A program made the position numbers and the translations under genes. A stretch of 64,000 bases of DNA from positions 5,928-69,927 of the forward strand of contig JAZKJH010000004.1 of NCBI GenBank assembly GCA_040384485.1, in the 5' to 3' direction. The notes under the pieces are model-generated. The model was not told where the DNA came from and did no database searches. It saw nothing but the letters and a program-made list of their open reading frames with translations. Of this stretch, positions 1 to 64,000 are shown piece by piece (within the stretch, counting starts at the first letter, position 1; the number at the start of each line of letters is the position of its first letter). Source of the stretch: Patescibacteria group bacterium. GTDB taxonomy: Bacteria > Patescibacteriota > Minisyncoccia > Phycocordibacterales > DATDWN01.

Positions 1-2730
1 GAATACTCCTGCTGGGAAGCCAGCAGATGAAGTTGCTACTACATTATTCTCGTTTGCAAGTATTAGACATACTCGTATTGAACCCACATTGGCTGGATTC
101 TGAAGGACAATTACTGTCCTTGATACCTCAACTGCTGCCAAGCCAGCTGAATCTTGCACGTTGTATGTTACCGTGTATGTACCAGGTACTGAAGTATTAA
201 CATTACTTGAGTTGATTACAAGACTAGATGTGATGTTTCCATCCTCATTGTCATGCGCAGTTGCTCCTAGCTCTACATATGGATCTCCCACGTAGAATGT
301 TGCTGGATTAGCCCCTATAAGGGTTATCACTGGGCGTGTATTACAGGTTACTGTAACATAGTCTGACTGAGTTGTCCCTGATGTCTGTAATAATGTCCTT
401 GAGCCTGTTTGAATGTCTACAGCGTACACATATATAGTGTGTGCATGTCCGTCTCTAAATGTCGATGGTGTCTCCATGCCGAATGCGTGATTCTCGCCGT
501 ATATATCATTTATATCTTGTCTAAACTGGTTAGCTAGAGTAGTTGTAGCCAGAGTTCCTGTACCAAATGGTCCATCCTTGTATATCTCTATAGTAACAGC
601 CGCATTTGGACTGTCTCCGTCTACTGCCCATCCACCGATATGAGAACAACTTGCTTCATCAACGAATCCTTCAGGGACATTATTTCCAGCAGGAACTACA
701 TTTACTGTCCTTGAGACAGGAGTTGCTGCTAGTCCTTGAGAATCAGAAACATTGTATGTTAATGTGTAAACACCTACTGTGTTTGAGTCCACAGAACCGC
801 TTCTTACTATATTGGCTGTAATATTACCGTCTTCCTGGTCGTGAGCTGTAGCTCCTGGGTCTACAAATGTAGTCCCGACAACAATAGTCATTGGGTTTGG
901 ACCAACTAGTGTTAGGACTGGAGGGGTGTTTGCTGGAGTACATGTAGGAACATTCCATGTAACAGTCGGCCCTTGTGTACCATTGTTATGTATAAAAACT
1001 GAATGTGTTGTTCCTGGAGCAAAAGTTAGAGTTGTTGGACCGTTTGGTATTCTTTGTAGGAAACCTGCGGGTGCAGCTGTAAAACCGCTGTTACCGTCAA
1101 CTCCTTGTTTCCACCATGAACTTGTAGTTCCGTTGTCATCTATAAAAATATTCAAACTAGCATTTACTGGAGCCCATGAAATCTGAACAGAATAGTCTGT
1201 AGCAGAACATGCTGGTGCAGTAACTACTGGAATTACCGCTGATTCTGGTACCACTGTTACAGTGGCTGTTGCGGTTGCAGATCCACCAGGTCCAGTACAA
1301 GTTATTGTATATGTCTTATTTGTTGTTAGGTTACTTTGCAACTCACTACCAGCCAATGTCTTTGAGCCTGACCAATCTGCTGAGGCCACACAAGAAGTTG
1401 CGTTGGTTGATGTCCAAGTCAAAGTTGATGAACCGTTAACTGTAACTGTAGTAGGGTTCGCAGTAAGGGTAACTGTAGGAGCATTTGGCATACATGGTGC
1501 TGTATTCAAAAAGAGTCTGTTAGTAAACAGAGTTTTAACACCTGTATCTATATCTGTAGCATAAACCCATATTTCATGAGTATTACCGTCTTTCAAGAAT
1601 TGAGGTGTAGCAAGTGTAAATCCGTGTGTACCTGTTATTCCATACTGGGTATTAACATCAGTTCTAACAGAGTTAGCTGTGATTTGGGCAAATTGTGTAC
1701 CTATTCCCTCTGGACCACCATGGAAAAAAGTAAAAACTAGAGAAGTACTTGAGTGGTCTGGATCAAACGCCCATCCTCCTAGGATAGAACAACTTGCTTC
1801 ATCGAAGTTTCCGACTGGTGCATTGTTTGGTGCCTGTCCCACAGTAAAGGTATATGTTCCTACTTGTCCGAAATATACGTCACTACTTGGTGCTGGGTCA
1901 CAAATAGTCCCATCTTCTAGCTGATAGTCTGCACCTGCTCTATGCACGTTCTGCATGTTTATTGTATATGTACCAGGTGTTGTTGGAGCTGTAAATGTAA
2001 ATGAAAAATCTCTCTCATCACCAGGGAACATAGAGGGAGAGTAGTGTCCGTATGTTGGTGCAATGGTATATCCAGTCGTTTGAACAAACTGGAAGTAAGT
2101 ACCGTGATACCATCTTGTATTTCCAGTGTTCTCAATATGAGCACTAAAAGTAACTGACTGACCAGGAGTAACGTTTGCAGGGCCAGTTAAAGCAACGGTT
2201 GCAGTTTCATTACAAGCTTCTACGTCTGGACAATCAACTCCGTAGTTGATCATAGTCCCTATAAACACAAAATTTCCGTTGTTCGGATCTCTGAAGCCGG
2301 CATCTATCTGAACACTTCCACAGTTTTTCTGTGCGGTGTTATAAAAGAATTCAACCTGACCTGACTCACCTTCCTCATAATGAGTTTTACCAGTCATTGT
2401 CATAAGACTCTGATCTAGGAACTCATCTGTACCTACAGCAGCCCATCCAGCGTTTGGACTAGCGAAGGCTGCCTTCTCAACATTTACTGGACCTGGACCA
2501 TTGTTAATGACCTGAACAACATAGTGAATTGTTCTTGCAGACTGCTGCTGCATAGTTAAGTTGCCATCGTAACCACTTGTCTCTACTATAGAGTAAGAAA
2601 CGTCCGGACCTAGGTTATACTGAGCTTTTACCTCTGGAGTTTTGATAAAAAATGCAGACAAAAATATAGCAAAAAACACGAACATTGTTCTCCATGGAAG
2701 ACTATTTGTTTGTTGTGTTCTTGTAATCAT
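1..2730 (-). CDS. Large secreted surface protein with repeated Ig-like (DUF5011-type) modules, partial. The N-terminus is at 2730 and the gene continues past the window start
   Basis: Uninterrupted minus-strand frame to the window edge. N-terminal signal peptide MITRTQQTNSLPWRTMFVFFAIFLSAFFIKTPEVKA. Internal repeats such as PVLTLVGPNPMTIVVGTTFVDPGATAHDQEDGNIT and PVITLIGANPATFYVGDPYVELGATAHDNEDGNIT match the DUF5011/bacterial Ig-like consensus. The plus-strand track ORFs at 606-1924 are antisense artefacts. Confidence 0.6.
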   Translation of the reverse strand, partial: MITRTQQTNSLPWRTMFVFFAIFLSAFFIKTPEVKAQYNLGPDVSYSIVETSGYDGNLTMQQQSARTIHYVVQVINNGPGPVNVEKAAFASPNAGWAAVGTDEFLDQSLMTMTGKTHYEEGESGQVEFFYNTAQKNCGSVQIDAGFRDPNNGNFVFIGTMINYGVDCPDVEACNETATVALTGPANVTPGQSVTFSAHIENTGNTRWYHGTYFQFVQTTGYTIAPTYGHYSPSMFPGDERDFSFTFTAPTTPGTYTINMQNVHRAGADYQLEDGTICDPAPSSDVYFGQVGTYTFTVGQAPNNAPVGNFDEASCSILGGWAFDPDHSSTSLVFTFFHGGPEGIGTQFAQITANSVRTDVNTQYGITGTHGFTLATPQFLKDGNTHEIWVYATDIDTGVKTLFTNRLFLNTAPCMPNAPTVTLTANPTTVTVNGSSTLTWTSTNATSCVASADWSGSKTLAGSELQSNLTTNKTYTITCTGPGGSATATATVTVVPESAVIPVVTAPACSATDYSVQISWAPVNASLNIFIDDNGTTSSWWKQGVDGNSGFTAAPAGFLQRIPNGPTTLTFAPGTTHSVFIHNNGTQGPTVTWNVPTCTPANTPPVLTLVGPNPMTIVVGTTFVDPGATAHDQEDGNITANIVRSGSVDSNTVGVYTLTYNVSDSQGLAATPVSRTVNVVPAGNNVPEGFVDEASCSHIGGWAVDGDSPNAAVTIEIYKDGPFGTGTLATTTLANQFRQDINDIYGENHAFGMETPSTFRDGHAHTIYVYAVDIQTGSRTLLQTSGTTQSDYVTVTCNTRPVITLIGANPATFYVGDPYVELGATAHDNEDGNITSSLVINSSNVNTSVPGTYTVTYNVQDSAGLAAVEVSRTVIVLQNPANVGSIRVCLILANENNVVATSSAGFPAGVF

Positions 2731-3021
2731 TCTTAATCAAACTTTAATATAAACAACAGGTTACACTCCTTTCAAATTATTGTCAACTTTTTAATAAAAA
2801 TTACAAATACCTATAATATCCTTATATTAAGCCATATAATTACGATTTGTCCTTAACAAAAAAACATCAAAAAAAATAATTTTTTTGAATTCTAAACGAT
2901 GTTGAAAAATATGATTATTTTGGAACTTGATTATAAAGGACAAATATTTGTCCTTTATAAAATTATCCATAAAAGACATGCAGTCCTACTCTTTTTCTCA
3001 TATTCATGTTATGATACTGAA

Positions 3022-5205
3022 ATGAAAGAAATATTCTTGTCGCCATATGACCCCAAAAGTACTGAATCTCGAATTTACGAACTTTGGGAGCAAAGTGGAT
3101 TCTTTAATCCTGATGTTTGTATAGAAAAAGGTGTTACAAATGCAGATGCAGAGGCATTTAGCATTGTTCTTCCCCCACCAAACGTGACTGGAACACTTCA
3201 TATGGGTAGTGCACTGATGTTGGCGATAGAAGATACCCTAGTTCGACACGCACGCATGCAAGGAAAGAAAACTTTGTGGATTCCTGGCACGGACTCTGCA
3301 GCTATAGCAACGCAGGCAAGAGTTGAAAAAGATATTCAAAAAGCTGAAAAAAAATCCAGACACGATCTAGGTAGAGAAGAGTTACAGAAAAGAATAGACA
3401 TATTTATTGAACAAAACAAAAGCACTATGATAAATCAGATGAGGGCAATGGGATCTTCACTTGATTGGTCTAGATATGCGTACACAATGGACGAGAAAAG
3501 ATACACCGCTGTTATGGAGGCGTTTGTAAAGATGTATGAAGCTGGACTTATATACAGGGGTAACAGAATAGTGAACTGGGATCCAAAAGGACAAACTACT
3601 ATTTCTGATGATGAGATAGTTCATGAAGAAAGAAAATCATTTTTGTATACATTCAAATACTCGAAGGACTTCCCTATCTCTATTTCTACCACCAGACCTG
3701 AAACAAAAGTTGGAGACACCGCTGTAGCTGTGCATCCGGATGATACTCGTTACCAAGCTTTTGTTGGAAAGGAGTACAGTATCAACTTTTGTGACTCCGA
3801 AATTAAAATTAAAATAATTGCGGATGAGAGTGTTGAGAAAGAATTTGGCACAGGAGCTCTAGGAGTGACTCCAGCTCACAGTCAGATAGACTGGGAAATA
3901 GCCGATCGACACAACCTTGAACGTCCACAAGTAATAAACGAGTATGCAAAGATGATGGCTCCTGGAAGATTGTCAGGACTTAAAACTACAGAAGCGAGAG
4001 ATGAGGTAGTAAAGTGGTTAAGAGAGAATGACCTACTAGAAAAGGAAGAAGAAGTCACTCAAAACATAGCGACAGCTGAAAGGACAGGTGGGATAGTTGA
4101 ACCCTTACCAAAGCTTCAATGGTGGATTGATGTTGAAAAGGAGTTCACAATACCCCACTCAAACATCCCGAACATAAAGTCAGGCGATCGAACTAGTCTA
4201 AAAAAAATAATGGAAAACTCTGTTGGAGAAAACGGAGTTAGTTTTGTGACCGAGAGATTTGAAAAGCAGTATATGCACTGGGCCAAAAACCTAAGACCTT
4301 GGTGTATTAGTAGACAGATATGGTTTGGTCACAGAATACCTGTTTGGTATAAAGAAGAAGAAATATATTGTGGTGTTAACCCTCCAACTGAAACTGGCTG
4401 GACCCAAGACTCTGATGTGCTCGACACTTGGTTCTCTTCGGGGTTATGGACTTTCACAACCCTTGGTTGGCCAGAAAAAACCAAAGACTTAGAAACCTAT
4501 CACCCAACCACTATTATCGAGAGTGGGTACGACATACTTCCATTTTGGATTGCTCGAATGATACTTATGAGTGGATTTTTCTTGGGTGAGGTCCCTTTTA
4601 AAACGGTTTACTTGCATGGTTTAGTTCGTGACGGACAAGGCCGAAAAATATCCAAGTCTCTTGGAAACAACATCGACCCCGTTGATATGGCGGAAAAATA
4701 CGGAATGGATGCTGTAAGAGTATCCCTTATAGTAGGTATGTCCCCAGGAACTGACAGCAAAATATCTGAAGAAAAAATCCGAGGATACAAAAACTTTGCC
4801 AACAAACTATGGAATATCGCTAGATATGTACTTACTTCAACAGAAAACTTGACCGATGATACGGTAGAGCTCTCTCCAAAAGATATGGAAATAAAAAATG
4901 AGTTGGATGCTGTAATAACCGATGTAAACCGACACTTTGAAACATATCGAATAGATATGGCTTTTGATACTGTATACCAGTATATTTGGCATAGATTTGC
5001 CGACGAAATAATAGAGGAATCAAAAGTAATTCTCATTGGCACTGACGAAGCTTTGAAAGTATCCAGACAAAAAGTCCTGATACACATCCTCGAAACATCC
5101 CTAAAACTACTCCACCCATTCATGCCATTCGTTACAGAAGAAATTTGGTTAAACCTAAACAAGAAAAATGATAGAATGTTAATGGTCACAAAGTGGCCGC
5201 AATAA
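3022..5205 (+). CDS. valS: Valyl-tRNA synthetase
   Basis: HMGS (HIGH-type) motif, KISKS (KMSKS) motif, and class I editing/anticodon-binding signature blocks. The track ORF starts at 2899, but the ATG at 3022 (MKEIFLSPYDP...) gives the conserved N-terminus. Confidence 0.88.
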   Translation: MKEIFLSPYDPKSTESRIYELWEQSGFFNPDVCIEKGVTNADAEAFSIVLPPPNVTGTLHMGSALMLAIEDTLVRHARMQGKKTLWIPGTDSAAIATQARVEKDIQKAEKKSRHDLGREELQKRIDIFIEQNKSTMINQMRAMGSSLDWSRYAYTMDEKRYTAVMEAFVKMYEAGLIYRGNRIVNWDPKGQTTISDDEIVHEERKSFLYTFKYSKDFPISISTTRPETKVGDTAVAVHPDDTRYQAFVGKEYSINFCDSEIKIKIIADESVEKEFGTGALGVTPAHSQIDWEIADRHNLERPQVINEYAKMMAPGRLSGLKTTEARDEVVKWLRENDLLEKEEEVTQNIATAERTGGIVEPLPKLQWWIDVEKEFTIPHSNIPNIKSGDRTSLKKIMENSVGENGVSFVTERFEKQYMHWAKNLRPWCISRQIWFGHRIPVWYKEEEIYCGVNPPTETGWTQDSDVLDTWFSSGLWTFTTLGWPEKTKDLETYHPTTIIESGYDILPFWIARMILMSGFFLGEVPFKTVYLHGLVRDGQGRKISKSLGNNIDPVDMAEKYGMDAVRVSLIVGMSPGTDSKISEEKIRGYKNFANKLWNIARYVLTSTENLTDDTVELSPKDMEIKNELDAVITDVNRHFETYRIDMAFDTVYQYIWHRFADEIIEESKVILIGTDEALKVSRQKVLIHILETSLKLLHPFMPFVTEEIWLNLNKKNDRMLMVTKWPQ

Positions 5206-5206
5206 A

Positions 5207-5926
5207 ATGGCATTAGATATAATACAACAAAACCCGTTTATATTTGCATTCATATTTGGTTTATTCCCTGCATTAATATGGTTATGGTTTTGGCTCAAGG
5301 AGGACAAGCACCCTGAACCAGTAAAGATGATCACACTTTCGTTCCTGGGTGGAATGCTTGCGGTTTTGTTTGTTCTGCCATTTCAAAAAGTTGTTCACCA
5401 TTATTGGCAAGACTTTGAATTTGTTGCTTTTACTTTGTGGGCAGGAATTGAAGAAATTATTAAATTTGCGATTGTTTGGTTTATTGCCCTTAGAAACAAA
5501 AAAGTGACCAATGAGCCGGTGGATGATGTAATATACCTGATCATCGCTGCTTTGGGTTTTGTTACTCTAGAAAATGCCTTGTTCTTATGGAAACCTTTGA
5601 CTGATGGAGACCTGATAGAGGTTGTGATCTATGGAAACTTGCGATTTATTGGAGCAAGTCTTTTGCATGTTATGTCTTCAGCTACTATTGGTATTTTAAT
5701 GGCATTCGCGTTTTACAAAAGCAAATTTAAAAAAGTTTTATACACTAGTGTAGGTATTCTGTTGGCAATCGTGTTGCATACTGCATTCAATTTATTTATA
5801 ATAAACAACACACACGGAAACATTCTGTTTATATTTGCTGAAGTATGGGTAGGTATTGTCGTAATACTTCTACTATTTGAAAAAATAAAACATATTAGAA
5901 AGAGATTCACTAATTTTAATAATTAA
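5207..5926 (+). CDS. PrsW-family intramembrane protease-like membrane protein
   Basis: Polytopic membrane protein with EExxK (GIEEIIKF) and HxxxN (LHTAFNL) motifs characteristic of PrsW/CPBP-like proteases. Confidence 0.5.
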   Translation: MALDIIQQNPFIFAFIFGLFPALIWLWFWLKEDKHPEPVKMITLSFLGGMLAVLFVLPFQKVVHHYWQDFEFVAFTLWAGIEEIIKFAIVWFIALRNKKVTNEPVDDVIYLIIAALGFVTLENALFLWKPLTDGDLIEVVIYGNLRFIGASLLHVMSSATIGILMAFAFYKSKFKKVLYTSVGILLAIVLHTAFNLFIINNTHGNILFIFAEVWVGIVVILLLFEKIKHIRKRFTNFNN

Positions 5927-5930
5927 AAAC

Positions 5931-6389
5931 ATGAAAGATAATCGCTCGTTCTTTGAAAAACTGACTGGAGGTGGAAAAGTAATAGATGATACAGAAAATG
6001 AAGAGCTAGAAAAGCCGTCTAAAACTACCTCTGTTGATTCATTGTATGAAGAAGAGTCAGAGGAAGGTCAGCTTACTATAGATGTATACCAGACAGACGG
6101 AGAAATAGTTATCAAAAGTATGGTTTCCGGAGTAAAACCAGAAGACCTAGATATTTCTATCACTCGAGACATGGTAACTATCAAAGGAAAAAGAGAGACT
6201 GAAAGATTTGTAAAAGAGGAAGACTACTTCCATAGAGAGCTTTACTGGGGTTCATTTTCTAGAACTATCATGCTACCGGCAGAAGTGGAGGTGGAAGAAG
6301 CAGAAGCAATAGAAAAACACGGACTACTTATCATAAAACTTCCTAAGATAGACAAAAACAAACAAACTAAACTAAAAGTGAGAGGCTAA
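5931..6389 (+). CDS. Hsp20/alpha-crystallin small heat-shock protein
   Basis: Alpha-crystallin domain pattern (LTIDVYQTDGEIVIKSMVSGVKPEDLDISI ... ELYWGSFSRTIMLPAEV). Confidence 0.8.
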   Translation: MKDNRSFFEKLTGGGKVIDDTENEELEKPSKTTSVDSLYEEESEEGQLTIDVYQTDGEIVIKSMVSGVKPEDLDISITRDMVTIKGKRETERFVKEEDYFHRELYWGSFSRTIMLPAEVEVEEAEAIEKHGLLIIKLPKIDKNKQTKLKVRG

Positions 6390-6395
6390 AAAGAA

Positions 6396-6421
6396 AAACC
6401 ACCGATATCGGTGGTTTTTCT
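6396..6421. terminator. Bidirectional rho-independent terminator (hsp20 and tRNA-Phe)
   Basis: Perfect hairpin aaccaccgatatcggtggtt, flanked by an A-run upstream and a T-run downstream. Confidence 0.6.
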
Positions 6422-6425
6422 AATG

Positions 6426-6498
6426 TGCCAAGACCCAGGTTCGAACTGGGGACCCTTCCCTCTTCAGGGGAATGCTCTACCAACTGAGCTATCTTGGC
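6426..6498 (-). tRNA. tRNA-Phe (anticodon GAA)
   Basis: Manual cloverleaf: acceptor GCCAAGA/TCTTGGC, D-arm GCTCAGTTGGTAGAGC, anticodon loop CUGAAGA, T-arm CCAGTTCGAACCTGG, discriminator A. No encoded CCA. Confidence 0.85.
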
Positions 6499-6545
6499 AA
6501 ATATTTCTCTGTAAAAAACTTTAATAACGTTACCTTATATAGTGA

Positions 6546-6671
6546 CTAATCTCCAGCAGTTGGAACCAACTGGTCACAAGTAATTTTTTGCTAAAAATTC
6601 TTGCGACCCCTCCTCGGCACGTCTGCCTCCGGCCTTGCGTTTGGGTCCCTACCCAAACTCACTATCTTGGC
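6546..6671 (-). other. tRNA-Phe-like degenerate fragment / candidate small structured RNA
   Basis: Begins with an exact 12-nt copy of the tRNA-Phe 5' end (GCCAAGATAG), then a D-arm-like stretch GTGAGTTTGGGTAGGG. Contains an 8-bp hairpin GTTTGGGTAGGGACCCAAAC. Locally GC-rich (CCGGAGGCAGACGTGCCGAGGAGGGGTC). No complementary 3' acceptor strand, so it is not a functional tRNA. Confidence 0.2.
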
Positions 6672-6687
6672 AATTTTTAATTAGAAT

Positions 6688-6966
6688 CTATTGCCCTAAA
6701 TTCTTAAGCATTTCCATTAGCTCGTTAATGCTATTTATTCCACCACCTACAGAATCTTTTGCATCTCCATACGCTCCAGTCATAAACTCTAGATATGGTT
6801 GTATAAAGTAATACGCCCCTATTGCAGACCCTATTATGACCACCCAGTACAAAATACTCATAATACGTGCTATCCGCATTGATCTACGAATAGTACGCAA
6901 CATGCCATTATTCTCCTCTGCAAGGTCCACACTGCGTTGTAGCAGCTCTCTTTCCTCAGGTGTCAT
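6688..6966 (-). CDS. Small hypothetical membrane protein (92 aa)
   Basis: ORF with one predicted TM segment (IMSILYWVVIIGSAIGAYYFI). No recognisable family. Confidence 0.45.
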   Translation of the reverse strand: MTPEERELLQRSVDLAEENNGMLRTIRRSMRIARIMSILYWVVIIGSAIGAYYFIQPYLEFMTGAYGDAKDSVGGGINSINELMEMLKNLGQ

Positions 6967-7005
6967 GGGTTAAATACTAGCAAAAACTTAGTAAAAAATC
7001 AAAAG

Positions 7006-7080
7006 TGGTGCCATCGCTAGGAATTGAACCTAGATCTATCCCTTAGGACGGGACTGTTCTATCCGTTGAACTACGACGGC
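7006..7080 (-). tRNA. tRNA-Arg (anticodon CCU), CCA encoded
   Basis: Manual cloverleaf: acceptor GCCGTCG/CGATGGC, D-arm GTTCAACGGATAGAAC, anticodon stem GTCCC/GGGAT with loop GUCCUAA, T-arm CTAGGTTCAATTCCTAG, then ACCA. Confidence 0.85.
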
Positions 7081-7112
7081 ATGGACCAGGGTCCATTATA
7101 CTCAAAAAGAAA

Positions 7113-7349
7113 CTAATTCAAACCTAAAAGTTGCATAAGTTTTGGCTTGTCGAAACCAACTACAACTTCGTTATCTACTACAATAACTGGCACACCCAGC
7201 TGACCACTCTTCTCCATCATCTCTTTTCTCTTCTCCATGTTGGTGGCCACATCAAAAGTCTCGTATGCAACGCCTTTTTCCTTAAAATAATCTTTTGCCA
7301 AGTTACAGTAGTGGCATGTTGGTGTTGAATATACAGTGACTTTTTTCAT
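7113..7349 (-). CDS. Glutaredoxin-like / NrdH-like redoxin
   Basis: 78 aa. CHYC active site near the N-terminus (VYSTPTCHYCNLAK) and a GVPVIVVD motif typical of the glutaredoxin fold. Confidence 0.7.
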   Translation of the reverse strand: MKKVTVYSTPTCHYCNLAKDYFKEKGVAYETFDVATNMEKRKEMMEKSGQLGVPVIVVDNEVVVGFDKPKLMQLLGLN

Positions 7350-7414
7350 ATTGTTTATGCTTAAATTTTATAATGTTAAAACAGTATAACTAAAAACAGA
7401 AAGACTAACAAGTT

Positions 7415-7795
7415 TTACCAAAATACCACGAATTCTTTAAATTTTTCCCAGATATTCATATCTTTCTTGTCTGGGGGTTCTGGGGTGTCGGTATCTTCAA
7501 GGATTATGACCATGCTCTCCCCCTCCTTGGCTACACTAAAACGAGACCGTATTTCGTCCTCTATTCCCTCTGTTTTATTCAAACTTTCCATTTTATCCTT
7601 CAGTTCTTCCTGTCTCACTCGCAAAGTCTCAACATTTTTAGCGGATAAGTGCATCATTTTCTCACTTTCCACTTTTTTTTGATAAACACCCCAGGTAGAG
7701 TGTCCTGCCCACAAAACAACCAAGGCAAGTAGAGACAAAGTCACCCTGTTGTATAGAAAGCTACGTATCTTGCGTTTTTGTTGAAAATCGAGCAT
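7415..7795 (-). CDS. FtsB/DivIC-like septum formation initiator (putative)
   Basis: N-terminal TM segment followed by a coiled coil (LRVRQEELKDKMESLNKTEGIEDEIRSRF). Architecture resembles FtsB; this is a weak family call. Confidence 0.4.
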   Translation of the reverse strand: MLDFQQKRKIRSFLYNRVTLSLLALVVLWAGHSTWGVYQKKVESEKMMHLSAKNVETLRVRQEELKDKMESLNKTEGIEDEIRSRFSVAKEGESMVIILEDTDTPEPPDKKDMNIWEKFKEFVVFW

Positions 7796-7945
7796 AGTTA
7801 AAGTATAAGCTATAAAATAAGAAGTATAAAGACCATGTTATTTCAACAAAAAAACAAGAAAATATTTAAAATCTTCTGGATTATTATCGGTGTTTTGGTA
7901 ATCGTAAGTATGGTAGCTGCCTACCTACCAGGAATCCTGTATTAA

Positions 7946-8836
7946 CTAATTATCTAGTGCAATCTGAGCCATCTCAATGATGGCTTTTTTTGTTTTAGCT
8001 CCTGCTAGATGGCAACTCCGATGACAAAAAGTTGCTCCTTCCACACCACAAATGACCTCCAATTCTTTATCATTCTTTCCTCCCCACTCTGATGGAAAAT
8101 ATTTTCTGTATACAAAGTCTTCTTTATTATCTCTCACAAACATTGCTCTCCAATCATTCTCTTGGATGCCAGGAAATACCACGAGCAACGGTTCTGTATA
8201 TTTTTTTAAGGTTTCGTTGTAGGGACAGTATTTGTCCAGAACAATAAGTCTTTTGTCGGGAGTATTAGCGTAAAGTTCCTCAACAATATTCTTTGCTTTT
8301 ATTTTGCCTTGATTTCTAACTACTTCTCTTTTTATAACCCTTTTAGCCATGTTTGCCATATCTATGAAGGCCTCATCCCCATTAGCATCCTCTGTCCAGC
8401 TTGGATTGAATGCTTCAAAAACGTCAGTAATGTCGTACAACTGGACACTCTCCTGAACTGGTTTAGACACCTGGACTCCATTATCAATACAATCAATAAA
8501 TTGCACAAGTGAACTGTCTATTGAATCCGAGACTTCTTTGCTTCCAGATATTTGCTCTCCATACTTCTTCCATACCAAACCAAAAGATGCGTAAGGAACG
8601 CCATTGTCTCGAGTTCCAGCTCCGCCTACTTGGTGGTGGTCAAAAAGATTCTTGTCTGCATCATAAACACCTCCTACATCAACTACATAGTCCCCTTTTT
8701 CTATAACATCCTTATCTCTTGACCTCAAAATCTCAATCTCTTTGCCATCCAAAACCAACATTAACGTAGCCACAGCAAAAACATCATCGGTATGAAAGTG
8801 ACCACTATGCACAACTATCTTAATTTTATCTTGCAT
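7946..8836 (-). CDS. MYG1/UPF0160-family metal-dependent hydrolase
   Basis: N-terminal HSGHFHTDDV and DHHQ motifs diagnostic of the MYG1 family. Confidence 0.75.
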   Translation of the reverse strand: MQDKIKIVVHSGHFHTDDVFAVATLMLVLDGKEIEILRSRDKDVIEKGDYVVDVGGVYDADKNLFDHHQVGGAGTRDNGVPYASFGLVWKKYGEQISGSKEVSDSIDSSLVQFIDCIDNGVQVSKPVQESVQLYDITDVFEAFNPSWTEDANGDEAFIDMANMAKRVIKREVVRNQGKIKAKNIVEELYANTPDKRLIVLDKYCPYNETLKKYTEPLLVVFPGIQENDWRAMFVRDNKEDFVYRKYFPSEWGGKNDKELEVICGVEGATFCHRSCHLAGAKTKKAIIEMAQIALDN

Positions 8837-9407
8837 TATTAGATCTTAAGTACAGCAAAGATACGACTGCCATATATACAAATATAGTCAGTGACATAAA
8901 AGGTATGGTTATGTAACCGTACTCGAGCACATAAACCTTGGCACAATCGCCCCCTACTGAAACACAGTCTAATCCTGAAGAATTTATTCCCCAGTGTGCT
9001 AGGGATTGATAAAAAGCTATCGCAATGCCTATAAAGGTTAGTGGCAACATATACTTGATGACACTTCTGTTTCCTTTTAGCATTGCTATGAAAAAAACTA
9101 GAGCTTGTGGAAATAGTAATATTCTCTGTGCCCAACATAACTCACAAGGAGGAAAACCTACAATGTTTGAGTATGCCAAACTACCGACTACTGCACTTGC
9201 AGTAAGAGTAAACATTATTTGGAGAATGTACTTATTTATTAACTCCAAAACTTTATTTTTAAAAGTAGAATTAAATGCCATTCCCAACAATACTCCAACA
9301 AAAAGCAGGTTGGACAACAAGGTAAAAAATGCAATGACTGGAGTAATGCTTGTTTGTAAGAATTCAATCATATTATTCTGGTAACTGACAATTAGTCTTT
9401 TCAGCAA
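8826..9407 (-). CDS. Disulfide bond formation protein BdbC/DsbB family
   Basis: PCELCWAQRILLFP aligns with B. subtilis BdbC PCELCWYQRILMYP. A second Cys pair lies in the periplasmic loop (CVSVGGDC), followed by YITIPFMSL. Four TM segments. Confidence 0.8.
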   Translation of the reverse strand: MLKRLIVSYQNNMIEFLQTSITPVIAFFTLLSNLLFVGVLLGMAFNSTFKNKVLELINKYILQIMFTLTASAVVGSLAYSNIVGFPPCELCWAQRILLFPQALVFFIAMLKGNRSVIKYMLPLTFIGIAIAFYQSLAHWGINSSGLDCVSVGGDCAKVYVLEYGYITIPFMSLTIFVYMAVVSLLYLRSNNAR

Positions 9408-9756
9408 TCTGAGCTAGCTCTATTGTATTTCGAACTCTCTCAGTTGTAGTAGAACCTTCCACGATAAAGTCCCAGGTTGGATAAGAAACCACCCCAGCGT
9501 CTTTACATACCTGAAGCTGGCCCCTACTGTCGGGAGTGGAGCACTCAATATATGGCAAAAGCTTTGCTGATCTACCGAACATACCTTTCTGGTTCTGGCA
9601 ATGAGGGCACCAGAAGGCACCGTAGAACTTTGCACCGCTGTCTGTTACACACTGAGCAAAAGTGTCTAGTTTTCCTGGCTTAGCAGGGGCCTGAATAACA
9701 TACACAACCCCCGCAACAAACAGCACCGCTATAGCTATATAAATGTATTTTTTCAT
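9373..9756 (-). CDS. Secreted thioredoxin-like thiol-disulfide oxidoreductase (partner of BdbC)
   Basis: Signal/TM anchor then YGAFWCPHCQNQK, a WCxxC thioredoxin-fold motif as seen in VKOR/DsbB-associated Trx domains. Start moved to the ATG at 9756 (MKKYIYIAIAVLF). Confidence 0.65.
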   Translation of the reverse strand: MKKYIYIAIAVLFVAGVVYVIQAPAKPGKLDTFAQCVTDSGAKFYGAFWCPHCQNQKGMFGRSAKLLPYIECSTPDSRGQLQVCKDAGVVSYPTWDFIVEGSTTTERVRNTIELAQIAEKTNCQLPE

Positions 9757-9856
9757 AAATTTACTGTAATTATTATAAATCAAGATTAGCACAAAAACTG
9801 GTTTTTTTCTATTAAAAAAGCCTGGACAGTATGTGCGATTTGCACTTGTCCAGGCT

Positions 9857-10459
9857 TCAGATTACCACAAGATCTCGGTTCTTGAGTCTTTTTCTTTTTC
9901 GTCGCGGGAAGCTCTTCCACCTCCTAATTCTCCTGTCCTTTTTTAATTCCATCACGATATCTCTTCCGAGATTGTTGATGGCTTCCTCGGTACTGATGTG
10001 CTCCAGGGAAATAAGAACGTTAGCTTTCATGCCAAACATTCCTGTATCCAACCTGGTTACCTCACCCTTGATTTTTTGATTCAGAGATACATCAATAGAT
10101 GCGTCTGCACCCTCCCAAAAGACAAAAGCGTCCACACCATGCCAGTAATCCAACATGGTCCCCATAGCTAGGTAAATAGCTGGCCTGGACCTGACCCTTG
10201 ATCTCAAAATCCTTCGCGGGAGATGTTTCTCAACCGCGGCTAAGATTTTTTTGGCATACCCCCACCTAGGACTAGGATTGTAGGGGTCATAAACCTCCAG
10301 CTCACCTTCTTCGGTTTCGGTAATGAGTGGAGTATTCATTACTATCTCCAAACATTCATCATAGGGTCTGTAGTCTGGGATGTCTTCAAATTTGTCGTAA
10401 AAGCCGAAAACTCTTTGCTCGAACTGTAACCCTCTGGACACTCCTTGAAGAAATTCCAC
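9857..10459 (-). CDS. Hypothetical protein (200 aa), GC-elevated, with a GTG start and strong SD
   Basis: ORF with local GC about 45-50% versus about 38% for flanking core genes. AAGGAGG lies 6 nt upstream of the GTG start. Basic C-terminal tail (KKDRRIRRWKSFPRRKRKRLKNR). No recognisable domain. Confidence 0.5.
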   Translation of the reverse strand: MEFLQGVSRGLQFEQRVFGFYDKFEDIPDYRPYDECLEIVMNTPLITETEEGELEVYDPYNPSPRWGYAKKILAAVEKHLPRRILRSRVRSRPAIYLAMGTMLDYWHGVDAFVFWEGADASIDVSLNQKIKGEVTRLDTGMFGMKANVLISLEHISTEEAINNLGRDIVMELKKDRRIRRWKSFPRRKRKRLKNRDLVVI

Positions 10460-10588
10460 CGCAACCTCCTTTCTTTTCTAGTTCGAATATACTCTGTAAA
10501 AAAATCCCTGTCAACTTACCGATACAGTGTTTTGACATACTTGTTGCCTATACAATTTCAATATGCTATCTTTTTTATAGAGGTAAAA

Positions 10589-10780
10589 ATGGAAACCAAA
10601 TTACAAAGTGCTCTGGGGTCATATCTCAAAGACAACCCTGGAAGTGAGAGGATACTTGCTGATGATCTACAAGTTGCAGTCCCAACAATCAATCGTTGGA
10701 AAAATGGCACTGCCCGGCCTGGTCCTCGATTGACCCAAGTAATTATTGACCATCTCCAAAACAAAACAAAAAGAGGATGA
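10589..10780 (+). CDS. XRE-family helix-turn-helix transcriptional regulator (63 aa)
   Basis: HTH signature LADDLQVAVPTINRWKNGTARP. GAGGT SD lies 5 nt upstream of the ATG at 10589. Divergent from the 200-aa gene. Confidence 0.6.
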   Translation: METKLQSALGSYLKDNPGSERILADDLQVAVPTINRWKNGTARPGPRLTQVIIDHLQNKTKRG

Positions 10781-10796
10781 AATATCCTCTTTTTTC

Positions 10797-13274
10797 TTAT
10801 GCGCCGTGGCACTTCTTGTATTTTTTGCCTGAACCACAGTAACAGGGTTCATTACGTCCTATCTCACTTCCGTCTGGGGTAGTGTTAGTTTTTGAAGCTA
10901 CAGAAACTGGAGCCTCCTTTGTAACAGATTCTGCGGAATCTCTAGTTTCAACTAACTTTACTGGTTCATTGAAAATCTTTACTCCAGTTTGTATTTGAGA
11001 TACTGTTTTTATTATTTGCTCTTGTATAGCAGATTCCATTTCTTTAAACAGTTTCAGGCCTTCCTTTTTATACTCCACCAAAGGATCTCTTTGTCCATAA
11101 GCACGCAAGTTAACACTAGATCTCATGTAGTCCATAGTATCTAAATGCTCAACCCACAACATATCCATAGTTTGCAGAGCGACGCGTCTAGCCAAAGAAA
11201 TAAACTCTGTACCTAGGGCCATTTTTTCTTCTATAAGCTTTCTCTCATCCTCTGTAGCAACAGAAAGTATGCTGAATATATAATCCTTTACATCTTCATC
11301 TGTACCTACAAGTATCCCCCTCCTCCTCTCATAGAATATTTTTCTTTGAAAGTTTAAAACGTCGTCAAACTCTAAAACATGCTTTCTCGCATCAAAATTA
11401 AATCCTTCTATTTTCTCCTGAGCACTCTCGAGTGATCGAGTTATCATTTTATTTTCTATCGGTTCATCTTCTTTTAGACCAAGTTTGCCCATCATGTTTT
11501 TTAGGGTCGGACTAGCGAACACTCGCATCAGATGATCATCTAATGATACAAAAAACTGAGTCTCTCCAGGATCTCCTTGTCTTCCGGAACGCCCTCGAAG
11601 CTGGTTATCTATTCTTCGAGCATCATGCCTCTCTGTTCCCAAAACAAACAAACCGCCAAGAGACTTAACTTTTTCATAGTCTTCTAGTGAACCCGGATTA
11701 CCTCCCAGCTTCACATCCACACCTCGTCCTGCCATGTTTGTAGCGATAGTTACCGCACCCACTCTACCAGCCTGAGCCACTATCTCTCCTTCTCGCCCAT
11801 GGTTCTTAGCGTTCAAAATCTCATGAGGAACACCTTCTGTTCTCAAATATTCAGAAAGTAGCTCATTTTTTTCAATAGAAACCGTACCTATCAAGACCGG
11901 CTGACCGTTCTTGTGTCTTGCACTCACTTCCCGAGCAATAGCCTTAAACTTCCCTGCTTCAGACTGAAAAATCAAGTCGTTATGATCCTTTCTAGCAATA
12001 GGTCTGTTGGTTGTAATCTGAACAACTTTCAGTCCATATACTTTATAAAACTCCTCCTTAGAAGTCTCTGCGGTTCCGGTCATACCGGCTAGTTTTTTAT
12101 ACAACCTGAAATAATTTTGAAATGTAATAGACGCAAAAGTTTTTGATTCTTTTTGCACTGACACACCTTCCTTCGCTTCTATAGCTTGGTGCAAACCTTC
12201 TGACCATCGTCTCCCAGGCTGAAGTCGCCCAGTAAACTCATCTACCACAATTATTTCATTATCTTTCACTACATACTCTTTATCTTTATGGAATAAAGCC
12301 CGAGCTCTAACAGCAGTTTCCAGATGGTGCACATACTTAATACCTTTTTCTGTGTATATATTGTCTATACCCAGTAACTCCTCTGCTTTACTTATGCCTG
12401 AGTCAGTTAATGATATAGACTTAAATTTTTCGTCTACTGTGTAGTGCTCTCCACTTTCTAACTGACTACTGATTTTTGCAAAAGTACCATACAAATCCTC
12501 CGACTCAACAGTAGGTGCAGAGATGATGAGGGGGGTTCTTGCTTCGTCTATTAATATAGAGTCGATTTCGTCCACTATTGCATAAGCATATTCCCTCTGT
12601 CGCAATTTAGCTGAGTCGTATTCCAAATTATCTCTTAAGTAATCGAAACCAAACTCATTGTTAGTTCCATACGTGATATCTGCTTCATAGGCTTGCTTTC
12701 TTGTAACTGGTTTTAGAAAGTCTTCGATCACCTTGAAGGACGCAACTTCATCTCGAGTTTTATCTAGTTCCTTATGGGCAGGGTCATACAAAAAAGATTC
12801 ATCATGATTTATCACTCCGATAGACAATCCTAGGAAAGAATAAATCTCTCCCATCCATACAGCATCTCTTCGAGACAAATAGTCATTTACAGTAACAACA
12901 TGCACTCCGTTTCCAGTAAGTGCATTCAAATATACCGGTAGTGTTGCCACAAGAGTTTTTCCCTCTCCTGTTCTCATCTCCCCAATCATTCCTTTATGTA
13001 AAACTATTCCACCCAAAAGTTGTACATCAAAATGCCTTTCATTCCTACATCTCTTGCCGGCTTCTCTAACAACAGCATAAGCTTCAGGCAACAAGTCATC
13101 CAAACTCTCCCCATTTTGAAGCCTTTTTTTAAATTCAGTAGTTTTTTCTTTAAGTTCAGAGTCAGATAATGCCGAAATAGCGCTCTCCTTAGCGTTTATT
13201 TGATCCACTATAGGCTGGTACTCCTTCAATATCTTGTCGGATTCCTTGCCAAAAATTTTATCTAAAAATGACAT
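10797..13274 (-). CDS. secA: Preprotein translocase ATPase SecA
   Basis: DEAD-like motor motifs (GEGKT, DEID, TNMAGRGVD), the preprotein-binding region, and the C-terminal zinc finger CYCGSGKKYKKCHG. Start is probably MSFLDKIFG at 13274, since the track start at 13316 overlaps a TATAAT box. Confidence 0.9.
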   Translation of the reverse strand: MSFLDKIFGKESDKILKEYQPIVDQINAKESAISALSDSELKEKTTEFKKRLQNGESLDDLLPEAYAVVREAGKRCRNERHFDVQLLGGIVLHKGMIGEMRTGEGKTLVATLPVYLNALTGNGVHVVTVNDYLSRRDAVWMGEIYSFLGLSIGVINHDESFLYDPAHKELDKTRDEVASFKVIEDFLKPVTRKQAYEADITYGTNNEFGFDYLRDNLEYDSAKLRQREYAYAIVDEIDSILIDEARTPLIISAPTVESEDLYGTFAKISSQLESGEHYTVDEKFKSISLTDSGISKAEELLGIDNIYTEKGIKYVHHLETAVRARALFHKDKEYVVKDNEIIVVDEFTGRLQPGRRWSEGLHQAIEAKEGVSVQKESKTFASITFQNYFRLYKKLAGMTGTAETSKEEFYKVYGLKVVQITTNRPIARKDHNDLIFQSEAGKFKAIAREVSARHKNGQPVLIGTVSIEKNELLSEYLRTEGVPHEILNAKNHGREGEIVAQAGRVGAVTIATNMAGRGVDVKLGGNPGSLEDYEKVKSLGGLFVLGTERHDARRIDNQLRGRSGRQGDPGETQFFVSLDDHLMRVFASPTLKNMMGKLGLKEDEPIENKMITRSLESAQEKIEGFNFDARKHVLEFDDVLNFQRKIFYERRRGILVGTDEDVKDYIFSILSVATEDERKLIEEKMALGTEFISLARRVALQTMDMLWVEHLDTMDYMRSSVNLRAYGQRDPLVEYKKEGLKLFKEMESAIQEQIIKTVSQIQTGVKIFNEPVKLVETRDSAESVTKEAPVSVASKTNTTPDGSEIGRNEPCYCGSGKKYKKCHGA

Positions 13275-13630
13275 ATAGATAGGCATTATAGCATAAAAAA
13301 AGAACCGTAAAAACAAAAACCTCTATGCGAGGTTTTTGAAATCTTACGATTTTGCTTACAAAGATTAAGCTCTTTTCTTTGCTTTTGCTTTCTTCTTTGG
13401 TGCTGCTTTTTTCTTTGTAGCTTTCTTTTTTGCTGCCATGATATTTTTTGGTCGAATGTTTTGTGACAAACATCCAACTGAAATTATTTTTTTAAAGTTC
13501 GCAACGATTAATTCGTTGTTTCCGACCTACGATAATTATATTACAGAAAAAACTTTTTTAAATATTTTTTGTGAAAAAAGTGTGGATAACTTTTTTTATT
13601 TCTAAAATAAAAATAAATTTTATTTTAGAA

Positions 13631-13668
13631 ATAAAAAAACTTTCTGAAGTTTTTCAGAAAGTTTTTAT
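13631..13668. terminator. Bidirectional terminator hairpin downstream of the O-antigen-ligase-like gene
   Basis: 10-bp stem aaactttctg/cagaaagttt with an 8-nt loop, flanked by A7 and T5 runs. Confidence 0.5.
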
Positions 13669-13695
13669 CTAATCTATACTTTAATCAACACTCCC

Positions 13696-15909
13696 CTAAC
13701 TATTCTGTATCTGTTGGATAAACTTCTCTCCGTCCTCTTTCCAACTTGGTTGTGCGATTATTATTTCCCTAATCAATTTTATCGCATTTTGTTTTTGTCC
13801 AACATTATTATACGCAGCCGCCAAAGAAAGCTTGGCTTGTAGGTCTTGTGGGTTATTCTCAACTCTTTTCTGCAGAATAGCTATAACACTAGGGTAATCT
13901 CCCATATCCGCGTATGCTTTCAAAACTCTGGCGTCATTTATAAGGGGGTTTGTATCCACAAGACTCAACATCTCATTTGCAACCTCTGCATTTTTCGTAT
14001 ATATCGCTCCTACTAGATATATGAGTCTAGACTCGGTGGCTGAAGGTTTAAACTCGTACGCTTGTTTAAATAACTCCATCATTTTCTCTGTATTACCCAA
14101 CCCTAGATATGTAGAACCAGATTCAAAATATATACTTTGTTTCTTTGGTGACTCTACTCTCGCTCTATCCATATATTTCAATGCCTCTTCGTACATCCCG
14201 AAGCGGTTGAAGAAGCTCCCCGCAAAAACTAGGTACCGAGCGTCATTTGGTTGGCTTGCCACCTTTTCTTCCAGCTTTTGTTTGGTGTAATCAAAAAATT
14301 GTTGTTTTACTTCCTGACTTGCTTGACCTTGAGGAGACGATATTTGGACCGTGACTTGAGTCAACTGTTCTACCGCTTCCCCATTACCAAAAGAATTATA
14401 TGAGAAAGCTTTTTTGAACAAATCTAAATTCTCAGAAACATTACCGTTTGCTGGAGGACGTATAGCTTCTATTAAAGTAAAGTTTGCAGACATAGCTGGT
14501 ACGTTTACAAAGTAAATAACAAGTATAGTTCCAACTGTTGCTACAGGGACTACAACATATTTGAGAATGTCAGGTTTAAAGCTTTTTGTATAAAACTTTC
14601 CTTTATGTTCCACTCCAACCTGAGAAAATTGATGAACGTATGCCAGGATAGTAAAGAACAGCATGTAACTAATAAGATTGTCGAACACAAACAAGTTGTG
14701 GAACACATAAGCCATGACCACAGCTGTAAGTATTCCTTTTTCGTATACACCGAAACCTCCTCCCCTTCTCCAAAGGTAATAAAAGAATGCAAAGTATATA
14801 GATAAGTAAGATAGGAGTCCTAATATTCCTCCAGCAATCAGCCAATCAAGTACCAGGTTATGAGTGCGGTCAAACCACTCCTCTTGTCCAAAAAGATTTG
14901 GGTCATAGTACTTATTAAAAACAAAGTTAAAGTTTTCCTGTCCCCAACCAAGCAATGGTCTTTCTTTAAAACCCTCTATAGCCATCGGCCAAACATAATA
15001 TCTACCTTGAGTTTTTATCTCGGTAGGACTCAAGGTTACAAACCTAGACAAAACTGGATGTGTTTTTGCGTACTCAGTATTCTTAATTGAAACAAAGACA
15101 CCCAACACCACTAAAACTAAAGCAAAAATTCCGTAAGCAAAGTTTCTGATTTTTTTATTATTTCTCTCTTTCCAAATAAGTATTAACCCAAAAAGTGCTA
15201 GCCCGCCTATAAATCCTAGTATTGCCCCTCTGGTTGCAGTGTAATAAAGAATTATAGTTTGTAGCGCAGCAGCAATACCATAAAACCACTTCTGCCATTT
15301 CTCTTTTGCACCCGTAAAGAGCATGAGAAGTGACAGAAAAATACCGAACACCATATACATTGCCAAGTAAGAGGCATTCCCCATAGTTCCATCGACTCTC
15401 TCTCCACCTTGATTTATTTTTAAGGCACCAGACAACTGAACAAAGCCATAAAAAGCCATTATCAGACTAGCTATAATATTTGTATTTATGAAGCTGTGCC
15501 AAATATTTTTGGTTTTGAAAAAGGATGAAAGTACAAGATAGTAAAGACCCAAGTGGGCTAACAATACAAAACCTTCCATTCTTTCGTAGTTACTCCAGAA
15601 ACTTTTGTATGAGTTCTCACCAAGCAAGTCAGCAACAAATATAATAGCGATAAATGCCAAGATGCTTTTTGTTAACCAGGAGAATTGAGGTCGATAGTCT
15701 TTGTCTATAAAAGCCAGCGCAACATAAAGGCCAAATAAAATTTCCACCAATATCCTAAAAGTAAAACCTTTGCCTGATATAAAAGGAAAAAACATATTGT
15801 CTGGAACTATAAACACTATGAATGGCATCACGAACAGGCCTGCTGTAATCGTGTATTTAATAACGTTTTGTATTGTTTGCATATGGAGAAAGTATAACAA
15901 ATGGTGCAA
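13696..15909 (-). CDS. O-antigen ligase/polymerase-family membrane protein with C-terminal TPR repeats
   Basis: About 10 TM segments with the Wzy_C-like loop, then about 200 aa of TPR-like repeats (AYEFKPSATESRLIYLVGAIYT..., AKLSLAAAYNNVGQKQNAIKL). Confidence 0.6.
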   Translation of the reverse strand: MHHLLYFLHMQTIQNVIKYTITAGLFVMPFIVFIVPDNMFFPFISGKGFTFRILVEILFGLYVALAFIDKDYRPQFSWLTKSILAFIAIIFVADLLGENSYKSFWSNYERMEGFVLLAHLGLYYLVLSSFFKTKNIWHSFINTNIIASLIMAFYGFVQLSGALKINQGGERVDGTMGNASYLAMYMVFGIFLSLLMLFTGAKEKWQKWFYGIAAALQTIILYYTATRGAILGFIGGLALFGLILIWKERNNKKIRNFAYGIFALVLVVLGVFVSIKNTEYAKTHPVLSRFVTLSPTEIKTQGRYYVWPMAIEGFKERPLLGWGQENFNFVFNKYYDPNLFGQEEWFDRTHNLVLDWLIAGGILGLLSYLSIYFAFFYYLWRRGGGFGVYEKGILTAVVMAYVFHNLFVFDNLISYMLFFTILAYVHQFSQVGVEHKGKFYTKSFKPDILKYVVVPVATVGTILVIYFVNVPAMSANFTLIEAIRPPANGNVSENLDLFKKAFSYNSFGNGEAVEQLTQVTVQISSPQGQASQEVKQQFFDYTKQKLEEKVASQPNDARYLVFAGSFFNRFGMYEEALKYMDRARVESPKKQSIYFESGSTYLGLGNTEKMMELFKQAYEFKPSATESRLIYLVGAIYTKNAEVANEMLSLVDTNPLINDARVLKAYADMGDYPSVIAILQKRVENNPQDLQAKLSLAAAYNNVGQKQNAIKLIREIIIAQPSWKEDGEKFIQQIQNS

Positions 15910-15957
15910 GACCCTGCTAGTAAAAGGGCGTAAAATGAGCTAAAATCAGCTTACATT

Positions 15958-17226
15958 ATGCAAAGACTAAAAAGTCGCGGACTATTGGGCCTAAAATGGC
16001 TCGGGGCGTATTTTGAAACAGATGCAGTCTATATAGCAAAAAGTAGCTTTTGGCTTACCCTTGGGCAAGTCTCCTCTGCTATTATTGCCCTACTCTCTTC
16101 TGTCTTCTTTGCTAACTATGTAGACAAAGACATCTACGGACAATACAAGTTCGTTCTTTCACTAACCGGCATACTCGGAGCGTTATCACTTACTGGGATG
16201 GGCTCTGTAGTGGTCCAAGCAGTAGCGAAGGGCGCAGAAGGCATACTTAAGGACTCTGTACGAGTATCTCTACGCTGGGGTGTTTTTATCTTGTTTTTTG
16301 GATTATGTGGTTCAGGGTACTATTTCTTCAATGACAACAATGTACTTGGAACATCACTACTTATAGCTTCTATCGCTATGCCGCTCATGAACGCTTTTGG
16401 TTTATATGGCGGACTCTTTAGTGGACGAAAAAACTTCAAGTTGTCGACTTTGTATTGGCTAGCTACACAAAGTCTTACAACCATAGGTCTTGTGGTTTCA
16501 GCGATATATACACAAAGTGTAGTCTCACTTATTTTTATATATTTCGCTGTAAGTACTTTATGTGCACTATATGGATATTATCGTGTCATAACAAAATATA
16601 AGCCAAATGAAGTTCGAGATGGAACCATGATCCCCTACGGCAAACACATGAGTCTCATGAACCTTTTTGGTACACTAGCCAACCAATTAGATAAAGTCCT
16701 AGTCTTCCACTACCTTGGTGCTGTAAACCTAGCCATTTATTCTTTCTCCCAAGCCATCCCTGAACAAATCAAAGGAAGTTTTAAAAACCTTTTTGCTATA
16801 GCTCTGCCAAAATACGCTGTGCTAAGCGACCACGACCTACGAAAAAGTATTTTGAAAAAGACCGGCCAACTAACTGGCATCACTCTAATAATAGTTCTGG
16901 GATACATAGTATGTGCACCACTTGTTTTCAAAATACTTTTTCCAAAATACACAGAGGCTGTTATATACTCACAGATCTACGCTCTGGGCCTTTTGGCTAT
17001 CCCAGGTATCTCACTTTTCGCTACCTACTTCCAGCTGAAAAAAGCTACGAGGACTATGTATAAACTAACAGTGATAAGTAACACTGTAACCATCGCACTA
17101 ACTCTTGTTCTAGTATACAAATTTGGACTAAAAGGAGCTGTGATAGAAAACGGTCTGTCTTGGCTCACTATGCTCGCAGTAAACTACTATTTCTTTGCAA
17201 CTCACAAAGAAACTATTTCTTCCTAA
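15958..17226 (+). CDS. Wzx-type oligosaccharide flippase (polysaccharide biosynthesis protein)
   Basis: 422 aa with about 12 TM segments. The N-terminal pattern is typical of the MOP/Wzx family. Confidence 0.6.
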   Translation: MQRLKSRGLLGLKWLGAYFETDAVYIAKSSFWLTLGQVSSAIIALLSSVFFANYVDKDIYGQYKFVLSLTGILGALSLTGMGSVVVQAVAKGAEGILKDSVRVSLRWGVFILFFGLCGSGYYFFNDNNVLGTSLLIASIAMPLMNAFGLYGGLFSGRKNFKLSTLYWLATQSLTTIGLVVSAIYTQSVVSLIFIYFAVSTLCALYGYYRVITKYKPNEVRDGTMIPYGKHMSLMNLFGTLANQLDKVLVFHYLGAVNLAIYSFSQAIPEQIKGSFKNLFAIALPKYAVLSDHDLRKSILKKTGQLTGITLIIVLGYIVCAPLVFKILFPKYTEAVIYSQIYALGLLAIPGISLFATYFQLKKATRTMYKLTVISNTVTIALTLVLVYKFGLKGAVIENGLSWLTMLAVNYYFFATHKETISS

Positions 17227-17932
17227 GTAAATATACTTTTTCGTGGAATAAGTTTGGAACGATATTTTTAAATATACTTTCTACTATCGGCTGTATTTTT
17301 CTAGCCAACCTTGGAAACGCCCATAATTTTGGGATAAACAACCCATAAGGATACTCTTCCAATACCTCAAAATGTTCTTCTAACATCTTTTTATATTGTG
17401 AGTAAGTTCTATAGTCTTTGTAATATGGTTTGTTATAAGTTTTTAACTTAGCATATATTGATTTAGAAGAAGCTGCTGTACAGATATATAAACCACCCCT
17501 CTTTATTCTCCTATCCAGGAAAGCCATCTCATTATCGAAAATCCCAGCAGATAAATACCCTGTAGCCAAGACAATATCAAACTCCACTTCTGGACACTCA
17601 TTTTTAACAAAGAAAGAAAATTTCTTGTCCTCTCCTGAAAGTTTCTGTGCCTGAATTACCATATCTGGAGCAATGTCTGTCCCTACAATTTTTGAAAAAA
17701 CATTGGGAAAAAATTTATCAACACTTCTCGAGATTATCCCGTCTGCACAAGCAATATCCAAAAGCAACAAATCTTTTTTGTCTTTTGTAATACCTCTTAG
17801 TATTTGAAAAACTATGTCTCGCCTTTTGTTGAAAAAAAACTTAACATAAGTATCTATGTGTTTGTCGTATCTTTTATTAGAATACTGAGAACTTTCCTGA
17901 TTGTAGTAACCGACTATATTATATTCGTCCAT
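17213..17932 (-). CDS. Class I SAM-dependent methyltransferase
   Basis: Motif I LLDIACADGIISR and a post-I acidic residue. Confidence 0.6.
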   Translation of the reverse strand: MDEYNIVGYYNQESSQYSNKRYDKHIDTYVKFFFNKRRDIVFQILRGITKDKKDLLLLDIACADGIISRSVDKFFPNVFSKIVGTDIAPDMVIQAQKLSGEDKKFSFFVKNECPEVEFDIVLATGYLSAGIFDNEMAFLDRRIKRGGLYICTAASSKSIYAKLKTYNKPYYKDYRTYSQYKKMLEEHFEVLEEYPYGLFIPKLWAFPRLARKIQPIVESIFKNIVPNLFHEKVYLLRKK

Positions 17933-17933
17933 A

Positions 17934-19178
17934 TTATTTATTTTTCAGTATTCCAGCATAACACAAAAGTGTCTTATTTACCCAATCATCCGAGTTAAAT
18001 TCAGTTACAACTCTCGTGTAACCAGAAGTTCCGAATTGCAATGCTTTTTCAGTGTTATTAATTAAATCAACAACCCTTTCTACAACAACTTCAACATTAG
18101 ACGGATCCACAATATAACCATTCAGGCCATCTATTACCGCTTCTTTTGTCCCTCCGAATACTGCTCCCACAATTGGTTTTTTGGATGCCATTGCTTCTAG
18201 ATTCACTGTTGGAAATGGGTCTAAGTATCGTGAAAGAACTAGAACAACATCAGAAACTCGGTATACATACTTCATTTCCTCCCTGGATACCCAGCCTGTA
18301 AAAACTATTCTGTCCTCCACCCCCATCTCTTTTGCTTTGTGCAGAATCTCCTCTGAAGACTTACCTTGTTCACCTGCAACCAGTAAAACTGTGTTTTGCA
18401 CATTGTCTGAAACTTTTTTCAAAACTTCGACCGTAGTCATGCTACCCTTTGCAGATGAAAGTCTCCCACCAAAAAACAAAACTTTTTTACCGTTTAGCTG
18501 AAGTTTATCTTTCGTCTGCTCAATTTTTTCACCATCTACCTGCCACTCACTGATGTCGATACCATTATGCAAAGTTTCTATAGGTTTTACTCCATTACTC
18601 TCTAAAGCCGTCTTTAAGGCATCACTTACAGCAAATATTTTATCTGTATATTTTAAATAATGCTTTATTAAGATATTCCGGAAAGGGTTGTAGAAAAACC
18701 TGTATTGAACTAGTTGTTTAAATGGTGTTACTTTCTCCAAAACTACACCTCCCTTGTCATCCACTATTGCCCCTAGTTTTCCATAATGAAAAGACATAAC
18801 GTCATGCATAGTCAAAAACACTGCTTTTGAAAACTCTTTAGCTAGTTTTAAAACAGCATACGACAAATGCGTATGGATATTGTGTGCATGAACAACATCG
18901 GGAGAAAACTCTTTGAGTATCTTTTCAACTTCTACAAGAACACCTTTGTTATATAAACTTTTATACGCTCTCCAACGCATATCATACTTACTGTATATTT
19001 TATAAACCCCTAGTGCCCCAAAACTAGATAGACCTGACTCGTGAGACTCATCTGTAATGGTCACGACCAAAACCTCATTACCTTTTTCCAGTAACTTTTT
19101 AGCTAAATTGTATGCAATAATCCCTGCCCCACCAAAACTCTTTGGAGGAAAATCATCAGATAAAATAACTATTTTCAT
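17934..19178 (-). CDS. Glycosyltransferase family 4 (GT-B)
   Basis: N-terminal IVILSDDFPPKSFGGAG, C-terminal GT1 domain with EAMASKKPIV. Confidence 0.75.
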   Translation of the reverse strand: MKIVILSDDFPPKSFGGAGIIAYNLAKKLLEKGNEVLVVTITDESHESGLSSFGALGVYKIYSKYDMRWRAYKSLYNKGVLVEVEKILKEFSPDVVHAHNIHTHLSYAVLKLAKEFSKAVFLTMHDVMSFHYGKLGAIVDDKGGVVLEKVTPFKQLVQYRFFYNPFRNILIKHYLKYTDKIFAVSDALKTALESNGVKPIETLHNGIDISEWQVDGEKIEQTKDKLQLNGKKVLFFGGRLSSAKGSMTTVEVLKKVSDNVQNTVLLVAGEQGKSSEEILHKAKEMGVEDRIVFTGWVSREEMKYVYRVSDVVLVLSRYLDPFPTVNLEAMASKKPIVGAVFGGTKEAVIDGLNGYIVDPSNVEVVVERVVDLINNTEKALQFGTSGYTRVVTEFNSDDWVNKTLLCYAGILKNK

Positions 19179-19179
19179 T

Positions 19180-19824
19180 TTATTTTTTTAAAACTACACA
19201 CCACCCTATTGCATGTTTATGATTTGCAATACTTTTATCAAAACTATCCAACCAAATAGATCCTATTCCAATAACTTTTGCAAATTGATTAAAAATCCTT
19301 CCAAGCATTGGTTTTTTGTATAAATGTAATAAGTCTATAAAGTATCTGATGACCATTTGTGAAATAGTGCTAAAAAATCCCCCCCTTTGCTTACATTCCA
19401 CCACCGTAAAGCCAGCGTCACTAAAAAGTTGATTCAAACCAAATTTGGTATACCTATAGAAGTCATACGGTTCTTCATGAAGCTCGTTCATTTGCGGAAC
19501 AGTAACCAGGTCGTGTCCGCCAGCCCTTAAGACTCGATAAATCTCTTTTGCACATAAATGAGGTCGGGCTAGATGCTCGAATACTTGTGTGCAGACCACA
19601 GAGTCAAAATTATTATCAGAAAATGGAATATTCTCCGCAGAACCAACAACATCCACATTTGGTCCTTCTGCAACATCCATCTTGGTATAATTAGAGCATT
19701 TAAAGTGGTTACTGTATCTGTCATTACCCCCAGCACCCACATCCAAAACATCCCCTCTAATATAGTGAGACGCTTCAATTACCTGTTTTTTAAGTAAAAA
19801 CCTGTCTGGTTGAAAAATATACAT
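19180..19824 (-). CDS. Class I SAM-dependent methyltransferase (type 11-like)
   Basis: VLDVGAGGNDRYS motif I, and YRVLRAGGHDLVTVP. Confidence 0.65.
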   Translation of the reverse strand: MYIFQPDRFLLKKQVIEASHYIRGDVLDVGAGGNDRYSNHFKCSNYTKMDVAEGPNVDVVGSAENIPFSDNNFDSVVCTQVFEHLARPHLCAKEIYRVLRAGGHDLVTVPQMNELHEEPYDFYRYTKFGLNQLFSDAGFTVVECKQRGGFFSTISQMVIRYFIDLLHLYKKPMLGRIFNQFAKVIGIGSIWLDSFDKSIANHKHAIGWCVVLKK

Positions 19825-19836
19825 GGATTCTATTCA

Positions 19837-22278
19837 TTATTTCTTATACTCTAACCTTACATTATGCTGCCCAGAAGATAAAGGGAGGCTCATATATATA
19901 TAATTGGCCCTCTCTGGTACAACCCTCTCTCCATCTAGATACGCTTCCCAGTTTGGAAGCCAAGTATCTCCTATCAAAAATTGAACATCAATTGGAGTAT
20001 CGATAAAAAACTCTTTTATATCTCCTACTTTGGTTGGCTGAATTTCTTTTACAAAGGTTGACTTATACGTGCCAATGGTTTCACCTGACTCAACAACAAC
20101 CACTGGGTTTTCGGACTTTAAGATCACTTCAGCTTGTTCTAAGAACTTAGTATTTTGGGGAATACTTACGACCCGGTCAGTAATAAAATATCTAGGATAA
20201 GGATTTCTCAACTCGTAAATATATATAGGGGTTTTACATTCACCTAATTCGTCAAAGTATACTTGTATAAAATCACCATCAGTCACCTTATAAGTTGTTA
20301 AAATATATTTAACATTCATTGCTCTATAAATATTCTTCCTATCCACAATCTTCTTTGTTTTTTCCTCAAATGAAATATTCTCTCCAGACAAAACATGATC
20401 TGATGTCACTGCAAAACGTGACCCTACGAATCCTATCATTTCAGAAACTCTGACAGGGGCATATGGCTCGTAACCATCAGCACTCTCCAGTCCGTATAGA
20501 ATATGAAGATCTGGCTCAATCAATTCCCTCCTCAAAGCAAACTCTTCATTTGAAACATCCCAATTACCTAAATCTCTAAAACCACATCTAGTTGACTCAT
20601 TGTACATAGTCTCAGACATAAGTGGAGAGAAAATACGGAAAGGTGTTGAAGATTCGAGGGATTTAATAAACTCGGCAGTTTTTGGTGCATTAATAATTTC
20701 TGACTTCGGAACTCCGACGATCCTATGTACATACACTAAAGAAAAGTTACTGACAGCGATAAAGACGGCAAGGGAGGTAAATATAACGAATGACAACTTT
20801 TTAATATTTCTAATTAGGAAATAAGAAGCAATACCTGCTGAAATTAAAATGATGATACTGTAATTAAATATATAAAACTGATCAAGAGATTGATTTAAAT
20901 ATGTGTTAATAATTTTTTGATAGTGCTCAATCGGAAAACCTCCTGTCGTTTCACTGTATAAATTATTTATAAAGTAATCTCCTAAAAAAGTTTCTATTTT
21001 TTCAAAAAATAAAATATTTACAAATGAGAATAGTGTAATTAGTGGCAGGAAAACCCAAAGAAACCCTCGCTTTATCCACAAAGTCATCCTTTCAATCTTT
21101 GGATATAATTCCTCTCTATTCCTCCACAAAGCGTCCAAAGTCATAGCCACAACAACTCCGAAAGCAAAGTCCCCGATAAACATCACTCTAAAAGTTTCCC
21201 TGAACGAATCAAAAAATGGAAGCTGGTGTAGTATAAAAGCTAAAGGTGAATACTGGACAGACAAAGTGAAACAAGAAACCAGGGTCCAAAAGAAAAAATT
21301 AAAGTATGGAGTTTTTTTTAAGTGCCTCCAGTTTGCAAAAGTCATTGCAAAAACAAAAAGCTGCAAAATCCCGACATAATTTTGAAAGCTTTGTGATAAC
21401 GATATGTATGGGAACTTAAACCAAGGTAAAAAATAATAAATTAGATGGTGTGGCCCGTATGCATAGGCTGTTGCCTGACTGAGGGAGACACCCTCAGATC
21501 TTGCGGTCATGGGTAAAAAGTCCAAAACAGCTTTAATTTGAGGCCACCCTTCTATCAAAGAAATTAATACAACTAGTACAAATAGACCAAACTCTAAAAA
21601 TAGAACTCTGAATATTGATCCATTGAGACTTCGTTTATAAACAAGATATAGCCAGAATGAAAAAGTTAAAACATAAAGGTAAACTAAAAATTGAACATGC
21701 CCAGAAAGCCAACCATAACCCAAAACTAAACCTAGTAGGATACATAAAAATACTCTCTTTAAAACTTTCGAGTCAACGATATGGTCCACCAAATACAAAG
21801 ACAATGGCATCAAAAAATAATAATTAGTAATTATTATTGTCTCAGACCACAACATCACTTGGCCAGCAAAAATAAAAGTTGTAGCACCAAATATTGAAGA
21901 AAAATGACTCACTCCTAAACGTCTGATAAATAGGTACGAAAAAACATAAGCCAGAATCATATAAGTAACATCAAGAAATCTCAAAACATCAAAAGCATCC
22001 ATAAAAGAAAGGAGTGCTTGGTTGATAGGGTTAAACCAAGTTGAGGAGATCGAAACATACACTGGAAATCCGGATAAAATGGACTTGCTAATTAACTCTG
22101 TTGAGCTCGAAAGGAAGTTAAAGTATGGTGAATAGGTTAAAAGGAAATCTAAATGTGAAAAAACCTTTGATTGAAAAATAACTTCTCTAAAAACTAATAA
22201 AATCGCCAGGACGGGAGCTAAAAAAATAATAAATTTCGTGGCTCCCTCAAAACTACAAACTTTAGAAAACTTCTTCAT
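19837..22278 (-). CDS. Large polytopic membrane protein, YfhO/GT-C-like putative glycosyltransferase
   Basis: 813 aa. More than 12 TM segments in the N-terminal two thirds, plus a C-terminal soluble beta-rich domain, an architecture typical of YfhO/GT-C enzymes. Confidence 0.4.
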   Translation of the reverse strand: MKKFSKVCSFEGATKFIIFLAPVLAILLVFREVIFQSKVFSHLDFLLTYSPYFNFLSSSTELISKSILSGFPVYVSISSTWFNPINQALLSFMDAFDVLRFLDVTYMILAYVFSYLFIRRLGVSHFSSIFGATTFIFAGQVMLWSETIIITNYYFLMPLSLYLVDHIVDSKVLKRVFLCILLGLVLGYGWLSGHVQFLVYLYVLTFSFWLYLVYKRSLNGSIFRVLFLEFGLFVLVVLISLIEGWPQIKAVLDFLPMTARSEGVSLSQATAYAYGPHHLIYYFLPWFKFPYISLSQSFQNYVGILQLFVFAMTFANWRHLKKTPYFNFFFWTLVSCFTLSVQYSPLAFILHQLPFFDSFRETFRVMFIGDFAFGVVVAMTLDALWRNREELYPKIERMTLWIKRGFLWVFLPLITLFSFVNILFFEKIETFLGDYFINNLYSETTGGFPIEHYQKIINTYLNQSLDQFYIFNYSIIILISAGIASYFLIRNIKKLSFVIFTSLAVFIAVSNFSLVYVHRIVGVPKSEIINAPKTAEFIKSLESSTPFRIFSPLMSETMYNESTRCGFRDLGNWDVSNEEFALRRELIEPDLHILYGLESADGYEPYAPVRVSEMIGFVGSRFAVTSDHVLSGENISFEEKTKKIVDRKNIYRAMNVKYILTTYKVTDGDFIQVYFDELGECKTPIYIYELRNPYPRYFITDRVVSIPQNTKFLEQAEVILKSENPVVVVESGETIGTYKSTFVKEIQPTKVGDIKEFFIDTPIDVQFLIGDTWLPNWEAYLDGERVVPERANYIYMSLPLSSGQHNVRLEYKK

Positions 22279-22283
22279 AAAAT

Positions 22284-23423
22284 TTATTTAACACCGTAGT
22301 AATCATTAATTAATTTTGCCTGAGAACGGATATCATGTTTTTCAGCCCAATTTTTGCAATCCTCAACTTTTATAGCTTTATTATCGATTATTGAATGAAT
22401 CCTTTCAGCAACATCTTCTGCTTTAAATGGATCTACTACATATCCACTTACCCCTTCGAAAATCGCATCTACTGCACCAGAATTTAAGGACCCTATTGTT
22501 GGGACACCATATGCATTGGCCTCAAGATACACAAGCCCGAAGCCCTCTACCGAGAATCCGTCTTGTATTGGTAACATCAAAAAAAGATCTGAATTGGCAT
22601 ATAAATACTTCAACTGCGACTCAGTCACCTTACCTAGCACCTTCACTTCTTTTTCAAGACCAAGTTCGCTTATTTTATGTGTGACTTGTTTTAGATATAT
22701 ATCATTATCCTTATAAGGACCGGCAATATTATACACAAAATCAGACCCATATTTATCCTTATACTTCTTTATAGCCTGTAGGGACTCAAGAACACCTTTT
22801 CTATTTTTTATTGCGCCTACAAATAAAATAGATTTGATGCTTGTATCCTTTGTCTCAGTTAGTTCATGTGAAAAGTTTTCTAAATCAATCCCGTTTGCGA
22901 CGACTACAATTTTACTTTGATCAAACTCTACTCCATAAAAATCTTTATACTGTCTTAGTAGATATTGCTTAGTGAAAAAACTAACGGAAATGATGGCATT
23001 AAGCTTCTTATAAGCCTTTTTTATTAACACACCCGAAATAAAATTTTTTATCCTTTCTCTTACAAAAATACTTGGAATAAAGGAATAAGTACCATGAGCA
23101 GTCAAAAAAACCTTGGTAGAAGGACTAATTCTAAGAAAAGGTAGGATCATCACATATGGTTCAGCAATAAAATGGACCGCGTCTGGCCTAAATGAATTTA
23201 TTATCTTTTGAACCCTCAAACAAGAAGAAAATATTTTAAATGGACTTACGATACTGTGGGCTGAATGTAGTATCTTATTTTGAGAAACTTTTGACTCCTT
23301 ATACGGCTCAAAACATGCAACCAGAACCGTATTATTTTTTGAAATCTCATTAATAATACCACTACTGTACCTACCCCAACCATCTTTTGGCTCTAAACTA
23401 CTTGTAATATAGAGTATCTTCAT
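22284..23423 (-). CDS. Glycosyltransferase family 4
   Basis: MKILYITSS start, C-terminal EGFGLVYLEANAYGVPTIG (the GT1 E-x7-E region). Confidence 0.7.
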   Translation of the reverse strand: MKILYITSSLEPKDGWGRYSSGIINEISKNNTVLVACFEPYKESKVSQNKILHSAHSIVSPFKIFSSCLRVQKIINSFRPDAVHFIAEPYVMILPFLRISPSTKVFLTAHGTYSFIPSIFVRERIKNFISGVLIKKAYKKLNAIISVSFFTKQYLLRQYKDFYGVEFDQSKIVVVANGIDLENFSHELTETKDTSIKSILFVGAIKNRKGVLESLQAIKKYKDKYGSDFVYNIAGPYKDNDIYLKQVTHKISELGLEKEVKVLGKVTESQLKYLYANSDLFLMLPIQDGFSVEGFGLVYLEANAYGVPTIGSLNSGAVDAIFEGVSGYVVDPFKAEDVAERIHSIIDNKAIKVEDCKNWAEKHDIRSQAKLINDYYGVK

Positions 23424-23433
23424 ATAAGGAATA

Positions 23434-25107
23434 CTAAGGCAAAATTTCAAAAATAGCTAGATTAGAATCGTTGTATACCTCCTTTATCAAAACCTCTTTC
23501 GATAAGGAAACGTTGGATGAACTTCTTAGATCCATTATCAGATACTTTACGTTGTATTTCTTCAGCCAAAAAGAAACATTATTTTTTATATCATTATTAA
23601 ACCTATCTTCCATATCAATAAATACGTCCTGCATGACTGGACCTTTTAAAGCCTTACCGGCCCCGCCAAATAACTTTACATCCTTCTCAAAATCATACCT
23701 ACTCATATCCCCAAACATAACCCTGGAAACTAAATATCTATCTTCAAGTTCCCTATCGGAGACCATCTGCAGAGCACCGGACGGATGAAACAGTACATAA
23801 TGTTGAGTCATTATAGGAATATAACCTGATATTCTATCATCAGCCCAAACAACAGAAGGACTCGATATATTATCTTTTAGCCATTTCAATCCCCCTGCGT
23901 AACCTTGAATATTTATTGAGTCCATTTTATCCATCCTAAAAAAAATAAAAGCTCTTGGGATATTCCTATACATCGCAAAAAAACAAAGTAAAATTAATCC
24001 TCCTAAAATAATCTTTTTATATGCATTAATTCCAGATACACTACTTCTGTAGCTTTTAATTAAAATAGACAAGTAAACAAAAAAAGTTAAAGGAAACCAC
24101 CATGTTATAAAACGTCCAATATGGTTTGATAACTCCAGCTCCTTACCTGTGACAACATTACTTCCAGCTGTAATGAGAAGTGCAGCCCCTGTTATAAAAA
24201 AGAAGTGGTGGGTTCTTATGTTGTCGTTTGATTGGAAACTTGAAATCCATTTTTTAGACAAAAACCAAAGAAACAGAATTATTACAACCCATCTTCCATA
24301 GAAAAATAAATCCATTCTTGGTATATGCGTAGAGAGAAGTCCAATTCTATGTATGGTCTCTGGATATGATGAATTAGATACTTGTAAATAGGTCACAAAC
24401 AAAAAAGGCACAGAGAATACTAGTATAAATAAAAGTAGCTTAAACAAACGTTTAAACGATAGCCAGTCTTTAAGAATCAACAAATTAACCAAAACTAGTG
24501 CAAAAGTAAAAAATACTATTTGGGCTAAGTAAGTATATATGTATATACAATACAAACTTGAAATAATCAGAAATATAGTTTTTTTCTTATTTGTTCTATC
24601 ATTACTCCAAACAAATAAACACAAGAGAAACAGCGCATAGCCAGGAAATATAACCTGCATAGCGACTGGACGAACAAATAGCCAAAAAACTTGTAAATAA
24701 GTCAGGAAAGAAAAAATAGAACTTTGAACTTCACTCACATCCAGACGTCTAAATAAAAAGTATAGTATTAAAACAAAAATTTCAGACCAAAAAATTATGT
24801 TGAACACAACACCAAAAGTAAAGGATAGGTTCAAAATAAATGGAATAGAAGCAAACCAATCGCTAAAAAAGAAAGCTGGTGAAATAGACTGCTTATGTTC
24901 AATAAAATACGGGTTTCCTATAAGAGGATTGCCACGAACAACATCTTGGACTCTGGCATAGTAATAAGAACTATCTTCAATATAATCTGGAATTATCCCC
25001 CGCCATTCTGTACCCACAGCATTCTTAATGTGAAATACTGGAATCAAAGATGTTAAAAAAACCAGCCCAAGTAAAATATATAAATAAAAATTATGATTTT
25101 TTTTCAT
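23434..25107 (-). CDS. Polytopic membrane protein (putative GT-C-like transferase)
   Basis: 557 aa, about 12 TM segments, C-terminal soluble domain. Confidence 0.4.
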   Translation of the reverse strand: MKKNHNFYLYILLGLVFLTSLIPVFHIKNAVGTEWRGIIPDYIEDSSYYYARVQDVVRGNPLIGNPYFIEHKQSISPAFFFSDWFASIPFILNLSFTFGVVFNIIFWSEIFVLILYFLFRRLDVSEVQSSIFSFLTYLQVFWLFVRPVAMQVIFPGYALFLLCLFVWSNDRTNKKKTIFLIISSLYCIYIYTYLAQIVFFTFALVLVNLLILKDWLSFKRLFKLLLFILVFSVPFLFVTYLQVSNSSYPETIHRIGLLSTHIPRMDLFFYGRWVVIILFLWFLSKKWISSFQSNDNIRTHHFFFITGAALLITAGSNVVTGKELELSNHIGRFITWWFPLTFFVYLSILIKSYRSSVSGINAYKKIILGGLILLCFFAMYRNIPRAFIFFRMDKMDSINIQGYAGGLKWLKDNISSPSVVWADDRISGYIPIMTQHYVLFHPSGALQMVSDRELEDRYLVSRVMFGDMSRYDFEKDVKLFGGAGKALKGPVMQDVFIDMEDRFNNDIKNNVSFWLKKYNVKYLIMDLRSSSNVSLSKEVLIKEVYNDSNLAIFEILP

Positions 25108-25108
25108 G

Positions 25109-26854
25109 TTATTTTACTTTATATATAACCAAATCCACACCAGTATAAACTTGTTCAAAAAGATGTTCATTAAATGACCAGTTTGGGTTCATCATTTGGT
25201 CCCAGACTAAATAATCCAACTTATACATACCAAATATCTCCTCCCAAGGCTTATTATAGAAATCTTCATACATTTTCTTCATACCATCTGGATATATTCC
25301 TGTCATATAGTCTCGCAATAATATATTAACCTCCTCGTATTCGTAACCTCTATTGTTTTTTGTTTCAGGTTTATTCACAACAGGAGGATGAAAATATGAT
25401 TCATTTTTTATATCAGTTGGTTTTACACCGTTAAGACGCAAATATAAAAATAACGCGTACTTAGTTCTATCAACAGGTGTTAAGTATGCTAATGTAAAAT
25501 AATTCCAAGAAACATCTGTTGTAGTATAAGCTGGGATTTTCAGTGATAACTCATTATTGGCCAAAACCACATCATTCTTTTCACTATTTTCATTTAGCCA
25601 TTGAAACACATTTGCATATCTTTGCTCCTTAAATACTTGTGATGACCAGTCATTATAAAAGTTATACTGACCTGATATGGAAACAATAAAAGATAGAACA
25701 ATAAAAATTATTGGAATAGAAAGATATAAAAATTTATATCTCTTTTCAAAAAGCTTATGACCAACCCAAAAAAGAACCATGATATATATCGGGGTATTAA
25801 AATACCAGTGATAATGCCCCTCTTGAACACTAATCCCTGTTATAACTTGTTGGTTTATAACAACAAAAGCTGTCAAAAGGGTTGAAGTTAAAAAATACTC
25901 ATTTACCCCCTTCTCTCTCCACTTAAAAAACATATAGATACCGAAGATAACTAGGACCAAGACCCCCAGTACACTGAAAACTGGAGTTCGACTATTTACA
26001 ACATTTGAAATTGGTGCCAAATAAACATAGTTCTCGTGCAGCAAGAGTTTAACTAAATTAATTATTGCAAGGGATCCAATTAAGATACCCGCGATCATAG
26101 CTGCAACTATTCCAAACGCATCTCTATTTCTTTTACAAAGCAAAAAAAGGATAAAACATACTACATTTATAGCGATAAAAAAAGTAAAAGTATAAAAATA
26201 TATGTAGAATGAAAATCCTAAAAATAAAGCAAGAGCTACCGATAATTTATTGCTGGGCTTTCTAAAAACAGATAGCAACAAATGCAAATAACCAACAAAA
26301 AAAATGCTGCTGAATGCAGGGTTCACTGGCCTTGCATACATATTTGCAGGAAAGTTTTGAAAATTAAAAAATAGAATATCTTTAATCCCACTAGATGTTA
26401 AAACCGTATACCCAAGAATTGTGGTAATAGAAAAGCCAAGTGACCAAAGTTTATCCTGGGTAATCCTAAACATTAAAAAATAGAACGCTAAACACAAAAT
26501 GATTGGTAAAATAAACTTATATATTAGATTGACGCTAGGCACCGAACCAACTCCGAATACTAAGGGTAGGGAGAGAAGTGACTCAGATATTGTAAAAGAG
26601 GACGATGGAGAGAGCCCCTTACCTTCAAACAAAAAGGGGTTATTTAAACTTCTAAAATCCAAAAACTCCTGCATCCTAGCTAGATAATGCTCCTCGGCGT
26701 CCATCTTCATTATATAAATGCCATTATATTCTTCTCCAAGGTTAACCACGGTAATAACCTGAGGGAATACCATCACAAAGCCCACCAAAACAGAGAGCGT
26801 AAAAGCCCAGACGTGATCTCGTAGAGTATTAATAATTTTATCTTTTATATACAT
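25109..26854 (-). CDS. Polytopic membrane protein (putative GT-C-like transferase)
   Basis: About 580 aa, multiple TM segments, C-terminal soluble domain. Start chosen at M13 to avoid overlapping the upstream gene. Confidence 0.4.
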   Translation of the reverse strand: MYIKDKIINTLRDHVWAFTLSVLVGFVMVFPQVITVVNLGEEYNGIYIMKMDAEEHYLARMQEFLDFRSLNNPFLFEGKGLSPSSSFTISESLLSLPLVFGVGSVPSVNLIYKFILPIILCLAFYFLMFRITQDKLWSLGFSITTILGYTVLTSSGIKDILFFNFQNFPANMYARPVNPAFSSIFFVGYLHLLLSVFRKPSNKLSVALALFLGFSFYIYFYTFTFFIAINVVCFILFLLCKRNRDAFGIVAAMIAGILIGSLAIINLVKLLLHENYVYLAPISNVVNSRTPVFSVLGVLVLVIFGIYMFFKWREKGVNEYFLTSTLLTAFVVINQQVITGISVQEGHYHWYFNTPIYIMVLFWVGHKLFEKRYKFLYLSIPIIFIVLSFIVSISGQYNFYNDWSSQVFKEQRYANVFQWLNENSEKNDVVLANNELSLKIPAYTTTDVSWNYFTLAYLTPVDRTKYALFLYLRLNGVKPTDIKNESYFHPPVVNKPETKNNRGYEYEEVNILLRDYMTGIYPDGMKKMYEDFYNKPWEEIFGMYKLDYLVWDQMMNPNWSFNEHLFEQVYTGVDLVIYKVK

Positions 26855-26855
26855 T

Positions 26856-27581
26856 TTATTTTTTAGCAACAACCACACACGAAACCCCAAATGGAAACGT
26901 GACGAAATTAAGCAAAAAAAGTTCCGATCTGAAAATAAAATACAACATTGAATTCAATAAGCCACTTCCAGTATGATTCTCAGATGAGATTTTTAATCTA
27001 AACAAGTTTGTAATAAATCTAGCTAGCAAGATAGGTGGAAAAAGTAAGAAGTTGAAATAGGAAGAGTATAAAACCTTAAAATTCGTACTTTCTGCAGCCC
27101 TAATTATCTCAGGCTTGGTATATCTTCTAAAATGCTGACTAACAACATCCGTCACTCCCCATAGAAAACTAAATGCCGGCACAAAAATAATAACTACTCC
27201 GCCTGGTTTAAGAACTCTGTATATTTCTGAAAGCCCTTTTTTATCATCAGGGATATGTTCCAAAACATCCAAGGCTAAAACTAAATCAAAGGTTTTGTCC
27301 TCATGAAGGAGTTCTTCCATGATACTTCTTTTTATATTTTTAATACCTCTACTTTTACAGAAATCTACAGCTTGTTCTGAAAAATCTACACCGAACACCT
27401 CGCCATAAACTTCTAACTCTTTCATTAAGGCACCGGTACCGCAGCCAACATCAAGAATGCTCAAATCATTACGACCTGCAAAATACTCATTTATTAATTT
27501 ATGCACGAATTCTCTCCTTACTCTATACCACCAGTGAGTTTTTTCAGAATCGTAAAGTGTTTGATAATGATTAATTTGCAT
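26856..27581 (-). CDS. Class I SAM-dependent methyltransferase
   Basis: ILDVGCGTGALMKEL motif I, and LKPGGVVII. Confidence 0.65.
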   Translation of the reverse strand: MQINHYQTLYDSEKTHWWYRVRREFVHKLINEYFAGRNDLSILDVGCGTGALMKELEVYGEVFGVDFSEQAVDFCKSRGIKNIKRSIMEELLHEDKTFDLVLALDVLEHIPDDKKGLSEIYRVLKPGGVVIIFVPAFSFLWGVTDVVSQHFRRYTKPEIIRAAESTNFKVLYSSYFNFLLFPPILLARFITNLFRLKISSENHTGSGLLNSMLYFIFRSELFLLNFVTFPFGVSCVVVAKK

Positions 27582-27585
27582 AATT

Positions 27586-29442
27586 CTAATTTCTTATATA
27601 CTTATTATACCAAAGTTGAAAAACTAAAAGATTCCATACTTTCTTTCTATTATCCATCTTTCCATCAAAATGGTCGTGTAAAAGCCTATCTATGTACTTA
27701 TGATTAAAAATACCTGTACTCTCAATATTCTGTTTGGACAAGGTCTCTAATACAAAATCCTTCAAATCTCGCTTAATCCAGGCTGAAATAGGAATACCGA
27801 AACCTTTTTTACCTCTGTTTATAATGGACGGGGGTAACTTACCTGACATTAATTTTTTAAGAATAAATTTAGTCATCAATCCTTTGATTTTATAGCTATA
27901 CGGTAAGGAATTAGCGAACTCGACAATTTTATAATCCAAAAATGGTGAGCGGGTTTCGAGAGATGCTTTCATACTAGCCCTATCTACCTTTACCAAGACT
28001 TCGTCCATCATATATGTTTTCATATAGGTAGCTAAAAGTTTGTTGTCTTCCTCTTGAATAGCTATACCATCTTCAACTGACTCCACCCACTTAGTTAATG
28101 GAAAGATTTCGTTGTTGTTAATCAACAAATCTTTTAACTCATTGCCGTCAAATGTACCTAACCATTTTTGATGCATAACAAACTTGTTTGAATCCAAACC
28201 ACCTACAAATTTCCCCAATTTAAAACCTAAACCAAAATTTTTATCATTTGAAGGAATAGAATAAATCACTCTTTTTAAAAATGCCTGGATAAGTTGAGGT
28301 AACTTCATATACCAAATTGCCACCTTGTCAGCTTGGAAGGTTGGATATCCAGCAAACAACTCATCTCCCCCATCACCACCTAGTGCAACTGTTACAGAAT
28401 TTTTCGTAAACTTCGACAGTAAATATGTAGGCACAATTGACGCATCCGCCATCGGTTCATCTAAAATATCACTTATATTCTTTATTAAATCTAAAGCTTC
28501 ACTTTCTCTAAAAAATACATGATGATGTTCCGTTCCAAGATGCTCTGACACTGCTTTGGCATACTGTGACTCATCAAAACTCTTTTCATCAAATCCTACA
28601 GAAAATGTATGGACTTTCTCTTTACTGCTTTTCTGTGCATAGTAAGCAATGGTAGAACTATCCAGTCCCCCACTCAAAAATACACCTAGAGGAACATCTG
28701 ACACCATGCGACTTTTAACACTGTTGTGAAGTAATGCATCTAATTTTGAAACTGCATTCTTGAAACTGATGTCTGACACAGAGCCTTCCATTTTCCAAAA
28801 AGTATCTTTACTCAACGAACCATCTTTGCATGTCAAAATAGTTCCAGGCTCTAACTTAAATACATTCTTATATATTGTTCTAGGTGTGGGCACATAGTCA
28901 GTTTGTAAATACAAACTCAAAGACTGCATATCTATCTCCTTTTTAAATAGTGGGTGTTGTACTAAAGACTTTAACTCTGACCCGAACAAAATTGTATCTC
29001 CATATTTAGCCCAATAAAGTGGTTTTTTGCCAAGTCTGTCTCTAACAAGTAGCAACTTTTTTTCCTCAAAATCGTACAGGGCCATGGCAAACATACCATT
29101 TAGCATTTCAAAGCATCTGTCTTTATACTTTTTGTATAGAGCGATAATTACTTCTGTGTCCGATGTTCCCAAAAAATCATATTCACCCGATAAACCAGCT
29201 CTTAGTTCTTTAAAGTTATATATCTCACCGTTGAAAACTATTCCCACCTTCTTATCGCTTGAGAACATAGGTTGGTGTCCTGTATCGCTCAAATCGATAA
29301 TACTTAGCCTCCTGTGTCCGAGACCAACACCATCTTCATAAAAAACACCGCTGCTGTCAGGTCCTCGGTGAACCAAGACATCCGTCATTTTTTTTAAGTC
29401 CTCTTGTGCGCCCGCTCCAACAAAACCAGCTATTCCGCACAT
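27586..29442 (-). CDS. asnB: Asparagine synthetase (glutamine-hydrolysing)
   Basis: N-terminal MCGIAGFVG Ntn nucleophile, SGGLDSS PP-loop, length 618 aa. Confidence 0.85.
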   Translation of the reverse strand: MCGIAGFVGAGAQEDLKKMTDVLVHRGPDSSGVFYEDGVGLGHRRLSIIDLSDTGHQPMFSSDKKVGIVFNGEIYNFKELRAGLSGEYDFLGTSDTEVIIALYKKYKDRCFEMLNGMFAMALYDFEEKKLLLVRDRLGKKPLYWAKYGDTILFGSELKSLVQHPLFKKEIDMQSLSLYLQTDYVPTPRTIYKNVFKLEPGTILTCKDGSLSKDTFWKMEGSVSDISFKNAVSKLDALLHNSVKSRMVSDVPLGVFLSGGLDSSTIAYYAQKSSKEKVHTFSVGFDEKSFDESQYAKAVSEHLGTEHHHVFFRESEALDLIKNISDILDEPMADASIVPTYLLSKFTKNSVTVALGGDGGDELFAGYPTFQADKVAIWYMKLPQLIQAFLKRVIYSIPSNDKNFGLGFKLGKFVGGLDSNKFVMHQKWLGTFDGNELKDLLINNNEIFPLTKWVESVEDGIAIQEEDNKLLATYMKTYMMDEVLVKVDRASMKASLETRSPFLDYKIVEFANSLPYSYKIKGLMTKFILKKLMSGKLPPSIINRGKKGFGIPISAWIKRDLKDFVLETLSKQNIESTGIFNHKYIDRLLHDHFDGKMDNRKKVWNLLVFQLWYNKYIRN

Positions 29443-29443
29443 C

Positions 29444-30391
29444 TTATTTAAAATTTATCTTACTTTTTATAATGTAAGGTTTTTTTCCTTGAGACTCGTA
29501 GTATGTTCTCATTAAAATCTCAGCGAGTATTCCCATCACCACCAACTGAACACCAACAATAACAAACAGAGCTGAAAAAACTGGTAATGGAGTCTGAACA
29601 AAATCTTTGTAACCAACTATTTTGAAAATTAATGACAGTGTACCTGAAATAGCTCCAACACCTAGTGAAATGAAGCCAATTCCCCCAAAAAAATGCATGG
29701 GTCTATTCATATATTTGTCCAAAAACTTTATAACAATAAGATCTAACAAGACCTTAAAAGTCCGCCCAATACCGTAATTACTTTTTCCGTGAATTCTTGG
29801 TCTCTGGTTAACAACTATCTCAGTAACCTTTGCGCCACGCCAAAATGCATATGCAGGAATAAATCTGTGCATTTCTCCGTATAAATTTGTATTCTCTAAC
29901 ACCTCCTTTTTATATGCCTTCAGTATACAACCATAATCATGTAGTTTTATGCCTGTGATTTTTGATATAAACCAGTTAGCTACAACTGAAGGTAACTTTC
30001 TTTTAATAAACTGTTTCTTCCATCTGTCTTTTCTCCAACCAGATACAACATCAAACCCTTCATGTATTTTTTCAACCAGTTTTGGTATATCGTTTGGGTC
30101 GTTTTCTAGATCACTGTCGATAGTAATAATCACATCCCCTTCAGCACTTTCGATTCCTGCGGATAAAGCACTTGTTTGACCTTTATTTACTTGGAAATTT
30201 ATTACCTTTATACGAGAGTTGTCTTTTGCCAAACTCTGCAAAACTGTAAAGGAGTCGTCTTTTGAACCGTCGTTTACGGCAATTATCTCGTATTGCAAGG
30301 TAAGTTTATTTAAAACAGCTTCAAGTTCTCCTACTAAAATAGGTATATTTTTTGACTCGTTATAGACAGGAGTGACAACAGATATTTTCAT
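29444..30391 (-). CDS. GT2 polyprenol-phosphate glycosyltransferase (GtrB/ArnC/DPM1-like) with C-terminal TM anchor
   Basis: ISVVTPVYNE ... AVNDGSKD ... IDSDLEN (DxD), then two C-terminal TM helices. Confidence 0.75.
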   Translation of the reverse strand: MKISVVTPVYNESKNIPILVGELEAVLNKLTLQYEIIAVNDGSKDDSFTVLQSLAKDNSRIKVINFQVNKGQTSALSAGIESAEGDVIITIDSDLENDPNDIPKLVEKIHEGFDVVSGWRKDRWKKQFIKRKLPSVVANWFISKITGIKLHDYGCILKAYKKEVLENTNLYGEMHRFIPAYAFWRGAKVTEIVVNQRPRIHGKSNYGIGRTFKVLLDLIVIKFLDKYMNRPMHFFGGIGFISLGVGAISGTLSLIFKIVGYKDFVQTPLPVFSALFVIVGVQLVVMGILAEILMRTYYESQGKKPYIIKSKINFK

Positions 30392-30447
30392 ATATTCATA
30401 CTATAAGGGTTTTCTGCCAAAGAATCCAGTTTTTGATTATTCCTTTT

Positions 30448-32043
30448 CTATGGGGTTTTTTGTCTATATACGTATAGATTTGGACCGAAATTTTTTAATT
30501 TAAAATATGAAACGTCAAAATAACTACCTGAACTATCTAAGGAATAATAACTTGCATCACCTACATCGTTAATAAACGAAGCCGTCAATTCTAAATCCTT
30601 ACTTGTTGTGGCTGACCTCAGAATTAAGTAATTATCAAAATTCTTCAGATCGGGAACTTTTGTGGGATCGGTGTGAAAATCGAGAAGCAATGGCTTAAAA
30701 TCCGATTTTAAATCATTATCTTTTGTTGCCTTACACAGGCTCCCGCATTCAGTACTCTTAAACAAGATCGCAGACTTTTTATTGAGTGATATAGGCACAT
30801 CAACACCAACATTATTAACTAAAACTACGTTATCTAGAGAATAAAAATTTTTATTAATAAAATTAATCAAATTATGACTAGTGGTAGGAACGGAAATATA
30901 GTAAACAGAAAAAACTAAATACAAAAAAACTACAAATACTGGGATGAGTAATACTTTTCGAAAGCTATATTCAAAACTCGCCACAAAAAATGCAATAAAA
31001 AATGGAACTGGAAAAAGATAGCGTAGTGAGGATTGAGGAGCAATAGACCACCTATCTACAAAAATTATTAAAAAAGTGAATGCAATAAGATAAGTTAGTG
31101 AAATCCAAAATAAATTAAAATTCTTTACCCTGCCCTTAAAAGATCCATAAATGGCAAAGAAAATTAAAACTGGAAACATAACAAAAATTTTTTCCAAATG
31201 AGAAAGCAGAGATTCAAAAAAAGTAAGATTATAAATTTTTGCACCAGCAGAAAATGAATAATCATATATGATGCTGTACACCTGTGCCTTTACCCCTGAA
31301 AAATTAGTCAGTGTTATTAATATAAATACAACTAGGCCCACCAAACTTGAAAACAGAAGTTCTTTTAATACGTCTTTATTCCTGAATTTTTTATATAAAA
31401 TAATGGGTATAGTGATCAAACTAATTCCCATAAAAGGAAAATTGGAAAACGCCAAAAAAGCCAATATAACTGAATACCAAATATATTTTTTTTGCACATG
31501 TGATTCTTCGGTGTCAAAAACCTGTAGTAAGAAATAAAAAGAGAGCAGAAAAAGAAACGTCGATAAAATCCAAACCTTACTTGTGTGTAACAATAGATTC
31601 ACAAGAATATTACCGAATAATATGAAAACAATAACTAGTCTGTTCCTGTAGTCACTAATATATTTTTTCAGAGCTAGATTAAATAAATACAGTGAGGCAA
31701 AAGCGATAACAAAACTTAGTAATCTAGAAGCAAAATAGACTATAGCAGGATAATTAACAATTAAAGATTTTAGAGCTGTAAGATCGAAATCTGCAAATGG
31801 AAACAAAACCAGAAGTGAAATACCTACAAAAATATAAGATAAATAGAATGTAAGTGTTCCATATGGAACATCAAGAGGTAATGGTAAAAAAGTTCCGGCT
31901 TCCATTGACCTTAAAACTGAACCCGAAAAAAACATCTCGTCAGCAACTAAGTTAGTAAATGGAAATCCATGCCATATGCCAATAAAAAAAGACAGTGAAA
32001 TTAGTGCTAATACAACCTTCTCAATAATGCTTTCTCTCATCAT
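30448..32043 (-). CDS. Polytopic membrane protein (putative GT-C-like transferase)
   Basis: 531 aa, about 12 TM segments, C-terminal soluble domain. Confidence 0.4.
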   Translation of the reverse strand: MMRESIIEKVVLALISLSFFIGIWHGFPFTNLVADEMFFSGSVLRSMEAGTFLPLPLDVPYGTLTFYLSYIFVGISLLVLFPFADFDLTALKSLIVNYPAIVYFASRLLSFVIAFASLYLFNLALKKYISDYRNRLVIVFILFGNILVNLLLHTSKVWILSTFLFLLSFYFLLQVFDTEESHVQKKYIWYSVILAFLAFSNFPFMGISLITIPIILYKKFRNKDVLKELLFSSLVGLVVFILITLTNFSGVKAQVYSIIYDYSFSAGAKIYNLTFFESLLSHLEKIFVMFPVLIFFAIYGSFKGRVKNFNLFWISLTYLIAFTFLIIFVDRWSIAPQSSLRYLFPVPFFIAFFVASFEYSFRKVLLIPVFVVFLYLVFSVYYISVPTTSHNLINFINKNFYSLDNVVLVNNVGVDVPISLNKKSAILFKSTECGSLCKATKDNDLKSDFKPLLLDFHTDPTKVPDLKNFDNYLILRSATTSKDLELTASFINDVGDASYYSLDSSGSYFDVSYFKLKNFGPNLYVYRQKTP

Positions 32044-32918
32044 TAGAGTTTTTTAGCGACTATAAACATGTTATCTCTTAGATCTGTTGGCAGCGACAAC
32101 CTACCTAACGAGGTTCCCTTTAACCTAATGGCGATTTTCTGAAACAACCCCACCTTCAACCATTTGAATAACATATTGAATATGTATTCTAGGGTGAACT
32201 TCTTACTCATTCTAGTCACTAACAAAACTTCAAAACCATTCCTTGTAAATAACTCTCTTATTCCTCTTTCGTTAAAATAGTGAATATGTTCAGGTGGAAC
32301 GACTAGGTGCCAGTTGATACCCATCATCCTTGCGTAGAAACTGCCACTGTCTGGTGTGTTTACAACCACTAAGCCATTCTGTTTCAACATTTTTTGTATA
32401 ATTTTGATATCGTTTTCTGGGTCAGGCATATGCTCAATAACGTCAAGCATTGTTACTACTTCGTAACCACCTTCTTCAATAGCTAACTTGTCTAATGTCC
32501 CTGTTTTAATATCAAACCCCCTACTTCTGCCCTGTCCAGCTGCAAAGTCTGAAAATTCAACTCCTGAGACTTCGAAACCATCGACTTTGGCAAGCGACAT
32601 AAAAAACCCTGTTGCTGCCCCCACATCAAATAATTTTCCCTTCTTATTAGATATTTTTGTAATCAGATCTAGATACTTTTTAAACGAGTTTCTCATCGGT
32701 TCCTTATCCTCGTCATAATTTACATAACCAAAACCACCACTTCCTCCGGAAAAATATTCGGAATTATAAACCTGATCTAGAGTTTGTGGTTTTTTATATA
32801 AAGACAACATTCTACAGTTAGAACATTTGTAAATATTAAAACCATTCTTTTTTCCAAAAAAAGTTTTATCTTTTGACAGACAACCAACACACCCTATTTC
32901 TTTAATATCATTTTCCAT
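32043..32918 (-). CDS. SAM-dependent methyltransferase with N-terminal zinc ribbon
   Basis: Zinc ribbon CVGC...CSNC, then DVGAATGFFMSLA motif I. Paralogous to 38562-39464. Confidence 0.6.
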   Translation of the reverse strand: MENDIKEIGCVGCLSKDKTFFGKKNGFNIYKCSNCRMLSLYKKPQTLDQVYNSEYFSGGSGGFGYVNYDEDKEPMRNSFKKYLDLITKISNKKGKLFDVGAATGFFMSLAKVDGFEVSGVEFSDFAAGQGRSRGFDIKTGTLDKLAIEEGGYEVVTMLDVIEHMPDPENDIKIIQKMLKQNGLVVVNTPDSGSFYARMMGINWHLVVPPEHIHYFNERGIRELFTRNGFEVLLVTRMSKKFTLEYIFNMLFKWLKVGLFQKIAIRLKGTSLGRLSLPTDLRDNMFIVAKKL

Positions 32919-33595
32919 GGTGCAAGTATTCCCTCATTAATAATATGTCCTGACATTTTCGACTCCCCTCCTATCCTGTTATTAAAAATAATCGGAACTT
33001 CAGAGAATTTACCTCCAGCTTGATACAGTAAATATTTAAGCTCCATAATAAAAGCATAACCTGACATGTCCATTTTTGAAAAATCTATTTTTCGAAGCAA
33101 GTCAGCATTTATTACATTGAACCCGGCGGTGCAGTCCATAACGGGAATGCCTGTTATGGTTCTACAATACAAATTGCCAAAAAAACTCAATACTCTTCTC
33201 CAAAGTTCCCAACCGTGAGTCCCTCCACCTTTTACATATCGGGAACCGGTCACGACATCATAAGTCTTACTCCTGTTCAACATCTCAGGTAAATATTTTG
33301 GTTGGTGTGACAAATCAGCATCCATCATTATTACCGACTTAACATCTGTATCCTTTAGGACATAATTAAATGCATTTATATATGCCTTACCTAAACCATT
33401 CTTTTCTGGTCGAGAGACAAGGGAAAGGTTTGGATATTGATTTTGCAAACTCCTTACAACATCTGCTGTTCCATCAGGCGAGTTATCATCAGCTACGAGT
33501 ATGTAAACTTCTGGTACAGCTGAAAAAATCTCTGGAACTATCCTAGTTATGTTTTCTCTCTCATTATATGTTGGGAGTATTATTACGTTTTTCAT
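32894..33595 (-). CDS. GT2 dolichyl/polyprenyl-phosphate mannose synthase-like (DPM1/Ppm1-like)
   Basis: ILPTYNEREN, VADDNSPDGT, MDADLSHQP (DxD region), and VVTGSRYVKGG, all matching the DPM1 family. Confidence 0.75.
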   Translation of the reverse strand: MKNVIILPTYNERENITRIVPEIFSAVPEVYILVADDNSPDGTADVVRSLQNQYPNLSLVSRPEKNGLGKAYINAFNYVLKDTDVKSVIMMDADLSHQPKYLPEMLNRSKTYDVVTGSRYVKGGGTHGWELWRRVLSFFGNLYCRTITGIPVMDCTAGFNVINADLLRKIDFSKMDMSGYAFIMELKYLLYQAGGKFSEVPIIFNNRIGGESKMSGHIINEGILAPWKMILKK

Positions 33596-34698
33596 TAATT
33601 CAAATTTTTCAGAATCACTTTAACTCTATTTTCCCAGGTATTGTTTTTTACCTTTGTAAAAGCTTGTTCGGCTATTATATCAGCATTAACTCTCCCATCC
33701 AAAACACTCTGTATCCCCTCTAAAAGAGCTTGGGAGTCATCAGGTTTAACAAAAACTGCACTGTCGGTATCTAACACTTCTCTAATAGATGGTAGGTCTG
33801 AGGCCACTATAGGCACCTTGGAAGCCATATATGTAAAAACCTTTAATGGCGAAGTGTAGAGCCTAGAAACCTCATTTTGAGCTGTATTGGGTAACACTAA
33901 AACATCGGCTGATTTTTGGTATGTTGGTAGATCTACATATGGCTTAAAACCCACAAATATCACTTTTGGATAGTTAGATCTAAGATCTACCACATGATTT
34001 TCGTCTCCACCCACAATCACTGCCACAACATTGTCACCAAAACCTCTCGATGCCTTGAGGAAAGTTACAACGCCTTTCCACCCATCCAATCTTCCAGCAT
34101 ACAGAACTACCTTTTTATCCCTTGGTAAATTAAGTAACTTTCTAGCTTCATCTTTTGTTATGTTCAAATCAAAATCTACTATATCTACAGCATCTCGCGA
34201 AACAATTATTTTATTAGCATCTATACCTTTTGAAATATAAAAATCCTTTAAACCCTGTGAAATGGTGACCACTCTAAATGATCCTGCTGAAGCTTTCTTT
34301 GCAAAAAAATTATAACTTCCTGTATGTGTTTCCCATATTACTTTTCTACCAACAAATAAACATAGCCAAGCCAACATTTCGTCTCTGGTAAAAATATAAT
34401 CCGATCTCCAAAAACCGGCCGTAAACAATGAGCCGACAAAAAAAAGAAGTGTTTCCAAGAAAAACCCGATTGGACCAAGATATATAAGTCTCAAACTTAA
34501 GACTTTTTTAATAGCAAAAATACTTTTAACCTTATAAAAATCAAAAAGATTGGTTTTGTTTAGACTAAATAAAAAATTAGGGACGCAAAGTGTTATACCT
34601 ACACCTTCCAGAGCAAAAGCTTCGCATGTCTTTATTATTTGAACACCGTGGGCTTTCTCGGTTGGAAGACGGATTGAGGCAATATATAAAATCTTCAT
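33595..34698 (-). CDS. Glycosyltransferase family 4
   Basis: MKILYIAS start, C-terminal GT1 domain. Confidence 0.7.
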   Translation of the reverse strand: MKILYIASIRLPTEKAHGVQIIKTCEAFALEGVGITLCVPNFLFSLNKTNLFDFYKVKSIFAIKKVLSLRLIYLGPIGFFLETLLFFVGSLFTAGFWRSDYIFTRDEMLAWLCLFVGRKVIWETHTGSYNFFAKKASAGSFRVVTISQGLKDFYISKGIDANKIIVSRDAVDIVDFDLNITKDEARKLLNLPRDKKVVLYAGRLDGWKGVVTFLKASRGFGDNVVAVIVGGDENHVVDLRSNYPKVIFVGFKPYVDLPTYQKSADVLVLPNTAQNEVSRLYTSPLKVFTYMASKVPIVASDLPSIREVLDTDSAVFVKPDDSQALLEGIQSVLDGRVNADIIAEQAFTKVKNNTWENRVKVILKNLN

Positions 34699-34775
34699 AT
34701 CAATCCGGTAATTTAACTGAGATAATATTATTGCTTAAAACCCTTATAATTGTTAATATCATATCAAATTCTACT

Positions 34776-35537
34776 ATGGAAAACAACACTGAACTCGGTA
34801 ATTTAAAGCCTAAAATTTCTGGTTTTTTTCCTTTTTTAAATGACTGGGGAACAATAGGAAGTTTGGTGCTTGGACTTGATTCTAAACTACAGCAAATATC
34901 CTCAGAATATGAAATTTTGATTATTGATGATGGGAGTGATAGTTCAGCAAAAGATATTTTGAAATCCCTACAGATTGCTTTCCCGAAAGTACGTGTAATC
35001 TCCCACCCACATAATAGAGGTTATGGTGGTGCACTTAGATCTGGATTTGAAAATGCAAAGCATGAGTGGATATTCTACACAGATGGAGACGCTCAGTATG
35101 ACCCTAGGGAAATAACACTACTTGTTGAAAAAATCGCCCCGAATGTAGATGTAATAAATGGATATAAAATAAAGAGATCAGATCCGTTTTACAGAAAAAT
35201 TACCGGAAAGTGCTATCACTTTGTAGTTAAATTGCTTTTTAATGTGCCTATTAGAGACACTGATTGTGATTTTAGACTAATAAGAAAAAAGGTCTTTGAA
35301 AAAGTAAGACTGGAAGAAAACACTGGTTTAATCTGTACTGAAATGATAAGGAAAATTTCAGACGCGGGATTTAATTTTGTTGAAGTCCCGGTGCACCACT
35401 TTTGGAGAACTAGCGGAAAATCCCAATTTTTTAATTTAGTAAGAGTTGGCCAAGTAATTATTGGTCTATTGGGTTTATGGCACAGGTTAGTTCTTAAGCC
35501 TAAGCATTTTATATATGGAAATCAAAAGAATACATAA
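34776..35537 (+). CDS. GT2 glycosyltransferase (polyprenol-phosphate sugar synthase-like)
   Basis: ILIIDDGSDSSA and YTDGDAQYDP (DxD). The track ORF start at 34590 is an upstream extension that overlaps the divergent gene; the ATG at 34776 was chosen. Confidence 0.6.
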   Translation: MENNTELGNLKPKISGFFPFLNDWGTIGSLVLGLDSKLQQISSEYEILIIDDGSDSSAKDILKSLQIAFPKVRVISHPHNRGYGGALRSGFENAKHEWIFYTDGDAQYDPREITLLVEKIAPNVDVINGYKIKRSDPFYRKITGKCYHFVVKLLFNVPIRDTDCDFRLIRKKVFEKVRLEENTGLICTEMIRKISDAGFNFVEVPVHHFWRTSGKSQFFNLVRVGQVIIGLLGLWHRLVLKPKHFIYGNQKNT

Positions 35538-36105
35538 ACCTGATGAAAAAACCATTAGAGAAATCTCTAGAATACACTACTCGGTTCTAACAGAATCATT
35601 TTTGAACAATTTTGGTTTAAGTTTTTTAGAAAAAGTATATACAAATCTTTTAGAGTCTCCGGACTCTATACTGCTAGTATCCGAGGAGAATGAAGTAATT
35701 ACTGGCTACGCACTGGCCTTTACTGGCTACTCCAAGTTTTTTAGAACAGCAATTTGTAATAATAGACTGGCTTTGGGGACAATAGTTATCAAGAAAATAT
35801 TACAAAAACCTTCTTTTGTTTTCAAAATTGCATCCTCTCTGTTTAACTCTACAAAAGAAGATGGGCATGCTGAGTTACAGTTTATTGCCATTATTCCAGA
35901 AAGCCAGGGTAAAAACATTGGAACAAGACTTATAAATCTACTAAATGAAGAGTTTAGATTAAAAAACATAACAAACTATTATGTTGGGACAAAAGCAGAA
36001 AACCCCCTCTCTAACCAATTCTACAGAAAACTAGGATTTAAACAGATTTCGACGAAACAATATTTTGGTGACAAATTAAATTTCTACATCTCACCCAATA
36101 TCTAA
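35515..36105 (+). CDS. GNAT-family N-acetyltransferase
   Basis: Motif A QFIAIIPESQGKNIGTRLINLL and a C-terminal YRKLGF. Confidence 0.6.
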   Translation: MEIKRIHKPDEKTIREISRIHYSVLTESFLNNFGLSFLEKVYTNLLESPDSILLVSEENEVITGYALAFTGYSKFFRTAICNNRLALGTIVIKKILQKPSFVFKIASSLFNSTKEDGHAELQFIAIIPESQGKNIGTRLINLLNEEFRLKNITNYYVGTKAENPLSNQFYRKLGFKQISTKQYFGDKLNFYISPNI

Positions 36106-37530
36106 CTATTTTGATACGACAACATATCTATCAAACTCTTTCAAGATGGTGTATCCGTTGAACATATCCCCTTCCTTCAAAAAAAGATCTTTTTTTGTAA
36201 CAACCAACAAATCCGTTCTTTCTTTAATAAGACCTATATTTTTTTCTCCAAACTGAGTGGCAACTGTGCCTGAAAAATACTGATAGTAATTGAAATGCTT
36301 CAAAGATATAACCGTCTCTGGAGCTTGATAGAAAAAAACTATAGTGTCGCTTGGAATTTCCCTTATCACCGAATCAATAGACTCAAATCTACGACTACTA
36401 TATGAATCCGCAACCCAGGAGTTAAATCCCAATTGATAAATCTGAAAAACCACCAATACTCCTAGACCGATACGAAAAGCATTTTTAAGCCAAATCGTGC
36501 TATTAGAATACTTAAAAATATTTGAACTTAAAAAAATCAAGCTTAAAATTTCTGGTATAAAAAAATATCTATAATATGGCGGGTTCCTGAAATACAATAT
36601 AAACACAAAAAAAGAAATAGAATACAAATAAGCCTCAAATAAATCGATTTTTCTTCCCATATATCTTGAATGCAGCAAAGTTATCGTCCAGAAAATAAAA
36701 ACTCCGCCTGCAAAAAGTGTTCTTGGTCCACTTACAAAATCCTTCAGATTGGTAATTACCGACTCAAATATATTTACTGAGTGAGGATTACCATAGTAGT
36801 TAATTATTGCTCCTAATCCATCAGTATTATCGAACTGAACAGAAAACCAAAGTATGATAGGTATCAAAATTGAAACAAATAACACGCCGAGATTTTTTAC
36901 GTTTATAGTACCCTGTCTCCAATAGACAGCCCATAAAAAATATAACATGCCAGGTAAGACTAAAATGAAAATTGGTTTTGTGACTAAAGTCAAACCAAAG
37001 GTTAGCCCAAGAAAAGCCAAATTAAAAAAACTGCTCCTACCTTCACACAACCTCTTTATAAATAAAGCACTAAGCAGCAACCAAAATAATCCTGGTACTT
37101 CACCTAAAACATTTTTACCATGACCATATAAAGGTGGAAAGGTGCCCACTAATAACAATCCCCAAACTAACTCCTCTTTTGCTTTACCCTTTAAAACAGA
37201 GAAAACAGCAAATACAAAAAGTAGTATATAGATACCCATAACTATCCTTGCATTCATCAAACTAACTCCAAACAAGTTAAAAGATGTAGCAATTGGATAA
37301 GTCACAGTATAGCTAGTAGAAATGAAGCTTGGAGAAATTATCTCCCCAGGCGCTATTTGAAATCCGTACACCCCCTGTTCAGATAAATTGTGGGCTGTCT
37401 GAACTATCAAACCCTCATCTGTCCAAGTTGGAGGACTTTCAGTTAGTTTGTAAAAAGTGAAAAAAAATATACCTATGAAAATAGTGATTAGAACTAAGTT
37501 AAATTTATTTATAATATATGGATTACTCAT
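36106..37530 (-). CDS. Polytopic membrane protein (putative GT-C/ArnT-like transferase)
   Basis: 474 aa, about 11 TM segments. Confidence 0.4.
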   Translation of the reverse strand: MSNPYIINKFNLVLITIFIGIFFFTFYKLTESPPTWTDEGLIVQTAHNLSEQGVYGFQIAPGEIISPSFISTSYTVTYPIATSFNLFGVSLMNARIVMGIYILLFVFAVFSVLKGKAKEELVWGLLLVGTFPPLYGHGKNVLGEVPGLFWLLLSALFIKRLCEGRSSFFNLAFLGLTFGLTLVTKPIFILVLPGMLYFLWAVYWRQGTINVKNLGVLFVSILIPIILWFSVQFDNTDGLGAIINYYGNPHSVNIFESVITNLKDFVSGPRTLFAGGVFIFWTITLLHSRYMGRKIDLFEAYLYSISFFVFILYFRNPPYYRYFFIPEILSLIFLSSNIFKYSNSTIWLKNAFRIGLGVLVVFQIYQLGFNSWVADSYSSRRFESIDSVIREIPSDTIVFFYQAPETVISLKHFNYYQYFSGTVATQFGEKNIGLIKERTDLLVVTKKDLFLKEGDMFNGYTILKEFDRYVVVSK

Positions 37531-38596
37531 ATGCTTTTATAAAGTCTTTACTCAAAACATAGTTAAAGTATCTATCGCTTCTTAAATAAGTTTCAAACAT
37601 AGCTCTACTAGTTTTTTGTTTCTCAACAAAATCCGCGGCAGTTAGTGAGTTATAGTATTCAGAAATAATTTGATCTATATTTTTCATACTACTTACATTT
37701 ATTTTCAGTAGAAACCTGCTATAGTCGATGATATTCTCTAGCGGCAAAGCACAGTCTGTGTCCAACAAAACAGGTATCTTACCTAGACTTAAAATCTCAT
37801 AAAATCTGATAGAGAAATTACCGTCCCCTTTGATAGCTAGTGAAAAATCTGAGTTTACAATGTTATTTACATACTCCACCCTAGCAGTTTCCATACTTAT
37901 TCTTCTGGTTTTTTCATTACCAGAAAAACTGTTGCGAATGATGAAATTTGTGGAAACTAAACTGGATTTTTTTAGGATACCAAGAGCCTTGATCCTTAAA
38001 ACCAAACCTCTTGTGTGAAAAAAATAATTAGTACTCAATAAAATAGATTTAATATGTATAACCGATTTTTTTACATTCTCAACCATTCTTCTATAAAAAC
38101 TGCTGTAATCTGCCCACCCACAGAAACCAACCACTGGTTTATCAATTTTTTCTCTAAATGTTAGTTCTCTCCCCTCCAGTAAATCATCAGCGATAGCTGG
38201 CATTATTATCTCGTTTGATTTTTTCTTGTATTTATACTGAGACGTTCTGAAAATAATACTGTTAGGTATGTTTATGTCGGCATCAGAGTCACCGTAACAA
38301 AAAACTAAAATCTTTTTGTTGTGTTTTTCGGACAGACTGACAAAATCCTTTAAATACTTTTTATCCTTGATATAAAAAAAGTTGTGTGGAATAAGAAAAT
38401 AATCCGATGCCTCTGGAGTTTCGACTAAATTAAAAAACTGTTTATTAAAAAGCTTTAAGGCAGAATCCCCTGCACGGTTTTTACCAAAACTACTACTGCC
38501 AAAATAGTGATCAAGCAAAGGAATGTGCATCAATCCCTCTATTTTTTTGTATATATAAATATTAAGCATCTTTTCTGTATATACACAGCATTCCAA
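37523..38596 (-). CDS. Exostosin (GT47)-like glycosyltransferase, putative
   Basis: C-terminal FSLAIKGDGNFSIRFYEILSLGKIPVLL resembles the GT47 signature F-C-L-x-P-x-G-D-x-x-S-x-R-x-x-[DE]-x-x-x-x-G-C-I-P-V. The N-terminal EASDYFLIPH resembles the exostosin DxxFxVP region. Confidence 0.4.
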   Translation of the reverse strand: MECCVYTEKMLNIYIYKKIEGLMHIPLLDHYFGSSSFGKNRAGDSALKLFNKQFFNLVETPEASDYFLIPHNFFYIKDKKYLKDFVSLSEKHNKKILVFCYGDSDADINIPNSIIFRTSQYKYKKKSNEIIMPAIADDLLEGRELTFREKIDKPVVGFCGWADYSSFYRRMVENVKKSVIHIKSILLSTNYFFHTRGLVLRIKALGILKKSSLVSTNFIIRNSFSGNEKTRRISMETARVEYVNNIVNSDFSLAIKGDGNFSIRFYEILSLGKIPVLLDTDCALPLENIIDYSRFLLKINVSSMKNIDQIISEYYNSLTAADFVEKQKTSRAMFETYLRSDRYFNYVLSKDFIKAYE

Positions 38597-39464
38597 AATC
38601 CTTTTGTTTAAATGGTGTTATCAAAAAATCAAAACAATACAATGCAGAATAAAGTGCAAAACCCCATACAAATCTTATGGTGTTTCTAAAGCCCTTGTTT
38701 CGTTTCCACTCTCCGAACAAATGGGTGTTCCCTAACTCATATTTTAATGTTGGTGGTCTGTGATACCAGGCAGTTACCAAGGTAAAACCTTTTTTCTTAA
38801 AAAACATATCTAGATTATTTTTGGAAAAATAAAACAAATGGTGTGGAGGTGTCAGAACTGACCAAGGTAGTCTCCAAAAGTTTGTGAAAAACCTAGTGGA
38901 CCTGGCCCAGTTAGAATCCATGTTGGGTATTGATACAACCAACAACCCTCCACTCACTAGATACTCACTACATTCTTGTATTAACTTATCTGGGTTATTC
39001 GAGTGCTCTAATACATCCCCTAATCTCAAAATCCCAAAAAAATTTTTCGCAAAGCTCGACTGATTCAAAAATCCACAATAAACATTCAATCCCCTACTGT
39101 TTCCTATATCTGCCGTGGTTTGGTTCGGTTCAACACCAGCCACTGTAAACCCAGCTTTTTTTGCATAGAACAAAAACTCGCCGTCAGAAGCACCCACATC
39201 TAAAACATTTTTGTTTGGGGAATTTTGTCTCAAAACCTCTTCTAAGATTTTTTTATATTTATAATTTTCAGTTTTTGTATAATCGTTCTTTGTCTTATTA
39301 GACTGGTAACCAACCTTCGGAGAATAAACTATGGAAAGCTCTTCGTCACTTGGCATAGGGCTCACAAAAAGCAGTTTACACCCTGAACATTCAAGAAAAT
39401 TATAGCCATCATGCCTTATAAAAGACTCTGACTCTCCATCACAAATAATACATTTAACACTCAT
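38562..39464 (-). CDS. SAM-dependent methyltransferase with N-terminal zinc ribbon
   Basis: Zinc ribbon CIICDGE...CSGC, then LDVGASDGEFLFYA motif I. Confidence 0.6.
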   Translation of the reverse strand: MSVKCIICDGESESFIRHDGYNFLECSGCKLLFVSPMPSDEELSIVYSPKVGYQSNKTKNDYTKTENYKYKKILEEVLRQNSPNKNVLDVGASDGEFLFYAKKAGFTVAGVEPNQTTADIGNSRGLNVYCGFLNQSSFAKNFFGILRLGDVLEHSNNPDKLIQECSEYLVSGGLLVVSIPNMDSNWARSTRFFTNFWRLPWSVLTPPHHLFYFSKNNLDMFFKKKGFTLVTAWYHRPPTLKYELGNTHLFGEWKRNKGFRNTIRFVWGFALYSALYCFDFLITPFKQKDFGMLCIYRKDA

Positions 39465-39466
39465 AA

Positions 39467-40447
39467 TTATTGAATTATACCCTTTTCTCGAGCTTTTTCT
39501 ATGACTTCTAAAACTCTCGCTTTAGAAGAATGTTCTTCTAGAATTTTTGAATACTCTGGAGCTAAATCAGTTTGCTTATAACTATTCACAAGAAACTGGC
39601 CTACCTCCTCCAGTTTAAGTTTAAAATCTTCTAAATCCTTGAACTGCCATATTCTCTTGTAATCCAGTCTATTTGAGCCTGGTTCATATATATCTATTGT
39701 TTCAGTGAGGAGCATGCAGTTGTTACCTAGTATCTCCCAAAAACGTGCTGTATCAAAACCCCCACCACCTACAGATATACCTACTTTTGAGCGAGCCAAG
39801 TTTTTGTAGAAATTTTCCTGATCGGTTTTATCTGTAAAGCATGTAAAGTTATTTTCAACACAAAAATTTTTAAGGACTTGTGTCACCTCTCGTCTCAAAA
39901 TAGGATACTCGTCCTGACCAAAAACACAGAAAAAATCTACATCTTTTTTTATGTCCACTGAATAAAACTTGGTGTAGTCACTTTCTATACCAAAAGGTAA
40001 GGGCAGAATGTTTCGCACATACGGTTTTTCCCTACGAAAATACAACACGCATTTTCGTTCCATCTCTTTATCTATTTTACCTCGGTTAAGATACGAGCCA
40101 TCTACAATAGCTTTTTGTATACCTGTGTCATATCTGCCGTTTTTACCTATCTCACCACCATCAACAAAAACTGTTTTGTTAAACTCGTTAATTGTTTCTG
40201 CAAGTTTATAGTTAGTGTTGTCTTTACCCCAACAAAAAAGAATCAGATCAGAATTCTTTGCATACTCAACAAATAAACCTTCGTCTAAACTAAACTCTGT
40301 ATCATCAAAACCCGACAAGTATCCTTTTGGCACTTTAAACTCAAAACCTGGATTTTCTGTTTTAAGTAAAATACAGCCATCTATTATGGTGTCTGTTAGA
40401 TAGTCATTTTTATACTCTGGAGTTATTATTGAAATTTTATAATTCAT
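39467..40447 (-). CDS. Hypothetical protein, possible CgeB/DUF3880-like glycosyltransferase
   Basis: C-terminal KVGISVGGGGFDTARFWEILGNNCMLLTE resembles the GT1-like C-terminal fold of CgeB-type proteins. This is a weak family call. Confidence 0.3.
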   Translation of the reverse strand: MNYKISIITPEYKNDYLTDTIIDGCILLKTENPGFEFKVPKGYLSGFDDTEFSLDEGLFVEYAKNSDLILFCWGKDNTNYKLAETINEFNKTVFVDGGEIGKNGRYDTGIQKAIVDGSYLNRGKIDKEMERKCVLYFRREKPYVRNILPLPFGIESDYTKFYSVDIKKDVDFFCVFGQDEYPILRREVTQVLKNFCVENNFTCFTDKTDQENFYKNLARSKVGISVGGGGFDTARFWEILGNNCMLLTETIDIYEPGSNRLDYKRIWQFKDLEDFKLKLEEVGQFLVNSYKQTDLAPEYSKILEEHSSKARVLEVIEKAREKGIIQ

Positions 40448-41498
40448 GTTTGTTTGATACTGACTCTATCACTTTTTTAAGTTCCAAACCAAGTGTTTCA
40501 ATTGAGGAAACTCTGTTTAACTTATCCTTACCTCTTTTGGCTACAATCTCCGCATTTTGTATATCAGCCTTAACTTTTAGTATCCCATCAGCTATGGCTT
40601 CTGGAGAATAGGCTTTTACTGTAAAAATCTCTCCAGGGTTGAATACCTCTCGTATTGCAGGTGTATCTGCTGTTATAACAGGCTTACTTGCCGAAACACA
40701 CTCATATACCTTGTTAGGTATCACTCGTTTTGTTTTGTCAGTTTTACCAAATATACCCAAACATACGTCTGCCTGACCCACTCTCTCTGCAAGTTGCTCT
40801 ATAGATAGATTTCCAACAAAATCTACATTTTTAATATTTAAAGTGCTCGCTAGGTTTAAGATATTCTTTTTTTCTTGTCCATCACCTATTATATCGAAAA
40901 CGATATCCGCATGTTCATCTAGAATTTTAGCGGCGCGAACGACATATTCTATACCTTGTAGCGGAATAAAGTGTCCATAAAGTAAAACTTTAAAATAACT
41001 ATTTTGTTTTTTTTCTCTTGGGTAAAAAAGTGAAGTATCAGCTCCAACTAAAATTCTCTTGAACTTTGATTCTTTTATACCAAATTCTTTTGAAACATAT
41101 TTTATATGTTCGTTTGTATCAAAAAGTATGAAGTCAGCAAGTGTTAATGATATTTTGTCTAAGCACCAAAAGTATAGTGCTCTAAGTGAGCCCTTTTTTA
41201 TCAAGCCTCTGTCCATAACCATTGAGTCGTAGATAGAAACAAATGCATCAAAAACTATAGGTTTTCTTGTAATAAGTCTGGCCAATATCATAGCCTGAAA
41301 ACCAGGATAACCGACAACCATTACTTCATAATTCCCCTTCAAGGTCCTATGCTTTTTCCACAGATCTATATATTTATTAAAGCCTTTTACCTTAGAAGAA
41401 CATTCTACTACCTCTACTCCATTAAGACTGAGTCCTTTTATTAAAACCTTGTTTCTATTATAGCTAGCGTCGTATATCCCAAAATAACAGACTTTCAT
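40437..41498 (-). CDS. Glycosyltransferase family 4
   Basis: MKVCYFGIYD N-terminus, C-terminal GT1 domain (ECVSASKPVIT). Confidence 0.7.
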   Translation of the reverse strand: MKVCYFGIYDASYNRNKVLIKGLSLNGVEVVECSSKVKGFNKYIDLWKKHRTLKGNYEVMVVGYPGFQAMILARLITRKPIVFDAFVSIYDSMVMDRGLIKKGSLRALYFWCLDKISLTLADFILFDTNEHIKYVSKEFGIKESKFKRILVGADTSLFYPREKKQNSYFKVLLYGHFIPLQGIEYVVRAAKILDEHADIVFDIIGDGQEKKNILNLASTLNIKNVDFVGNLSIEQLAERVGQADVCLGIFGKTDKTKRVIPNKVYECVSASKPVITADTPAIREVFNPGEIFTVKAYSPEAIADGILKVKADIQNAEIVAKRGKDKLNRVSSIETLGLELKKVIESVSNKHEL

Positions 41499-41501
41499 AT
41501 T

Positions 41502-42551
41502 CTATTTTTTATATATTTCCTCGGAGATTTTACCGACCAAACTCTCAACACTAAAATCTTTCCGGATTTTGTTACTCAAATACAAAACAACATCAGCCAC
41601 ATCCTTGTTTTCCAGTGATAGTTGTATTTTAGAAAGCAGACTATCAGAATCTCGATAATTATATGAAAAAAGTGGGTTATATTTTTCAAAAACTGAAGTA
41701 AAAATGGTGTTAGTAGTGAAAGTAGGTATGCCTAAAAGTATCGTCTCCAACACTGCCTTGTCCATCCCCCCGTTTGGAGCTAGGTTTACTGCGATGTTTA
41801 TATCCTTGGTTACTTCAGCTATTTTTTCTTGCGCAACCCAACCTCTAAAAAAGACTTTGTTCATTATCTTTCCCTCAGCTATTAGAGACTCTAAAGTTTT
41901 TCTGTATTCTAAATCCTTATCACCTATAGCATCCCCAAAGAAGTGTAGTTCTGAATCAATACCATAGCTGTTTAGTTTGACTACAGTCTCCACCAAAACA
42001 TCTACATTTTTTATAGGAGTAATTCTACCTATATGACAAACTCTTAACACATTTCTGTCGTAAAGGTGTGGAGAAAAGGGATAGTTTTCCACTTTGATAC
42101 CGTGCCCAACATAAACCACCTTATCACTCTCTATACCAAAACTCTCTTTTCCGGATGTAAAAACCTTTTTAACAAACAACATTGCTAGTTTCAGTTTTGT
42201 ATCTACTTTCTTATGAACATACCAAAGATAAACTGGTATATTTTTGAACCTCCAGTGTAATCCCAAAAGAACAATATACACTGGGTTCATGTGAACGAAA
42301 ACTGAATCATACCTTAAGGAAAGCTGTTTGATATAAGCAAATAGGTTTTTTATATAGCCAATATTTCCAACACCTTTTTCCTTACCTAGAGAATACACAA
42401 AAACATTGGTCGGCAAAGCATGGTCGCCTTCATAAAGACAGATAACATAAACCTCAGTAAATTTCTTTGAAAACTCTATTAACCAGTTATGGAAAAAACC
42501 CAGAACTGGGTCACTACTATCCACTTTCTGTGTAAAAATCAGGATCCTCAT
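41502..42551 (-). CDS. Glycosyltransferase family 4-like
   Basis: MRILIFTQK start, GT-B two-domain layout. Confidence 0.6.
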   Translation of the reverse strand: MRILIFTQKVDSSDPVLGFFHNWLIEFSKKFTEVYVICLYEGDHALPTNVFVYSLGKEKGVGNIGYIKNLFAYIKQLSLRYDSVFVHMNPVYIVLLGLHWRFKNIPVYLWYVHKKVDTKLKLAMLFVKKVFTSGKESFGIESDKVVYVGHGIKVENYPFSPHLYDRNVLRVCHIGRITPIKNVDVLVETVVKLNSYGIDSELHFFGDAIGDKDLEYRKTLESLIAEGKIMNKVFFRGWVAQEKIAEVTKDINIAVNLAPNGGMDKAVLETILLGIPTFTTNTIFTSVFEKYNPLFSYNYRDSDSLLSKIQLSLENKDVADVVLYLSNKIRKDFSVESLVGKISEEIYKK

Positions 42552-42976
42552 ACGGTTTTATATTTAAAAATTCTTCTAGAAATAAAGAAAGTAAAACATG
42601 CTACGGTCGCCCCAGCAAAAATCTGAGATAGTAAAACAGCCAAATGCATTTTTTCTACAAAGATATACATGAGCAAAGTGTTCACTCCTAGACTAAACAA
42701 AGATGAAGCTAGGTAAATAAAGGATTGTCTTTGGATACCTTCTGTAGAAACATTTTTAAAAGTCCAAAACTTTTGCAAAATAAAACTAACAAAAAATGCT
42801 ACACAAAAAGCTATGATGGACGAGAGAAGGTAATGAACACCGACCACATGATACAAAAAAGAAAGTAGTAACAAATCCACAACAGCCGAAGTGCCTCCAG
42901 AAGCTACGTAGCGTAAAATAACATACTTATCAAAAAGTCCCCATCCCCAATCCCAACCTTTTTTTATAATACTCAT
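42548..42976 (-). CDS. GtrA-family membrane protein (polyprenol-sugar flippase-like)
   Basis: 142 aa with four TM segments. YVASGGTSAVVDLLLLSFLY and KFWTFKN are typical GtrA motifs. Confidence 0.7.
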   Translation of the reverse strand: MSIIKKGWDWGWGLFDKYVILRYVASGGTSAVVDLLLLSFLYHVVGVHYLLSSIIAFCVAFFVSFILQKFWTFKNVSTEGIQRQSFIYLASSLFSLGVNTLLMYIFVEKMHLAVLLSQIFAGATVACFTFFISRRIFKYKTV

Positions 42977-44109
42977 TTAGCGGTTTTGTTTAGATACTCA
43001 ATATATAGATTAACATAATCCTGAAAAGTTAAAGCTATTGACCTGATGTCATTTTGCATTTTGTGTTTTCTTTCTTCCCTTGCTTGATTATTCTCTATTG
43101 TGTTTATGACAGCATCGGAAATACAGATATCATCAAAGGTCTCGCAAATAACGGAGTTTATTTTGTTTACAAATAGATCTGTTTTGGCCAGGCCGACTTT
43201 TGTAGTCACGATAGGACAACCGGAAGCTCCTGCTTCAATAAGGGTCATGCCGTATCCTTCGTATTTTGAGGTAAGTAAAAATAAATCAGCAGTTTTATAT
43301 AGAGAAATTAAGTCTTTTTCCCAGCCAATAAATCTCACATTTTTGTTTATTCCGATTTTACTAGAGATACTTTCTAGGTTTTTTCTTTCACTACCCTCTC
43401 CTGCTATGACTAGTCCGGTCTGGGGATATTTTTCTAAAACTTTTTTAAATGCAACTATTGCTGTATCTATATTTTTCTCTTTCTCTAGTCGAGAAGCCAT
43501 TAAAACAATAAATTTGAATTCTGGAAATTCTGTACCTAAATTTCTTGCTGGAATTGTGTTTATGATTTTCTCGATGCTTATAAATACAGGTAAAATATCT
43601 ATTTTATCAGCTAGTTTTGGGTACTTTTTTACAATTGAGTCTCGTACAACACTACTGACCGCACGAATTCTGGATGCCCCATGAACAACAATACTTGCGA
43701 TAAAAACCCTTACCAAATTAAAAAATGATTTTTTAAATTCTGAACTCAAATAATCAGTATGAACTTGAATCTGCAGAGGAACCTCAAAAAACTTTGAGAT
43801 GACTAGACCGACAAAACCGGTTTGAAAAATATCCTGTGTTGAAATAACAATGTCATCATTTTTGCCTGATGATTTAAAAATATTTTTTACTAAAAAAATC
43901 GCGTCTAATACATATAGCCATTGGGAAATTGAGTTGGTCGGATAAATATGTAAATTTCCAAAACTTTTAAACTCATGTTTTTCTTTTCTTGTTGTGAATA
44001 CAACTATATGCAACTCTTCCATGCGTTTCGCATACTCCAAATTACGCAAAAGAACCTGACTTCCCTCTTCGAACAATTTTCTATCTGTTCCTATTGATAT
44101 GACTTTCAT
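42973..44109 (-). CDS. Glycosyltransferase family 4
   Basis: MKVISIGTDR start at 44109. It forms an ATGA overlap with the stop of the upstream gene, suggesting translational coupling. C-terminal EGYGMTLIEAGASGCPIVTT. Confidence 0.7.
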   Translation of the reverse strand: MKVISIGTDRKLFEEGSQVLLRNLEYAKRMEELHIVVFTTRKEKHEFKSFGNLHIYPTNSISQWLYVLDAIFLVKNIFKSSGKNDDIVISTQDIFQTGFVGLVISKFFEVPLQIQVHTDYLSSEFKKSFFNLVRVFIASIVVHGASRIRAVSSVVRDSIVKKYPKLADKIDILPVFISIEKIINTIPARNLGTEFPEFKFIVLMASRLEKEKNIDTAIVAFKKVLEKYPQTGLVIAGEGSERKNLESISSKIGINKNVRFIGWEKDLISLYKTADLFLLTSKYEGYGMTLIEAGASGCPIVTTKVGLAKTDLFVNKINSVICETFDDICISDAVINTIENNQAREERKHKMQNDIRSIALTFQDYVNLYIEYLNKTAK

Positions 44110-45128
44110 TGTGCAGAATTTGTTATTGCAATAAATTCCTCGGCAATCTCTTCCCAAGTATGGGTGAAATTAAAGTTTTTTACCCTTTCTTTTGCTCTCT
44201 CATAAGCTTCTTTATCCAAAAACTCAAGTATGGCCTTCTCTATTTCGTCTTCATTCAATGGATCCACAAAAGTACCTGCGTCTTTTATCCTATCGTATAT
44301 ACCCACCTCTTTAGTACAGATAAAAGGCTTATTGTACCTAATAGCATCCAATATCATATTCGGACTGATGTCTCCTAGGGAAACTAGGATCACCGCTCTA
44401 GAAAGTTTGATCTTCTTCATAAATTCCAAGAAGGTTAGATTCTCTGTAAGTAAATGAATACTGTGTGCTTGACTTACTTTCTCTGCCACCTTTCTTAGAG
44501 TATTTATGTTTTTCCATTTTAAATCACGTACGGATGCAACAAACAGATTTGAGTCAGTTTCGAATACTCCTTCCTTTGGACCATAATAGTTTTCAATTAT
44601 TGATGTTTTGGAAATATCCATGACATAAGCTGGAACAAAAATTTGTTTTTGCCACTCGGTAGAAAACACTACACGCGATGCATTATTTAAAGTCCATTTA
44701 GTTATTGAATATATTATTTTTTCTTTATATGTAAGAAAACCAGCTTCTGTCTCATAAAAGTTTCTTAACAGTATCGGTTTACTTGTTCTCTCTACATACT
44801 GCTCCCAAAGAAAGTCCCCTCCAGTTCGAATAATAACTTTTTTACCAAAGACCTTTCCCAAAAAAACACTAGGTGCTCCTACAGAAAAGGTATCTAGAGC
44901 AAAAACAACATCGCTTTTTAAAAATTGTGGAATAACTTTTACGGCAAACCACAAATGACGCACCCCTGTTGGTAGAATATTTTCTATTCCAAAAGTCTTT
45001 ACAGAAACTCTATGCCCTTTCTTTTCAAACTCTTCTTTCAAGTTCTTTGCATACTGGGCTGGTCCACCTATTTTAGGGGGGTATATACCCGTTGTTATTA
45101 AAATATTTAGTTTAGAATTCATTTGCAT
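44106..45128 (-). CDS. Glycosyltransferase family 4-like
   Basis: LNILITTGIYPPKIGGPAQYA N-terminus, GT-B fold. Confidence 0.55.
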   Translation of the reverse strand: MQMNSKLNILITTGIYPPKIGGPAQYAKNLKEEFEKKGHRVSVKTFGIENILPTGVRHLWFAVKVIPQFLKSDVVFALDTFSVGAPSVFLGKVFGKKVIIRTGGDFLWEQYVERTSKPILLRNFYETEAGFLTYKEKIIYSITKWTLNNASRVVFSTEWQKQIFVPAYVMDISKTSIIENYYGPKEGVFETDSNLFVASVRDLKWKNINTLRKVAEKVSQAHSIHLLTENLTFLEFMKKIKLSRAVILVSLGDISPNMILDAIRYNKPFICTKEVGIYDRIKDAGTFVDPLNEDEIEKAILEFLDKEAYERAKERVKNFNFTHTWEEIAEEFIAITNSAQ

Positions 45129-46302
45129 TTACTGTAAGTTTATTAAAAACATCTTTCATTCCTTCAGTTATTTTATCCCAACCGTATTTTGTGGAGGCTA
45201 CCCTTTTGCCGTTATTTGACAACTTGATGTACAAGTCTTTGTCGTTCAATAATGTATTAACCGCTCTAGCTACGCTTTGAGGATTGTCGGGCGAACAGAA
45301 AATTCCCGTCTCCTTGTCGTCTATAAAGTCTGGGATTCCTCCAACTGGAGTTGCGACTACTGGCAACCCGCTTGCCATAGCTTCTATAAAAGAGTTTCCG
45401 AAACCTTCTGAGCGACTTGGTCTAATAAAAATATCACATACAGAAAAATACCTCGGGATGTCTTTGTAATCCAAAAAACCCAAGAAGCGCACCCTGTCAG
45501 ATACACCTAGCTCCTTAGCCAACGCCTGCAGCTTGTGCCCCTCTTCTCCTTTACCGATAACCATAAACACTACCCTTTTTGGCAGGTGCGTGAGAGCCCT
45601 CACAACATCGTCTACTGCATTTTTGTGTGTGAGTCGGCCTGTAGTAACCAAAAACACTTCATCTGCTTTCTTATTAAGCATCAGAGCCATTTCTGCTTTC
45701 TCTTCTACTGTGAACTGTTTGGTAAATACCTCTAAATCAACTCCATTAGGGACCAAAACTGCCTCGCCTGTAAAACCATTTTTCTTTGCACGCTGGATCA
45801 AAAAAGTACTGATACCTGTAACTATGTGTGTAAGCCTAAGGGAAAGTTTCCATGACAGTGCAATTAACCCAAACCACCTATAGGTTAAATGATTCTCTGA
45901 GTCCCCTTCTTGTAGAGTTAAGATTATTGGAATTCTTCTTTTTCTTGTAAAAAATCTGAAAATATTAAATATATATCCAGCTCCTGTCCCAAAAGTCACC
46001 ATCATTCCCCAAATCAAAAAATAATTATTTTTATAATTTAGTTTGTTGATAAGTATTGCACCTCTAAAAGGTAACAAAAGTTTATCAATGGTTTCTGAGC
46101 CCATCCCCACACGATACACATTAACATTTCCAATTTTTTCAAAGTCTGGAAGGTCTTTTCGTATTTTTGCAGTAACAAGATCGAAGTCAAAACTTTCTCC
46201 CAGTCGTCTGGTTATTTCTGTTATAGCAACCTCTGCACCTCCAACAAAGGGATAATAGGCGGTGGATAGCACCAAAACTCTTTTTTTACTATTCGTAGAC
46301 AT
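45112..46302 (-). CDS. Glycosyltransferase family 4
   Basis: RVLVLSTAYYPFVGGAEV, and SEGFGNSFIEAMASGLPVVAT (the E-x7-E region). Confidence 0.75.
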   Translation of the reverse strand: MSTNSKKRVLVLSTAYYPFVGGAEVAITEITRRLGESFDFDLVTAKIRKDLPDFEKIGNVNVYRVGMGSETIDKLLLPFRGAILINKLNYKNNYFLIWGMMVTFGTGAGYIFNIFRFFTRKRRIPIILTLQEGDSENHLTYRWFGLIALSWKLSLRLTHIVTGISTFLIQRAKKNGFTGEAVLVPNGVDLEVFTKQFTVEEKAEMALMLNKKADEVFLVTTGRLTHKNAVDDVVRALTHLPKRVVFMVIGKGEEGHKLQALAKELGVSDRVRFLGFLDYKDIPRYFSVCDIFIRPSRSEGFGNSFIEAMASGLPVVATPVGGIPDFIDDKETGIFCSPDNPQSVARAVNTLLNDKDLYIKLSNNGKRVASTKYGWDKITEGMKDVFNKLTVNANEF

Positions 46303-46320
46303 TCGTATCTTCTGTTGATT

Positions 46321-48177
46321 TTACTGTAATAAGTCTCGTAAGACGCTCTCCGGAACTTCTTTCTTTGTATTTATAGTAGTGGTTTCTGGTTTTTTGGCAA
46401 TAGGTTCTTCAGTTCTTGGTTTTGGTTCTACTTTTTCTTGAGTTCTAGGTTCTATTTTCGGTACATATTCTGGTGCTGCCTTTTTTGCTCCTGCCACAAC
46501 TGATGCCAAAGCATCCTTAAGACTACTTAAGTTTTCTTTGGATGGATTTTTTTTAATTGTGTGAGTATCAAATGGTTTAAAATCTCTTGGCTGTCCTACT
46601 GGTGCCGGTCTGTTGTTTCCATTAAAAAGTTGAGTCGAAGCATCTTTAAAAACTTTTTTGACTTCAACATTTTCCTTTGGTCTTTGTTCGTCCCTGACTT
46701 CTGGCCTAGGCTCTGGTCTGCGTTCTTGTCGCTGTTCTGGTCTCTGTTCAATTCTTGGCTCGGGTCTACTGTCCTGTCTTGGAGCTTGTCGAGTATCTGG
46801 CCTAGAGTTGTTACCGAACTGTTCTCTCGGTTTGTTGTTATAACCCTCTCCCTCTTTCTGTCCGCCGTTTGTAGGCCTATTACTGTTATTACTTTCTCCG
46901 AACCAGTCAGTAATATCTTTTTCTACCAATGCTCTTGGTCTACCGAACTGATCTCTCGATGCTTGTATAACTGCATCCTTAAAGTCTATCTTATCTTTAG
47001 CTATAGGACCCATAGTTGTTGCAGAAAAAGGGTGACTAGAAACCCCGTCAATCATGAGTTTCAAATATATCTGCGTAAAACCTAGATTTACTAAGTCTGT
47101 CGCCATAAAAGCAGGAGAGAATTCCTTTTCTAAGACTTCAGCATCAAAAGCTCCCACTCTAAAAGAGATCATGGTTCCCACGTTACCAAAAACCGCGTTG
47201 CGCACCTCTTCTTCCATCTGTTCAATATACTGGTGAGCGATAGTAAGATTTAAGTTGTATTTTCTTGCTTCAGACAGAATGTCTGCAAAAGACTTGTTAG
47301 CAAAAGACTGAAATTCGTCCACATATAAATAAAAGTTTGGGAGTTTTTCGATCTCGGCCTTATTTTTATCAGCTCGAGACATCGCCGCTAGATAGATTTT
47401 AGTAATAAGCATGGCACCAAGCAAACTAGCATTACCCTCTCCCACTCTACCTTTTGATAAGTTAACAATTAGGATTTTTTTCTCATCCATCATTTGTCTT
47501 ACATCAAAAGTAGACTTGGATTGACCGAGCAGGTTTCTAACTAAAGGGTTAGCTGTAAACTGTCCGACTTTGTTTTGAATAGCAGGAATCGCCTCTGCAA
47601 TAAACTTTTCTGTCCATTTTCCAAACTCATCAACCCAAAAAGCTTTTACTGAAGTGTCTGTTATATTATCCACGACCTTCTTTCTGTATTCTTTATCTGA
47701 AAGCATTCTGTTTACACCTAAAAGAGTTGCCCCGGGATATTCCAAAAGTGCAAGAAGAGTGTTCTGAAGAATATACGCCATACGAGCAGACCAAGCATCT
47801 ACCCAGATTTTTTCAAAAGTAGACATGAGTCCATTTACCACTAAGTGACGCTTGTCTGGACCGATATCTTCCATAACATTGAAAGAAATAGGATATTCCA
47901 TATCAAACGGTGCAAAATATAACACATCTTTTATTCGGTGTTCTGGAACGTATTCGAGTAGTTTATCGGCAGTACCCCCGTGTGGATCGATAAAGGCCAT
48001 ACCATTACCATTCTGAATATCCTGAATAGCCATGTTTTCAAGTAGCGTTGACTTACCCATACCCGTCTTACCGATAATGTACATGTGCTTCAAACGGTCT
48101 TTGGCTCTTATGCCAAACTTAACCTTTTTGTTTCGAGCGTCAGTTTCTCCAAAATATGTTATTGAGTTGGGATCCAT
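46321..48177 (-). CDS. HerA/FtsK/TraD-superfamily P-loop ATPase (DUF87/T4SS-coupling-protein-like) with a disordered repetitive C-terminus
   Basis: Walker A IIGKTGMGKST, Walker B LYVDEFQ, and TIAHQ (sensor). The C-terminal roughly 200 aa are low-complexity P/R/E/Q repeats (RPEPRIEQRPEQRQERRPEPRPEVRDEQRP). Start MDPNSITYFG at 48177. Confidence 0.6.
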   Translation of the reverse strand: MDPNSITYFGETDARNKKVKFGIRAKDRLKHMYIIGKTGMGKSTLLENMAIQDIQNGNGMAFIDPHGGTADKLLEYVPEHRIKDVLYFAPFDMEYPISFNVMEDIGPDKRHLVVNGLMSTFEKIWVDAWSARMAYILQNTLLALLEYPGATLLGVNRMLSDKEYRKKVVDNITDTSVKAFWVDEFGKWTEKFIAEAIPAIQNKVGQFTANPLVRNLLGQSKSTFDVRQMMDEKKILIVNLSKGRVGEGNASLLGAMLITKIYLAAMSRADKNKAEIEKLPNFYLYVDEFQSFANKSFADILSEARKYNLNLTIAHQYIEQMEEEVRNAVFGNVGTMISFRVGAFDAEVLEKEFSPAFMATDLVNLGFTQIYLKLMIDGVSSHPFSATTMGPIAKDKIDFKDAVIQASRDQFGRPRALVEKDITDWFGESNNSNRPTNGGQKEGEGYNNKPREQFGNNSRPDTRQAPRQDSRPEPRIEQRPEQRQERRPEPRPEVRDEQRPKENVEVKKVFKDASTQLFNGNNRPAPVGQPRDFKPFDTHTIKKNPSKENLSSLKDALASVVAGAKKAAPEYVPKIEPRTQEKVEPKPRTEEPIAKKPETTTINTKKEVPESVLRDLLQ

Positions 48178-48180
48178 GTG

Positions 48181-48205
48181 GCTATAATTGTATAACAATT
48201 ATAGC
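48181..48205. promoter_or_regulatory. Perfect 25-bp palindrome overlapping the -10 box, 3 nt upstream of the ATPase start codon
   Basis: gctataattgt-ata-acaattatagc: 11-bp arms, TATAAT present on both strands. Confidence 0.4.
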
Positions 48206-48208
48206 TAT

Positions 48209-48237
48209 AAAAAAAGCTACCCATTTCTGAGTAGCTA
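48209..48237 (-). terminator. Rho-independent terminator for the 48275-49117 gene
   Basis: Minus-strand hairpin agctac-N10-gtagct followed by T7. Confidence 0.45.
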
Positions 48238-48274
48238 GTGGTTTTGAAAACAAGACGACAAAACTGAAACTTAC

Positions 48275-49117
48275 CTACCGAGAACCGAACCCTTTCACCA
48301 TTTCGATTTTCTTACGCGCAGCTACATCCGGAGAAAAGCTTCGATCGTAAAGCAAGAAGGTGGCACGAATGAAAATTACAGTTGCTGACGCACCCACCCC
48401 TTTAGAACTAGCGATTAGGTCAGGAAAAATCTGTTTTAGTAAAGTGTAGTTTAGATTCGGTTGTGACACACCTCGTTTCCTGAAGTCATCTCCAACCCTT
48501 CTAACCTCACTCTCGAGATAAGATCTGTACCCGGTAGGATTGAGCCTGTCCAGAATACCAAACTCAAACTCGTAGGCATCGACCTCCCTATAAAATTCAT
48601 AATTTGGGTCGTTGTTCCCATTCATTGGAAACCTTGCTTGAGTCCCGTGACGCATTTCATGTAAGAACACCAACCCACGTAGTAACCTAGGTAGATTCTG
48701 TTCTGGTTCAAACAAAATAGCGTTAACGTCAGGGTAGTGCCTTGCCAAAAAATTTACCCCAAGCATATCTTTCTTCCACTCGGTCGGTAAGCTTTCGGAG
48801 TTACATACTGGAACAAGTAGAATCCAAGCATCCCCCACATTAACCGGTATTGAGGTAAGGTGTCGAAAATTTTTCACACCTTTTTCCATAACGGGCTTTC
48901 CTACGATATGGTTCGAAATAATACTCGCGTACGTGCTCACTTCCTCGTCTTTTAGTTTAGATTTGGAAATCAAATCCACCCCATCCAACCAGGGCTGTAA
49001 ACACTTTCGAGCCTCAGCCAGTTCTTTGGTGTCCACTCTTTTTTGTTCAGGACTAGAAATTAGTACTGATGGAGCACACACTAAAAATAAGAAAAGAGAT
49101 ATCCTAAGAACATGCAT
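48275..49117 (-). CDS. Secreted hypothetical protein with HExxH motif (putative zinc metallopeptidase)
   Basis: Signal peptide MHVLRISLFLFLVCAPSVLIS, and LVFLHEMRHGTQ (HEMRH). Confidence 0.4.
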   Translation of the reverse strand: MHVLRISLFLFLVCAPSVLISSPEQKRVDTKELAEARKCLQPWLDGVDLISKSKLKDEEVSTYASIISNHIVGKPVMEKGVKNFRHLTSIPVNVGDAWILLVPVCNSESLPTEWKKDMLGVNFLARHYPDVNAILFEPEQNLPRLLRGLVFLHEMRHGTQARFPMNGNNDPNYEFYREVDAYEFEFGILDRLNPTGYRSYLESEVRRVGDDFRKRGVSQPNLNYTLLKQIFPDLIASSKGVGASATVIFIRATFLLYDRSFSPDVAARKKIEMVKGFGSR

Positions 49118-49217
49118 TCACTCACCCCTTTCAAGGCTAATTGGCAACTGTTTTACAAACTTTTCCGAAATTACAGTACTATTTTATACCGTGTTTGTCA
49201 AAAGAATAAATTGCCTT

Positions 49218-50399
49218 CTATTCAATTGAATCTAGTGCACCCACAGTGTATTTATTCGAAGCGGACCATAGTATCCAGGAATCAAGACCAACATCATATG
49301 TTGCTATTATTTGTGCACGTACTTCTACTGGTCCGTAATCAGCACCTAGGTCAAAGTCTTGTAGCCAGGGTCGCATTTCAGCCACCGTCTTTCCTGTTGT
49401 ACTCGCAAAGGCCTCAGCTCTATCGACTGCTGATTTCATAGAAAAATGAATTATCTCGTATGGGTGAGCTGCTGGGTTTTTATAACCTTGGAAGTTTGGA
49501 GGATAGTGAGACGGATAAACCATTGGCATTATGTAGTCAAAATAAGGTAGAGCAGTTTCTAACAACTGTCCGATTCCCATATCCCCTGTGGCATTAGTAA
49601 CCATTCCAAACAAATCGGCGGAAGTTTTCAGGTCGGGATATATAGCCAGCTTATCGTCCATGTATTTGAAAAAGTTTTCTAACACCACCGTTCTCTCTAT
49701 ATTAGTCGAAAAAGGATAAGATATATCTTTCATGTTTCCGTCAGATGGAAAACGAATATAATCAAAGTTAATTTCATCAAAACCGATGTTGTAACTTTCC
49801 TCAACTACCAAGAAAATATAATCCCAATATTCTTTTGAACCTGGATCAATCCAAGATATTCCCTTACGGTCTTTCCACACCGCAGTTCCTGCAAGATTTT
49901 TCACAGCCAATTCTGGCCTGTATTTAACAAAATACTGGTCTTGAAAAACAGCTATACGCGCTACTACATATATACCTTTTTCGTGAAGCGTTGCAATGAA
50001 TTCTTTTAAGTCCTTTGCACGTATTTCTTCAGAACCATATTTTTTTAGTTCTGGATTTTGAATAGGAAGAGTTAGTTTACCCGTATAATCCTTTATATCT
50101 ATAACTACGGTGTTTAACTCTGTGGTGTCTATTAGCTCAACCAGAGCACTACGAAGATCGTTTCTACTAGCGACCCAACTTGTCATATAAATCCCCTTTA
50201 CTGCATCGGGTGTAGATATATGTGTTGGGATATATTTTTCTTCTTTAGCTTCTATTGGAGTAGCGACAGCTTTATCCGAGCCTGGAAAAACATAGTGAGT
50301 AGAAAAAAGTTCCGGCAGTATAAAGACGAGACTTACCGCAAATAAAAAACAAACAAACCAAAATATTTTATGCTTGTTTGTTTTTATTATTTTATTCAT
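49218..50399 (-). CDS. Putative TIM-barrel glycoside-hydrolase-like protein (GHL10/DUF4015-like)
   Basis: N-terminal anchor, then a domain resembling GHL10 family members (VKGIYMTSW...NTVVIDIKD...YVVARIAVFQD). Family call is from memory. Confidence 0.35.
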   Translation of the reverse strand: MNKIIKTNKHKIFWFVCFLFAVSLVFILPELFSTHYVFPGSDKAVATPIEAKEEKYIPTHISTPDAVKGIYMTSWVASRNDLRSALVELIDTTELNTVVIDIKDYTGKLTLPIQNPELKKYGSEEIRAKDLKEFIATLHEKGIYVVARIAVFQDQYFVKYRPELAVKNLAGTAVWKDRKGISWIDPGSKEYWDYIFLVVEESYNIGFDEINFDYIRFPSDGNMKDISYPFSTNIERTVVLENFFKYMDDKLAIYPDLKTSADLFGMVTNATGDMGIGQLLETALPYFDYIMPMVYPSHYPPNFQGYKNPAAHPYEIIHFSMKSAVDRAEAFASTTGKTVAEMRPWLQDFDLGADYGPVEVRAQIIATYDVGLDSWILWSASNKYTVGALDSIE

Positions 50400-50402
50400 A
50401 TG

Positions 50403-50702
50403 TTACTCAGAAGATTTTCCTACAGGTTCTTTAGATTTAATCTCTCTCATTTGAATAGGGCTTATTTTCGGCTCAAGTGGTCTGCTTTCTGAATAAACTG
50501 CGGTCACTTTTTCTCTTTTTGTTTTAGCTTTTATGTTTTTCTTTGGAATGGAGATTTTTAATGACAGGAGTATGAGTAGTATTCCTGAAATTATAACAAA
50601 GGTGTTTTTATAAGAAGATGGTAGTCCAAAAAAGGGTATCAAGAAAATAAAAAAACCTAAGAAAAAAGTGCTTTTTTTGCTAATCATTTTTTCATTATAC
50701 AT
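50403..50702 (-). CDS. Small membrane protein (99 aa), hypothetical
   Basis: Two TM segments, basic lumenal segment. Confidence 0.4.
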   Translation of the reverse strand: MYNEKMISKKSTFFLGFFIFLIPFFGLPSSYKNTFVIISGILLILLSLKISIPKKNIKAKTKREKVTAVYSESRPLEPKISPIQMREIKSKEPVGKSSE

Positions 50703-50729
50703 CCCGCACCTATTTTCCGCAAAATATGG

Positions 50730-52145
50730 CTATATCTCCTCTACAACAAGCATGTTTGTGGATAACCCTTTTGTGTTAAAAGGCACCCCTCCCACGATAA
50801 CAACCTTGTCACCCTTACTTGCGTATTTGTTGTCTAGGCAGATTTTTCTAACAATTTGAAACACTTCAGTAATAGTATTGTATTTTTTCACCTCAACTGG
50901 CTTACACCCAAAAGAAAGACATAGTTTGTTTACGGTTGTTTTGTTTGGAGACAAAGCAAGTATATGAGTGTGAGGTTTGTGTCTTGAAATCATTCTAGCT
51001 GTAAAACCTGAGTCTGTTAAAGCGATGATCATTTTTGCACCAACGTCGTGTGCAGTTTTAACAACTGAGCTGGTAACAGAGTCAGTTACTTCTCTTTGTC
51101 CACTTCTGTCTCCGTGCACAGTATCTCTCTCCACATAGTTCTTCTCTACCTCTCTCGCAACTTTTGTCATAACCTCAACCGCTTCACTAGAATACAAACC
51201 TAGAGTCGTTTCTTCTGACAACATCACTGCATCCGTTCCATCGAAAATAGCATTTGCAATATCCGATACTTCTGCACGAGTTGCTACCGGGCTTTTTATC
51301 ATAGACTCCAACATTTGAGTTGCAGTGATGACAGGTTTACCTAGGTTGTTACATTTTTCAATGATTGATTTCTGAATGGTTGGTACTTTTTCAAACGGAA
51401 CTTCTATAGCCAAGTCCCCTCGAGCGATCATGACTCCGTCAGTAACTGCAAGTATCTCATCGATGTTTTGCACCGCTTGAGGAGTTTCTATTTTTGCTAT
51501 GATTCCAATAGTTTTAGATTTTCTACCATCTAGAATTGTTCGGAGTTCCACAATATCCTTAGCTGTTCTAACAAAAGAAAGTGCCATGAAATCTACTTTA
51601 TTTTTTATTCCAAATTCAAGATCTGCTTTATCCTTTGCAGTTAATGAGCTAATGGTAACATCTGAGTCAGGAAGGTTTACTCCTCTTTTGCCCTTAGTCA
51701 TTCCACCAACTATTATTTTACATATCACCTCCTCTCCTTTTATAGAAACGACTTCAAACTTCTTTTTCCCATCATCAACCATTATTCTGTCACCCACCTT
51801 TACTTCTTTTGGAAACCTCTTGTAGTTGATTGAAACCTTTTTACTGTCCCCTATCATACTTTCTGTTGTGATAGTTATTTTCTCACCCGCAACAAGTTCT
51901 ACTTGTTCTGTATTAAACTCTCCTAGTCTTATTTTTGGACCACCCAGGTCTTGTAACACTGCACAATTAATGCCTGTTGATTTTACAGCTTTCTTTAGGT
52001 TATTGATTCTTTTCTGGTGTTCAGCAAAATCTCCGTGTGAAAAGTTCAGTCTCATCACATTCATACCTGCTTTCAAAAGTTTTTCTAATGACTCCTGGTT
52101 TTCTGTCTTTGGACCTATGGTTGCTACTATTTTTGTTTTTTTCAT
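50730..52145 (-). CDS. pyk: Pyruvate kinase
   Basis: MKKTKIVATIGP, NFSHG, and MIARGDLAIE signatures, 471 aa. Confidence 0.9.
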   Translation of the reverse strand: MKKTKIVATIGPKTENQESLEKLLKAGMNVMRLNFSHGDFAEHQKRINNLKKAVKSTGINCAVLQDLGGPKIRLGEFNTEQVELVAGEKITITTESMIGDSKKVSINYKRFPKEVKVGDRIMVDDGKKKFEVVSIKGEEVICKIIVGGMTKGKRGVNLPDSDVTISSLTAKDKADLEFGIKNKVDFMALSFVRTAKDIVELRTILDGRKSKTIGIIAKIETPQAVQNIDEILAVTDGVMIARGDLAIEVPFEKVPTIQKSIIEKCNNLGKPVITATQMLESMIKSPVATRAEVSDIANAIFDGTDAVMLSEETTLGLYSSEAVEVMTKVAREVEKNYVERDTVHGDRSGQREVTDSVTSSVVKTAHDVGAKMIIALTDSGFTARMISRHKPHTHILALSPNKTTVNKLCLSFGCKPVEVKKYNTITEVFQIVRKICLDNKYASKGDKVVIVGGVPFNTKGLSTNMLVVEEI

Positions 52146-52204
52146 TTTTTATGGTTGTTAAGAAGGTTCTATCATACAGAAAAATCAGAAAAAATCAAAA
52201 TGAA

Positions 52205-52237
52205 AACTGCTTAACACCACCGTGGTGTTAAGCAGTT
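52205..52237. terminator. Perfect 33-nt palindrome (hairpin) between the ncRNA candidate and pyk
   Basis: aactgcttaacaccaccgtggtgttaagcagtt is exactly self-complementary. On the minus strand it is followed by TTTTC. Confidence 0.45.
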
Positions 52238-52243
52238 AAAAAA

Positions 52244-52612
52244 TTTAGAGCCGTTTAGACTCGCTTGTCTCGAACCCCACAACGATATCGAAGTTGACGT
52301 TTGGTGACTCTGTTCTGTTTCAGAATCCTGCCCTTCTCCATAATGGACCTACCCAGGTCCTCCGGCGGTGAAAGCCGAAAGAATGTTGGGAAGGGGTTGA
52401 ACGACATGCCTGCAGGAAACAATCGTGACATCAGACCTCCGGGTTTAATTATTAGAAAATAATAAAGGAATGTCAAATGACGCGCTGCGGTTCGCACTAG
52501 TGCAAAAAATCTCCCGTATCAGGGAGATTTTCTTGTGGTCAGGAATAGTTTTTTACTAAAAACTTTCCCGACCCGGACTCGCGCCGACGCGCTCCGTCTC
52601 GCACATGCATAC
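52244..52612 (-). ncRNA. Candidate structured RNA, possibly RNase P RNA (rnpB)
   Basis: A 365-nt GC-rich non-coding block bounded by terminators. The minus strand carries an exact AGUCCGGG (P4 5'-strand core) at 52579-52572. It is preceded by GCGCGUCGGCGC (a P3-like hairpin) and AGAC. Near the 3' end, GUCU then AAACGGCUC (52256-52248) can pair as P2 and as P4 with a bulged U, in the canonical P2-P3-P4 ... P2'-P4' order. Not verified by a covariance model. Confidence 0.35.
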
Positions 52613-52638
52613 AAAAACAGCATCCCCATGCTGTTTTT
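52613..52638. terminator. Bidirectional terminator downstream of tRNA-Ile
   Basis: aaaaacagcat-cccc-atgctgttttt. Confidence 0.55.
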
Positions 52639-52646
52639 GAATCATG

Positions 52647-52720
52647 TGCGCCTGCCTGGACTCGAACCGGGGACCCCAGAGGTATAAGCTCTGTGCTCTA
52701 ACCAACTGAGCTACAGGCGC
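52647..52720 (-). tRNA. tRNA-Ile (anticodon UAU)
   Basis: Manual cloverleaf: acceptor GCGCCTG/CAGGCGC, D-arm GCTCAGTTGGTTAGAGC, anticodon stem CAGAG/CTCTG with loop CUUAUAC, T-arm with one C-A mismatch, discriminator A. The overlapping track ORF 52556-52765 is spurious. Confidence 0.8.
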
Positions 52721-52809
52721 ATGTGGTGTGTAGACAATATACAATAAAACAATCTTTTTTGCCATAACAAAAAAGATTGAGTTTCCTCAATCTTTTTTAT
52801 ATTTTAAAC

Positions 52810-54732
52810 CTAAACTTGATGCTCAATATCTAACTTCTTTTTTGGTGTAACTCCATGTGTTCGTAACAAATCTTCGAACTCTGCTCTCTCTATTGTTTCT
52901 GTCTCTACTAGTCTTTGAGCTATCGCATCCAGGAGTTTCTTGTTTTCATTTATAACTGTTGTTGCTTTCTCATGAGCTTCGGTCATTATTTTTGAAACTC
53001 CAGCATCTATATCTGCTGCTACTCTTTCTGAAAAAGCTTTTTCCTCCACACCTTTTCCAAACAACACTCTACCTCCCTGTCCCTCAAGCGCTATTGGACC
53101 AAGCTTTTCTGACATACCGTATTTTGTAACCATGTCACGAGCCAAAGCAGTTGAAACCTGCAAGTCGTTTGATGGGCCTGTTGTAAGGTCGTCAAACATC
53201 AACTTCTCTGTTACATATCCGCCCAAAGAAACTGCAATATCATCTAGAAACTCTTTTTTGGATTGTAGTTTTCTGTCTTCTAGTGGAAGGTGTAACACGT
53301 ATCCAGCTGCTCTACCTCGTGAGATGATAGAGATTTTGTGAACAGGATCAGCATATGGCAGAAGTGAAGCGAGTACTGCGTGTCCGGCCTCATGATAAGC
53401 AGTGATTTCTTTTTCTTTCTTCGAAAGAATGTGACTTTTTCTTTCAGGACCTAGCATTACTTTTTCTATTGAACGTATCAAATCATACTGAGAAATTTTT
53501 GTTCTACTTTCGCGTGCCGCAAGAATAGCTCCTTCGTTCATAAGTGAGAACAGATCTGCACCAGAAAATCCTGGAGTTCTTTCGGCAATAACTACTAGGT
53601 TTACGTCTTCAGCAAAAGGCTTTTTAGTGCTATGAACTTTCAATATCTCTTCTCGATCTTTTCTGTCTGGCAAATCAAGAGTTACTCGTCTATCAAATCT
53701 TCCTGGACGGAGCAAAGCAGGGTCCAAAACATCCGGTCTGTTTGTTGCGGCCATAACGATAACTTTTTCGTTTGGCTCAAATCCATCCATCTCAACAAGG
53801 ATTTGGTTTAAAGTTTGCTCTCGCTCATCGTTTCCACCACCCGCTCCAACTCCTCTGGCTCTTCCTACTGCATCTATTTCATCTACGAAAATAATAGCTG
53901 GGGAATTTTTCTTGGCCATCATAAACAAATCCCTAACTCTACTTGCACCAACACCTACAAACATTTCTACGAATTCAGAACCTGAGATAGAGAAGAATGC
54001 TACTCCTGCCTCTCCTGCCACAGCCCGGGCAAGTAAAGTCTTTCCTGTTCCAGGAGCTCCCATAAGTAGTATTCCTTTTGGAATTCTCGCTCCAATATCT
54101 AGAAACTTTTTAGGATTCTTAAGAAAGTCTACTATTTCTGTCAATTCTTCTTTTGCTTCTTTTGCTCCGGCAACATCTTTAAAAGTTACTTTTTGATTCT
54201 TGTCGTCTGGGTGAATCATTCTGGCTTTTGATTGGCCGAAAGTCATTGCCTGCATTCCTGCCCCTTTCATTTGTCGACTAATAAACCAGATAAAAACCAG
54301 AATAAAAAGTATTGGGAAAATAATTGGTGCAAGGTTCAAAAGCCAATACCCTATTCCGCTTTTATTCTTTACTTCTATTTTAACTTTTGAAACCTCTTCT
54401 GTTGTGACCCCGTAGTTCACAAAAGTTTGAAGTAGCGCCTCACCAACTTCTTTTTTTGATTCTTTTATTTCCCCGGCTTTGTATGTGATTTCCAGAGCAT
54501 CACCTTCTACTACAATGGATTCGACCAAATCGGCTTTAATATCAGAAGAAACTTGTGAGATGGCTATATTCTCTGCTTTATTGCTAGTACCAGACAAGAA
54601 TGAATACAGTGAAGATAGGAGTAAGAATATTAAAACCACAGAGATAACATATGAAAAAAGTGAACCATTACCGCCACCACCTCCGTTTTTCTTTTTGATT
54701 ATTATTTTTTTGTTATTTGGTTTTTCTGGCAT
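52810..54732 (-). CDS. ftsH: ATP-dependent zinc metalloprotease FtsH
   Basis: AAA+ Walker A GAPGTGKT, Walker [12 protein letters not shown], and HEAGHAV zinc site. N-terminal TM segments. Confidence 0.9.
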
Positions 54733-54824
54733 ATTGTTTTTGTTAATGTTTGTTTAATATTTGTATCAAAGTATACACGAAAAACACCAAAAAAGAAGCT
54801 CGAAAATGTGTTATAATCTCCCCT

Positions 54825-55265
54825 ATGTCACTCATAAGTAACAAAAAGTCACACTTCAACTACGAGATAACCGATACCTATTCTGCGGGAATAGAGCTTT
54901 TTGGTTTTGAAGTAAAATCCGTCCGAAAAGGACAGGGATCACTCGAGGGTTCTTATGTTACAGTTCGAGGTGATGAAGCTTTTATTATCGGTTCTTTTAT
55001 ACCAGCTTTTCAAGAGAAAAATGCCCCAAAAGACTATGATTCGCGTCGAAACAGAAAGCTACTTTTGACTAAAAAAGAGATACAGGAACTCCGAGATATT
55101 GAAAAGACAAAGGGATTGACAATAGTGCCTATTTCGATGTATAATAAAGGTAGAGTGTTGAAGCTAGACCTAGGGGTTGGCAAGGGCAAGAAAAAATTCG
55201 ACAAGAGAGAAAGTATCAAAAAACAGGACACTGAAAGAGAGATGAGGCGAGACCTAAAAAGGTGA
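54825..55265 (+). CDS. smpB: SsrA-binding protein SmpB
   Basis: FNYEITDTYSAGIELFGFEVKS..SLEGSYV.VRGDEAFIIGSFI..RKLLLTKKEI..KGLTIVPISMY. ATG at 54825, 8 nt downstream of TATAAT. Confidence 0.85.
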   Translation: MSLISNKKSHFNYEITDTYSAGIELFGFEVKSVRKGQGSLEGSYVTVRGDEAFIIGSFIPAFQEKNAPKDYDSRRNRKLLLTKKEIQELRDIEKTKGLTIVPISMYNKGRVLKLDLGVGKGKKKFDKRESIKKQDTEREMRRDLKR

Positions 55266-55323
55266 TATATTTGGAAAATTTCAACGTCAACATGAGTGTG
55301 CAAAGAAATTGCACTTTTATGTT

Positions 55324-55722
55324 GGGGATGAAAGGTATAGACATTTAAGTCCTTTGACAATGCGCATGACAGAGCTGGAGTTAGCTCTTTAAACCATTCC
55401 AAAACACAAATGCAAAAAATACTTTTGCAAAAGCAGTGCCTTCACCATTTATGGGGAATGCATTCGCACCAGCTTTCGCGTAATCTTTTTTAAGAAAACC
55501 AAACTGGCGGTCTCTCCCCTAAGTCTGTTACGGGAGTTGATTGATATATCACCGGACTATAGAGTCGCTATCGTTTCATAGCGGTTCAGAAAAATAGAAA
55601 CTGGAACTTTATTTATTTTGTCTGTTTTATAGAATAAAGTTCGAGAAAACCAAAACAAACTACGTCATGTAGATCCATTGCCAAAACTTATTTGCACGGG
55701 GGTTCAAATCCTCCCATCTCCA
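55324..55722 (+). ncRNA. ssrA: tmRNA (ssrA)
   Basis: Directly downstream of smpB. The 5' GGGGAUG pairs with the 3' CAUCUCC, giving a G3-U70 acceptor. T-arm GGGGGUUCAAAUCCUCC, discriminator A. Internal tag frame ...GCA UUC GCA CCA GCU UUC GCG UAA (tag ending AFAPAFA). Confidence 0.8.
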
Positions 55723-55726
55723 CAAT

Positions 55727-55757
55727 ATAAAAAATCGCCTACTAGGCGGTTTTTTAT
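55727..55757 (+). terminator. Rho-independent terminator of ssrA
   Basis: A-run, hairpin cgcct-act-aggcg, T6. Embedded in a 49-nt palindrome (55718-55766) that includes the tmRNA 3' end. Confidence 0.6.
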
Positions 55758-55940
55758 ATTGTGGAGTGGAGTAAACCAACTGCTTGGTTTACGTGAGGAT
55801 TTGAAAGACGGAACTATATTTTTTCACCAGAAAAAATATAGTGAGTCGGGGTCGAGAGTACTTAGTGCTCGCAAGGTGTAATCACCTGAGAACACTTAGT
55901 AACTCGTGACCAATTCTCGGCTTCTACACAAAAATTTCAC

Positions 55941-55970
55941 AAAACTCCCCTCGAAAGGGAGTTTTGTTTT
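55941..55970 (+). terminator. Rho-independent terminator
   Basis: aactccc-tcgaaa-gggagtt followed by a T-run. Immediately followed by TTGACA (55975-55980). Confidence 0.5.
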
Positions 55971-56042
55971 TAGTTTGACAAGACCATATATTTATATAGT
56001 ATGCAAGGCAGACTTGATCTTCACAATTAGGAGAAAAGACAT

Positions 56043-57716
56043 ATGTTCAAACATTCCGTTCGTGCCTTAGCTTTTCATCACGAAAAAGGTTACGAAGCTC
56101 AACGAGAACTTGCACTCAATTTCGCTGGAACTGGAGGACGCATTGCAACAATGGAAGACATTGTTCATGCATGTTGCAATTCACAAAACATTAAAGACTT
56201 TGTGTGGAGTCGTACAATCATTACCAGCTCATACTTATTTGCTGGGTGGAACAACACAGTACCCACACTCGTATTTGCACACGGCCTCAACATTCAACCA
56301 GTAACGTACCCGACGAGGTACGGAAATGAATACCGTATTGGCCAACCTGTCTTCGAGGCTTTGTTGGATGGTAAATTCGGACATGTCGAATCAGTCAACT
56401 TGTTAGAATACAAAAACAAGTCAAAACATGTGCGTGGCTCAAATCGTTATACTTACGAGGTTGCCCACCAGGACCCAATCATTCGTGGATTCTTTGGTCG
56501 ACAAGTGGATGTATTTCTAAACCACTATCACAACCTCACTCAAGACTGGCTTAAGGATGCAAGCCTCGAAGAACAGAAGGAAGCAGTCCTCCTGATCAAC
56601 CGAATCTACGAGATTTACAACAACAAGCCAGGGAAACAAGAAAGTTTCTCTAACATTCCACGAGATTACGCAAAAGCGTACCCACTAACAAAGGAATCGC
56701 ACGGACTATATGTTGACCATAACAAGCAAGACAAACACATTGCCTGTGGTATGGACTTCAGCACTTCGACCAACAGTGGCATCGACGATCTCGGTGGACC
56801 AGCTTACTACATAATTGGGGTCCGAGGCGAAGAACCCCTCACAAAAGTAGCTCCTGACTTCCGAAGTAGTATCTCAAAGGTTAAGGAGAATTGGCCACAT
56901 TTTGTGCAACCACTCGTCCAAGTTCCTAATGACCCCTACATCGGCATCAAACCCGATGGAAGTACTGAGCGACCTTACTATCTACCGGCCTTGATGCGGA
57001 TAGGGGAATCTGAATATGAACCCCGAGTAACCGGGCGTATTCTTGATAACGGCACCGGCTCGATAATGCCAGAGTTCAGGGTCAGATCATGCAAAATGAT
57101 AGGAACCCTAACTAAAATCTGTTATCAAGGTACAGGTCGTGAAGCTGGGAGCGGGTACATTGGTTACCCGTATCAAGGCCAATGGGAAGCGGCTCTCAAG
57201 GCACTACCGAAAGAAGCTAATGCTATCGCATTCGGTGGCTCGTCTCACCACAACGGAAAAATCGAAGTGGACACCGTATTCTATAAACTGGAGTTGGATA
57301 AAGAACCGTTCCACATTCTCATAAAATGTGGGGACAAATTCTTCACACAATACAACGACGAGAACCGTCCGACACAACAACCGCACATGTTGGTGACAGA
57401 AGTAACGGAACTTGACCAAAAACCAAGTCTCCATATTCCGGATGATGTGCATCGTTTGTGCAATAACCATCTAAAAGAATGGCCAGTCCTTGCATATTTA
57501 ATTGCAAATGCACCGGAAAAAGCCAATGCTATGTGGATTGAAAATCAATCAACTCACTATAGTGATAAAGCTGGTAAGAACATCACAACTGTGTCAGTGA
57601 GATACTACCATGTGGCCCTTGGCGACAAAGCTTTCCGACCATTCACAGAAATCCGGTCAGACTTCGACTGGGAACTTGAACGGAGAACTGAAGCTAACAT
57701 GCTCTCGATAATTTGA
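56043..57716 (+). CDS. Hypothetical protein (557 aa), GC-elevated island gene A
   Basis: Long ORF with AGGAG 9 nt upstream of the ATG. Local GC about 45-52%. No signal peptide and no motif I can assign (no P-loop, no HExxH). Confidence 0.6.
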   Translation: MFKHSVRALAFHHEKGYEAQRELALNFAGTGGRIATMEDIVHACCNSQNIKDFVWSRTIITSSYLFAGWNNTVPTLVFAHGLNIQPVTYPTRYGNEYRIGQPVFEALLDGKFGHVESVNLLEYKNKSKHVRGSNRYTYEVAHQDPIIRGFFGRQVDVFLNHYHNLTQDWLKDASLEEQKEAVLLINRIYEIYNNKPGKQESFSNIPRDYAKAYPLTKESHGLYVDHNKQDKHIACGMDFSTSTNSGIDDLGGPAYYIIGVRGEEPLTKVAPDFRSSISKVKENWPHFVQPLVQVPNDPYIGIKPDGSTERPYYLPALMRIGESEYEPRVTGRILDNGTGSIMPEFRVRSCKMIGTLTKICYQGTGREAGSGYIGYPYQGQWEAALKALPKEANAIAFGGSSHHNGKIEVDTVFYKLELDKEPFHILIKCGDKFFTQYNDENRPTQQPHMLVTEVTELDQKPSLHIPDDVHRLCNNHLKEWPVLAYLIANAPEKANAMWIENQSTHYSDKAGKNITTVSVRYYHVALGDKAFRPFTEIRSDFDWELERRTEANMLSII

Positions 57717-57877
57717 TACGCAATGCAACACCCCGTGTAGCCAGAAATGGTCTATGCGGGTTTTTATTTTTCATAACTCATGACATTTCTCCTTAATATA
57801 AAGAACCCCCCACAAAGTGGTTTTTGCTTGCTTGACATAACTAAGCAATATGACAACATACCATCTGGAGGTTACAG

Positions 57878-58333
57878 ATGCCGCAATTAACAAAAGGGGT
57901 TTACGGGACCGAGTTCAACGCGACTCAAAACGCACCGCTTGGACTTCGGTGTGGGCAAATGAAAGCTGGAAACAAAATTACCCACAACCACGGGTGGTAC
58001 AACAAGTTTGGAGAAAGACTGGGCTTTGGGGATCTGTCAGCAGACGATTTCCAAAGAATCATGACTGAGATTGAAGGAGACGAACTCTTCATTACACTAG
58101 GTGAAGAAGACAGTCACCATGGTCTCATGAGCGACCACCCAGAACTGGAGTACGATGCCCCGGGAGTGGATTACATTGTCCAGCATTGCAGGTATGTTGT
58201 ACGGCGTGGCCAATGTTTGCGAGTTGATGAGGTCCGACCAGATAACTCTTTGTTCCTCCATAACGGAATTAATTTTACCATCACCTCGAAAGAGGGTGTA
58301 AGAAAAATTCTGACGGAGCATTCAAGCAGATAG
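57878..58333 (+). CDS. Hypothetical protein (151 aa), GC-elevated island gene B
   Basis: ORF with GGAGG 8 nt upstream of the ATG, GC about 48%. Cysteine/histidine-containing segments (LRCGQ, HNHGW, HCRYVVRRGQC). Confidence 0.55.
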   Translation: MPQLTKGVYGTEFNATQNAPLGLRCGQMKAGNKITHNHGWYNKFGERLGFGDLSADDFQRIMTEIEGDELFITLGEEDSHHGLMSDHPELEYDAPGVDYIVQHCRYVVRRGQCLRVDEVRPDNSLFLHNGINFTITSKEGVRKILTEHSSR

Positions 58334-58354
58334 TTTCCAGTCCTATAAAAATTG

Positions 58355-58386
58355 ATGCACCCCGAAATTTCGGGGTGTTTTTTATT
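58355..58386 (+). terminator. Rho-independent terminator after island gene B
   Basis: gcaccccgaaatttcggggtg followed by T7. Confidence 0.6.
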
Positions 58387-58504
58387 GCAGATAAAATTAC
58401 TTGACTTTTATCCTGGATTAATATATTCTATTTAGACGGGTCGCAAGACTCGTAGCAGAAACTAGACGCAAGTCTGGTTTTTGTTTTGCCTGAATATTTT
58501 ATAT

Positions 58505-58531
58505 ATAAAAAACACCCGACTAGCGGGTGTT
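58505..58531 (-). terminator. Terminator for the 58549-59118 gene
   Basis: acacccg-acta-cgggtgt preceded by an A-run (a T-run on the minus strand). Confidence 0.5.
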
Positions 58532-58548
58532 TCTTAAACTCAAATAAC

Positions 58549-59118
58549 TTATTGGAAAGTTACGTAAGTTGGCTTAACAAGAACCTTTTCGTCTGTTACC
58601 CATGGGCGACAGTCGTAGTTGGCATTCGTAGGATTTGTTCCTAGAACCATAGCTGAAGAAACATCAGCAGGGATCAAGTTTGTAAACTCAGAAATAGACT
58701 TTGGCTGTGTAACTGTACCTGTTGGCATTCCCTCTTTCCATGAGTAAAGGTTCAATCCATCATAAACAACCATTGTTGCTACCGTGTTTCCACCTGTTCT
58801 TGTTCTAAACTCTGCTCGCATTTTTCCTTTCGAAACATAGATAGTGTTTTTCGTAACTACGTTCGAGTTTGACTGCTCATAATCACACTGAAAGTTACCG
58901 TTCACTGAAAGTAAACTTTTTGGGGTTCCAGTGTTAGTGCCTGTATTGGTACCAGTATTAGCCCCAGTGTTTGTGTTAGTGCCTGTATTGTTATTATTTT
59001 CAGTACTAGTTGCATTGTTGTTTGTGGAATCCACCGCAACATTGTCTTCTTTTGTAAGCAACCAAACACCTAGAACTACAACTAAAATAGCCAACCCTAC
59101 CCATAATATATTTTTCAT
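58549..59118 (-). CDS. Secreted/anchored hypothetical protein with an NTGT low-complexity repeat
   Basis: N-terminal TM/signal, a TGTNTNTGANTGTNTGTNTGT repeat, two Cys residues. Confidence 0.5.
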   Translation of the reverse strand: MKNILWVGLAILVVVLGVWLLTKEDNVAVDSTNNNATSTENNNNTGTNTNTGANTGTNTGTNTGTPKSLLSVNGNFQCDYEQSNSNVVTKNTIYVSKGKMRAEFRTRTGGNTVATMVVYDGLNLYSWKEGMPTGTVTQPKSISEFTNLIPADVSSAMVLGTNPTNANYDCRPWVTDEKVLVKPTYVTFQ

Positions 59119-59215
59119 GATTTTAAATAAACAAATTAATAATTAACTTATTTTAACCTAAATTTAATTATAGCACAAGCTCCCTTTTAAAGGGAAGCAT
59201 GTTATACTTTTTCCA

Positions 59216-59851
59216 ATGAAAAAAGTTGCAATAATTATTTTGGTTTTGGTGGTGGGATTTTTTGTTTATCAGAAAGTCACCAAAGAAAAAGAGCCTGTCA
59301 CTGTGAGCACAACCAAGACATACAACAGCTCTCAGGTTGGGTTGTCATTTGTATACCCAAACGTTCTTTCGGCAAGCACAACTGGCAAGGTTGTAACCCT
59401 GCACCATCAAATCCCTTACAAAAACAGCGGAGACTGCGATATGGTTGGTGAGGAAATAATATACGACAACCTTACTGACTTCAAAGTGGACTTTGAAATC
59501 TCTAGCAAAGGACTCGTTGCCACAATGAAAGAAAGAAGCCCGTATATTCCGCAAGAGAACTTCGTAGGAGATGTTGTGGTTGAGTCCCCTGGATTCATAG
59601 ATGCATACAGTGTTGGTGAATTTTCTGGATATGCAATATACGAGGGTGCGGAAGGATGCGGTCGCACTACCTACTACTTCCCTATCGCTAATGATAAAAC
59701 CCTCTTTATAACTAAAATGTCTATCCAGGTCCTATCTGGAGTCATAAGTAAAGAAAAGGAAGCTGAGGTACTAAGAGTGCCGGGAGTTATAGCGAGAGAT
59801 GAATCAGATGCTATATTTCGCGATATCCTTTTGACCCTAGAAATTAAATAG
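59216..59851 (+). CDS. Secreted hypothetical protein (211 aa)
   Basis: N-terminal TM/signal MKKVAIIILVLVVGFFVY. No recognisable family. Confidence 0.45.
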   Translation: MKKVAIIILVLVVGFFVYQKVTKEKEPVTVSTTKTYNSSQVGLSFVYPNVLSASTTGKVVTLHHQIPYKNSGDCDMVGEEIIYDNLTDFKVDFEISSKGLVATMKERSPYIPQENFVGDVVVESPGFIDAYSVGEFSGYAIYEGAEGCGRTTYYFPIANDKTLFITKMSIQVLSGVISKEKEAEVLRVPGVIARDESDAIFRDILLTLEIK

Positions 59852-59929
59852 AAAACCTTTGCAAAATACCAGGAAATATGTTATATTTTCCCTTATATTC
59901 TAGTATATTACCAATTAAACCCATACCTT

Positions 59930-60439
59930 TTGTCAACGCATATAAGAATCAATAATCAAATACAGGCACCTGAACTCCGAGTTATTATGGAAAACGGAGA
60001 CAACCTAGGCGTTCTGTCTTTGAAGGATGCTATTGCTCAGGCAATGGAGGCCGGACTTGACCTGATAGAGATATCGCCCAAAGCCGTCCCCCCAGTTGCA
60101 AAAATAATGGATTATGGTAAATTTCAGTATACTGAAAACAAGAAGCTAAAGGTGGCTAAAACCAAGGCTCACACAGTAGAAGTCAAGAATATCCAGGTAA
60201 AAGTGGGCACCGGAGACCATGATTTGGAGCTCAAAGCCAAAAAAGCTTCCACTTGGCTAAAAGAAGGCCACCGCATCAAAATCGACCTTTTCCTTCCAGG
60301 TAGGACAAAATACATGGATAAAAAGTTTCTGAGAGAGAGAATGGACCGAGTCCTAACACTTATCACAGAGCAGTTCAAGATTGCCGATGAAGCCAAACAA
60401 AGCCCGAAAGGACTAAGTATAGTTATTGAGAAAGCATAA
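59930..60439 (+). CDS. infC: Translation initiation factor IF-3
   Basis: IRINNQI..ELRVI..NGDNLGVLSLKDAIAQAMEAGLDLIEIS...; conserved IF3 N and C domains. Uses a non-ATG start (TTG at 59930, or the nearby ATA/ATC), as is typical for infC. Confidence 0.8.
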   Translation: MSTHIRINNQIQAPELRVIMENGDNLGVLSLKDAIAQAMEAGLDLIEISPKAVPPVAKIMDYGKFQYTENKKLKVAKTKAHTVEVKNIQVKVGTGDHDLELKAKKASTWLKEGHRIKIDLFLPGRTKYMDKKFLRERMDRVLTLITEQFKIADEAKQSPKGLSIVIEKA

Positions 60440-60449
60440 AAAAATTAGC

Positions 60450-60635
60450 ATGAAAACAAACAAATCATTTAAAAAAAGGTTGAAAGTAAGTAAGAACGGT
60501 AAAGTATCTGCTCGAAAGACAGGTCAGAACCACTTCAACTCAAAAGAAAGCCGAAGAAGTCAGCTATCTAAAAAAGGTACTGTTAACTTCCCTATGAGTC
60601 TTAAAGACAAAGCTAGATTCCTAATCAACATATAA
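60450..60635 (+). CDS. rpmI: 50S ribosomal protein L35
   Basis: MKTNKSFKKRLKVSKNGKVSARKTGQNH.., in the infC-rpmI-rplT operon position. Confidence 0.75.
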   Translation: MKTNKSFKKRLKVSKNGKVSARKTGQNHFNSKESRRSQLSKKGTVNFPMSLKDKARFLINI

Positions 60636-60662
60636 TTTAATTACATTTAATAAGCAACTAAC

Positions 60663-61007
60663 ATGACAAGAGTAAAGAAAGCGGTAAACGCCCTGAAATC
60701 AAGAAAGAATATCCTACGAAGAACAAAAGGTTTTAGACACGGACGTTCAACAAAGGAAAGACAAGCTATGGAAGCGCTTCTTCACGCTGGAGCATATTCT
60801 TTTGCCCACAGAAAAGACAAGAAGGGTGATGCTCGAAGACTTTGGAATGTTAAAATCTCTTACTCATTGAAAGAGATGGGAACTTCATACAGTAAGTTCA
60901 TGGGAGCTTTGAAAAAGAAAAACATTGAACTAGACCGAAAAATCCTTTCAACCCTAGCTACAGAGAATCCAGAAGTTTTCAAAAAAATAGTAGAATCTGC
61001 AAAATAA
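60663..61007 (+). CDS. rplT: 50S ribosomal protein L20
   Basis: MTRVKKAVNALKSRKNILRRTKGFRHGRS..EALLHAGAYSFAHRKDKKGDARRLW. Confidence 0.9.
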   Translation: MTRVKKAVNALKSRKNILRRTKGFRHGRSTKERQAMEALLHAGAYSFAHRKDKKGDARRLWNVKISYSLKEMGTSYSKFMGALKKKNIELDRKILSTLATENPEVFKKIVESAK

Positions 61008-61036
61008 CAAAAAACCGGGATATCCCGGTTTTTTGT
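61008..61036. terminator. Bidirectional terminator (rplT and the beta-CASP gene)
   Basis: aaccgggatatcccggtt flanked by A- and T-runs. Confidence 0.65.
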
Positions 61037-61039
61037 TAT

Positions 61040-62413
61040 TTATAGTTCGTAAGGTACTCCCCGCTCTGGCACCACTGCCTCGACTCCAACTTCGTCTCGT
61101 ATTCTTTGTGACAGGAAAACTGCTGACTTCGGTTCACCTAAAACTACAAAAACTTTTTTCAAACTCTCGGCAGAGTTTCCCACCATATCTACTATGCCGT
61201 CAGAATCCTTATGCGAAGAGTAACCAGATATCATTTCTATTCTTGCCTTCACAGGTATTATGTTACCTTTTATTTCTACTTCTTTAGGTTTGTTTTGAAT
61301 GTCTCTGCCTAGTGTACCTAGTGCCTGATATCCCATAAGAAGGATTGTACTTTTAGGATCGGGTAAAAACTGCATCTCGTGCCACAAAACTCTTCCACCT
61401 GACGACATGCCAGAACCAGCTATGATTATTTTTGGGTTTGGAGTGTTAGCTATTTCTTGGGAATCTCGTCTACCGTGGGTTATTGTCAGTTTTGGAAATT
61501 CAAAAATATTGTCACCCCCTTTTATCTCTCCCCTAACTTCAGTATTAAAGTTTTTTGCATGTCTTGAATATATGTCGGTGACCTTTGAGCCAAGTGGTGA
61601 GTCCAAAAATACAGGAACTTTTGGTATTTTGTTCTCTTCTATTAGGTTGTTTAATTCATAAAGTATTACCTGAGTTCGCTCTAGTGAGAAAGCCGGGATA
61701 ATTACAGCTCCACCAGCTTGGATAGACTCTGTTACTATTTGTTTAAACCTCGCATCTCTCTCATCTTTATCCTCATGGTTTCTATCGCCATATACACTAT
61801 CGACTATCATATAGTCAGCCTCTGTGATTTTTTCGGTATCGTTTAACAAAGGCGCTGGTGAGTTTCCTGAGTCGCCCGTAAAGACTATTCTTTTGCCGTG
61901 TATCATAAACTCGTAGATAGAAGAACCAAGTATATGTCCGGCATCCTTCAAATAAACGCTTATTTTTTCATCTATTTTTGCCTCAGTGTGATATGGGATA
62001 GTCTTCCACAACTCAAAAGCTCTGTGATAGTCCTCAACCCCATACAGAGGTCTGTCCGGCATATCTGTCACATTCTCCCTAGCATTCATTTCCATCACCT
62101 TGAGAGCGTCCTGGAGCATAATATGTGCCAACTCCTTAGTCTCAGGAGTTGAGTAAATAACTCCAGAAAAGCCGTCTTTAACAAGCTTAGGTATTTTGCC
62201 AATATGGTCCATGTGGGCGTGAGTTACAAACAAATAGTGGATAGTTTTTGGATCATATTGAAAATCACTCTCGTTTTCTTCTTTTGAATTAGAAGTACCT
62301 TGAAGCAAACCGCAATCAACCAAAAGCTTTTTCTCCCCAACCTCGAGCAAGAAATTTGCCCCAGTTACAGTTCCTACCCCTCCCCAAAAAGTGACTTGAA
62401 TTTTTTCGCTCAT
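61040..62413 (-). CDS. MBL-fold beta-CASP ribonuclease (RNase J/CPSF-like)
   Basis: HAHMDHIG (motif 2), beta-lactamase motifs, and a C-terminal beta-CASP region. 457 aa. Confidence 0.65.
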   Translation of the reverse strand: MSEKIQVTFWGGVGTVTGANFLLEVGEKKLLVDCGLLQGTSNSKEENESDFQYDPKTIHYLFVTHAHMDHIGKIPKLVKDGFSGVIYSTPETKELAHIMLQDALKVMEMNARENVTDMPDRPLYGVEDYHRAFELWKTIPYHTEAKIDEKISVYLKDAGHILGSSIYEFMIHGKRIVFTGDSGNSPAPLLNDTEKITEADYMIVDSVYGDRNHEDKDERDARFKQIVTESIQAGGAVIIPAFSLERTQVILYELNNLIEENKIPKVPVFLDSPLGSKVTDIYSRHAKNFNTEVRGEIKGGDNIFEFPKLTITHGRRDSQEIANTPNPKIIIAGSGMSSGGRVLWHEMQFLPDPKSTILLMGYQALGTLGRDIQNKPKEVEIKGNIIPVKARIEMISGYSSHKDSDGIVDMVGNSAESLKKVFVVLGEPKSAVFLSQRIRDEVGVEAVVPERGVPYEL

Positions 62414-62823
62414 TGTTTTAAGTGTTTAGCATATAAAAAACCGACGGCTCCCCCCAACATATCTAGCAACAGGTCCGAAATTGTATCTCTGTAGTACAGA
62501 AACCCATCTGACAGGGATGTTATTTGAAAGTGTAACTCATACCATTCCCAGAAAATACCTACTAAGAGCGACGTAACTATAACCAAAGATAGAGTTTCCT
62601 TGTTATTGAAGCCTTTTTGAGTAAAATAATGCGCAAACAAGCACACAAAAAACGCCACCAATACTCCAGCCAGAAAGTGCATCAACATATCAAACCAAGA
62701 AATCGACCAGTAAAAATAAAACTTATTTGCAAAAAGATCCAGTACACCAATTAGAAAAGTTAGAAAAAGGGTGTGTTTAATAAGACTATGTGGCATTAAG
62801 TTTATTATACCAAACCCAAGCAA
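62410..62823 (-). CDS. Hypothetical membrane protein (137 aa)
   Basis: Four TM segments. Possibly VanZ-like. Confidence 0.4.
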   Translation of the reverse strand: MLGFGIINLMPHSLIKHTLFLTFLIGVLDLFANKFYFYWSISWFDMLMHFLAGVLVAFFVCLFAHYFTQKGFNNKETLSLVIVTSLLVGIFWEWYELHFQITSLSDGFLYYRDTISDLLLDMLGGAVGFLYAKHLKQ

Positions 62824-62824
62824 T

Positions 62825-62848
62825 TAAAAAACCCTGCCGAAGCAGAGT
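62825..62848 (-). terminator. Rho-independent terminator (3' of the ndk transcript)
   Basis: Minus-strand hairpin ctctgc-ttcg-gcagag, followed by GGTTTTTT. Confidence 0.45.
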
Positions 62849-63066
62849 CTCTTAGTGGAATTGCATTGGTATTTCCCTACTAAAAAAGTAAGGTGGGTGC
62901 CCGCACATGCAACTATCTGAATTTCGGTAAACCGAGACTCATCTGGCTACAAAAATATAAGGCTCCCAAAGAAATTATTAGGTAGAAAATACCTTCTGCA
63001 ACTCCTTTTTGATTATACTACCCTCTCGCACCAAAACAACTAGAAAACTTTTTGAGGTGTGTTATT

Positions 63067-63678
63067 CTATTCCAAAATACCGTCCAGATTCACGTCATAA
63101 AGCATTGCTTCTTGAATATGTCTGTAGTCTACAATCTCCTCAGGTGTAAACCAGATGGATACCTCGCGCTCGTATTCAGCTGGATCATCTGTACAATGCA
63201 CCAAGTTTCTTACTGCCCCCCTATCGTCAGTTTCAACTAGATGATAAGAATCGAGAGAATAATCTCCACGAATAGTACCTACATCAGATGTCATGGGCTC
63301 TGTTGCCCCAACTATCTTTTTAATAACTGAGACTGCTTGATTCCCCTCCCAAACCATACACATAACGGGACTAGCGACCATATACTTAACTGCCCCACCA
63401 ATTATATCTCTCCCGTATTCAATAGCTTCTTTTTCAATTGGAAGACCTTTGCCTTTTCGTTTCTCTACAATAGCTTCACCTTTGCTGGCAAACCAAGCCT
63501 CGTCTTTGTTGTAGTGTCGCCAACACTGCTCAGTAGTAGGAACCACAAACTTGGCCGCGACAAGTTTATAACCTATTCTTTCGAAGCGCTGAATTATCTC
63601 TCCAACCAAAGATCTCTGAACAGCGTCAGGCTTTATTATTACAAATGTTCTCTCTTTTTTGGGATGGTTCATAATCAA
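63067..63678 (-). CDS. ndk: Nucleoside-diphosphate kinase (extended, 203 aa)
   Basis: ERTFVIIKPDAVQRSLVGEIIQRFERIGYKLVAAKF ... NLVHCTDD (catalytic His) ... EREVSIWF. About 60 aa longer than canonical NDK because of internal insertions. Confidence 0.8.
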   Translation of the reverse strand: MIMNHPKKERTFVIIKPDAVQRSLVGEIIQRFERIGYKLVAAKFVVPTTEQCWRHYNKDEAWFASKGEAIVEKRKGKGLPIEKEAIEYGRDIIGGAVKYMVASPVMCMVWEGNQAVSVIKKIVGATEPMTSDVGTIRGDYSLDSYHLVETDDRGAVRNLVHCTDDPAEYEREVSIWFTPEEIVDYRHIQEAMLYDVNLDGILE

Positions 63679-63745
63679 TTAGGTTATCTGAATTTTTAAG
63701 TATATACGAAAATATAGCATAAATTCTATTTTTTATAAAAGTAAC

Positions 63746-64000
63746 TTACTCAAAAATTGAGAAAATAAAATCCAGACCCTTGATTGGAAGAGCTAACATT
63801 TTATTTACAAAACCTTGTTTCTTTTCAGCCTCGAAAACAACCTGCATGCTTTCTTTTTCTGCTTCCTCTTCCTCTACTACTATATTTGAAATACCCTCTC
63901 TGGCCTCACTTTTCTCTACAACTCGCAGTGTCGTAGGTGCGATAATTATAGGAGCCTCAACTGGCACCTCTGCGAATGCTTGAATTTTACTCTGTAATTT
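63746..64000 (-). CDS. Hypothetical protein, C-terminal fragment. The ORF is open to the window end
   Basis: The minus-strand frame has no stop between 63746 and the window end. Acidic C-terminal region (VVEEEEAEKES). Confidence 0.35.
   Translation of the reverse strand, partial: KLQSKIQAFAEVPVEAPIIIAPTTLRVVEKSEAREGISNIVVEEEEAEKESMQVVFEAEKKQGFVNKMLALPIKGLDFIFSIFE

Follow-up and report, generated by a model that had tools for sequence, protein, structure and literature searches.

Two divergent genes occupy the central part of this locus, which lies in a window of 64,000 nucleotides (the whole stretch of DNA analysed). One encodes a 200-aa protein, here termed FAM200, and the other is a small XRE-like open reading frame. 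Their coordinates and those of the neighbouring genes are given in Table 1.

Table 1. Features of the FAM200 locus (window coordinates)
Feature	Position	Strand	Comments
DsbB-family gene	8826-9407		same side of FAM200 as the Trx-like gene
Trx-like gene	9373-9792		adjoins FAM200 on the side opposite secA
FAM200 CDS	9857..10459	(-)	ORF, 200 aa, 23.5 kDa; GTG start
XRE-like ORF	10589..10780	(+)	63 aa; ATG start; GAGGT at 10580-10584
secA	stop at 10797		other side of the FAM200/XRE-like pair

The sequence features given in the initial annotation are all found here. The two genes face away from each other, and the gap between them, put at about 130 bp, measures 129 bp. The GAGGT ahead of the XRE-like ORF is present, and disulfide-bond genes (Trx-like and DsbB-family) flank the pair on one side and secA on the other. 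FAM200 has the GTG start and strong Shine-Dalgarno sequence that were noted, the latter as AAAGGAGGT at positions 10464-10472, where AGGAGG is spaced 5 nt from the GTG. The GTG start is corroborated by the orthologue at locus L001 (82% identical), since an ATG is found there at the same aligned position. A promoter of its own and a strong Shine-Dalgarno sequence accompany FAM200 in all nine related loci whose flanks were read, and a terminator is found at the gene in most of these nine.

The FAM200 protein consists of an acidic core followed by a basic C-terminal helix. The very basic tail reported earlier, RRIRRWKSFPRRKRKRLKNR, was found; residues 158–200 have a pI of 11.7 and residues 1–157 a pI of 5.1. 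The family comprises 58 clusters (representatives) at 50% identity and displays conserved motifs (alignment A3), and the dN/dS ratio of FAM200 relative to the L001 orthologue is 0.14. An AF2 model (pLDDT 85.9) gave no significant structural matches; among its weak matches, PD-(D/E)XK nucleases are enriched. Any function given to FAM200 here is one that we infer.

The comparison covered 13 distinct related loci. In all 13, FAM200 is found within a Trx-DsbB-MYG1-DivIC-Grx block, at protein identities that go down to 26%. In 12 of the loci Trx-DsbB follows immediately downstream of FAM200, and in the thirteenth FAM200 is shifted by a few kb and is still inside the block. In the related loci where secA is on the contig and the upstream side can be read, FAM200 is directly downstream of secA (10/10).

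The base composition of the locus had been described as GC-elevated. The elevation is real and moderate, but it is confined to the 200-aa coding sequence. The FAM200 CDS has 44.9% GC, which places it in the top 2% of 603-nt windows (mean 37.0%, sd 3.8%), and its GC3 of 0.493 is the joint highest among 55 ORFs (mean 0.332, sd 0.056). The full 924-nt region has 42.9% GC and falls in the top 5% of windows, whereas the XRE-like ORF has an ordinary GC3 of 0.31. In every locus, FAM200 has the highest GC content among the genes of the block, and GC elevation is a family trait. Because raised GC and GC3 values run through FAM200 in all genomes examined, the proposed origin from the same donor as an ssrA island is not needed.

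The divergence of FAM200 also sets it apart from its neighbours. Relative to L001, FAM200 has a pS of 0.45, whereas the flanks are saturated. Relative to L008, FAM200 shows 36–38% identity and SecA 89%. The history of FAM200 thus conflicts with that of its flanks. Such discordance fits a horizontal exchange of alleles at a site that itself stays fixed; it does not fit the insertion of an island.

The question of a foreign islet thus has two sides. Conservation of FAM200 in its block in 13 of 13 distinct related loci rejects an inserted islet, and its position is conserved across the lineage, although its composition is atypical. What stands of the islet proposal, besides atypical composition and discordant divergence, is the gain of a segment of 281 bp that bears the XRE-like ORF. 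This segment is missing in both closest relatives; the XRE-like gene is absent from all 13 related loci and is known in this genome only. It is a recent, genome-specific insertion and a lineage-specific gain.

The designation of this ORF as an XRE HTH regulator calls for a caveat. The ORF does contain VAVPTINRWKNGTARP, but the match to Pfam HTH_3 is sub-threshold, scoring 15.9 bits where 23 are required (E=0.014). Matches to three PHROG repressor families have E values of about 0.002, and no homologue of the ORF was found. It should be pointed out that the 'XRE' label corresponds to sub-threshold matches only and is best taken as putative.

A regulator-controlled toxin or abortive-infection effector was also suggested, and this reading is not supported. 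The 200-aa protein has no match in PADLOC, PHROG or Pfam. The related loci have no XRE-like gene, and therefore the 200-aa protein is maintained without it, which argues against a two-gene module. A prophage remnant is not supported either, as the 200-aa protein has no PHROG or other phage match.

Overall, the initial interpretation is partly supported. FAM200 is a member of an unannotated, fast-evolving Patescibacteria protein family, which occupies this position next to the disulfide-bond genes throughout a clade of Patescibacteria.

Follow-up and report, generated by a model that had tools for sequence, protein, structure and literature searches.

The 33-kb block at 13696-46302 consists of sugar-chain-building genes of an uncultured ultra-small bacterium of the Patescibacteria (CPR) and was analysed here within a stretch of 64 kb (the window); the DNA comes from a Patescibacteria MAG and all evidence is computational. 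When ORFs of at least 100 aa are counted, the block holds 28, 25 of them on the minus and three (15958, 34776 and 35515; genes are named by their lower coordinate) on the plus strand, and 23 of the 27 junctions overlap or are at most 5 nt apart. The ORFs include three GT2s resembling polyprenyl-phosphate-sugar synthases, one GtrA, five polytopic GT-C-type proteins (19837, 23434, 25109, 30448, 36106), one Wzx, one ligase-like Wzy_C+TPR protein, five methyltransferases, one GNAT and one AsnB-type amidotransferase. These numbers, and by Pfam the place and family of every gene named, agree with a preliminary description of the DNA as a glycosylation cluster. Its "about eleven GT4s" have to be reduced to seven solid and one sub-threshold member (44106), which with the GT47-like 37523 and its weak paralogue 39467 make about 10 GT-B-type enzymes.

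Architecture and putative cytoplasmic enzymes

The preliminary description had placed 28 of 30 genes on the minus strand. The overlaps hold, including the ATGA start/stop overlap at 44106-44109, but the strand count does not, and a shared minus-strand orientation is no peculiarity of the locus: practically all genes and tRNAs between ~6.4 kb and ~54.7 kb have it, and the GC skew is negative throughout. The divergent region 34699-34775 and the convergent junction 36105/36106 divide the block into at least three transcription units.

13635..13666, minus strand: terminator-like hairpin (14-pair stem and T-run; consensus match only), directly past the Wzy_C-TPR stop
34699..34775, no strand: 77-bp divergent intergenic region (from gene coordinates), promoter-like hexamers on both strands

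The hairpin is probably the 3' end of the last minus-strand unit. The intergenic region, on the weak evidence of its hexamers, is probably the promoter region for the minus-strand unit from 34698 downward and for the plus-strand GT2-GNAT pair.

A GC dip of about five points is present, although not at the "about 30%" against 38-40% that was first given: GC is 0.347 in the locus (genes 0.305-0.402) and 0.394 in the rest of the window, and the corresponding GC3 values are 0.303 and 0.350 (Mann-Whitney p = 0.002). The block's first gene, 45112, already has core-like GC (0.39). The gene 18 nt upstream of the block is VirD4/TraG-like. On the minus strand, an ORF with Ig-like repeats, the giant Ig-like protein of the preliminary description, runs off the window start and is 912 aa or longer. 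The putative cytoplasmic enzymes are the following.

17213..17932, minus: SAM methyltransferase, 239 aa (Methyltransf_12/25/11 matches)
17934..19178, minus: GT4 glycosyltransferase, 414 aa (Glycos_transf_1 117 bits, Glyco_transf_4 80 bits)
19180..19824, minus: SAM methyltransferase, 214 aa (Methyltransf_11 54.6 bits)
22284..23450, minus: GT4 glycosyltransferase, 388 aa (Glycos_transf_1 106 bits)
26856..27581, minus: SAM methyltransferase with hydrophobic C-terminal tail, 241 aa (Methyltransf_11 80.6 bits)
27586..29442, minus: AsnB-type glutamine-dependent amidotransferase, 618 aa (Asn_synthase 338 bits)
32043..32918, minus: SAM methyltransferase, N-terminal CxxC...CxxC, 291 aa (Methyltransf_23 92.7 bits)
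33595..34698, minus: GT4 glycosyltransferase, 367 aa (Glycos_transf_1 75 bits)
35515..36105, plus: GNAT acetyltransferase, 196 aa (Acetyltransf_1 46 bits)
37523..38596, minus: Exostosin/GT47-like glycosyltransferase, 357 aa (PF03016 37.7 bits, above the cut-off of 33.4)
38562..39464, minus: SAM methyltransferase, N-terminal CxxC...CxxC, 300 aa (Methyltransf_23 66 bits)
39467..40447, minus: 326-aa cytoplasmic protein (weak BLAST match to 37523, E 5.5e-4)
40437..41498, minus: GT4 glycosyltransferase, 353 aa (Glycos_transf_1 72.6 bits)
41502..42551, minus: GT4 glycosyltransferase, 349 aa (Glycos_transf_1 39 bits)
42973..44109, minus: GT4 glycosyltransferase (Glycos_transf_1 121.6 bits)
44106..45128, minus: probable divergent GT4/GT-B protein, 340 aa (Glycos_transf_1 22.7 bits, below the cut-off of 26.4)
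45112..46302, minus: GT4 glycosyltransferase, 396 aa (Glycos_transf_1 144 bits)

Methyltransferases 32043 and 38562, described earlier as paralogues with Zn-ribbons, do share 27% identity (E 4e-29), and both carry the Cys pairs (C10/C13/C32/C35 and C5/C8/C26/C29, respectively). The AsnB-type protein exceeds the cut-off of TIGR01536 (501 bits), has the XrtA/PEP-CTERM amidotransferase model as its best match, under that model's cut-off, and lies in synteny with GT2 29444 in three other loci (L081, L084 and L005). Protein 39467, which has no match in Pfam, NCBIfam or PDB and is 81% identical to its counterpart in the closest relative contig (L085), is possibly a distant GT47-like paralogue. Gene 42973 probably starts at the ATG at 44109 that forms the ATGA overlap.

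Polytopic transferases and proposed lipid-linked donors

19837..22278, minus: YfhO-family GT-C-type membrane glycosyltransferase, 813 aa, with a ~300-aa C-terminal soluble domain
23434..25107, minus: GT-C-fold membrane glycosyltransferase of an uncatalogued family, 557 aa (AF2 model and Foldseek)
25109..26890, minus: GT-C tandem paralogue of 23434 in the same uncatalogued family, 593 aa (hhalign)
30448..32043, minus: GT-C-fold membrane glycosyltransferase of a second uncatalogued family, 531 aa
36106..37530, minus: PMT_2 (ArnT/PMT-like) GT-C-type membrane glycosyltransferase, 474 aa (PMT_2 25.3 bits, below the cut-off of 26.1)

Protein 19837 itself scores just 17.7 bits on YfhO, under the Pfam cut-off, but PF09586 (YfhO) is matched by 23 of the 27 members of its family (best E 7.9e-21), all 27 of which have D44 in the first loop. 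Protein 36106, with 'WTDEG' in its first loop, is 68% identical to the collinear 474-aa gene of L085, for which a PMT_2 match is recorded. The remaining three (23434, 25109 and 30448) have no Pfam, NCBIfam or PDB-sequence match, and it could be argued that such proteins are transporters or other membrane proteins and that the three-part logic of GT2, GtrA and GT-C has been over-read. This is hardly tenable and already contradicted by the data: the high-confidence models score significantly against GT-C enzymes only, and Foldseek returns MFS and other transporters only at E > 0.1 with a probability of at most 0.14. For 23434 (AF2 model pLDDT 93.7), the top 20 PDB matches are all GT-C enzymes (PglB, DPY19, STT3, ArnT, AftA), with PglB at 5.6e-7. 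Its family comprises 1,944 representative clusters, and the 23434-family profile aligns with 25109 over 542 columns (hhalign 99.6%, E 5e-24), making the latter a full-length paralogue; the tandem pair is kept in all related loci. The acidic residues past TM1 are also invariant: E70 is so in the first loop of the 23434 family, where D83 occurs in 63 of 68 members, and D35/E36 are conserved in the first loop of the 30448 family. Several characterised GT-Cs likewise lack a Pfam domain (PMC8035078). Taken together, the Foldseek results, the paralogy of 25109, the YfhO family and the PMT_2 likeness support GT-C-type transferases, as originally proposed, and not unrelated transporters.

Natural fusions, also at odds with transporters, give independent support for the GT2, GtrA and GT-C logic, a claim of the preliminary description that is thereby strengthened. 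In other genomes, the 23434-type GT-C is fused to GtrA six times, to GT2 three times and to a methyltransferase once. The GT2 domain of one fusion (P0152) is 55% identical to 32894 (E 8e-93), and the methyltransferase domain of another (P0082) is 36% identical to 26856 over 97 aa. The putative donor-supplying proteins of the block are the following.

29444..30391, minus: ArnC/GtrB/PgfS-like GT2, 315 aa, two C-terminal TM helices (234-252, 271-289); proposed polyprenyl-phosphate sugar synthase
32894..33595, minus: DPM1/PpgS-like soluble GT2, 233 aa (Glycos_transf_2 94 bits)
34776..35537, plus: ArnC/PgfS-like GT2, 253 aa from the ATG at 34776 (Glycos_transf_2 91 bits)
42548..42976, minus: GtrA-family protein, 142 aa, four TM segments (PF04138 81 bits); proposed polyprenyl-phosphate-sugar flippase

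For all three GT2s, models of polyprenyl-phosphate-sugar synthases are the best or among the top two to three matches. GT2 29444 matches the NCBIfam ArnC model over its full length (197.6 bits, positions 7-312 of 316) and PgfS at 149 bits, both under the equivalog cut-offs; 34776, whose ATG lies in frame inside a longer ORF (34590-35537) and whose counterpart in a relative is annotated as 255 aa, scores about 68 bits with both models. The best NCBIfam matches of 32894 are PpgS, AglJ and Dol-P-hexose transferase, and we propose that it is the donor synthase for the 23434/25109 pair.

Wzx and the Wzy_C-TPR protein

13696..15909, minus: Wzy_C (WaaL/PglL-type) polytopic protein with C-terminal TPR domain, 737 aa (Wzy_C 86.6 bits, cut-off 31.7)
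15958..17226, plus: Wzx-type (MOP/Polysacc_synt) flippase, 422 aa (PF01943 67.5 bits); 63-85% identity in relatives

Protein 13696 also matches several TPR families, has about 11-13 TM segments and carries the motif H350-N-x9-G-x2-G at the end of its large loop; Pfam detected no PglL_A motif in it. We propose that it is a glycan ligase or O-oligosaccharyltransferase; by sequence, Wzy_C does not tell ligases, O-OTases and polymerases apart (PMC3643930). The gene is a conserved anchor adjoining secA: Wzy_C-TPR stands beside SecA in five other Paceibacteria species at 34-44% identity, and also in L083, at 54%. The adjoining glycan genes differ in those five species, and one of the neighbourhoods is of the Wzm/Wzt ABC-transporter type, a pathway that needs no Wzy polymerase. 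A ligase is therefore favoured. Alternatively, the product could be a Wzx/Wzy-polymerised wall polysaccharide or capsule, with Wzy_C-TPR as the repeat-unit polymerase, an LCP protein encoded elsewhere attaching the product to peptidoglycan and the GT-Cs adding only side branches. The Wzx and Wzy_C genes do adjoin and are conserved together, and Pfam Wzy_C also takes in some Wzy polymerases. The B. anthracis wall polysaccharide, moreover, combines Wzx/Wzy assembly with the three-component GtsABC system (PMC8035078). We nevertheless consider a polymerase rather unlikely, as the window contains no chain-length regulator or LCP gene. Polymerases are also specific for their repeat unit and belong to the most variable genes in loci of this kind, whereas Wzy_C-TPR persists at 34-54% identity beside entirely different glycan genes, including those of the polymerase-independent Wzm/Wzt pathway.

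Proposed assembly and variation among relatives

With a probability of about 0.7, the locus is a surface-glycan assembly line combining two known routes; a scheme in which the chain is built inside, flipped out and extended outside by membrane enzymes is known in bacteria. From the families present we infer a first route, in which seven or eight GT4 and one or two GT47-like enzymes would build a lipid-linked oligosaccharide on the cytoplasmic face, the methyltransferases, GNAT and AsnB-type amidotransferase would tailor it, possibly giving the methylated, acetylated or amidated sugars of the preliminary description, and Wzx would flip it to the outer face. This route is incomplete as seen, because the 64-kb window holds no initiating phosphoglycosyltransferase, nucleotide-sugar synthesis gene, chain-length regulator or LCP-type wall ligase. 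In the second route, supported by fold, family and gene-fusion evidence, the three GT2s would load single sugars onto polyprenyl phosphate, the single GtrA would move the loaded donors across the membrane, and the five GT-C-type transferases (19837, 23434/25109, 30448, 36106) would extend or decorate the glycan outside the cell. Wzy_C+TPR would then most likely transfer the finished glycan to a protein at the surface or to a wall or lipid anchor. The giant Ig-like protein, an S-layer or a pilin, as first suggested, may be considered as acceptors; no glycan acceptor was identified, and no pilin motif was found in the window. The data show the gene content, the GT-C fold, the fusion links and the differences among relatives; the order of steps, the sugars, the donors and the acceptor are inferred from them. 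With five GT-Cs for three GT2s and one GtrA, the pairing would not be one-to-one; in L. lactis one GtrA-type flippase serves three GT-A/GT-C pairs (PMC8035078).

It is also possible, if unlikely, that the block houses several independent side-by-side pathways with different targets, for example a YfhO system glycosylating a teichoic-acid-like polymer and a PMT_2 system acting in protein O-glycosylation next to a separate Wzx-dependent oligosaccharide. The different GT-A/GT-C pairs of B. subtilis, Listeria and L. lactis share one GtrA-type flippase but have different polymers as their targets (PMC8035078), and both the three or more transcription units and the independent swapping of sub-blocks among relatives would suit such an arrangement. 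Yet the whole block has one GtrA, one Wzx and one ligase-type gene, no second acceptor-specific component was seen in it, and four independent contigs preserve the core order between 29444/26856 and 13696.

The locus varies among relatives and its GC departs from that of the core, in line with the variability first suggested for it. Apart from a swapped cassette at 17213-22278, the closest relative contig is collinear, with identities of 67-88%; in the cassette, the YfhO gene is just 40% identical and there are two additional carbamoyltransferase genes. In L084, methyltransferase 17213, inside this cassette, is just 42% identical and 19180 has no counterpart. More distant loci retain only the 13696-30391 block, and in more distant species Wzy_C-TPR is still found beside secA with different glycan genes. 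The GC dip of 4.7 points relative to the flanks and the nearby VirD4/TraG-like gene could suggest that the block is foreign or mis-binned, through an assembly chimera or recent transfer from another phylum. This is very improbable, since independent contigs of Patescibacteria and genomes in GTDB show the same gene order, including Wzy_C-TPR beside secA; those homologues of the novel GT-C families that carry a source name come from Patescibacteria-type MAGs (most matches carry none), and no tRNA, integrase or repeat boundary was found at the block edges. The gene set of the locus is modular and, like those of O-antigen and capsule loci, is swapped among relatives, and for this reason the locus probably sets a strain-specific surface. 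It is mainly this variation, together with the use of two uncatalogued membrane glycosyltransferase families, that makes the locus notable.

Gene content and packing of the glycan locus

The locus at 13696-46302 contains 28 ORFs of at least 100 aa, the length limit used for the count, and 25 of them lie on the minus strand, in place of the 28 of 30 reported in a preliminary description that was made from the sequence alone. The remaining three (15958, 34776 and 35515; genes are named here by their lower coordinate) are on the plus strand. The families named in that description were all confirmed by Pfam in the genes to which they had been assigned; the glycan locus is real and its earlier interpretation was essentially right. 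Two more figures have to be corrected: instead of about eleven GT4 enzymes there are approximately eight, together with two GT47-like proteins, and the GC content, which was put at about 30%, is 34.7% as compared to 39.4% in the rest of the window. The GC3 value is 30.3% in the locus and 35.0% elsewhere in the window (p = 0.002).

Genes of the locus by lower coordinate, with strand and family
13696, minus: Wzy_C plus TPR (Pfam)
15958, plus: Polysacc_synt/Wzx (Pfam)
17213, 19180, 26856, 32043 and 38562, minus: five SAM methyltransferases (Pfam)
29444 and 32894, minus, and 34776, plus: three GT2 enzymes (Pfam)
42548, minus: GtrA (Pfam)
27586, minus: AsnB (Pfam)
35515, plus: GNAT (Pfam)
17934, 22284, 33595, 40437, 41502, 42973 and 45112, minus: seven clear GT4 enzymes (Pfam)
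44106, minus: GT4, sub-threshold (Pfam)
37523, minus: Exostosin/GT47-like (Pfam)
39467, minus: weak paralogue of 37523, no database match
19837, 23434, 25109, 30448 and 36106, minus: five polytopic proteins

The methyltransferases 32043 and 38562, which had been described as paralogues, are indeed related to each other (E 4e-29) and both carry N-terminal CxxC...CxxC pairs. Pfam 'GT4-conflict' matches could be read as a sign of a defence system; they were always far weaker than the Glycos_transf_1 matches on the same residues, and this reading was rejected.

The minus-strand orientation reaches past the locus, from ~6.4 to 54.7 kb, with a negative GC skew throughout, and thus co-orientation alone is not special here. 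What sets the locus apart is its tight packing: at 23 of the 27 junctions, neighbouring genes overlap or are at most 5 nt apart, and the ATGA start/stop overlap claimed at 44106-44109 is present in the sequence. A terminator-like hairpin follows the last gene (13666-13635, minus strand), and a 77-bp divergent gap (34699-34775) together with a convergent junction (36105/36106) suggest at least three transcription units. Promoter-like hexamers are no more frequent than in shuffled sequence and were therefore given weight only inside the one divergent intergenic region.

The polytopic proteins and their proposed sugar donors

All five polytopic proteins begin with an N-terminal TM helix and a first loop of 40-130 residues, some of them acidic; then come 7-13 additional hydrophobic segments and, at the C-terminus, a soluble domain of 100-300 residues. 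The first loop is placed outside the membrane solely from an N-terminal K/R bias, which is seen for 23434 and 19837. These proteins had been taken for GT-C transferases, and the alternative is that they are transporters. At the level of sequence families, 19837 reaches 17.7 bits with YfhO (PF09586, cut-off 28.5) over its C-terminal 37 residues only; among its aligned homologues, which are 18-58% identical, 23 of 27 match YfhO (best E 7.9e-21). The 36106 protein scores 25.3 bits with PMT_2 (PF13231, cut-off 26.1), and the collinear 474-aa gene of the related contig L085, 68% identical to it, has an unmarked PMT_2 match on record. There is no Pfam or NCBIfam match for 23434, 25109 and 30448, and NCBIfam returned nothing for any of the five polytopic proteins, 39467 or 37523. 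Searches of PDB sequences with phmmer found nothing for 36106 or 39467, and profile HMMs of the 23434, 30448 and 19837 families hit no relevant PDB chain; fold comparison alone was informative.

The AlphaFold model of 23434 (pLDDT 93.7, alignment of 68 sequences) was compared to the PDB with Foldseek, and the top 20 matches are all GT-C enzymes, led by PglB (5.6e-7) and followed by DPY19, STT3, ArnT and AftA; transporters come up only with low probability, at E above 0.1. Over its full length, 25109 is paralogous to the 23434 family (hhalign 99.6%, E 5e-24). Acidic residues following TM1 are conserved in the 30448 family (D35 in 26/26 and E36 in 25/26 sequences), in the 23434 family (E70 in 68/68 and D83 in 63/68) and in the YfhO-like family of 19837 (D44 in 27/27), and it is after TM1 that the proposed catalytic Asp of solved GT-Cs sits (PMC11127046). 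Since the significant fold matches are exclusively to GT-Cs and the acidic residues after TM1 are conserved, the transporter alternative is rejected; fold, paralogy and acidic residues agree in assigning the polytopic proteins to the GT-Cs. The 23434 and 30448 families show no sequence relationship in profile-profile comparison (probability 1.2%) and are treated as separate on this basis. Neither 30448 nor the 23434/25109 pair has detectable sequence similarity to GT22 (ALG9/ALG12) or other established GT-C families in profile HMM searches of PDB chains or in Pfam and NCBIfam, and structural alignments of the window GT-Cs with established ones give 8-14% identity. The 23434/25109 and 30448 types are two families with the GT-C fold, neither of which is in Pfam or NCBIfam.

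Among the three GT2 enzymes, 29444 aligns with the ArnC model over its entire length (197.6 bits), scores 149 bits with PgfS and ends in two TM helices; the best models of 32894 are PpgS (top), AglJ and Dol-P-hexose transferase, and those of 34776 are PgfS and ArnC. None of the three reaches an equivalog cut-off, and the sugars are thus not assignable from the models. The GtrA protein (42548-42976) is a strong match (PF04138, 81 bits, cut-off 26.1) with 4 hydrophobic segments. A profile search with the 23434 family retrieved 1,944 representative clusters at E <= 1e-3, and its longer members in other genomes carry an N-terminal GtrA (six proteins), an N-terminal GT2 (three) or a methyltransferase (one). 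The proposed GT2 + GtrA + GT-C logic is thus supported, all its parts being present in one locus and 23434-type GT-Cs being fused to GtrA or GT2 elsewhere. In one GT2-GT-C fusion (P0152), the GT2 domain shares 55% identity with 32894 across 228 residues (E 8e-93), and thus 32894 is very probably the donor synthase of the tandem GT-C pair 23434/25109. This assignment would also account for the lack of a membrane anchor of its own in 32894.

Variation among relatives and the conserved Wzy_C-TPR protein

The locus is not invariant: its gene content varies among relatives. The closest contig (Logan SRR10823795_3083, L084/L085, GC 0.31) is collinear from 40437 to 22284 with 67-88% protein identity, and the window segment 17213-22278 is replaced in it. 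There, the counterpart of the YfhO gene 19837 is only 40% identical, a GT4 is 40% identical and inverted, and the methyltransferase 19180 is absent; the Wzx flanking the swapped segment is 85% identical. The swapped cassette (L084 12809-17514) contains a tandem pair of carbamoyltransferase genes (Carbam_trans_N/C, 576 and 579 aa) plus the inverted GT4 in place of 19180 and 17934, gene content that implies a putative carbamoylated variant of the glycan. In three contigs that are more distantly related (L081/L082, L083 and one from JGI), the genes starting at 29444 or 26856 and running to Wzx and Wzy_C-TPR are retained with 40-73% identity, and the genes upstream of them are others, coding for a GT2-GtrA fusion, for a second YfhO, or for epimerase and epimerase-methyltransferase proteins. 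The AsnB gene is syntenic with an ArnC-like GT2 in three relatives, an arrangement hinting at a possibly amidated sugar donor. In L083 (3433-4530) and in the JGI 3300050046 contig, the GT2-GtrA fusion is a single polypeptide of 363-365 aa encoded beside the second YfhO gene; this pair would condense the three-component system into two genes.

A homologue of the Wzy_C-TPR protein (34-44% identical) is encoded upstream of secA and on the same strand in five GTDB species genomes (L002, L003, L005, L007 and L008). In L002 and L003 its neighbours are GDP-mannose dehydratase, epimerase, ManC, a PMM-like protein, a Wzm/Wzt ABC transporter with Wzt_C, and a TylF-type methyltransferase. The combination of a kept anchor with differing neighbours means that the locus is a variable, modular glycan island resembling O-antigen loci located between conserved flanks. 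In L002, a Paceibacterota genome, an IS200-like (Y1_Tnp) transposase gene (6666-7337) lies between the Wzy_C-TPR gene and secA and is a possible agent of rearrangement.

The Wzy_C domain of 13696 (PF04932, 86.6 bits, cut-off 31.7, residues 213-369) is a strong one and, as in enzymes of the WaaL/PglL type, a conserved His (H350 in 'DRTHN', followed by G-x2-G) ends the large loop; the conserved Arg and His residues of E. coli WaaL are R215/R288/H338 (PMC3643930). The PglL_A motif (PF15864), which separates PglL from WaaL, was not detected in 13696 at E <= 0.01; since its definition rests on sequences from proteobacteria (PMC3643930), this absence is weak evidence in this phylum. Further differences from WaaL/PglL are that the organism is not expected to have a lipid A-core and that the TPR fusion and the conserved position beside secA are features of the 13696 lineage. 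A K/R-rich loop (431-451) precedes a TM segment (452-470), and by positive-inside reasoning this places the TPR domain outside the membrane. An outside TPR domain on a glycosylating membrane enzyme is known from TfpW, where it is thought to bind the acceptor (10.1101/2020.04.19.049825), and by analogy that of 13696 could bind a protein or glycan acceptor; TfpW itself is a GT-C, not a Wzy_C protein.

Wzy_C proteins can also be polymerases. A Wzx is present as the Wzx/Wzy route requires, but a scan of 58 window ORFs yielded no Bac_transf or MraY/WecA-type initiating transferase and no Wzz/PCP. The 13696-type gene stays while Wzx-type and ABC-type pathways come and go, which is the behaviour of a ligase or oligosaccharyltransferase and not of a repeat-unit-specific polymerase; by this conservation pattern, the polymerase reading is ranked below the ligase reading. 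Nucleotide-sugar genes, a chain-length regulator and an LCP ligase were not found within the 64-kb window either; the initiating transferase and the other genes absent from it may sit elsewhere in the genome.

The analysis shows the gene content, the GT-C folds, the fusion links and the variability between relatives; the pathway that follows is inferred. The GT4 and GT47-like enzymes would build a lipid-linked oligosaccharide in the cytoplasm, which would be tailored by the methyltransferases, the GNAT and the AsnB-type amidotransferase and flipped by Wzx. The three GT2s would make polyprenyl-P-monosaccharides, to be moved across the membrane by GtrA and added outside the cell by the five GT-Cs, and the Wzy_C-TPR protein would hand the product to an acceptor.

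Known systems, candidate acceptors and flanking genes

The locus is of a known type, a bacterial surface-glycan locus that includes modules of multi-component transmembrane glycosylation, and the mechanism itself is not new. The CsbB/GtcA/YfhO systems of B. subtilis, S. aureus and Listeria and the CsdAB/CsdCD/CsdEF systems with CflA of L. lactis consist of the same GT2 synthase, GtrA-type protein and polytopic GT-C acting outside the membrane, all three of which the window locus has. In these Gram-positive bacteria the GT-C is YfhO, PMT_2 or a protein without a Pfam domain, and one GtrA is documented to serve several GT-A/GT-C pairs (PMC8035078). Unlike them, the window has five GT-Cs and three GT2s contiguous with Wzx, a ligase-type gene and ~10 GT-B enzymes, two GT-C families absent from Pfam and NCBIfam, and a Patescibacterium as the host; no teichoic-acid genes were seen in the window. 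Patescibacteria (CPR) are, to our knowledge, generally considered to lack LPS. The Gtr O-antigen glucosylation systems of Shigella and Salmonella (GtrA/GtrB/Gtr*) and the Citrobacter GT136 pentofuranose system share the lipid-phosphate monosaccharide donor, the flippase and a GT-C modifying a Wzx-route glycan (PMC11127046), but they are single three-gene modules, often phage-borne, in diderms with LPS, whereas the window has several modules embedded in the main locus.

In the synthesis of mycobacterial arabinogalactan and LAM (Ppm1/PpgS; Emb, AftA-D, PimE), several different GT-Cs use a small number of polyprenyl-P-sugar donors to make much of a wall glycan outside the membrane, the same logic as in the window; PpgS is the best model of 32894, and AftA, AftB, AftD, EmbC and PimE are among the structural matches of the window GT-Cs. 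However, there is no sequence-level relationship (8-14% identity), the window GT-Cs are much smaller and have no Emb-type carbohydrate-binding modules, and the window has no arabinose or decaprenyl pathway genes. With the eukaryotic ER lumenal mannosyltransferases ALG12/ALG9 (GT22) and PMTs the window GT-Cs share 10-14% identity and have no HMM-level match to any PDB chain, a likeness of fold and probably of donor type, not of family membership.

What is new is the Patescibacteria setting, the density of GT-Cs and the two families with a GT-C fold that Pfam and NCBIfam lack. CPR are ultra-small bacteria whose cell surface is little known, and every cultivated member that we know of lives attached to another microbe. 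The locus offers a gene set for a CPR surface glycan, and Wzy_C-TPR beside secA provides a conserved anchor for seeking strain-specific glycan loci in other Paceibacteria. Both GT-C-fold families, of which that of 23434 comprises ~1,900 representative clusters with GtrA and GT2 fusions, lend themselves to characterisation and cataloguing of the kind done for GT136 in 2024 (PMC11127046). The glycosylation of Saccharibacteria pili has been called 'unexplored' (PMC11623550); a literature search for Patescibacteria together with GT-C found no paper, and a broader one (CPR, glycosyltransferase, cell surface, O-antigen) gave unrelated O-antigen papers only. A far-reaching joint reading, to which we give roughly one chance in five, is that most of the glycan is built outside by the five GT-Cs as in mycobacterial arabinan, that the 23434/25109 and 30448 types are unrecognised GT families and candidate new CAZy families, with named members so far from Patescibacteria-type MAGs, and that the secA-linked Wzy_C-TPR is a general TPR-guided O-oligosaccharyltransferase, which covers the surface proteins of CPR (giant adhesins, pili, S-layer) in methylated glycans that are specific to the strain, governing host attachment or phage evasion.

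Potential acceptors were sought in the window, where no type IV pilin leader motifs were found. The 'giant Ig-like surface protein' of the preliminary description is an ORF of at least 912 aa (1-2736, minus strand) that runs off the window start; its product has a hydrophobic segment at the N-terminus and contains repeats of an Ig-like module ('VG..F.DPGATAHD.EDGNIT') as well as two 'EASCS.(L/I)GGWA.D' modules. The protein, encoded 11 kb away from the locus with housekeeping genes in between, is a possible glycosylation target. A DsbB-like gene adjoining a thioredoxin-fold gene (8826-9792, minus strand) suggests extracytoplasmic disulfide formation, which fits this Cys-containing protein. The 189-aa product of 58549-59118 (minus strand) carries a membrane anchor at its N-terminus and then a low-complexity linker rich in Asn, Thr and Gly ('NNNATSTENNNNTGTNTNTGANTGTNTGTNTGTP'); by analogy with streptococci, where Ser/Thr-rich disordered regions are glycosylated according to the title of PMC12041528, it is another candidate acceptor.

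The locus is flanked by housekeeping genes (SecA, class I aminoacyl-tRNA synthetase, pyruvate kinase, FtsH, IF-3, tRNAs and tmRNA), and among GTDB species genomes SecA is best matched in MAGs of Paceibacterota/Paceibacteria, Kaiserbacteria and Saccharibacteria (59-66% identity). Three window proteins, including the 813-aa 19837 (V4690_03380), have identical copies among the NCBI proteins of a Patescibacteria MAG, the other two being V4690_03390 and V4690_03415. A VirD4/TraG-type coupling-protein-like ATPase gene (46321-48198, minus strand; T4SS-DNA_transf 29.6 bits, TrwB_AAD_bind 28 bits) with a core-like GC of 0.395 ends 18 nt ahead of the GT4 gene with which the locus begins. With a terminator-like hairpin on its upstream side (48215-48236, minus strand), it may be co-transcribed with the glycan genes. 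Located 3 kb upstream of the locus is a DUF4015 'putative glycosyl hydrolase' gene (49218-50399, minus strand, 313.7 bits), whose product could process a polysaccharide, and between the two is a 280-aa ORF (48275-49117) with an N-terminal hydrophobic segment and no Pfam match. Another ORF without a Pfam match (56043-57716, plus strand, 557 aa) is found just downstream of the tmRNA gene (55324-55725). The window also encodes a tRNA-Ile with the anticodon UAU (52646-52720, minus strand), detected by ARAGORN and confirmed as a tRNA by Rfam; such a tRNA is uncommon in bacteria, where AUA is usually read by a lysidine-modified CAU tRNA.

Follow-up and report, generated by a model that had tools for sequence, protein, structure and literature searches.

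A horizontally acquired block downstream of ssrA in a Patescibacteria genome carries a gene with a predicted AvpA-type C-type-lectin-fold domain

The DNA analysed here is a stretch of 64,000 nucleotides from a Patescibacteria group bacterium, in the following called the window. Near its right end two open reading frames, ORF1 followed by ORF2, lie downstream of the tmRNA gene, both on the + strand. The features of this part of the window are:

55324-55723, + strand: ssrA (tmRNA) gene (ARAGORN; Rfam RF00023, 101.8 bits, E 8.9e-40), a native landmark with the block downstream of it
55718-55766, + strand: ssrA terminator within a 24-nt inverted repeat (I1, 96% complementary) which includes the tmRNA 3' end
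55761-55925, + strand: conserved, structured trailer RNA element of a kind that trails tRNA/tmRNA genes, native; core hairpin 55838-55916
55939-55967, + strand: predicted intrinsic terminator closing the trailer RNA unit, directly upstream of the ORF1 cassette (terminator scan: 11-13 pairs, then a T-run)
55975-56042, + strand: predicted ORF1 promoter TTGACA-16 nt-TAGTAT (promoter scan, 10 of 12 positions), short conserved leader GCAAGGCAGAC and Shine-Dalgarno sequence (SD) AGGAG at 56029-56033
56043-57716, + strand: ORF1, 557 aa, with a predicted AvpA-type CLec domain and two small alpha/beta modules
57732-57775, + strand: predicted intrinsic terminator of ORF1 (hairpin 57732-57760, then a U-run), 3' end of the cassette
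57867-58333, + strand: ORF2, 151 aa (ORF 57878-58333) with SD GGAGG at 57867-57871; an ORFan, probably coding
58357-58385, + strand: predicted intrinsic terminator of ORF2 (hairpin 58357-58378; terminator scan: 9 pairs, 6 of them GC, then a T-run)
58401-58497, + strand: promoter-like TTGACT-17 nt-TATTCT (promoter scan) followed by a putative 70-nt small RNA
58506-58536: bidirectional terminator common to p189 (inverted repeat I18), right edge of the insertion
58549-59118, - strand: p189, a native gene

From this layout the insert should consist of self-contained transcription units and not of an operon, and the first unit, from about 55975 to 57775, is predicted to be a complete cassette of promoter, SD, gene and terminator. 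In the nearest copy of ORF1 (locus L097) the shared DNA starts exactly at the -35 box and ends past the ORF1 terminator, which is conserved there, and short of ORF2. The leader GCAAGGCAGAC is also present in two other loci (L001 and L007). An SD ahead of the gene and a hairpin with a T-run downstream of it were seen in all homologues checked; of the 95 genes neighbouring ORF1 homologues, only 21 have an SD. An earlier sequence-only reading of the window had already assigned a terminator to each of the two ORFs, and the hairpins at 57732-57760, with its U-run, and at 58357-58378 agree with this.

The same reading could place neither protein in a known family, which is at variance with what we find for the N-terminal half of ORF1. 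Residues 1 to about 290 are predicted to form an AvpA-type C-type-lectin-fold (CLec) domain, and residues from about 340 to 557 two small alpha/beta modules. AvpA (PDB 5IOO) is a DGR variable protein of Nanoarchaeota (Handa et al., 2016; PMC5006420). An alignment of 10 ORF1 sequences gave no match to the PDB sequences and a broader profile was needed; the profile of 22 family members gave 5ioo as its sole match (E 2.3e-7). The motifs GxxVVVYAH, HPxxxPFxG and RFxGV of the AvpA family, located on beta3, insert 4 and beta5 (PMC5006420), correspond to PTLVFAHG, DPIIRGFFG and YIIGVRG in the ORF1 family. At the level of profiles and motifs, the N-terminal half of ORF1 is a true homologue of AvpA, and both proteins come from "microbial dark matter" organisms. 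It should be noted that the two proteins differ considerably: ORF1 is bacterial (CPR) and has 557 residues compared to the 255 of AvpA, identity is about 15%, and about 270 extra residues make up the two alpha/beta modules. Unlike AvpA, ORF1 is accompanied by no VR/TR pair, reverse transcriptase or Avd that we could find; a DGR reverse transcriptase and Avd were sought within the block, and a repeat search and word-7 blastn, run over the 64 kb and 13 homologue loci, found no repeat of any part of ORF1, and thus no template repeat. The VR-equivalent segment TNSGIDDLGGPAYY is conserved rather than variable, being nearly invariant in 8 of 10 homologues, among sequences which are 43-63% identical. 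ORF1 appears to be a non-diversifying relative of AvpA, with a conserved VR-equivalent and no TR in the 64-kb window; non-DGR homologues of AvpA had already been noted in Woesearchaeota (Handa et al., 2016; PMC5006420).

Searches with other collections gave little. Pfam has no match for ORF1 or ORF2, and PADLOC no family for either protein at E up to 1. PHROGs gave two weak matches to ORF1, both to families of unknown function (E 0.006 and 0.12). Foldseek of ORF1 against the PDB and the BFVD viral structures found nothing significant, and no effector domain (nuclease, NADase, pore or kinase) could be recognised in the protein.

The ORF1 family is rare and belongs to the Patescibacteria. The subfamily has about 13-16 members, and all homologues that carry an organism name come from MAGs of Patescibacteria, Parcubacteria or Uhrbacteria; the expectation that the nearest homologues would point to a donor outside the CPR finds no support. 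Each of the 12 other ORF1-family loci has different neighbours. A sister family of Patescibacteria hypothetical proteins of about 420-460 aa (about 240 clusters, e.g., HYT45_02880 of Ca. Uhrbacteria) has an N-terminal AvpA-type domain like that of ORF1 and one C-terminal module, profile matches covering positions 5-427, and its genes are likewise solitary with a strong SD and their own terminator. The sister family differs from ORF1 in lacking the second C-terminal module, in its low identity to ORF1 (22-26%) and in being far commoner than the ORF1 subfamily. No match to ORF1 was found by tblastn in the GenBank phage collection or the PLSDB plasmids, nor by a scan of IMG/VR with the ORF1 alignment. 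One homologue, however, resides on a 5,696-bp circular replicon (found as identical circular permutations) which also carries Rep, a serine recombinase and the Shedu protein SduA, and it lies 70 nt downstream of the SduA gene.

These neighbourhoods bear on the possibility that ORF1 alone is a single-gene CPR system of defence or counter-defence, in which the fixed CLec domain senses a component of a phage or mobile element and ORF2 is unrelated. In L009, L096, L004 and L003 defence genes lie no more than two genes away from the homologue, and L007 has an HTH_VI-like gene. The neighbours are a type III MTase and PDC-S18 in L004, a UvrD/GajB-like helicase in L003 and, 1 kb from the homologue in L096, a reverse transcriptase which best matches retron type VI models (E 4.4e-30). 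In all, 4-5 of about 11 independent contexts have defence genes, including the Shedu gene directly adjacent on the small plasmid; this is a raw count from few loci, with no background rate to set it against. The distribution of ORF1 homologues is patchy, at hot spots close to genes for tRNA and tmRNA, the gene forms a cassette complete in itself whose promoter and SD are strong, and CLec folds are recognised as scaffolds for binding (PMC5006420). Like Shedu (SduA) and other single-gene defence cassettes, ORF1 is monocistronic. On the other hand it has no similarity in sequence or fold to SduA or to any PADLOC model and no nuclease or other effector domain, PADLOC and PHROGs give no signal, and elsewhere the contexts are purely housekeeping (Gmk/PfkB in L006; the neighbourhoods of RpoC or RuvC for the sister family). 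We regard a role of ORF1 alone in defence as possible, although rather unlikely.

The composition of both genes is foreign to the window. GC is 0.451 in ORF1, 0.474 in ORF2 and 0.437 in the block 55756-58545 compared to 0.367 in the remaining window, and in the GC-window plot the block is the maximum of all 2790-nt windows on the contig (mean 0.369, sd 0.028). The jump to 45-52% GC described in the sequence-only reading is real as an elevation, but its upper figure is too high, the peak of 300-nt windows being 0.49. GC3 is 0.44 in ORF1 and 0.49 in ORF2 compared to 0.317 in the pooled native genes, and synonymous codon usage is atypical (z = -2.7 for ORF1 and -2.8 for ORF2 against 32 native genes). 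Crude ORF calling gave 53 frames in the window; an SD of at least 5 nt precedes only 3, and two of these three are ORF1 and ORF2. Strong SDs, AGGAG and GGAGG, rare elsewhere in the window, had also been pointed out before; AGGAG lies 9 nt ahead of the ATG of ORF1, and GGAGG lies 6 nt ahead of the ATG of ORF2.

ORF2 has no relatives. In 5.8 billion proteins it matched only itself, and no homologue was found in the 98 retrieved loci; a 147-aa ORF downstream of the L007 homologue was considered as a counterpart and rejected, having no similarity to ORF2. The frame nevertheless looks like a gene, with GC of 0.56/0.37/0.49 by codon position and the best fit of all six frames to the codon table of ORF1; an ORF of at least 151 aa arose by chance in 5 of 2000 shuffles. 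Its AF2 model, made from the single sequence, is unusable (pLDDT 37.6). On these sequence properties ORF2 is probably a coding ORFan.

It had been proposed that ORF1 and ORF2 make up a two-gene module of the anti-phage defence or toxin/immunity type, carried as cargo of a decayed ssrA island. The pair does adjoin ssrA, its composition is foreign, ORF1 and ORF2 are alike in codon usage and GC, and the ORF1 homologues have the defence neighbours described above (Shedu SduA on the plasmid, the type VI retron-like reverse transcriptase, the type III MTase with PDC-S18 and the UvrD/GajB-like helicase). However, ORF2 is absent at the 12 other ORF1-family loci as well as from the 5.8 billion proteins, the genes are separated by a 161-nt spacer with the ORF1 terminator hairpin and its U-run, and a terminator follows each of them. 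The homology shared with the nearest ORF1 copy stops at the ORF1 terminator, ahead of ORF2, neither protein is matched by PADLOC or Pfam, and ORF1 has no recognisable effector domain. The proposed pairing is not supported by these results, and a two-gene module is in our opinion very unlikely. Being adjacent and similar in composition, the two genes may have been acquired jointly or may form a lineage-specific partnership.

The insertion site was examined by comparison with relatives, whose tmRNAs are 74-77% identical to that of the window. The gene order FtsH-SmpB-ssrA-p189-p211-InfC-L35-L20 is common to the window and three relatives (L011, L016 and L038). In these three about 46 nt separate the tmRNA from the p189 homologue, compared to 2825 nt in the window, and a single hairpin resembling a bidirectional terminator is all that lies between the two genes. 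Since the relatives keep the gene order with about 46 nt after ssrA, the block is an insertion, and the empty site looked for in relatives is found in all three with the same synteny. The 3' flank of ssrA is variable among relatives, where the gap measures 46 to 1627 nt, and in L017 an ORF named by eye from its translation as tyrosine-recombinase-like lies 1.5 kb downstream of ssrA. Foreign DNA of 2.6-2.8 kb, starting at about 55970, was acquired horizontally at this variable hot spot downstream of ssrA, as the sequence-only reading had held; the empty sites and the atypical GC, codons and SDs agree with it. The date of the insertion is loose because SmpB identity to the closest relatives reaches only about 81%.

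Of the limits first given for the block, 55756-58545, the left edge has to be moved, since 55761-55925 is the native RNA element and the foreign DNA begins at about 55970. The inverted repeat of the ssrA terminator has the same arrangement in L082 and L056, and its arms in L082, CTCCACCA and TGGTGGAG, differ from those of the window, CTCCACAA and TTGTGGAG, by a compensatory change. The trailer RNA element that follows has a counterpart in L082, likewise downstream of the tmRNA, with 88% identity over 73 nt. Compensatory changes occur in 11 of 32 predicted pairs and the fold z-score is -7.6. Of the 23 matches to a covariance model of the element, 19 have a same-strand tRNA or tmRNA gene no more than 221 nt away. 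To judge from this conservation the element is native and outside the foreign DNA. At the other end of the block the putative small RNA would fold into two GCAA-capped hairpins with a U-run (fold z-score -7.35); no homologue was found in the retrieved loci, and a search for antisense targets gave none. Rfam has no + strand family for either RNA.

Even with up to 3 mismatches allowed, the 25 nt of the tmRNA 3' end are single copy in the 64 kb, and there is no attL/attR. The block contains no recombinase or integrase (no Pfam match, and no match in tblastn with serine and tyrosine recombinases), and its intergenic DNA holds no remnants of Rep or a recombinase; the absence of integrase, transposase and attR from the earlier description is upheld for the block and the 64 kb. 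Three 30-nt terminator-like repeats (at 55725, 57796 and 58503; 77% identity) were considered as att scars of serial integration and rejected because ATATAAARAAY followed by a hairpin is the general terminator style of this genome; the motif, which appears in the flanking repeats as ATATAAAAAAY hairpins, has 11 copies in the window compared to 0.7 expected. Like the classical ssrA 3'-end islands (such as the P4-like or CP4-57-type and the VPI-type), the block is DNA of foreign composition directly 3' of ssrA, missing in relatives, at a site which is variable among them and in L017 has the tyrosine-recombinase-like ORF. The insert of the window differs from these islands in its size of only about 2.6 kb, in having neither an integrase nor a duplicated ssrA 3' segment, and in its position past the ssrA terminator and the native trailer RNA, outside the tmRNA 3' end.

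It could be argued that the block is ancestral and was deleted in the relatives, or that it is a chimera of assembly or binning, as the contig comes from a MAG and the nearest relatives, at about 81% SmpB identity, are several events apart. This is most improbable: the native synteny is unbroken on both sides of the block on one contig with the junctions coinciding with terminators, at least 7 relatives lack ORF1 and ORF2 at the ssrA site, GC, GC3, codon usage and SDs are all foreign, and ORF1 homologues occur in unrelated contexts and on a plasmid. The chance that ORF1 is, or recently was, an active DGR target, with TR and reverse transcriptase elsewhere in the genome, is close to negligible: its homology to AvpA, the established wide occurrence of DGRs in groundwater "microbial dark matter", the existence of remote targets (PMC5006420) and the reverse transcriptase 1 kb from the L096 homologue are outweighed by the lack of a TR-like repeat in the window and 13 homologue loci, the nearly invariant VR-equivalent, the fit of the L096 enzyme, the only RVT among the listed neighbours at homologue loci, to retron type VI, and the non-DGR AvpA homologues already documented.

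The reading which we favour, and consider probable, is that the block consists of horizontally acquired single-gene cassettes in which ORF1 encodes a fixed AvpA-type protein and ORF2 is separate. Our best guess, from fold homology, is that ORF1 would be a cytoplasmic ligand-binding or sensor protein of fixed specificity, perhaps with a link to defence. Its ligand would bind to the CLec face, and the two C-terminal alpha/beta modules might serve oligomerisation or output. Small replicons, for example the 5.7-kb circle with Rep, serine recombinase and Shedu, could carry the cassette from one CPR genome to another, the recombinase acting in trans or having since been lost. ORF2 would then be a separate, probably coding ORFan from a source of similar composition, with no sign of acting jointly with ORF1. 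A bolder version, which is quite unlikely, is that ORF1 and the sister family are CPR-specific stand-alone immune or recognition proteins derived from a DGR variable protein, with the binding site "frozen" on one target, and that they are spread as promoter-SD-gene-terminator cassettes by tiny rolling-circle/serine-recombinase replicons into hot spots close to tRNA and tmRNA genes. If true, this would be a new route to the domestication and horizontal sharing of binders evolved by DGRs.

As an event the island is nothing out of the ordinary. It offers a clean and checkable case in which a streamlined CPR genome has recently gained genes: an empty site is known, the translation signals are foreign and there is a candidate for the vehicle. 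The 5.7-kb circular replicon and the tRNA/tmRNA trailer RNA motif are independent leads. An uncharacterised Patescibacteria family of about 250 clusters, for which there is no Pfam model, is placed as kin of the archaeal AvpA, so that a variant of the AvpA-type CLec domain, fixed, non-diversifying and with extra domains, appears to exist in bacteria too. If the family has a role as sensor or in defence, scaffolds of the DGR type would be tied to horizontally traded immunity in unculturable organisms.

The block at 55756-58545, between the tmRNA gene (ssrA) and the native p189 gene (58549-59118, - strand), contains two open reading frames:

55324-55723, + strand, tmRNA (ssrA), a standard gene (ARAGORN, Rfam)
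56043-57716, + strand, ORF1, 557 aa, 3' of the tmRNA
57878-58333, + strand, ORF2, 151 aa, 3' of ORF1

The GC content of the block is 0.437 against 0.367 across the remaining window, the highest among all 2790-nt windows (mean 0.369, sd 0.028). The genes themselves have a GC of 0.451 (ORF1) and 0.474 (ORF2), a GC3 of 0.44 and 0.49 compared to 0.317 in native genes, and an atypical synonymous codon usage (z = -2.7 and -2.8, with 32 native genes as reference). ORF1 has the Shine-Dalgarno (SD) sequence AGGAG 9 nt, and ORF2 GGAGG 6 nt, 5' of the start; of the window's 53 crude ORF calls, just one other has an SD of at least 5 nt. Each of the two ORFs is followed by a separate terminator. The GC jump, strong SDs and own terminators pointed out in the sequence-only reading are thus real and stronger than chance, except that its GC range of about 45-52% is too high at the upper end, as 300-nt bins peak at 0.49. 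The third call with a strong SD (AGGAGG; 9857-10459, - strand; GC3 0.49) may be a mis-called start, in surroundings which resemble a ribosomal-protein/rpoA cluster by gene sizes alone. No gene in the window deviates more in synonymous codon usage than 15958-17226, which is on the + strand amid mostly - strand genes.

The SmpB relatives were scanned with one genome per species, giving 80 loci. The closest relatives (SmpB 74-81%, FtsH 82-87%, tmRNA about 77% identical) share with the window the gene order FtsH-SmpB-ssrA-p189-p211-InfC-L35-L20-RNase J. In the relatives L011, L016 and L038 a lone terminator hairpin of about 46 nt fills the space from the tmRNA to the p189 homologue, where the window has 2825 nt; these empty sites support the proposed horizontal acquisition, and the inserted DNA was acquired horizontally. 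The corresponding site holds 146 nt in L018, 265 nt in L040 and, in L019, about 1 kb that includes an unrelated ORF of 280 aa (2157-2999). By reading translations by eye, not by family search, we labelled a secreted-looking protein in the 1.3-1.6 kb after ssrA in L025 and L029, an additional small GIY-YIG-like ORF in L025 (9104-9373), and a tyrosine-recombinase-like ORF 1.5 kb 3' of ssrA in L017 (10532-11419). With contents that differ from relative to relative, the region 3' of ssrA is a hot spot of variation throughout the lineage. A tiny ORF is seen just after ssrA in L040 (9089-9265). The tmRNA 3' end is not repeated anywhere in the window, and the block contains no recombinase remnant, in agreement with the earlier failure to detect an integrase or attR. 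The block is an ssrA-flank island, a known kind.

The island had been taken to start directly after the ssrA terminator. The foreign DNA stands, the left edge does not: 55761-55925 is a structured RNA (fold z = -7.6) which matches a segment of L082 (9284-9447; 88% identity over 73 nt) and is also found in L056, a Campbellbacteria genome (9098-9187), in both about 110 nt 3' of the tmRNA, and in L017 3' of tRNA-Ile (5119-5195). The left 170 nt of the block are therefore native and the foreign DNA starts at about 55970. Compensatory changes occur in 11 of the 32 predicted pairs. Across the 1.28 Mb of loci fetched, a covariance model picks up 23 copies; 19 have a tRNA or tmRNA gene in the same orientation 46-221 nt away, and mostly lie on its downstream side. 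The window has a second copy (6567-6618, - strand), and a copy at L001:7832-7891 adjoins an ORF1 homologue. The consensus is YGAGNCGGGGUCGCG - stem/loop - CGUGACC (50-90 nt, longer after ssrA), and the motif is found in many Paceibacteria-type genomes. No + strand match was found in Rfam; the motif is an unannotated conserved RNA with covariation support and no Rfam family. The tmRNA 3' acceptor end lies inside a 24-nt inverted repeat across the terminator (55718-55766; CTCCACAATAT...ATATTGTGGAG), and L082 (9150-9225) retains the pairing through compensatory change (CTCCACCA / TGGTGGAG), which suggests a conserved precursor helix in which the tmRNA 3' end pairs with the trailer.

The pair had been read as a two-gene system. 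The distribution of the two genes lends this no support, as ORF1 homologues are solitary with differing neighbours and ORF2 has no homologue. Full-length ORF1 relatives number only 10 among 5.8 billion proteins (37-100% identity), and no two loci have matching neighbours, among them:

L001, DUF2807 and tRNA-Glu
L003, TraG/HerA-like ATPase and UvrD helicase
L004, type III RM genes and a peptidoglycan-binding protein
L006/L094, Gmk and PfkB
L007, small hypothetical proteins and an HTH protein

DNA homology to the closest copy (L097, 63% amino acid identity) runs from exactly the -35 box (window 55975) to the terminator T-run (about 57770). In every ORF1 homologue checked, a strong SD precedes the gene and a hairpin with T-run follows it; among neighbouring genes, only 21 of 95 have an SD of at least 5 nt. 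ORF1 moves alone and has a cassette structure. A promoter and short 5' leader (TTGACAAGAC...TGCAAGGCAGAC) are conserved along with the gene in the window (55975-56042) and upstream of the L001, L007 and L097 copies. Sister-family genes have a conserved leader of their own, a hairpin beside the SD (CCTAAAACCCCTAAACGGGGAAAGGAG; L091-L093:6960-7000). In each of two genomes (L001:139-3381, L093:11507-14369) a PK-like/unknown/Ser-Thr kinase gene trio is located within about 3-4 kb of a family member, which may be a coincidence.

One homologue, P0005, is found on 5751-nt contigs (L008, L009, L010) with 55-nt terminal overlaps. Their sequences differ only in where a single 5,696-bp circle has been opened. 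This circle, identical from several assemblies, codes for a rolling-circle Rep (PF23343), a 75-aa ORF, Shedu SduA, the ORF1 homologue and a large serine recombinase. The GC of the homologue is 0.60 against 0.47 elsewhere on the circle. The circle may be a small plasmid or an integrative element, and is a plausible vehicle for the cassette.

No ORF2 homologue was found among the 5.8 billion proteins or in 98 fetched loci, and no match in Pfam, PADLOC or PHROGs; its structure model (pLDDT 37.6) is unusable. ORF2 is probably coding, judged from its SD, ATG and terminator, its GC by codon position (0.56/0.37/0.49), a frame which is the best of six under the ORF1 codon table, and the rarity of equally long ORFs (5 of 2000 shuffles). 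Nothing points to a functional link with ORF1. At 58401-58497 (+ strand), between the terminators of ORF2 and p189, a promoter-like site precedes a putative RNA of 70 nt, which has two hairpins capped by GCAA and a U-run (z = -7.35); a search for a homologue or antisense target found none.

ORF1 had been placed in no known family, which must be corrected. Exhaustive HMMER searches gave 239 representatives, including the Patescibacteria sister family of about 440 aa, and a profile of 22 sequences (ORF1 and sister families) matched in the whole PDB solely AvpA (5IOO; E 2.3e-7), the C-type-lectin-fold (CLec) variable protein of a Nanoarchaeota diversity-generating retroelement (DGR). The alignment spans residues 31-161 of AvpA together with the ARFVGVRG strand. 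The AvpA-family motifs GxxVVVYAH, HPxxxPFxG and RFxGV (PMC5006420) have the ORF1 counterparts PTLVFAHG, DPIIRGFFG and YIIGVRG. At the level of profile and motifs the homology of ORF1 and AvpA is confirmed, and ORF1 belongs with the CLec proteins of AvpA-type fold. A relative of the sister-family CLec domain (38% identity over residues 15-233) is found at the end of a high-GC contig classed as viral (L098:8001-8693; IMG/VR UViG_3300037010_002542), so occurrence of this domain is not limited strictly to CPR.

In the DNA covered, ORF1 is not a DGR target: no part of it is repeated within the 64-kb window, the block has no reverse transcriptase (RT), and the segment equivalent to the variable region, which in AvpA immediately precedes RFxGV (TNSGIDDLGGPAYY in ORF1), is nearly invariant across homologues with an overall identity of only 43-63%. 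Nor are parts of the homologues repeated inside their own loci in any of 13 loci; diversification machinery, in the sense of such repeats and of an RT in the block, is absent. The only RT near a homologue (L096:4007-4975, - strand), 1 kb upstream of it, matches retron type VI models best (PADLOC RT_VI, E 4.4e-30). An HTH_VI-like protein is encoded upstream of the homologue in L007 (4849-5304, + strand). AvpA homologues outside DGRs are already known from Woesearchaeota (PMC5006420).

A role in defence or counter-defence is unlikely. By raw count, 4-5 of some 11 contexts have defence genes (Shedu, retron-like RT, type III RM + PDC-S18, UvrD/GajB-like helicase, HTH_VI-like gene) one or two genes away from the homologue, but ORF1 has no effector domain and no PADLOC match. 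ORF1 can be described as an AvpA-like protein of the non-DGR kind, enlarged by further domains. No N-terminal hydrophobic segment is seen, and the protein would be cytoplasmic; its CLec face would bind a fixed ligand, and its C-terminal modules may serve assembly or output.
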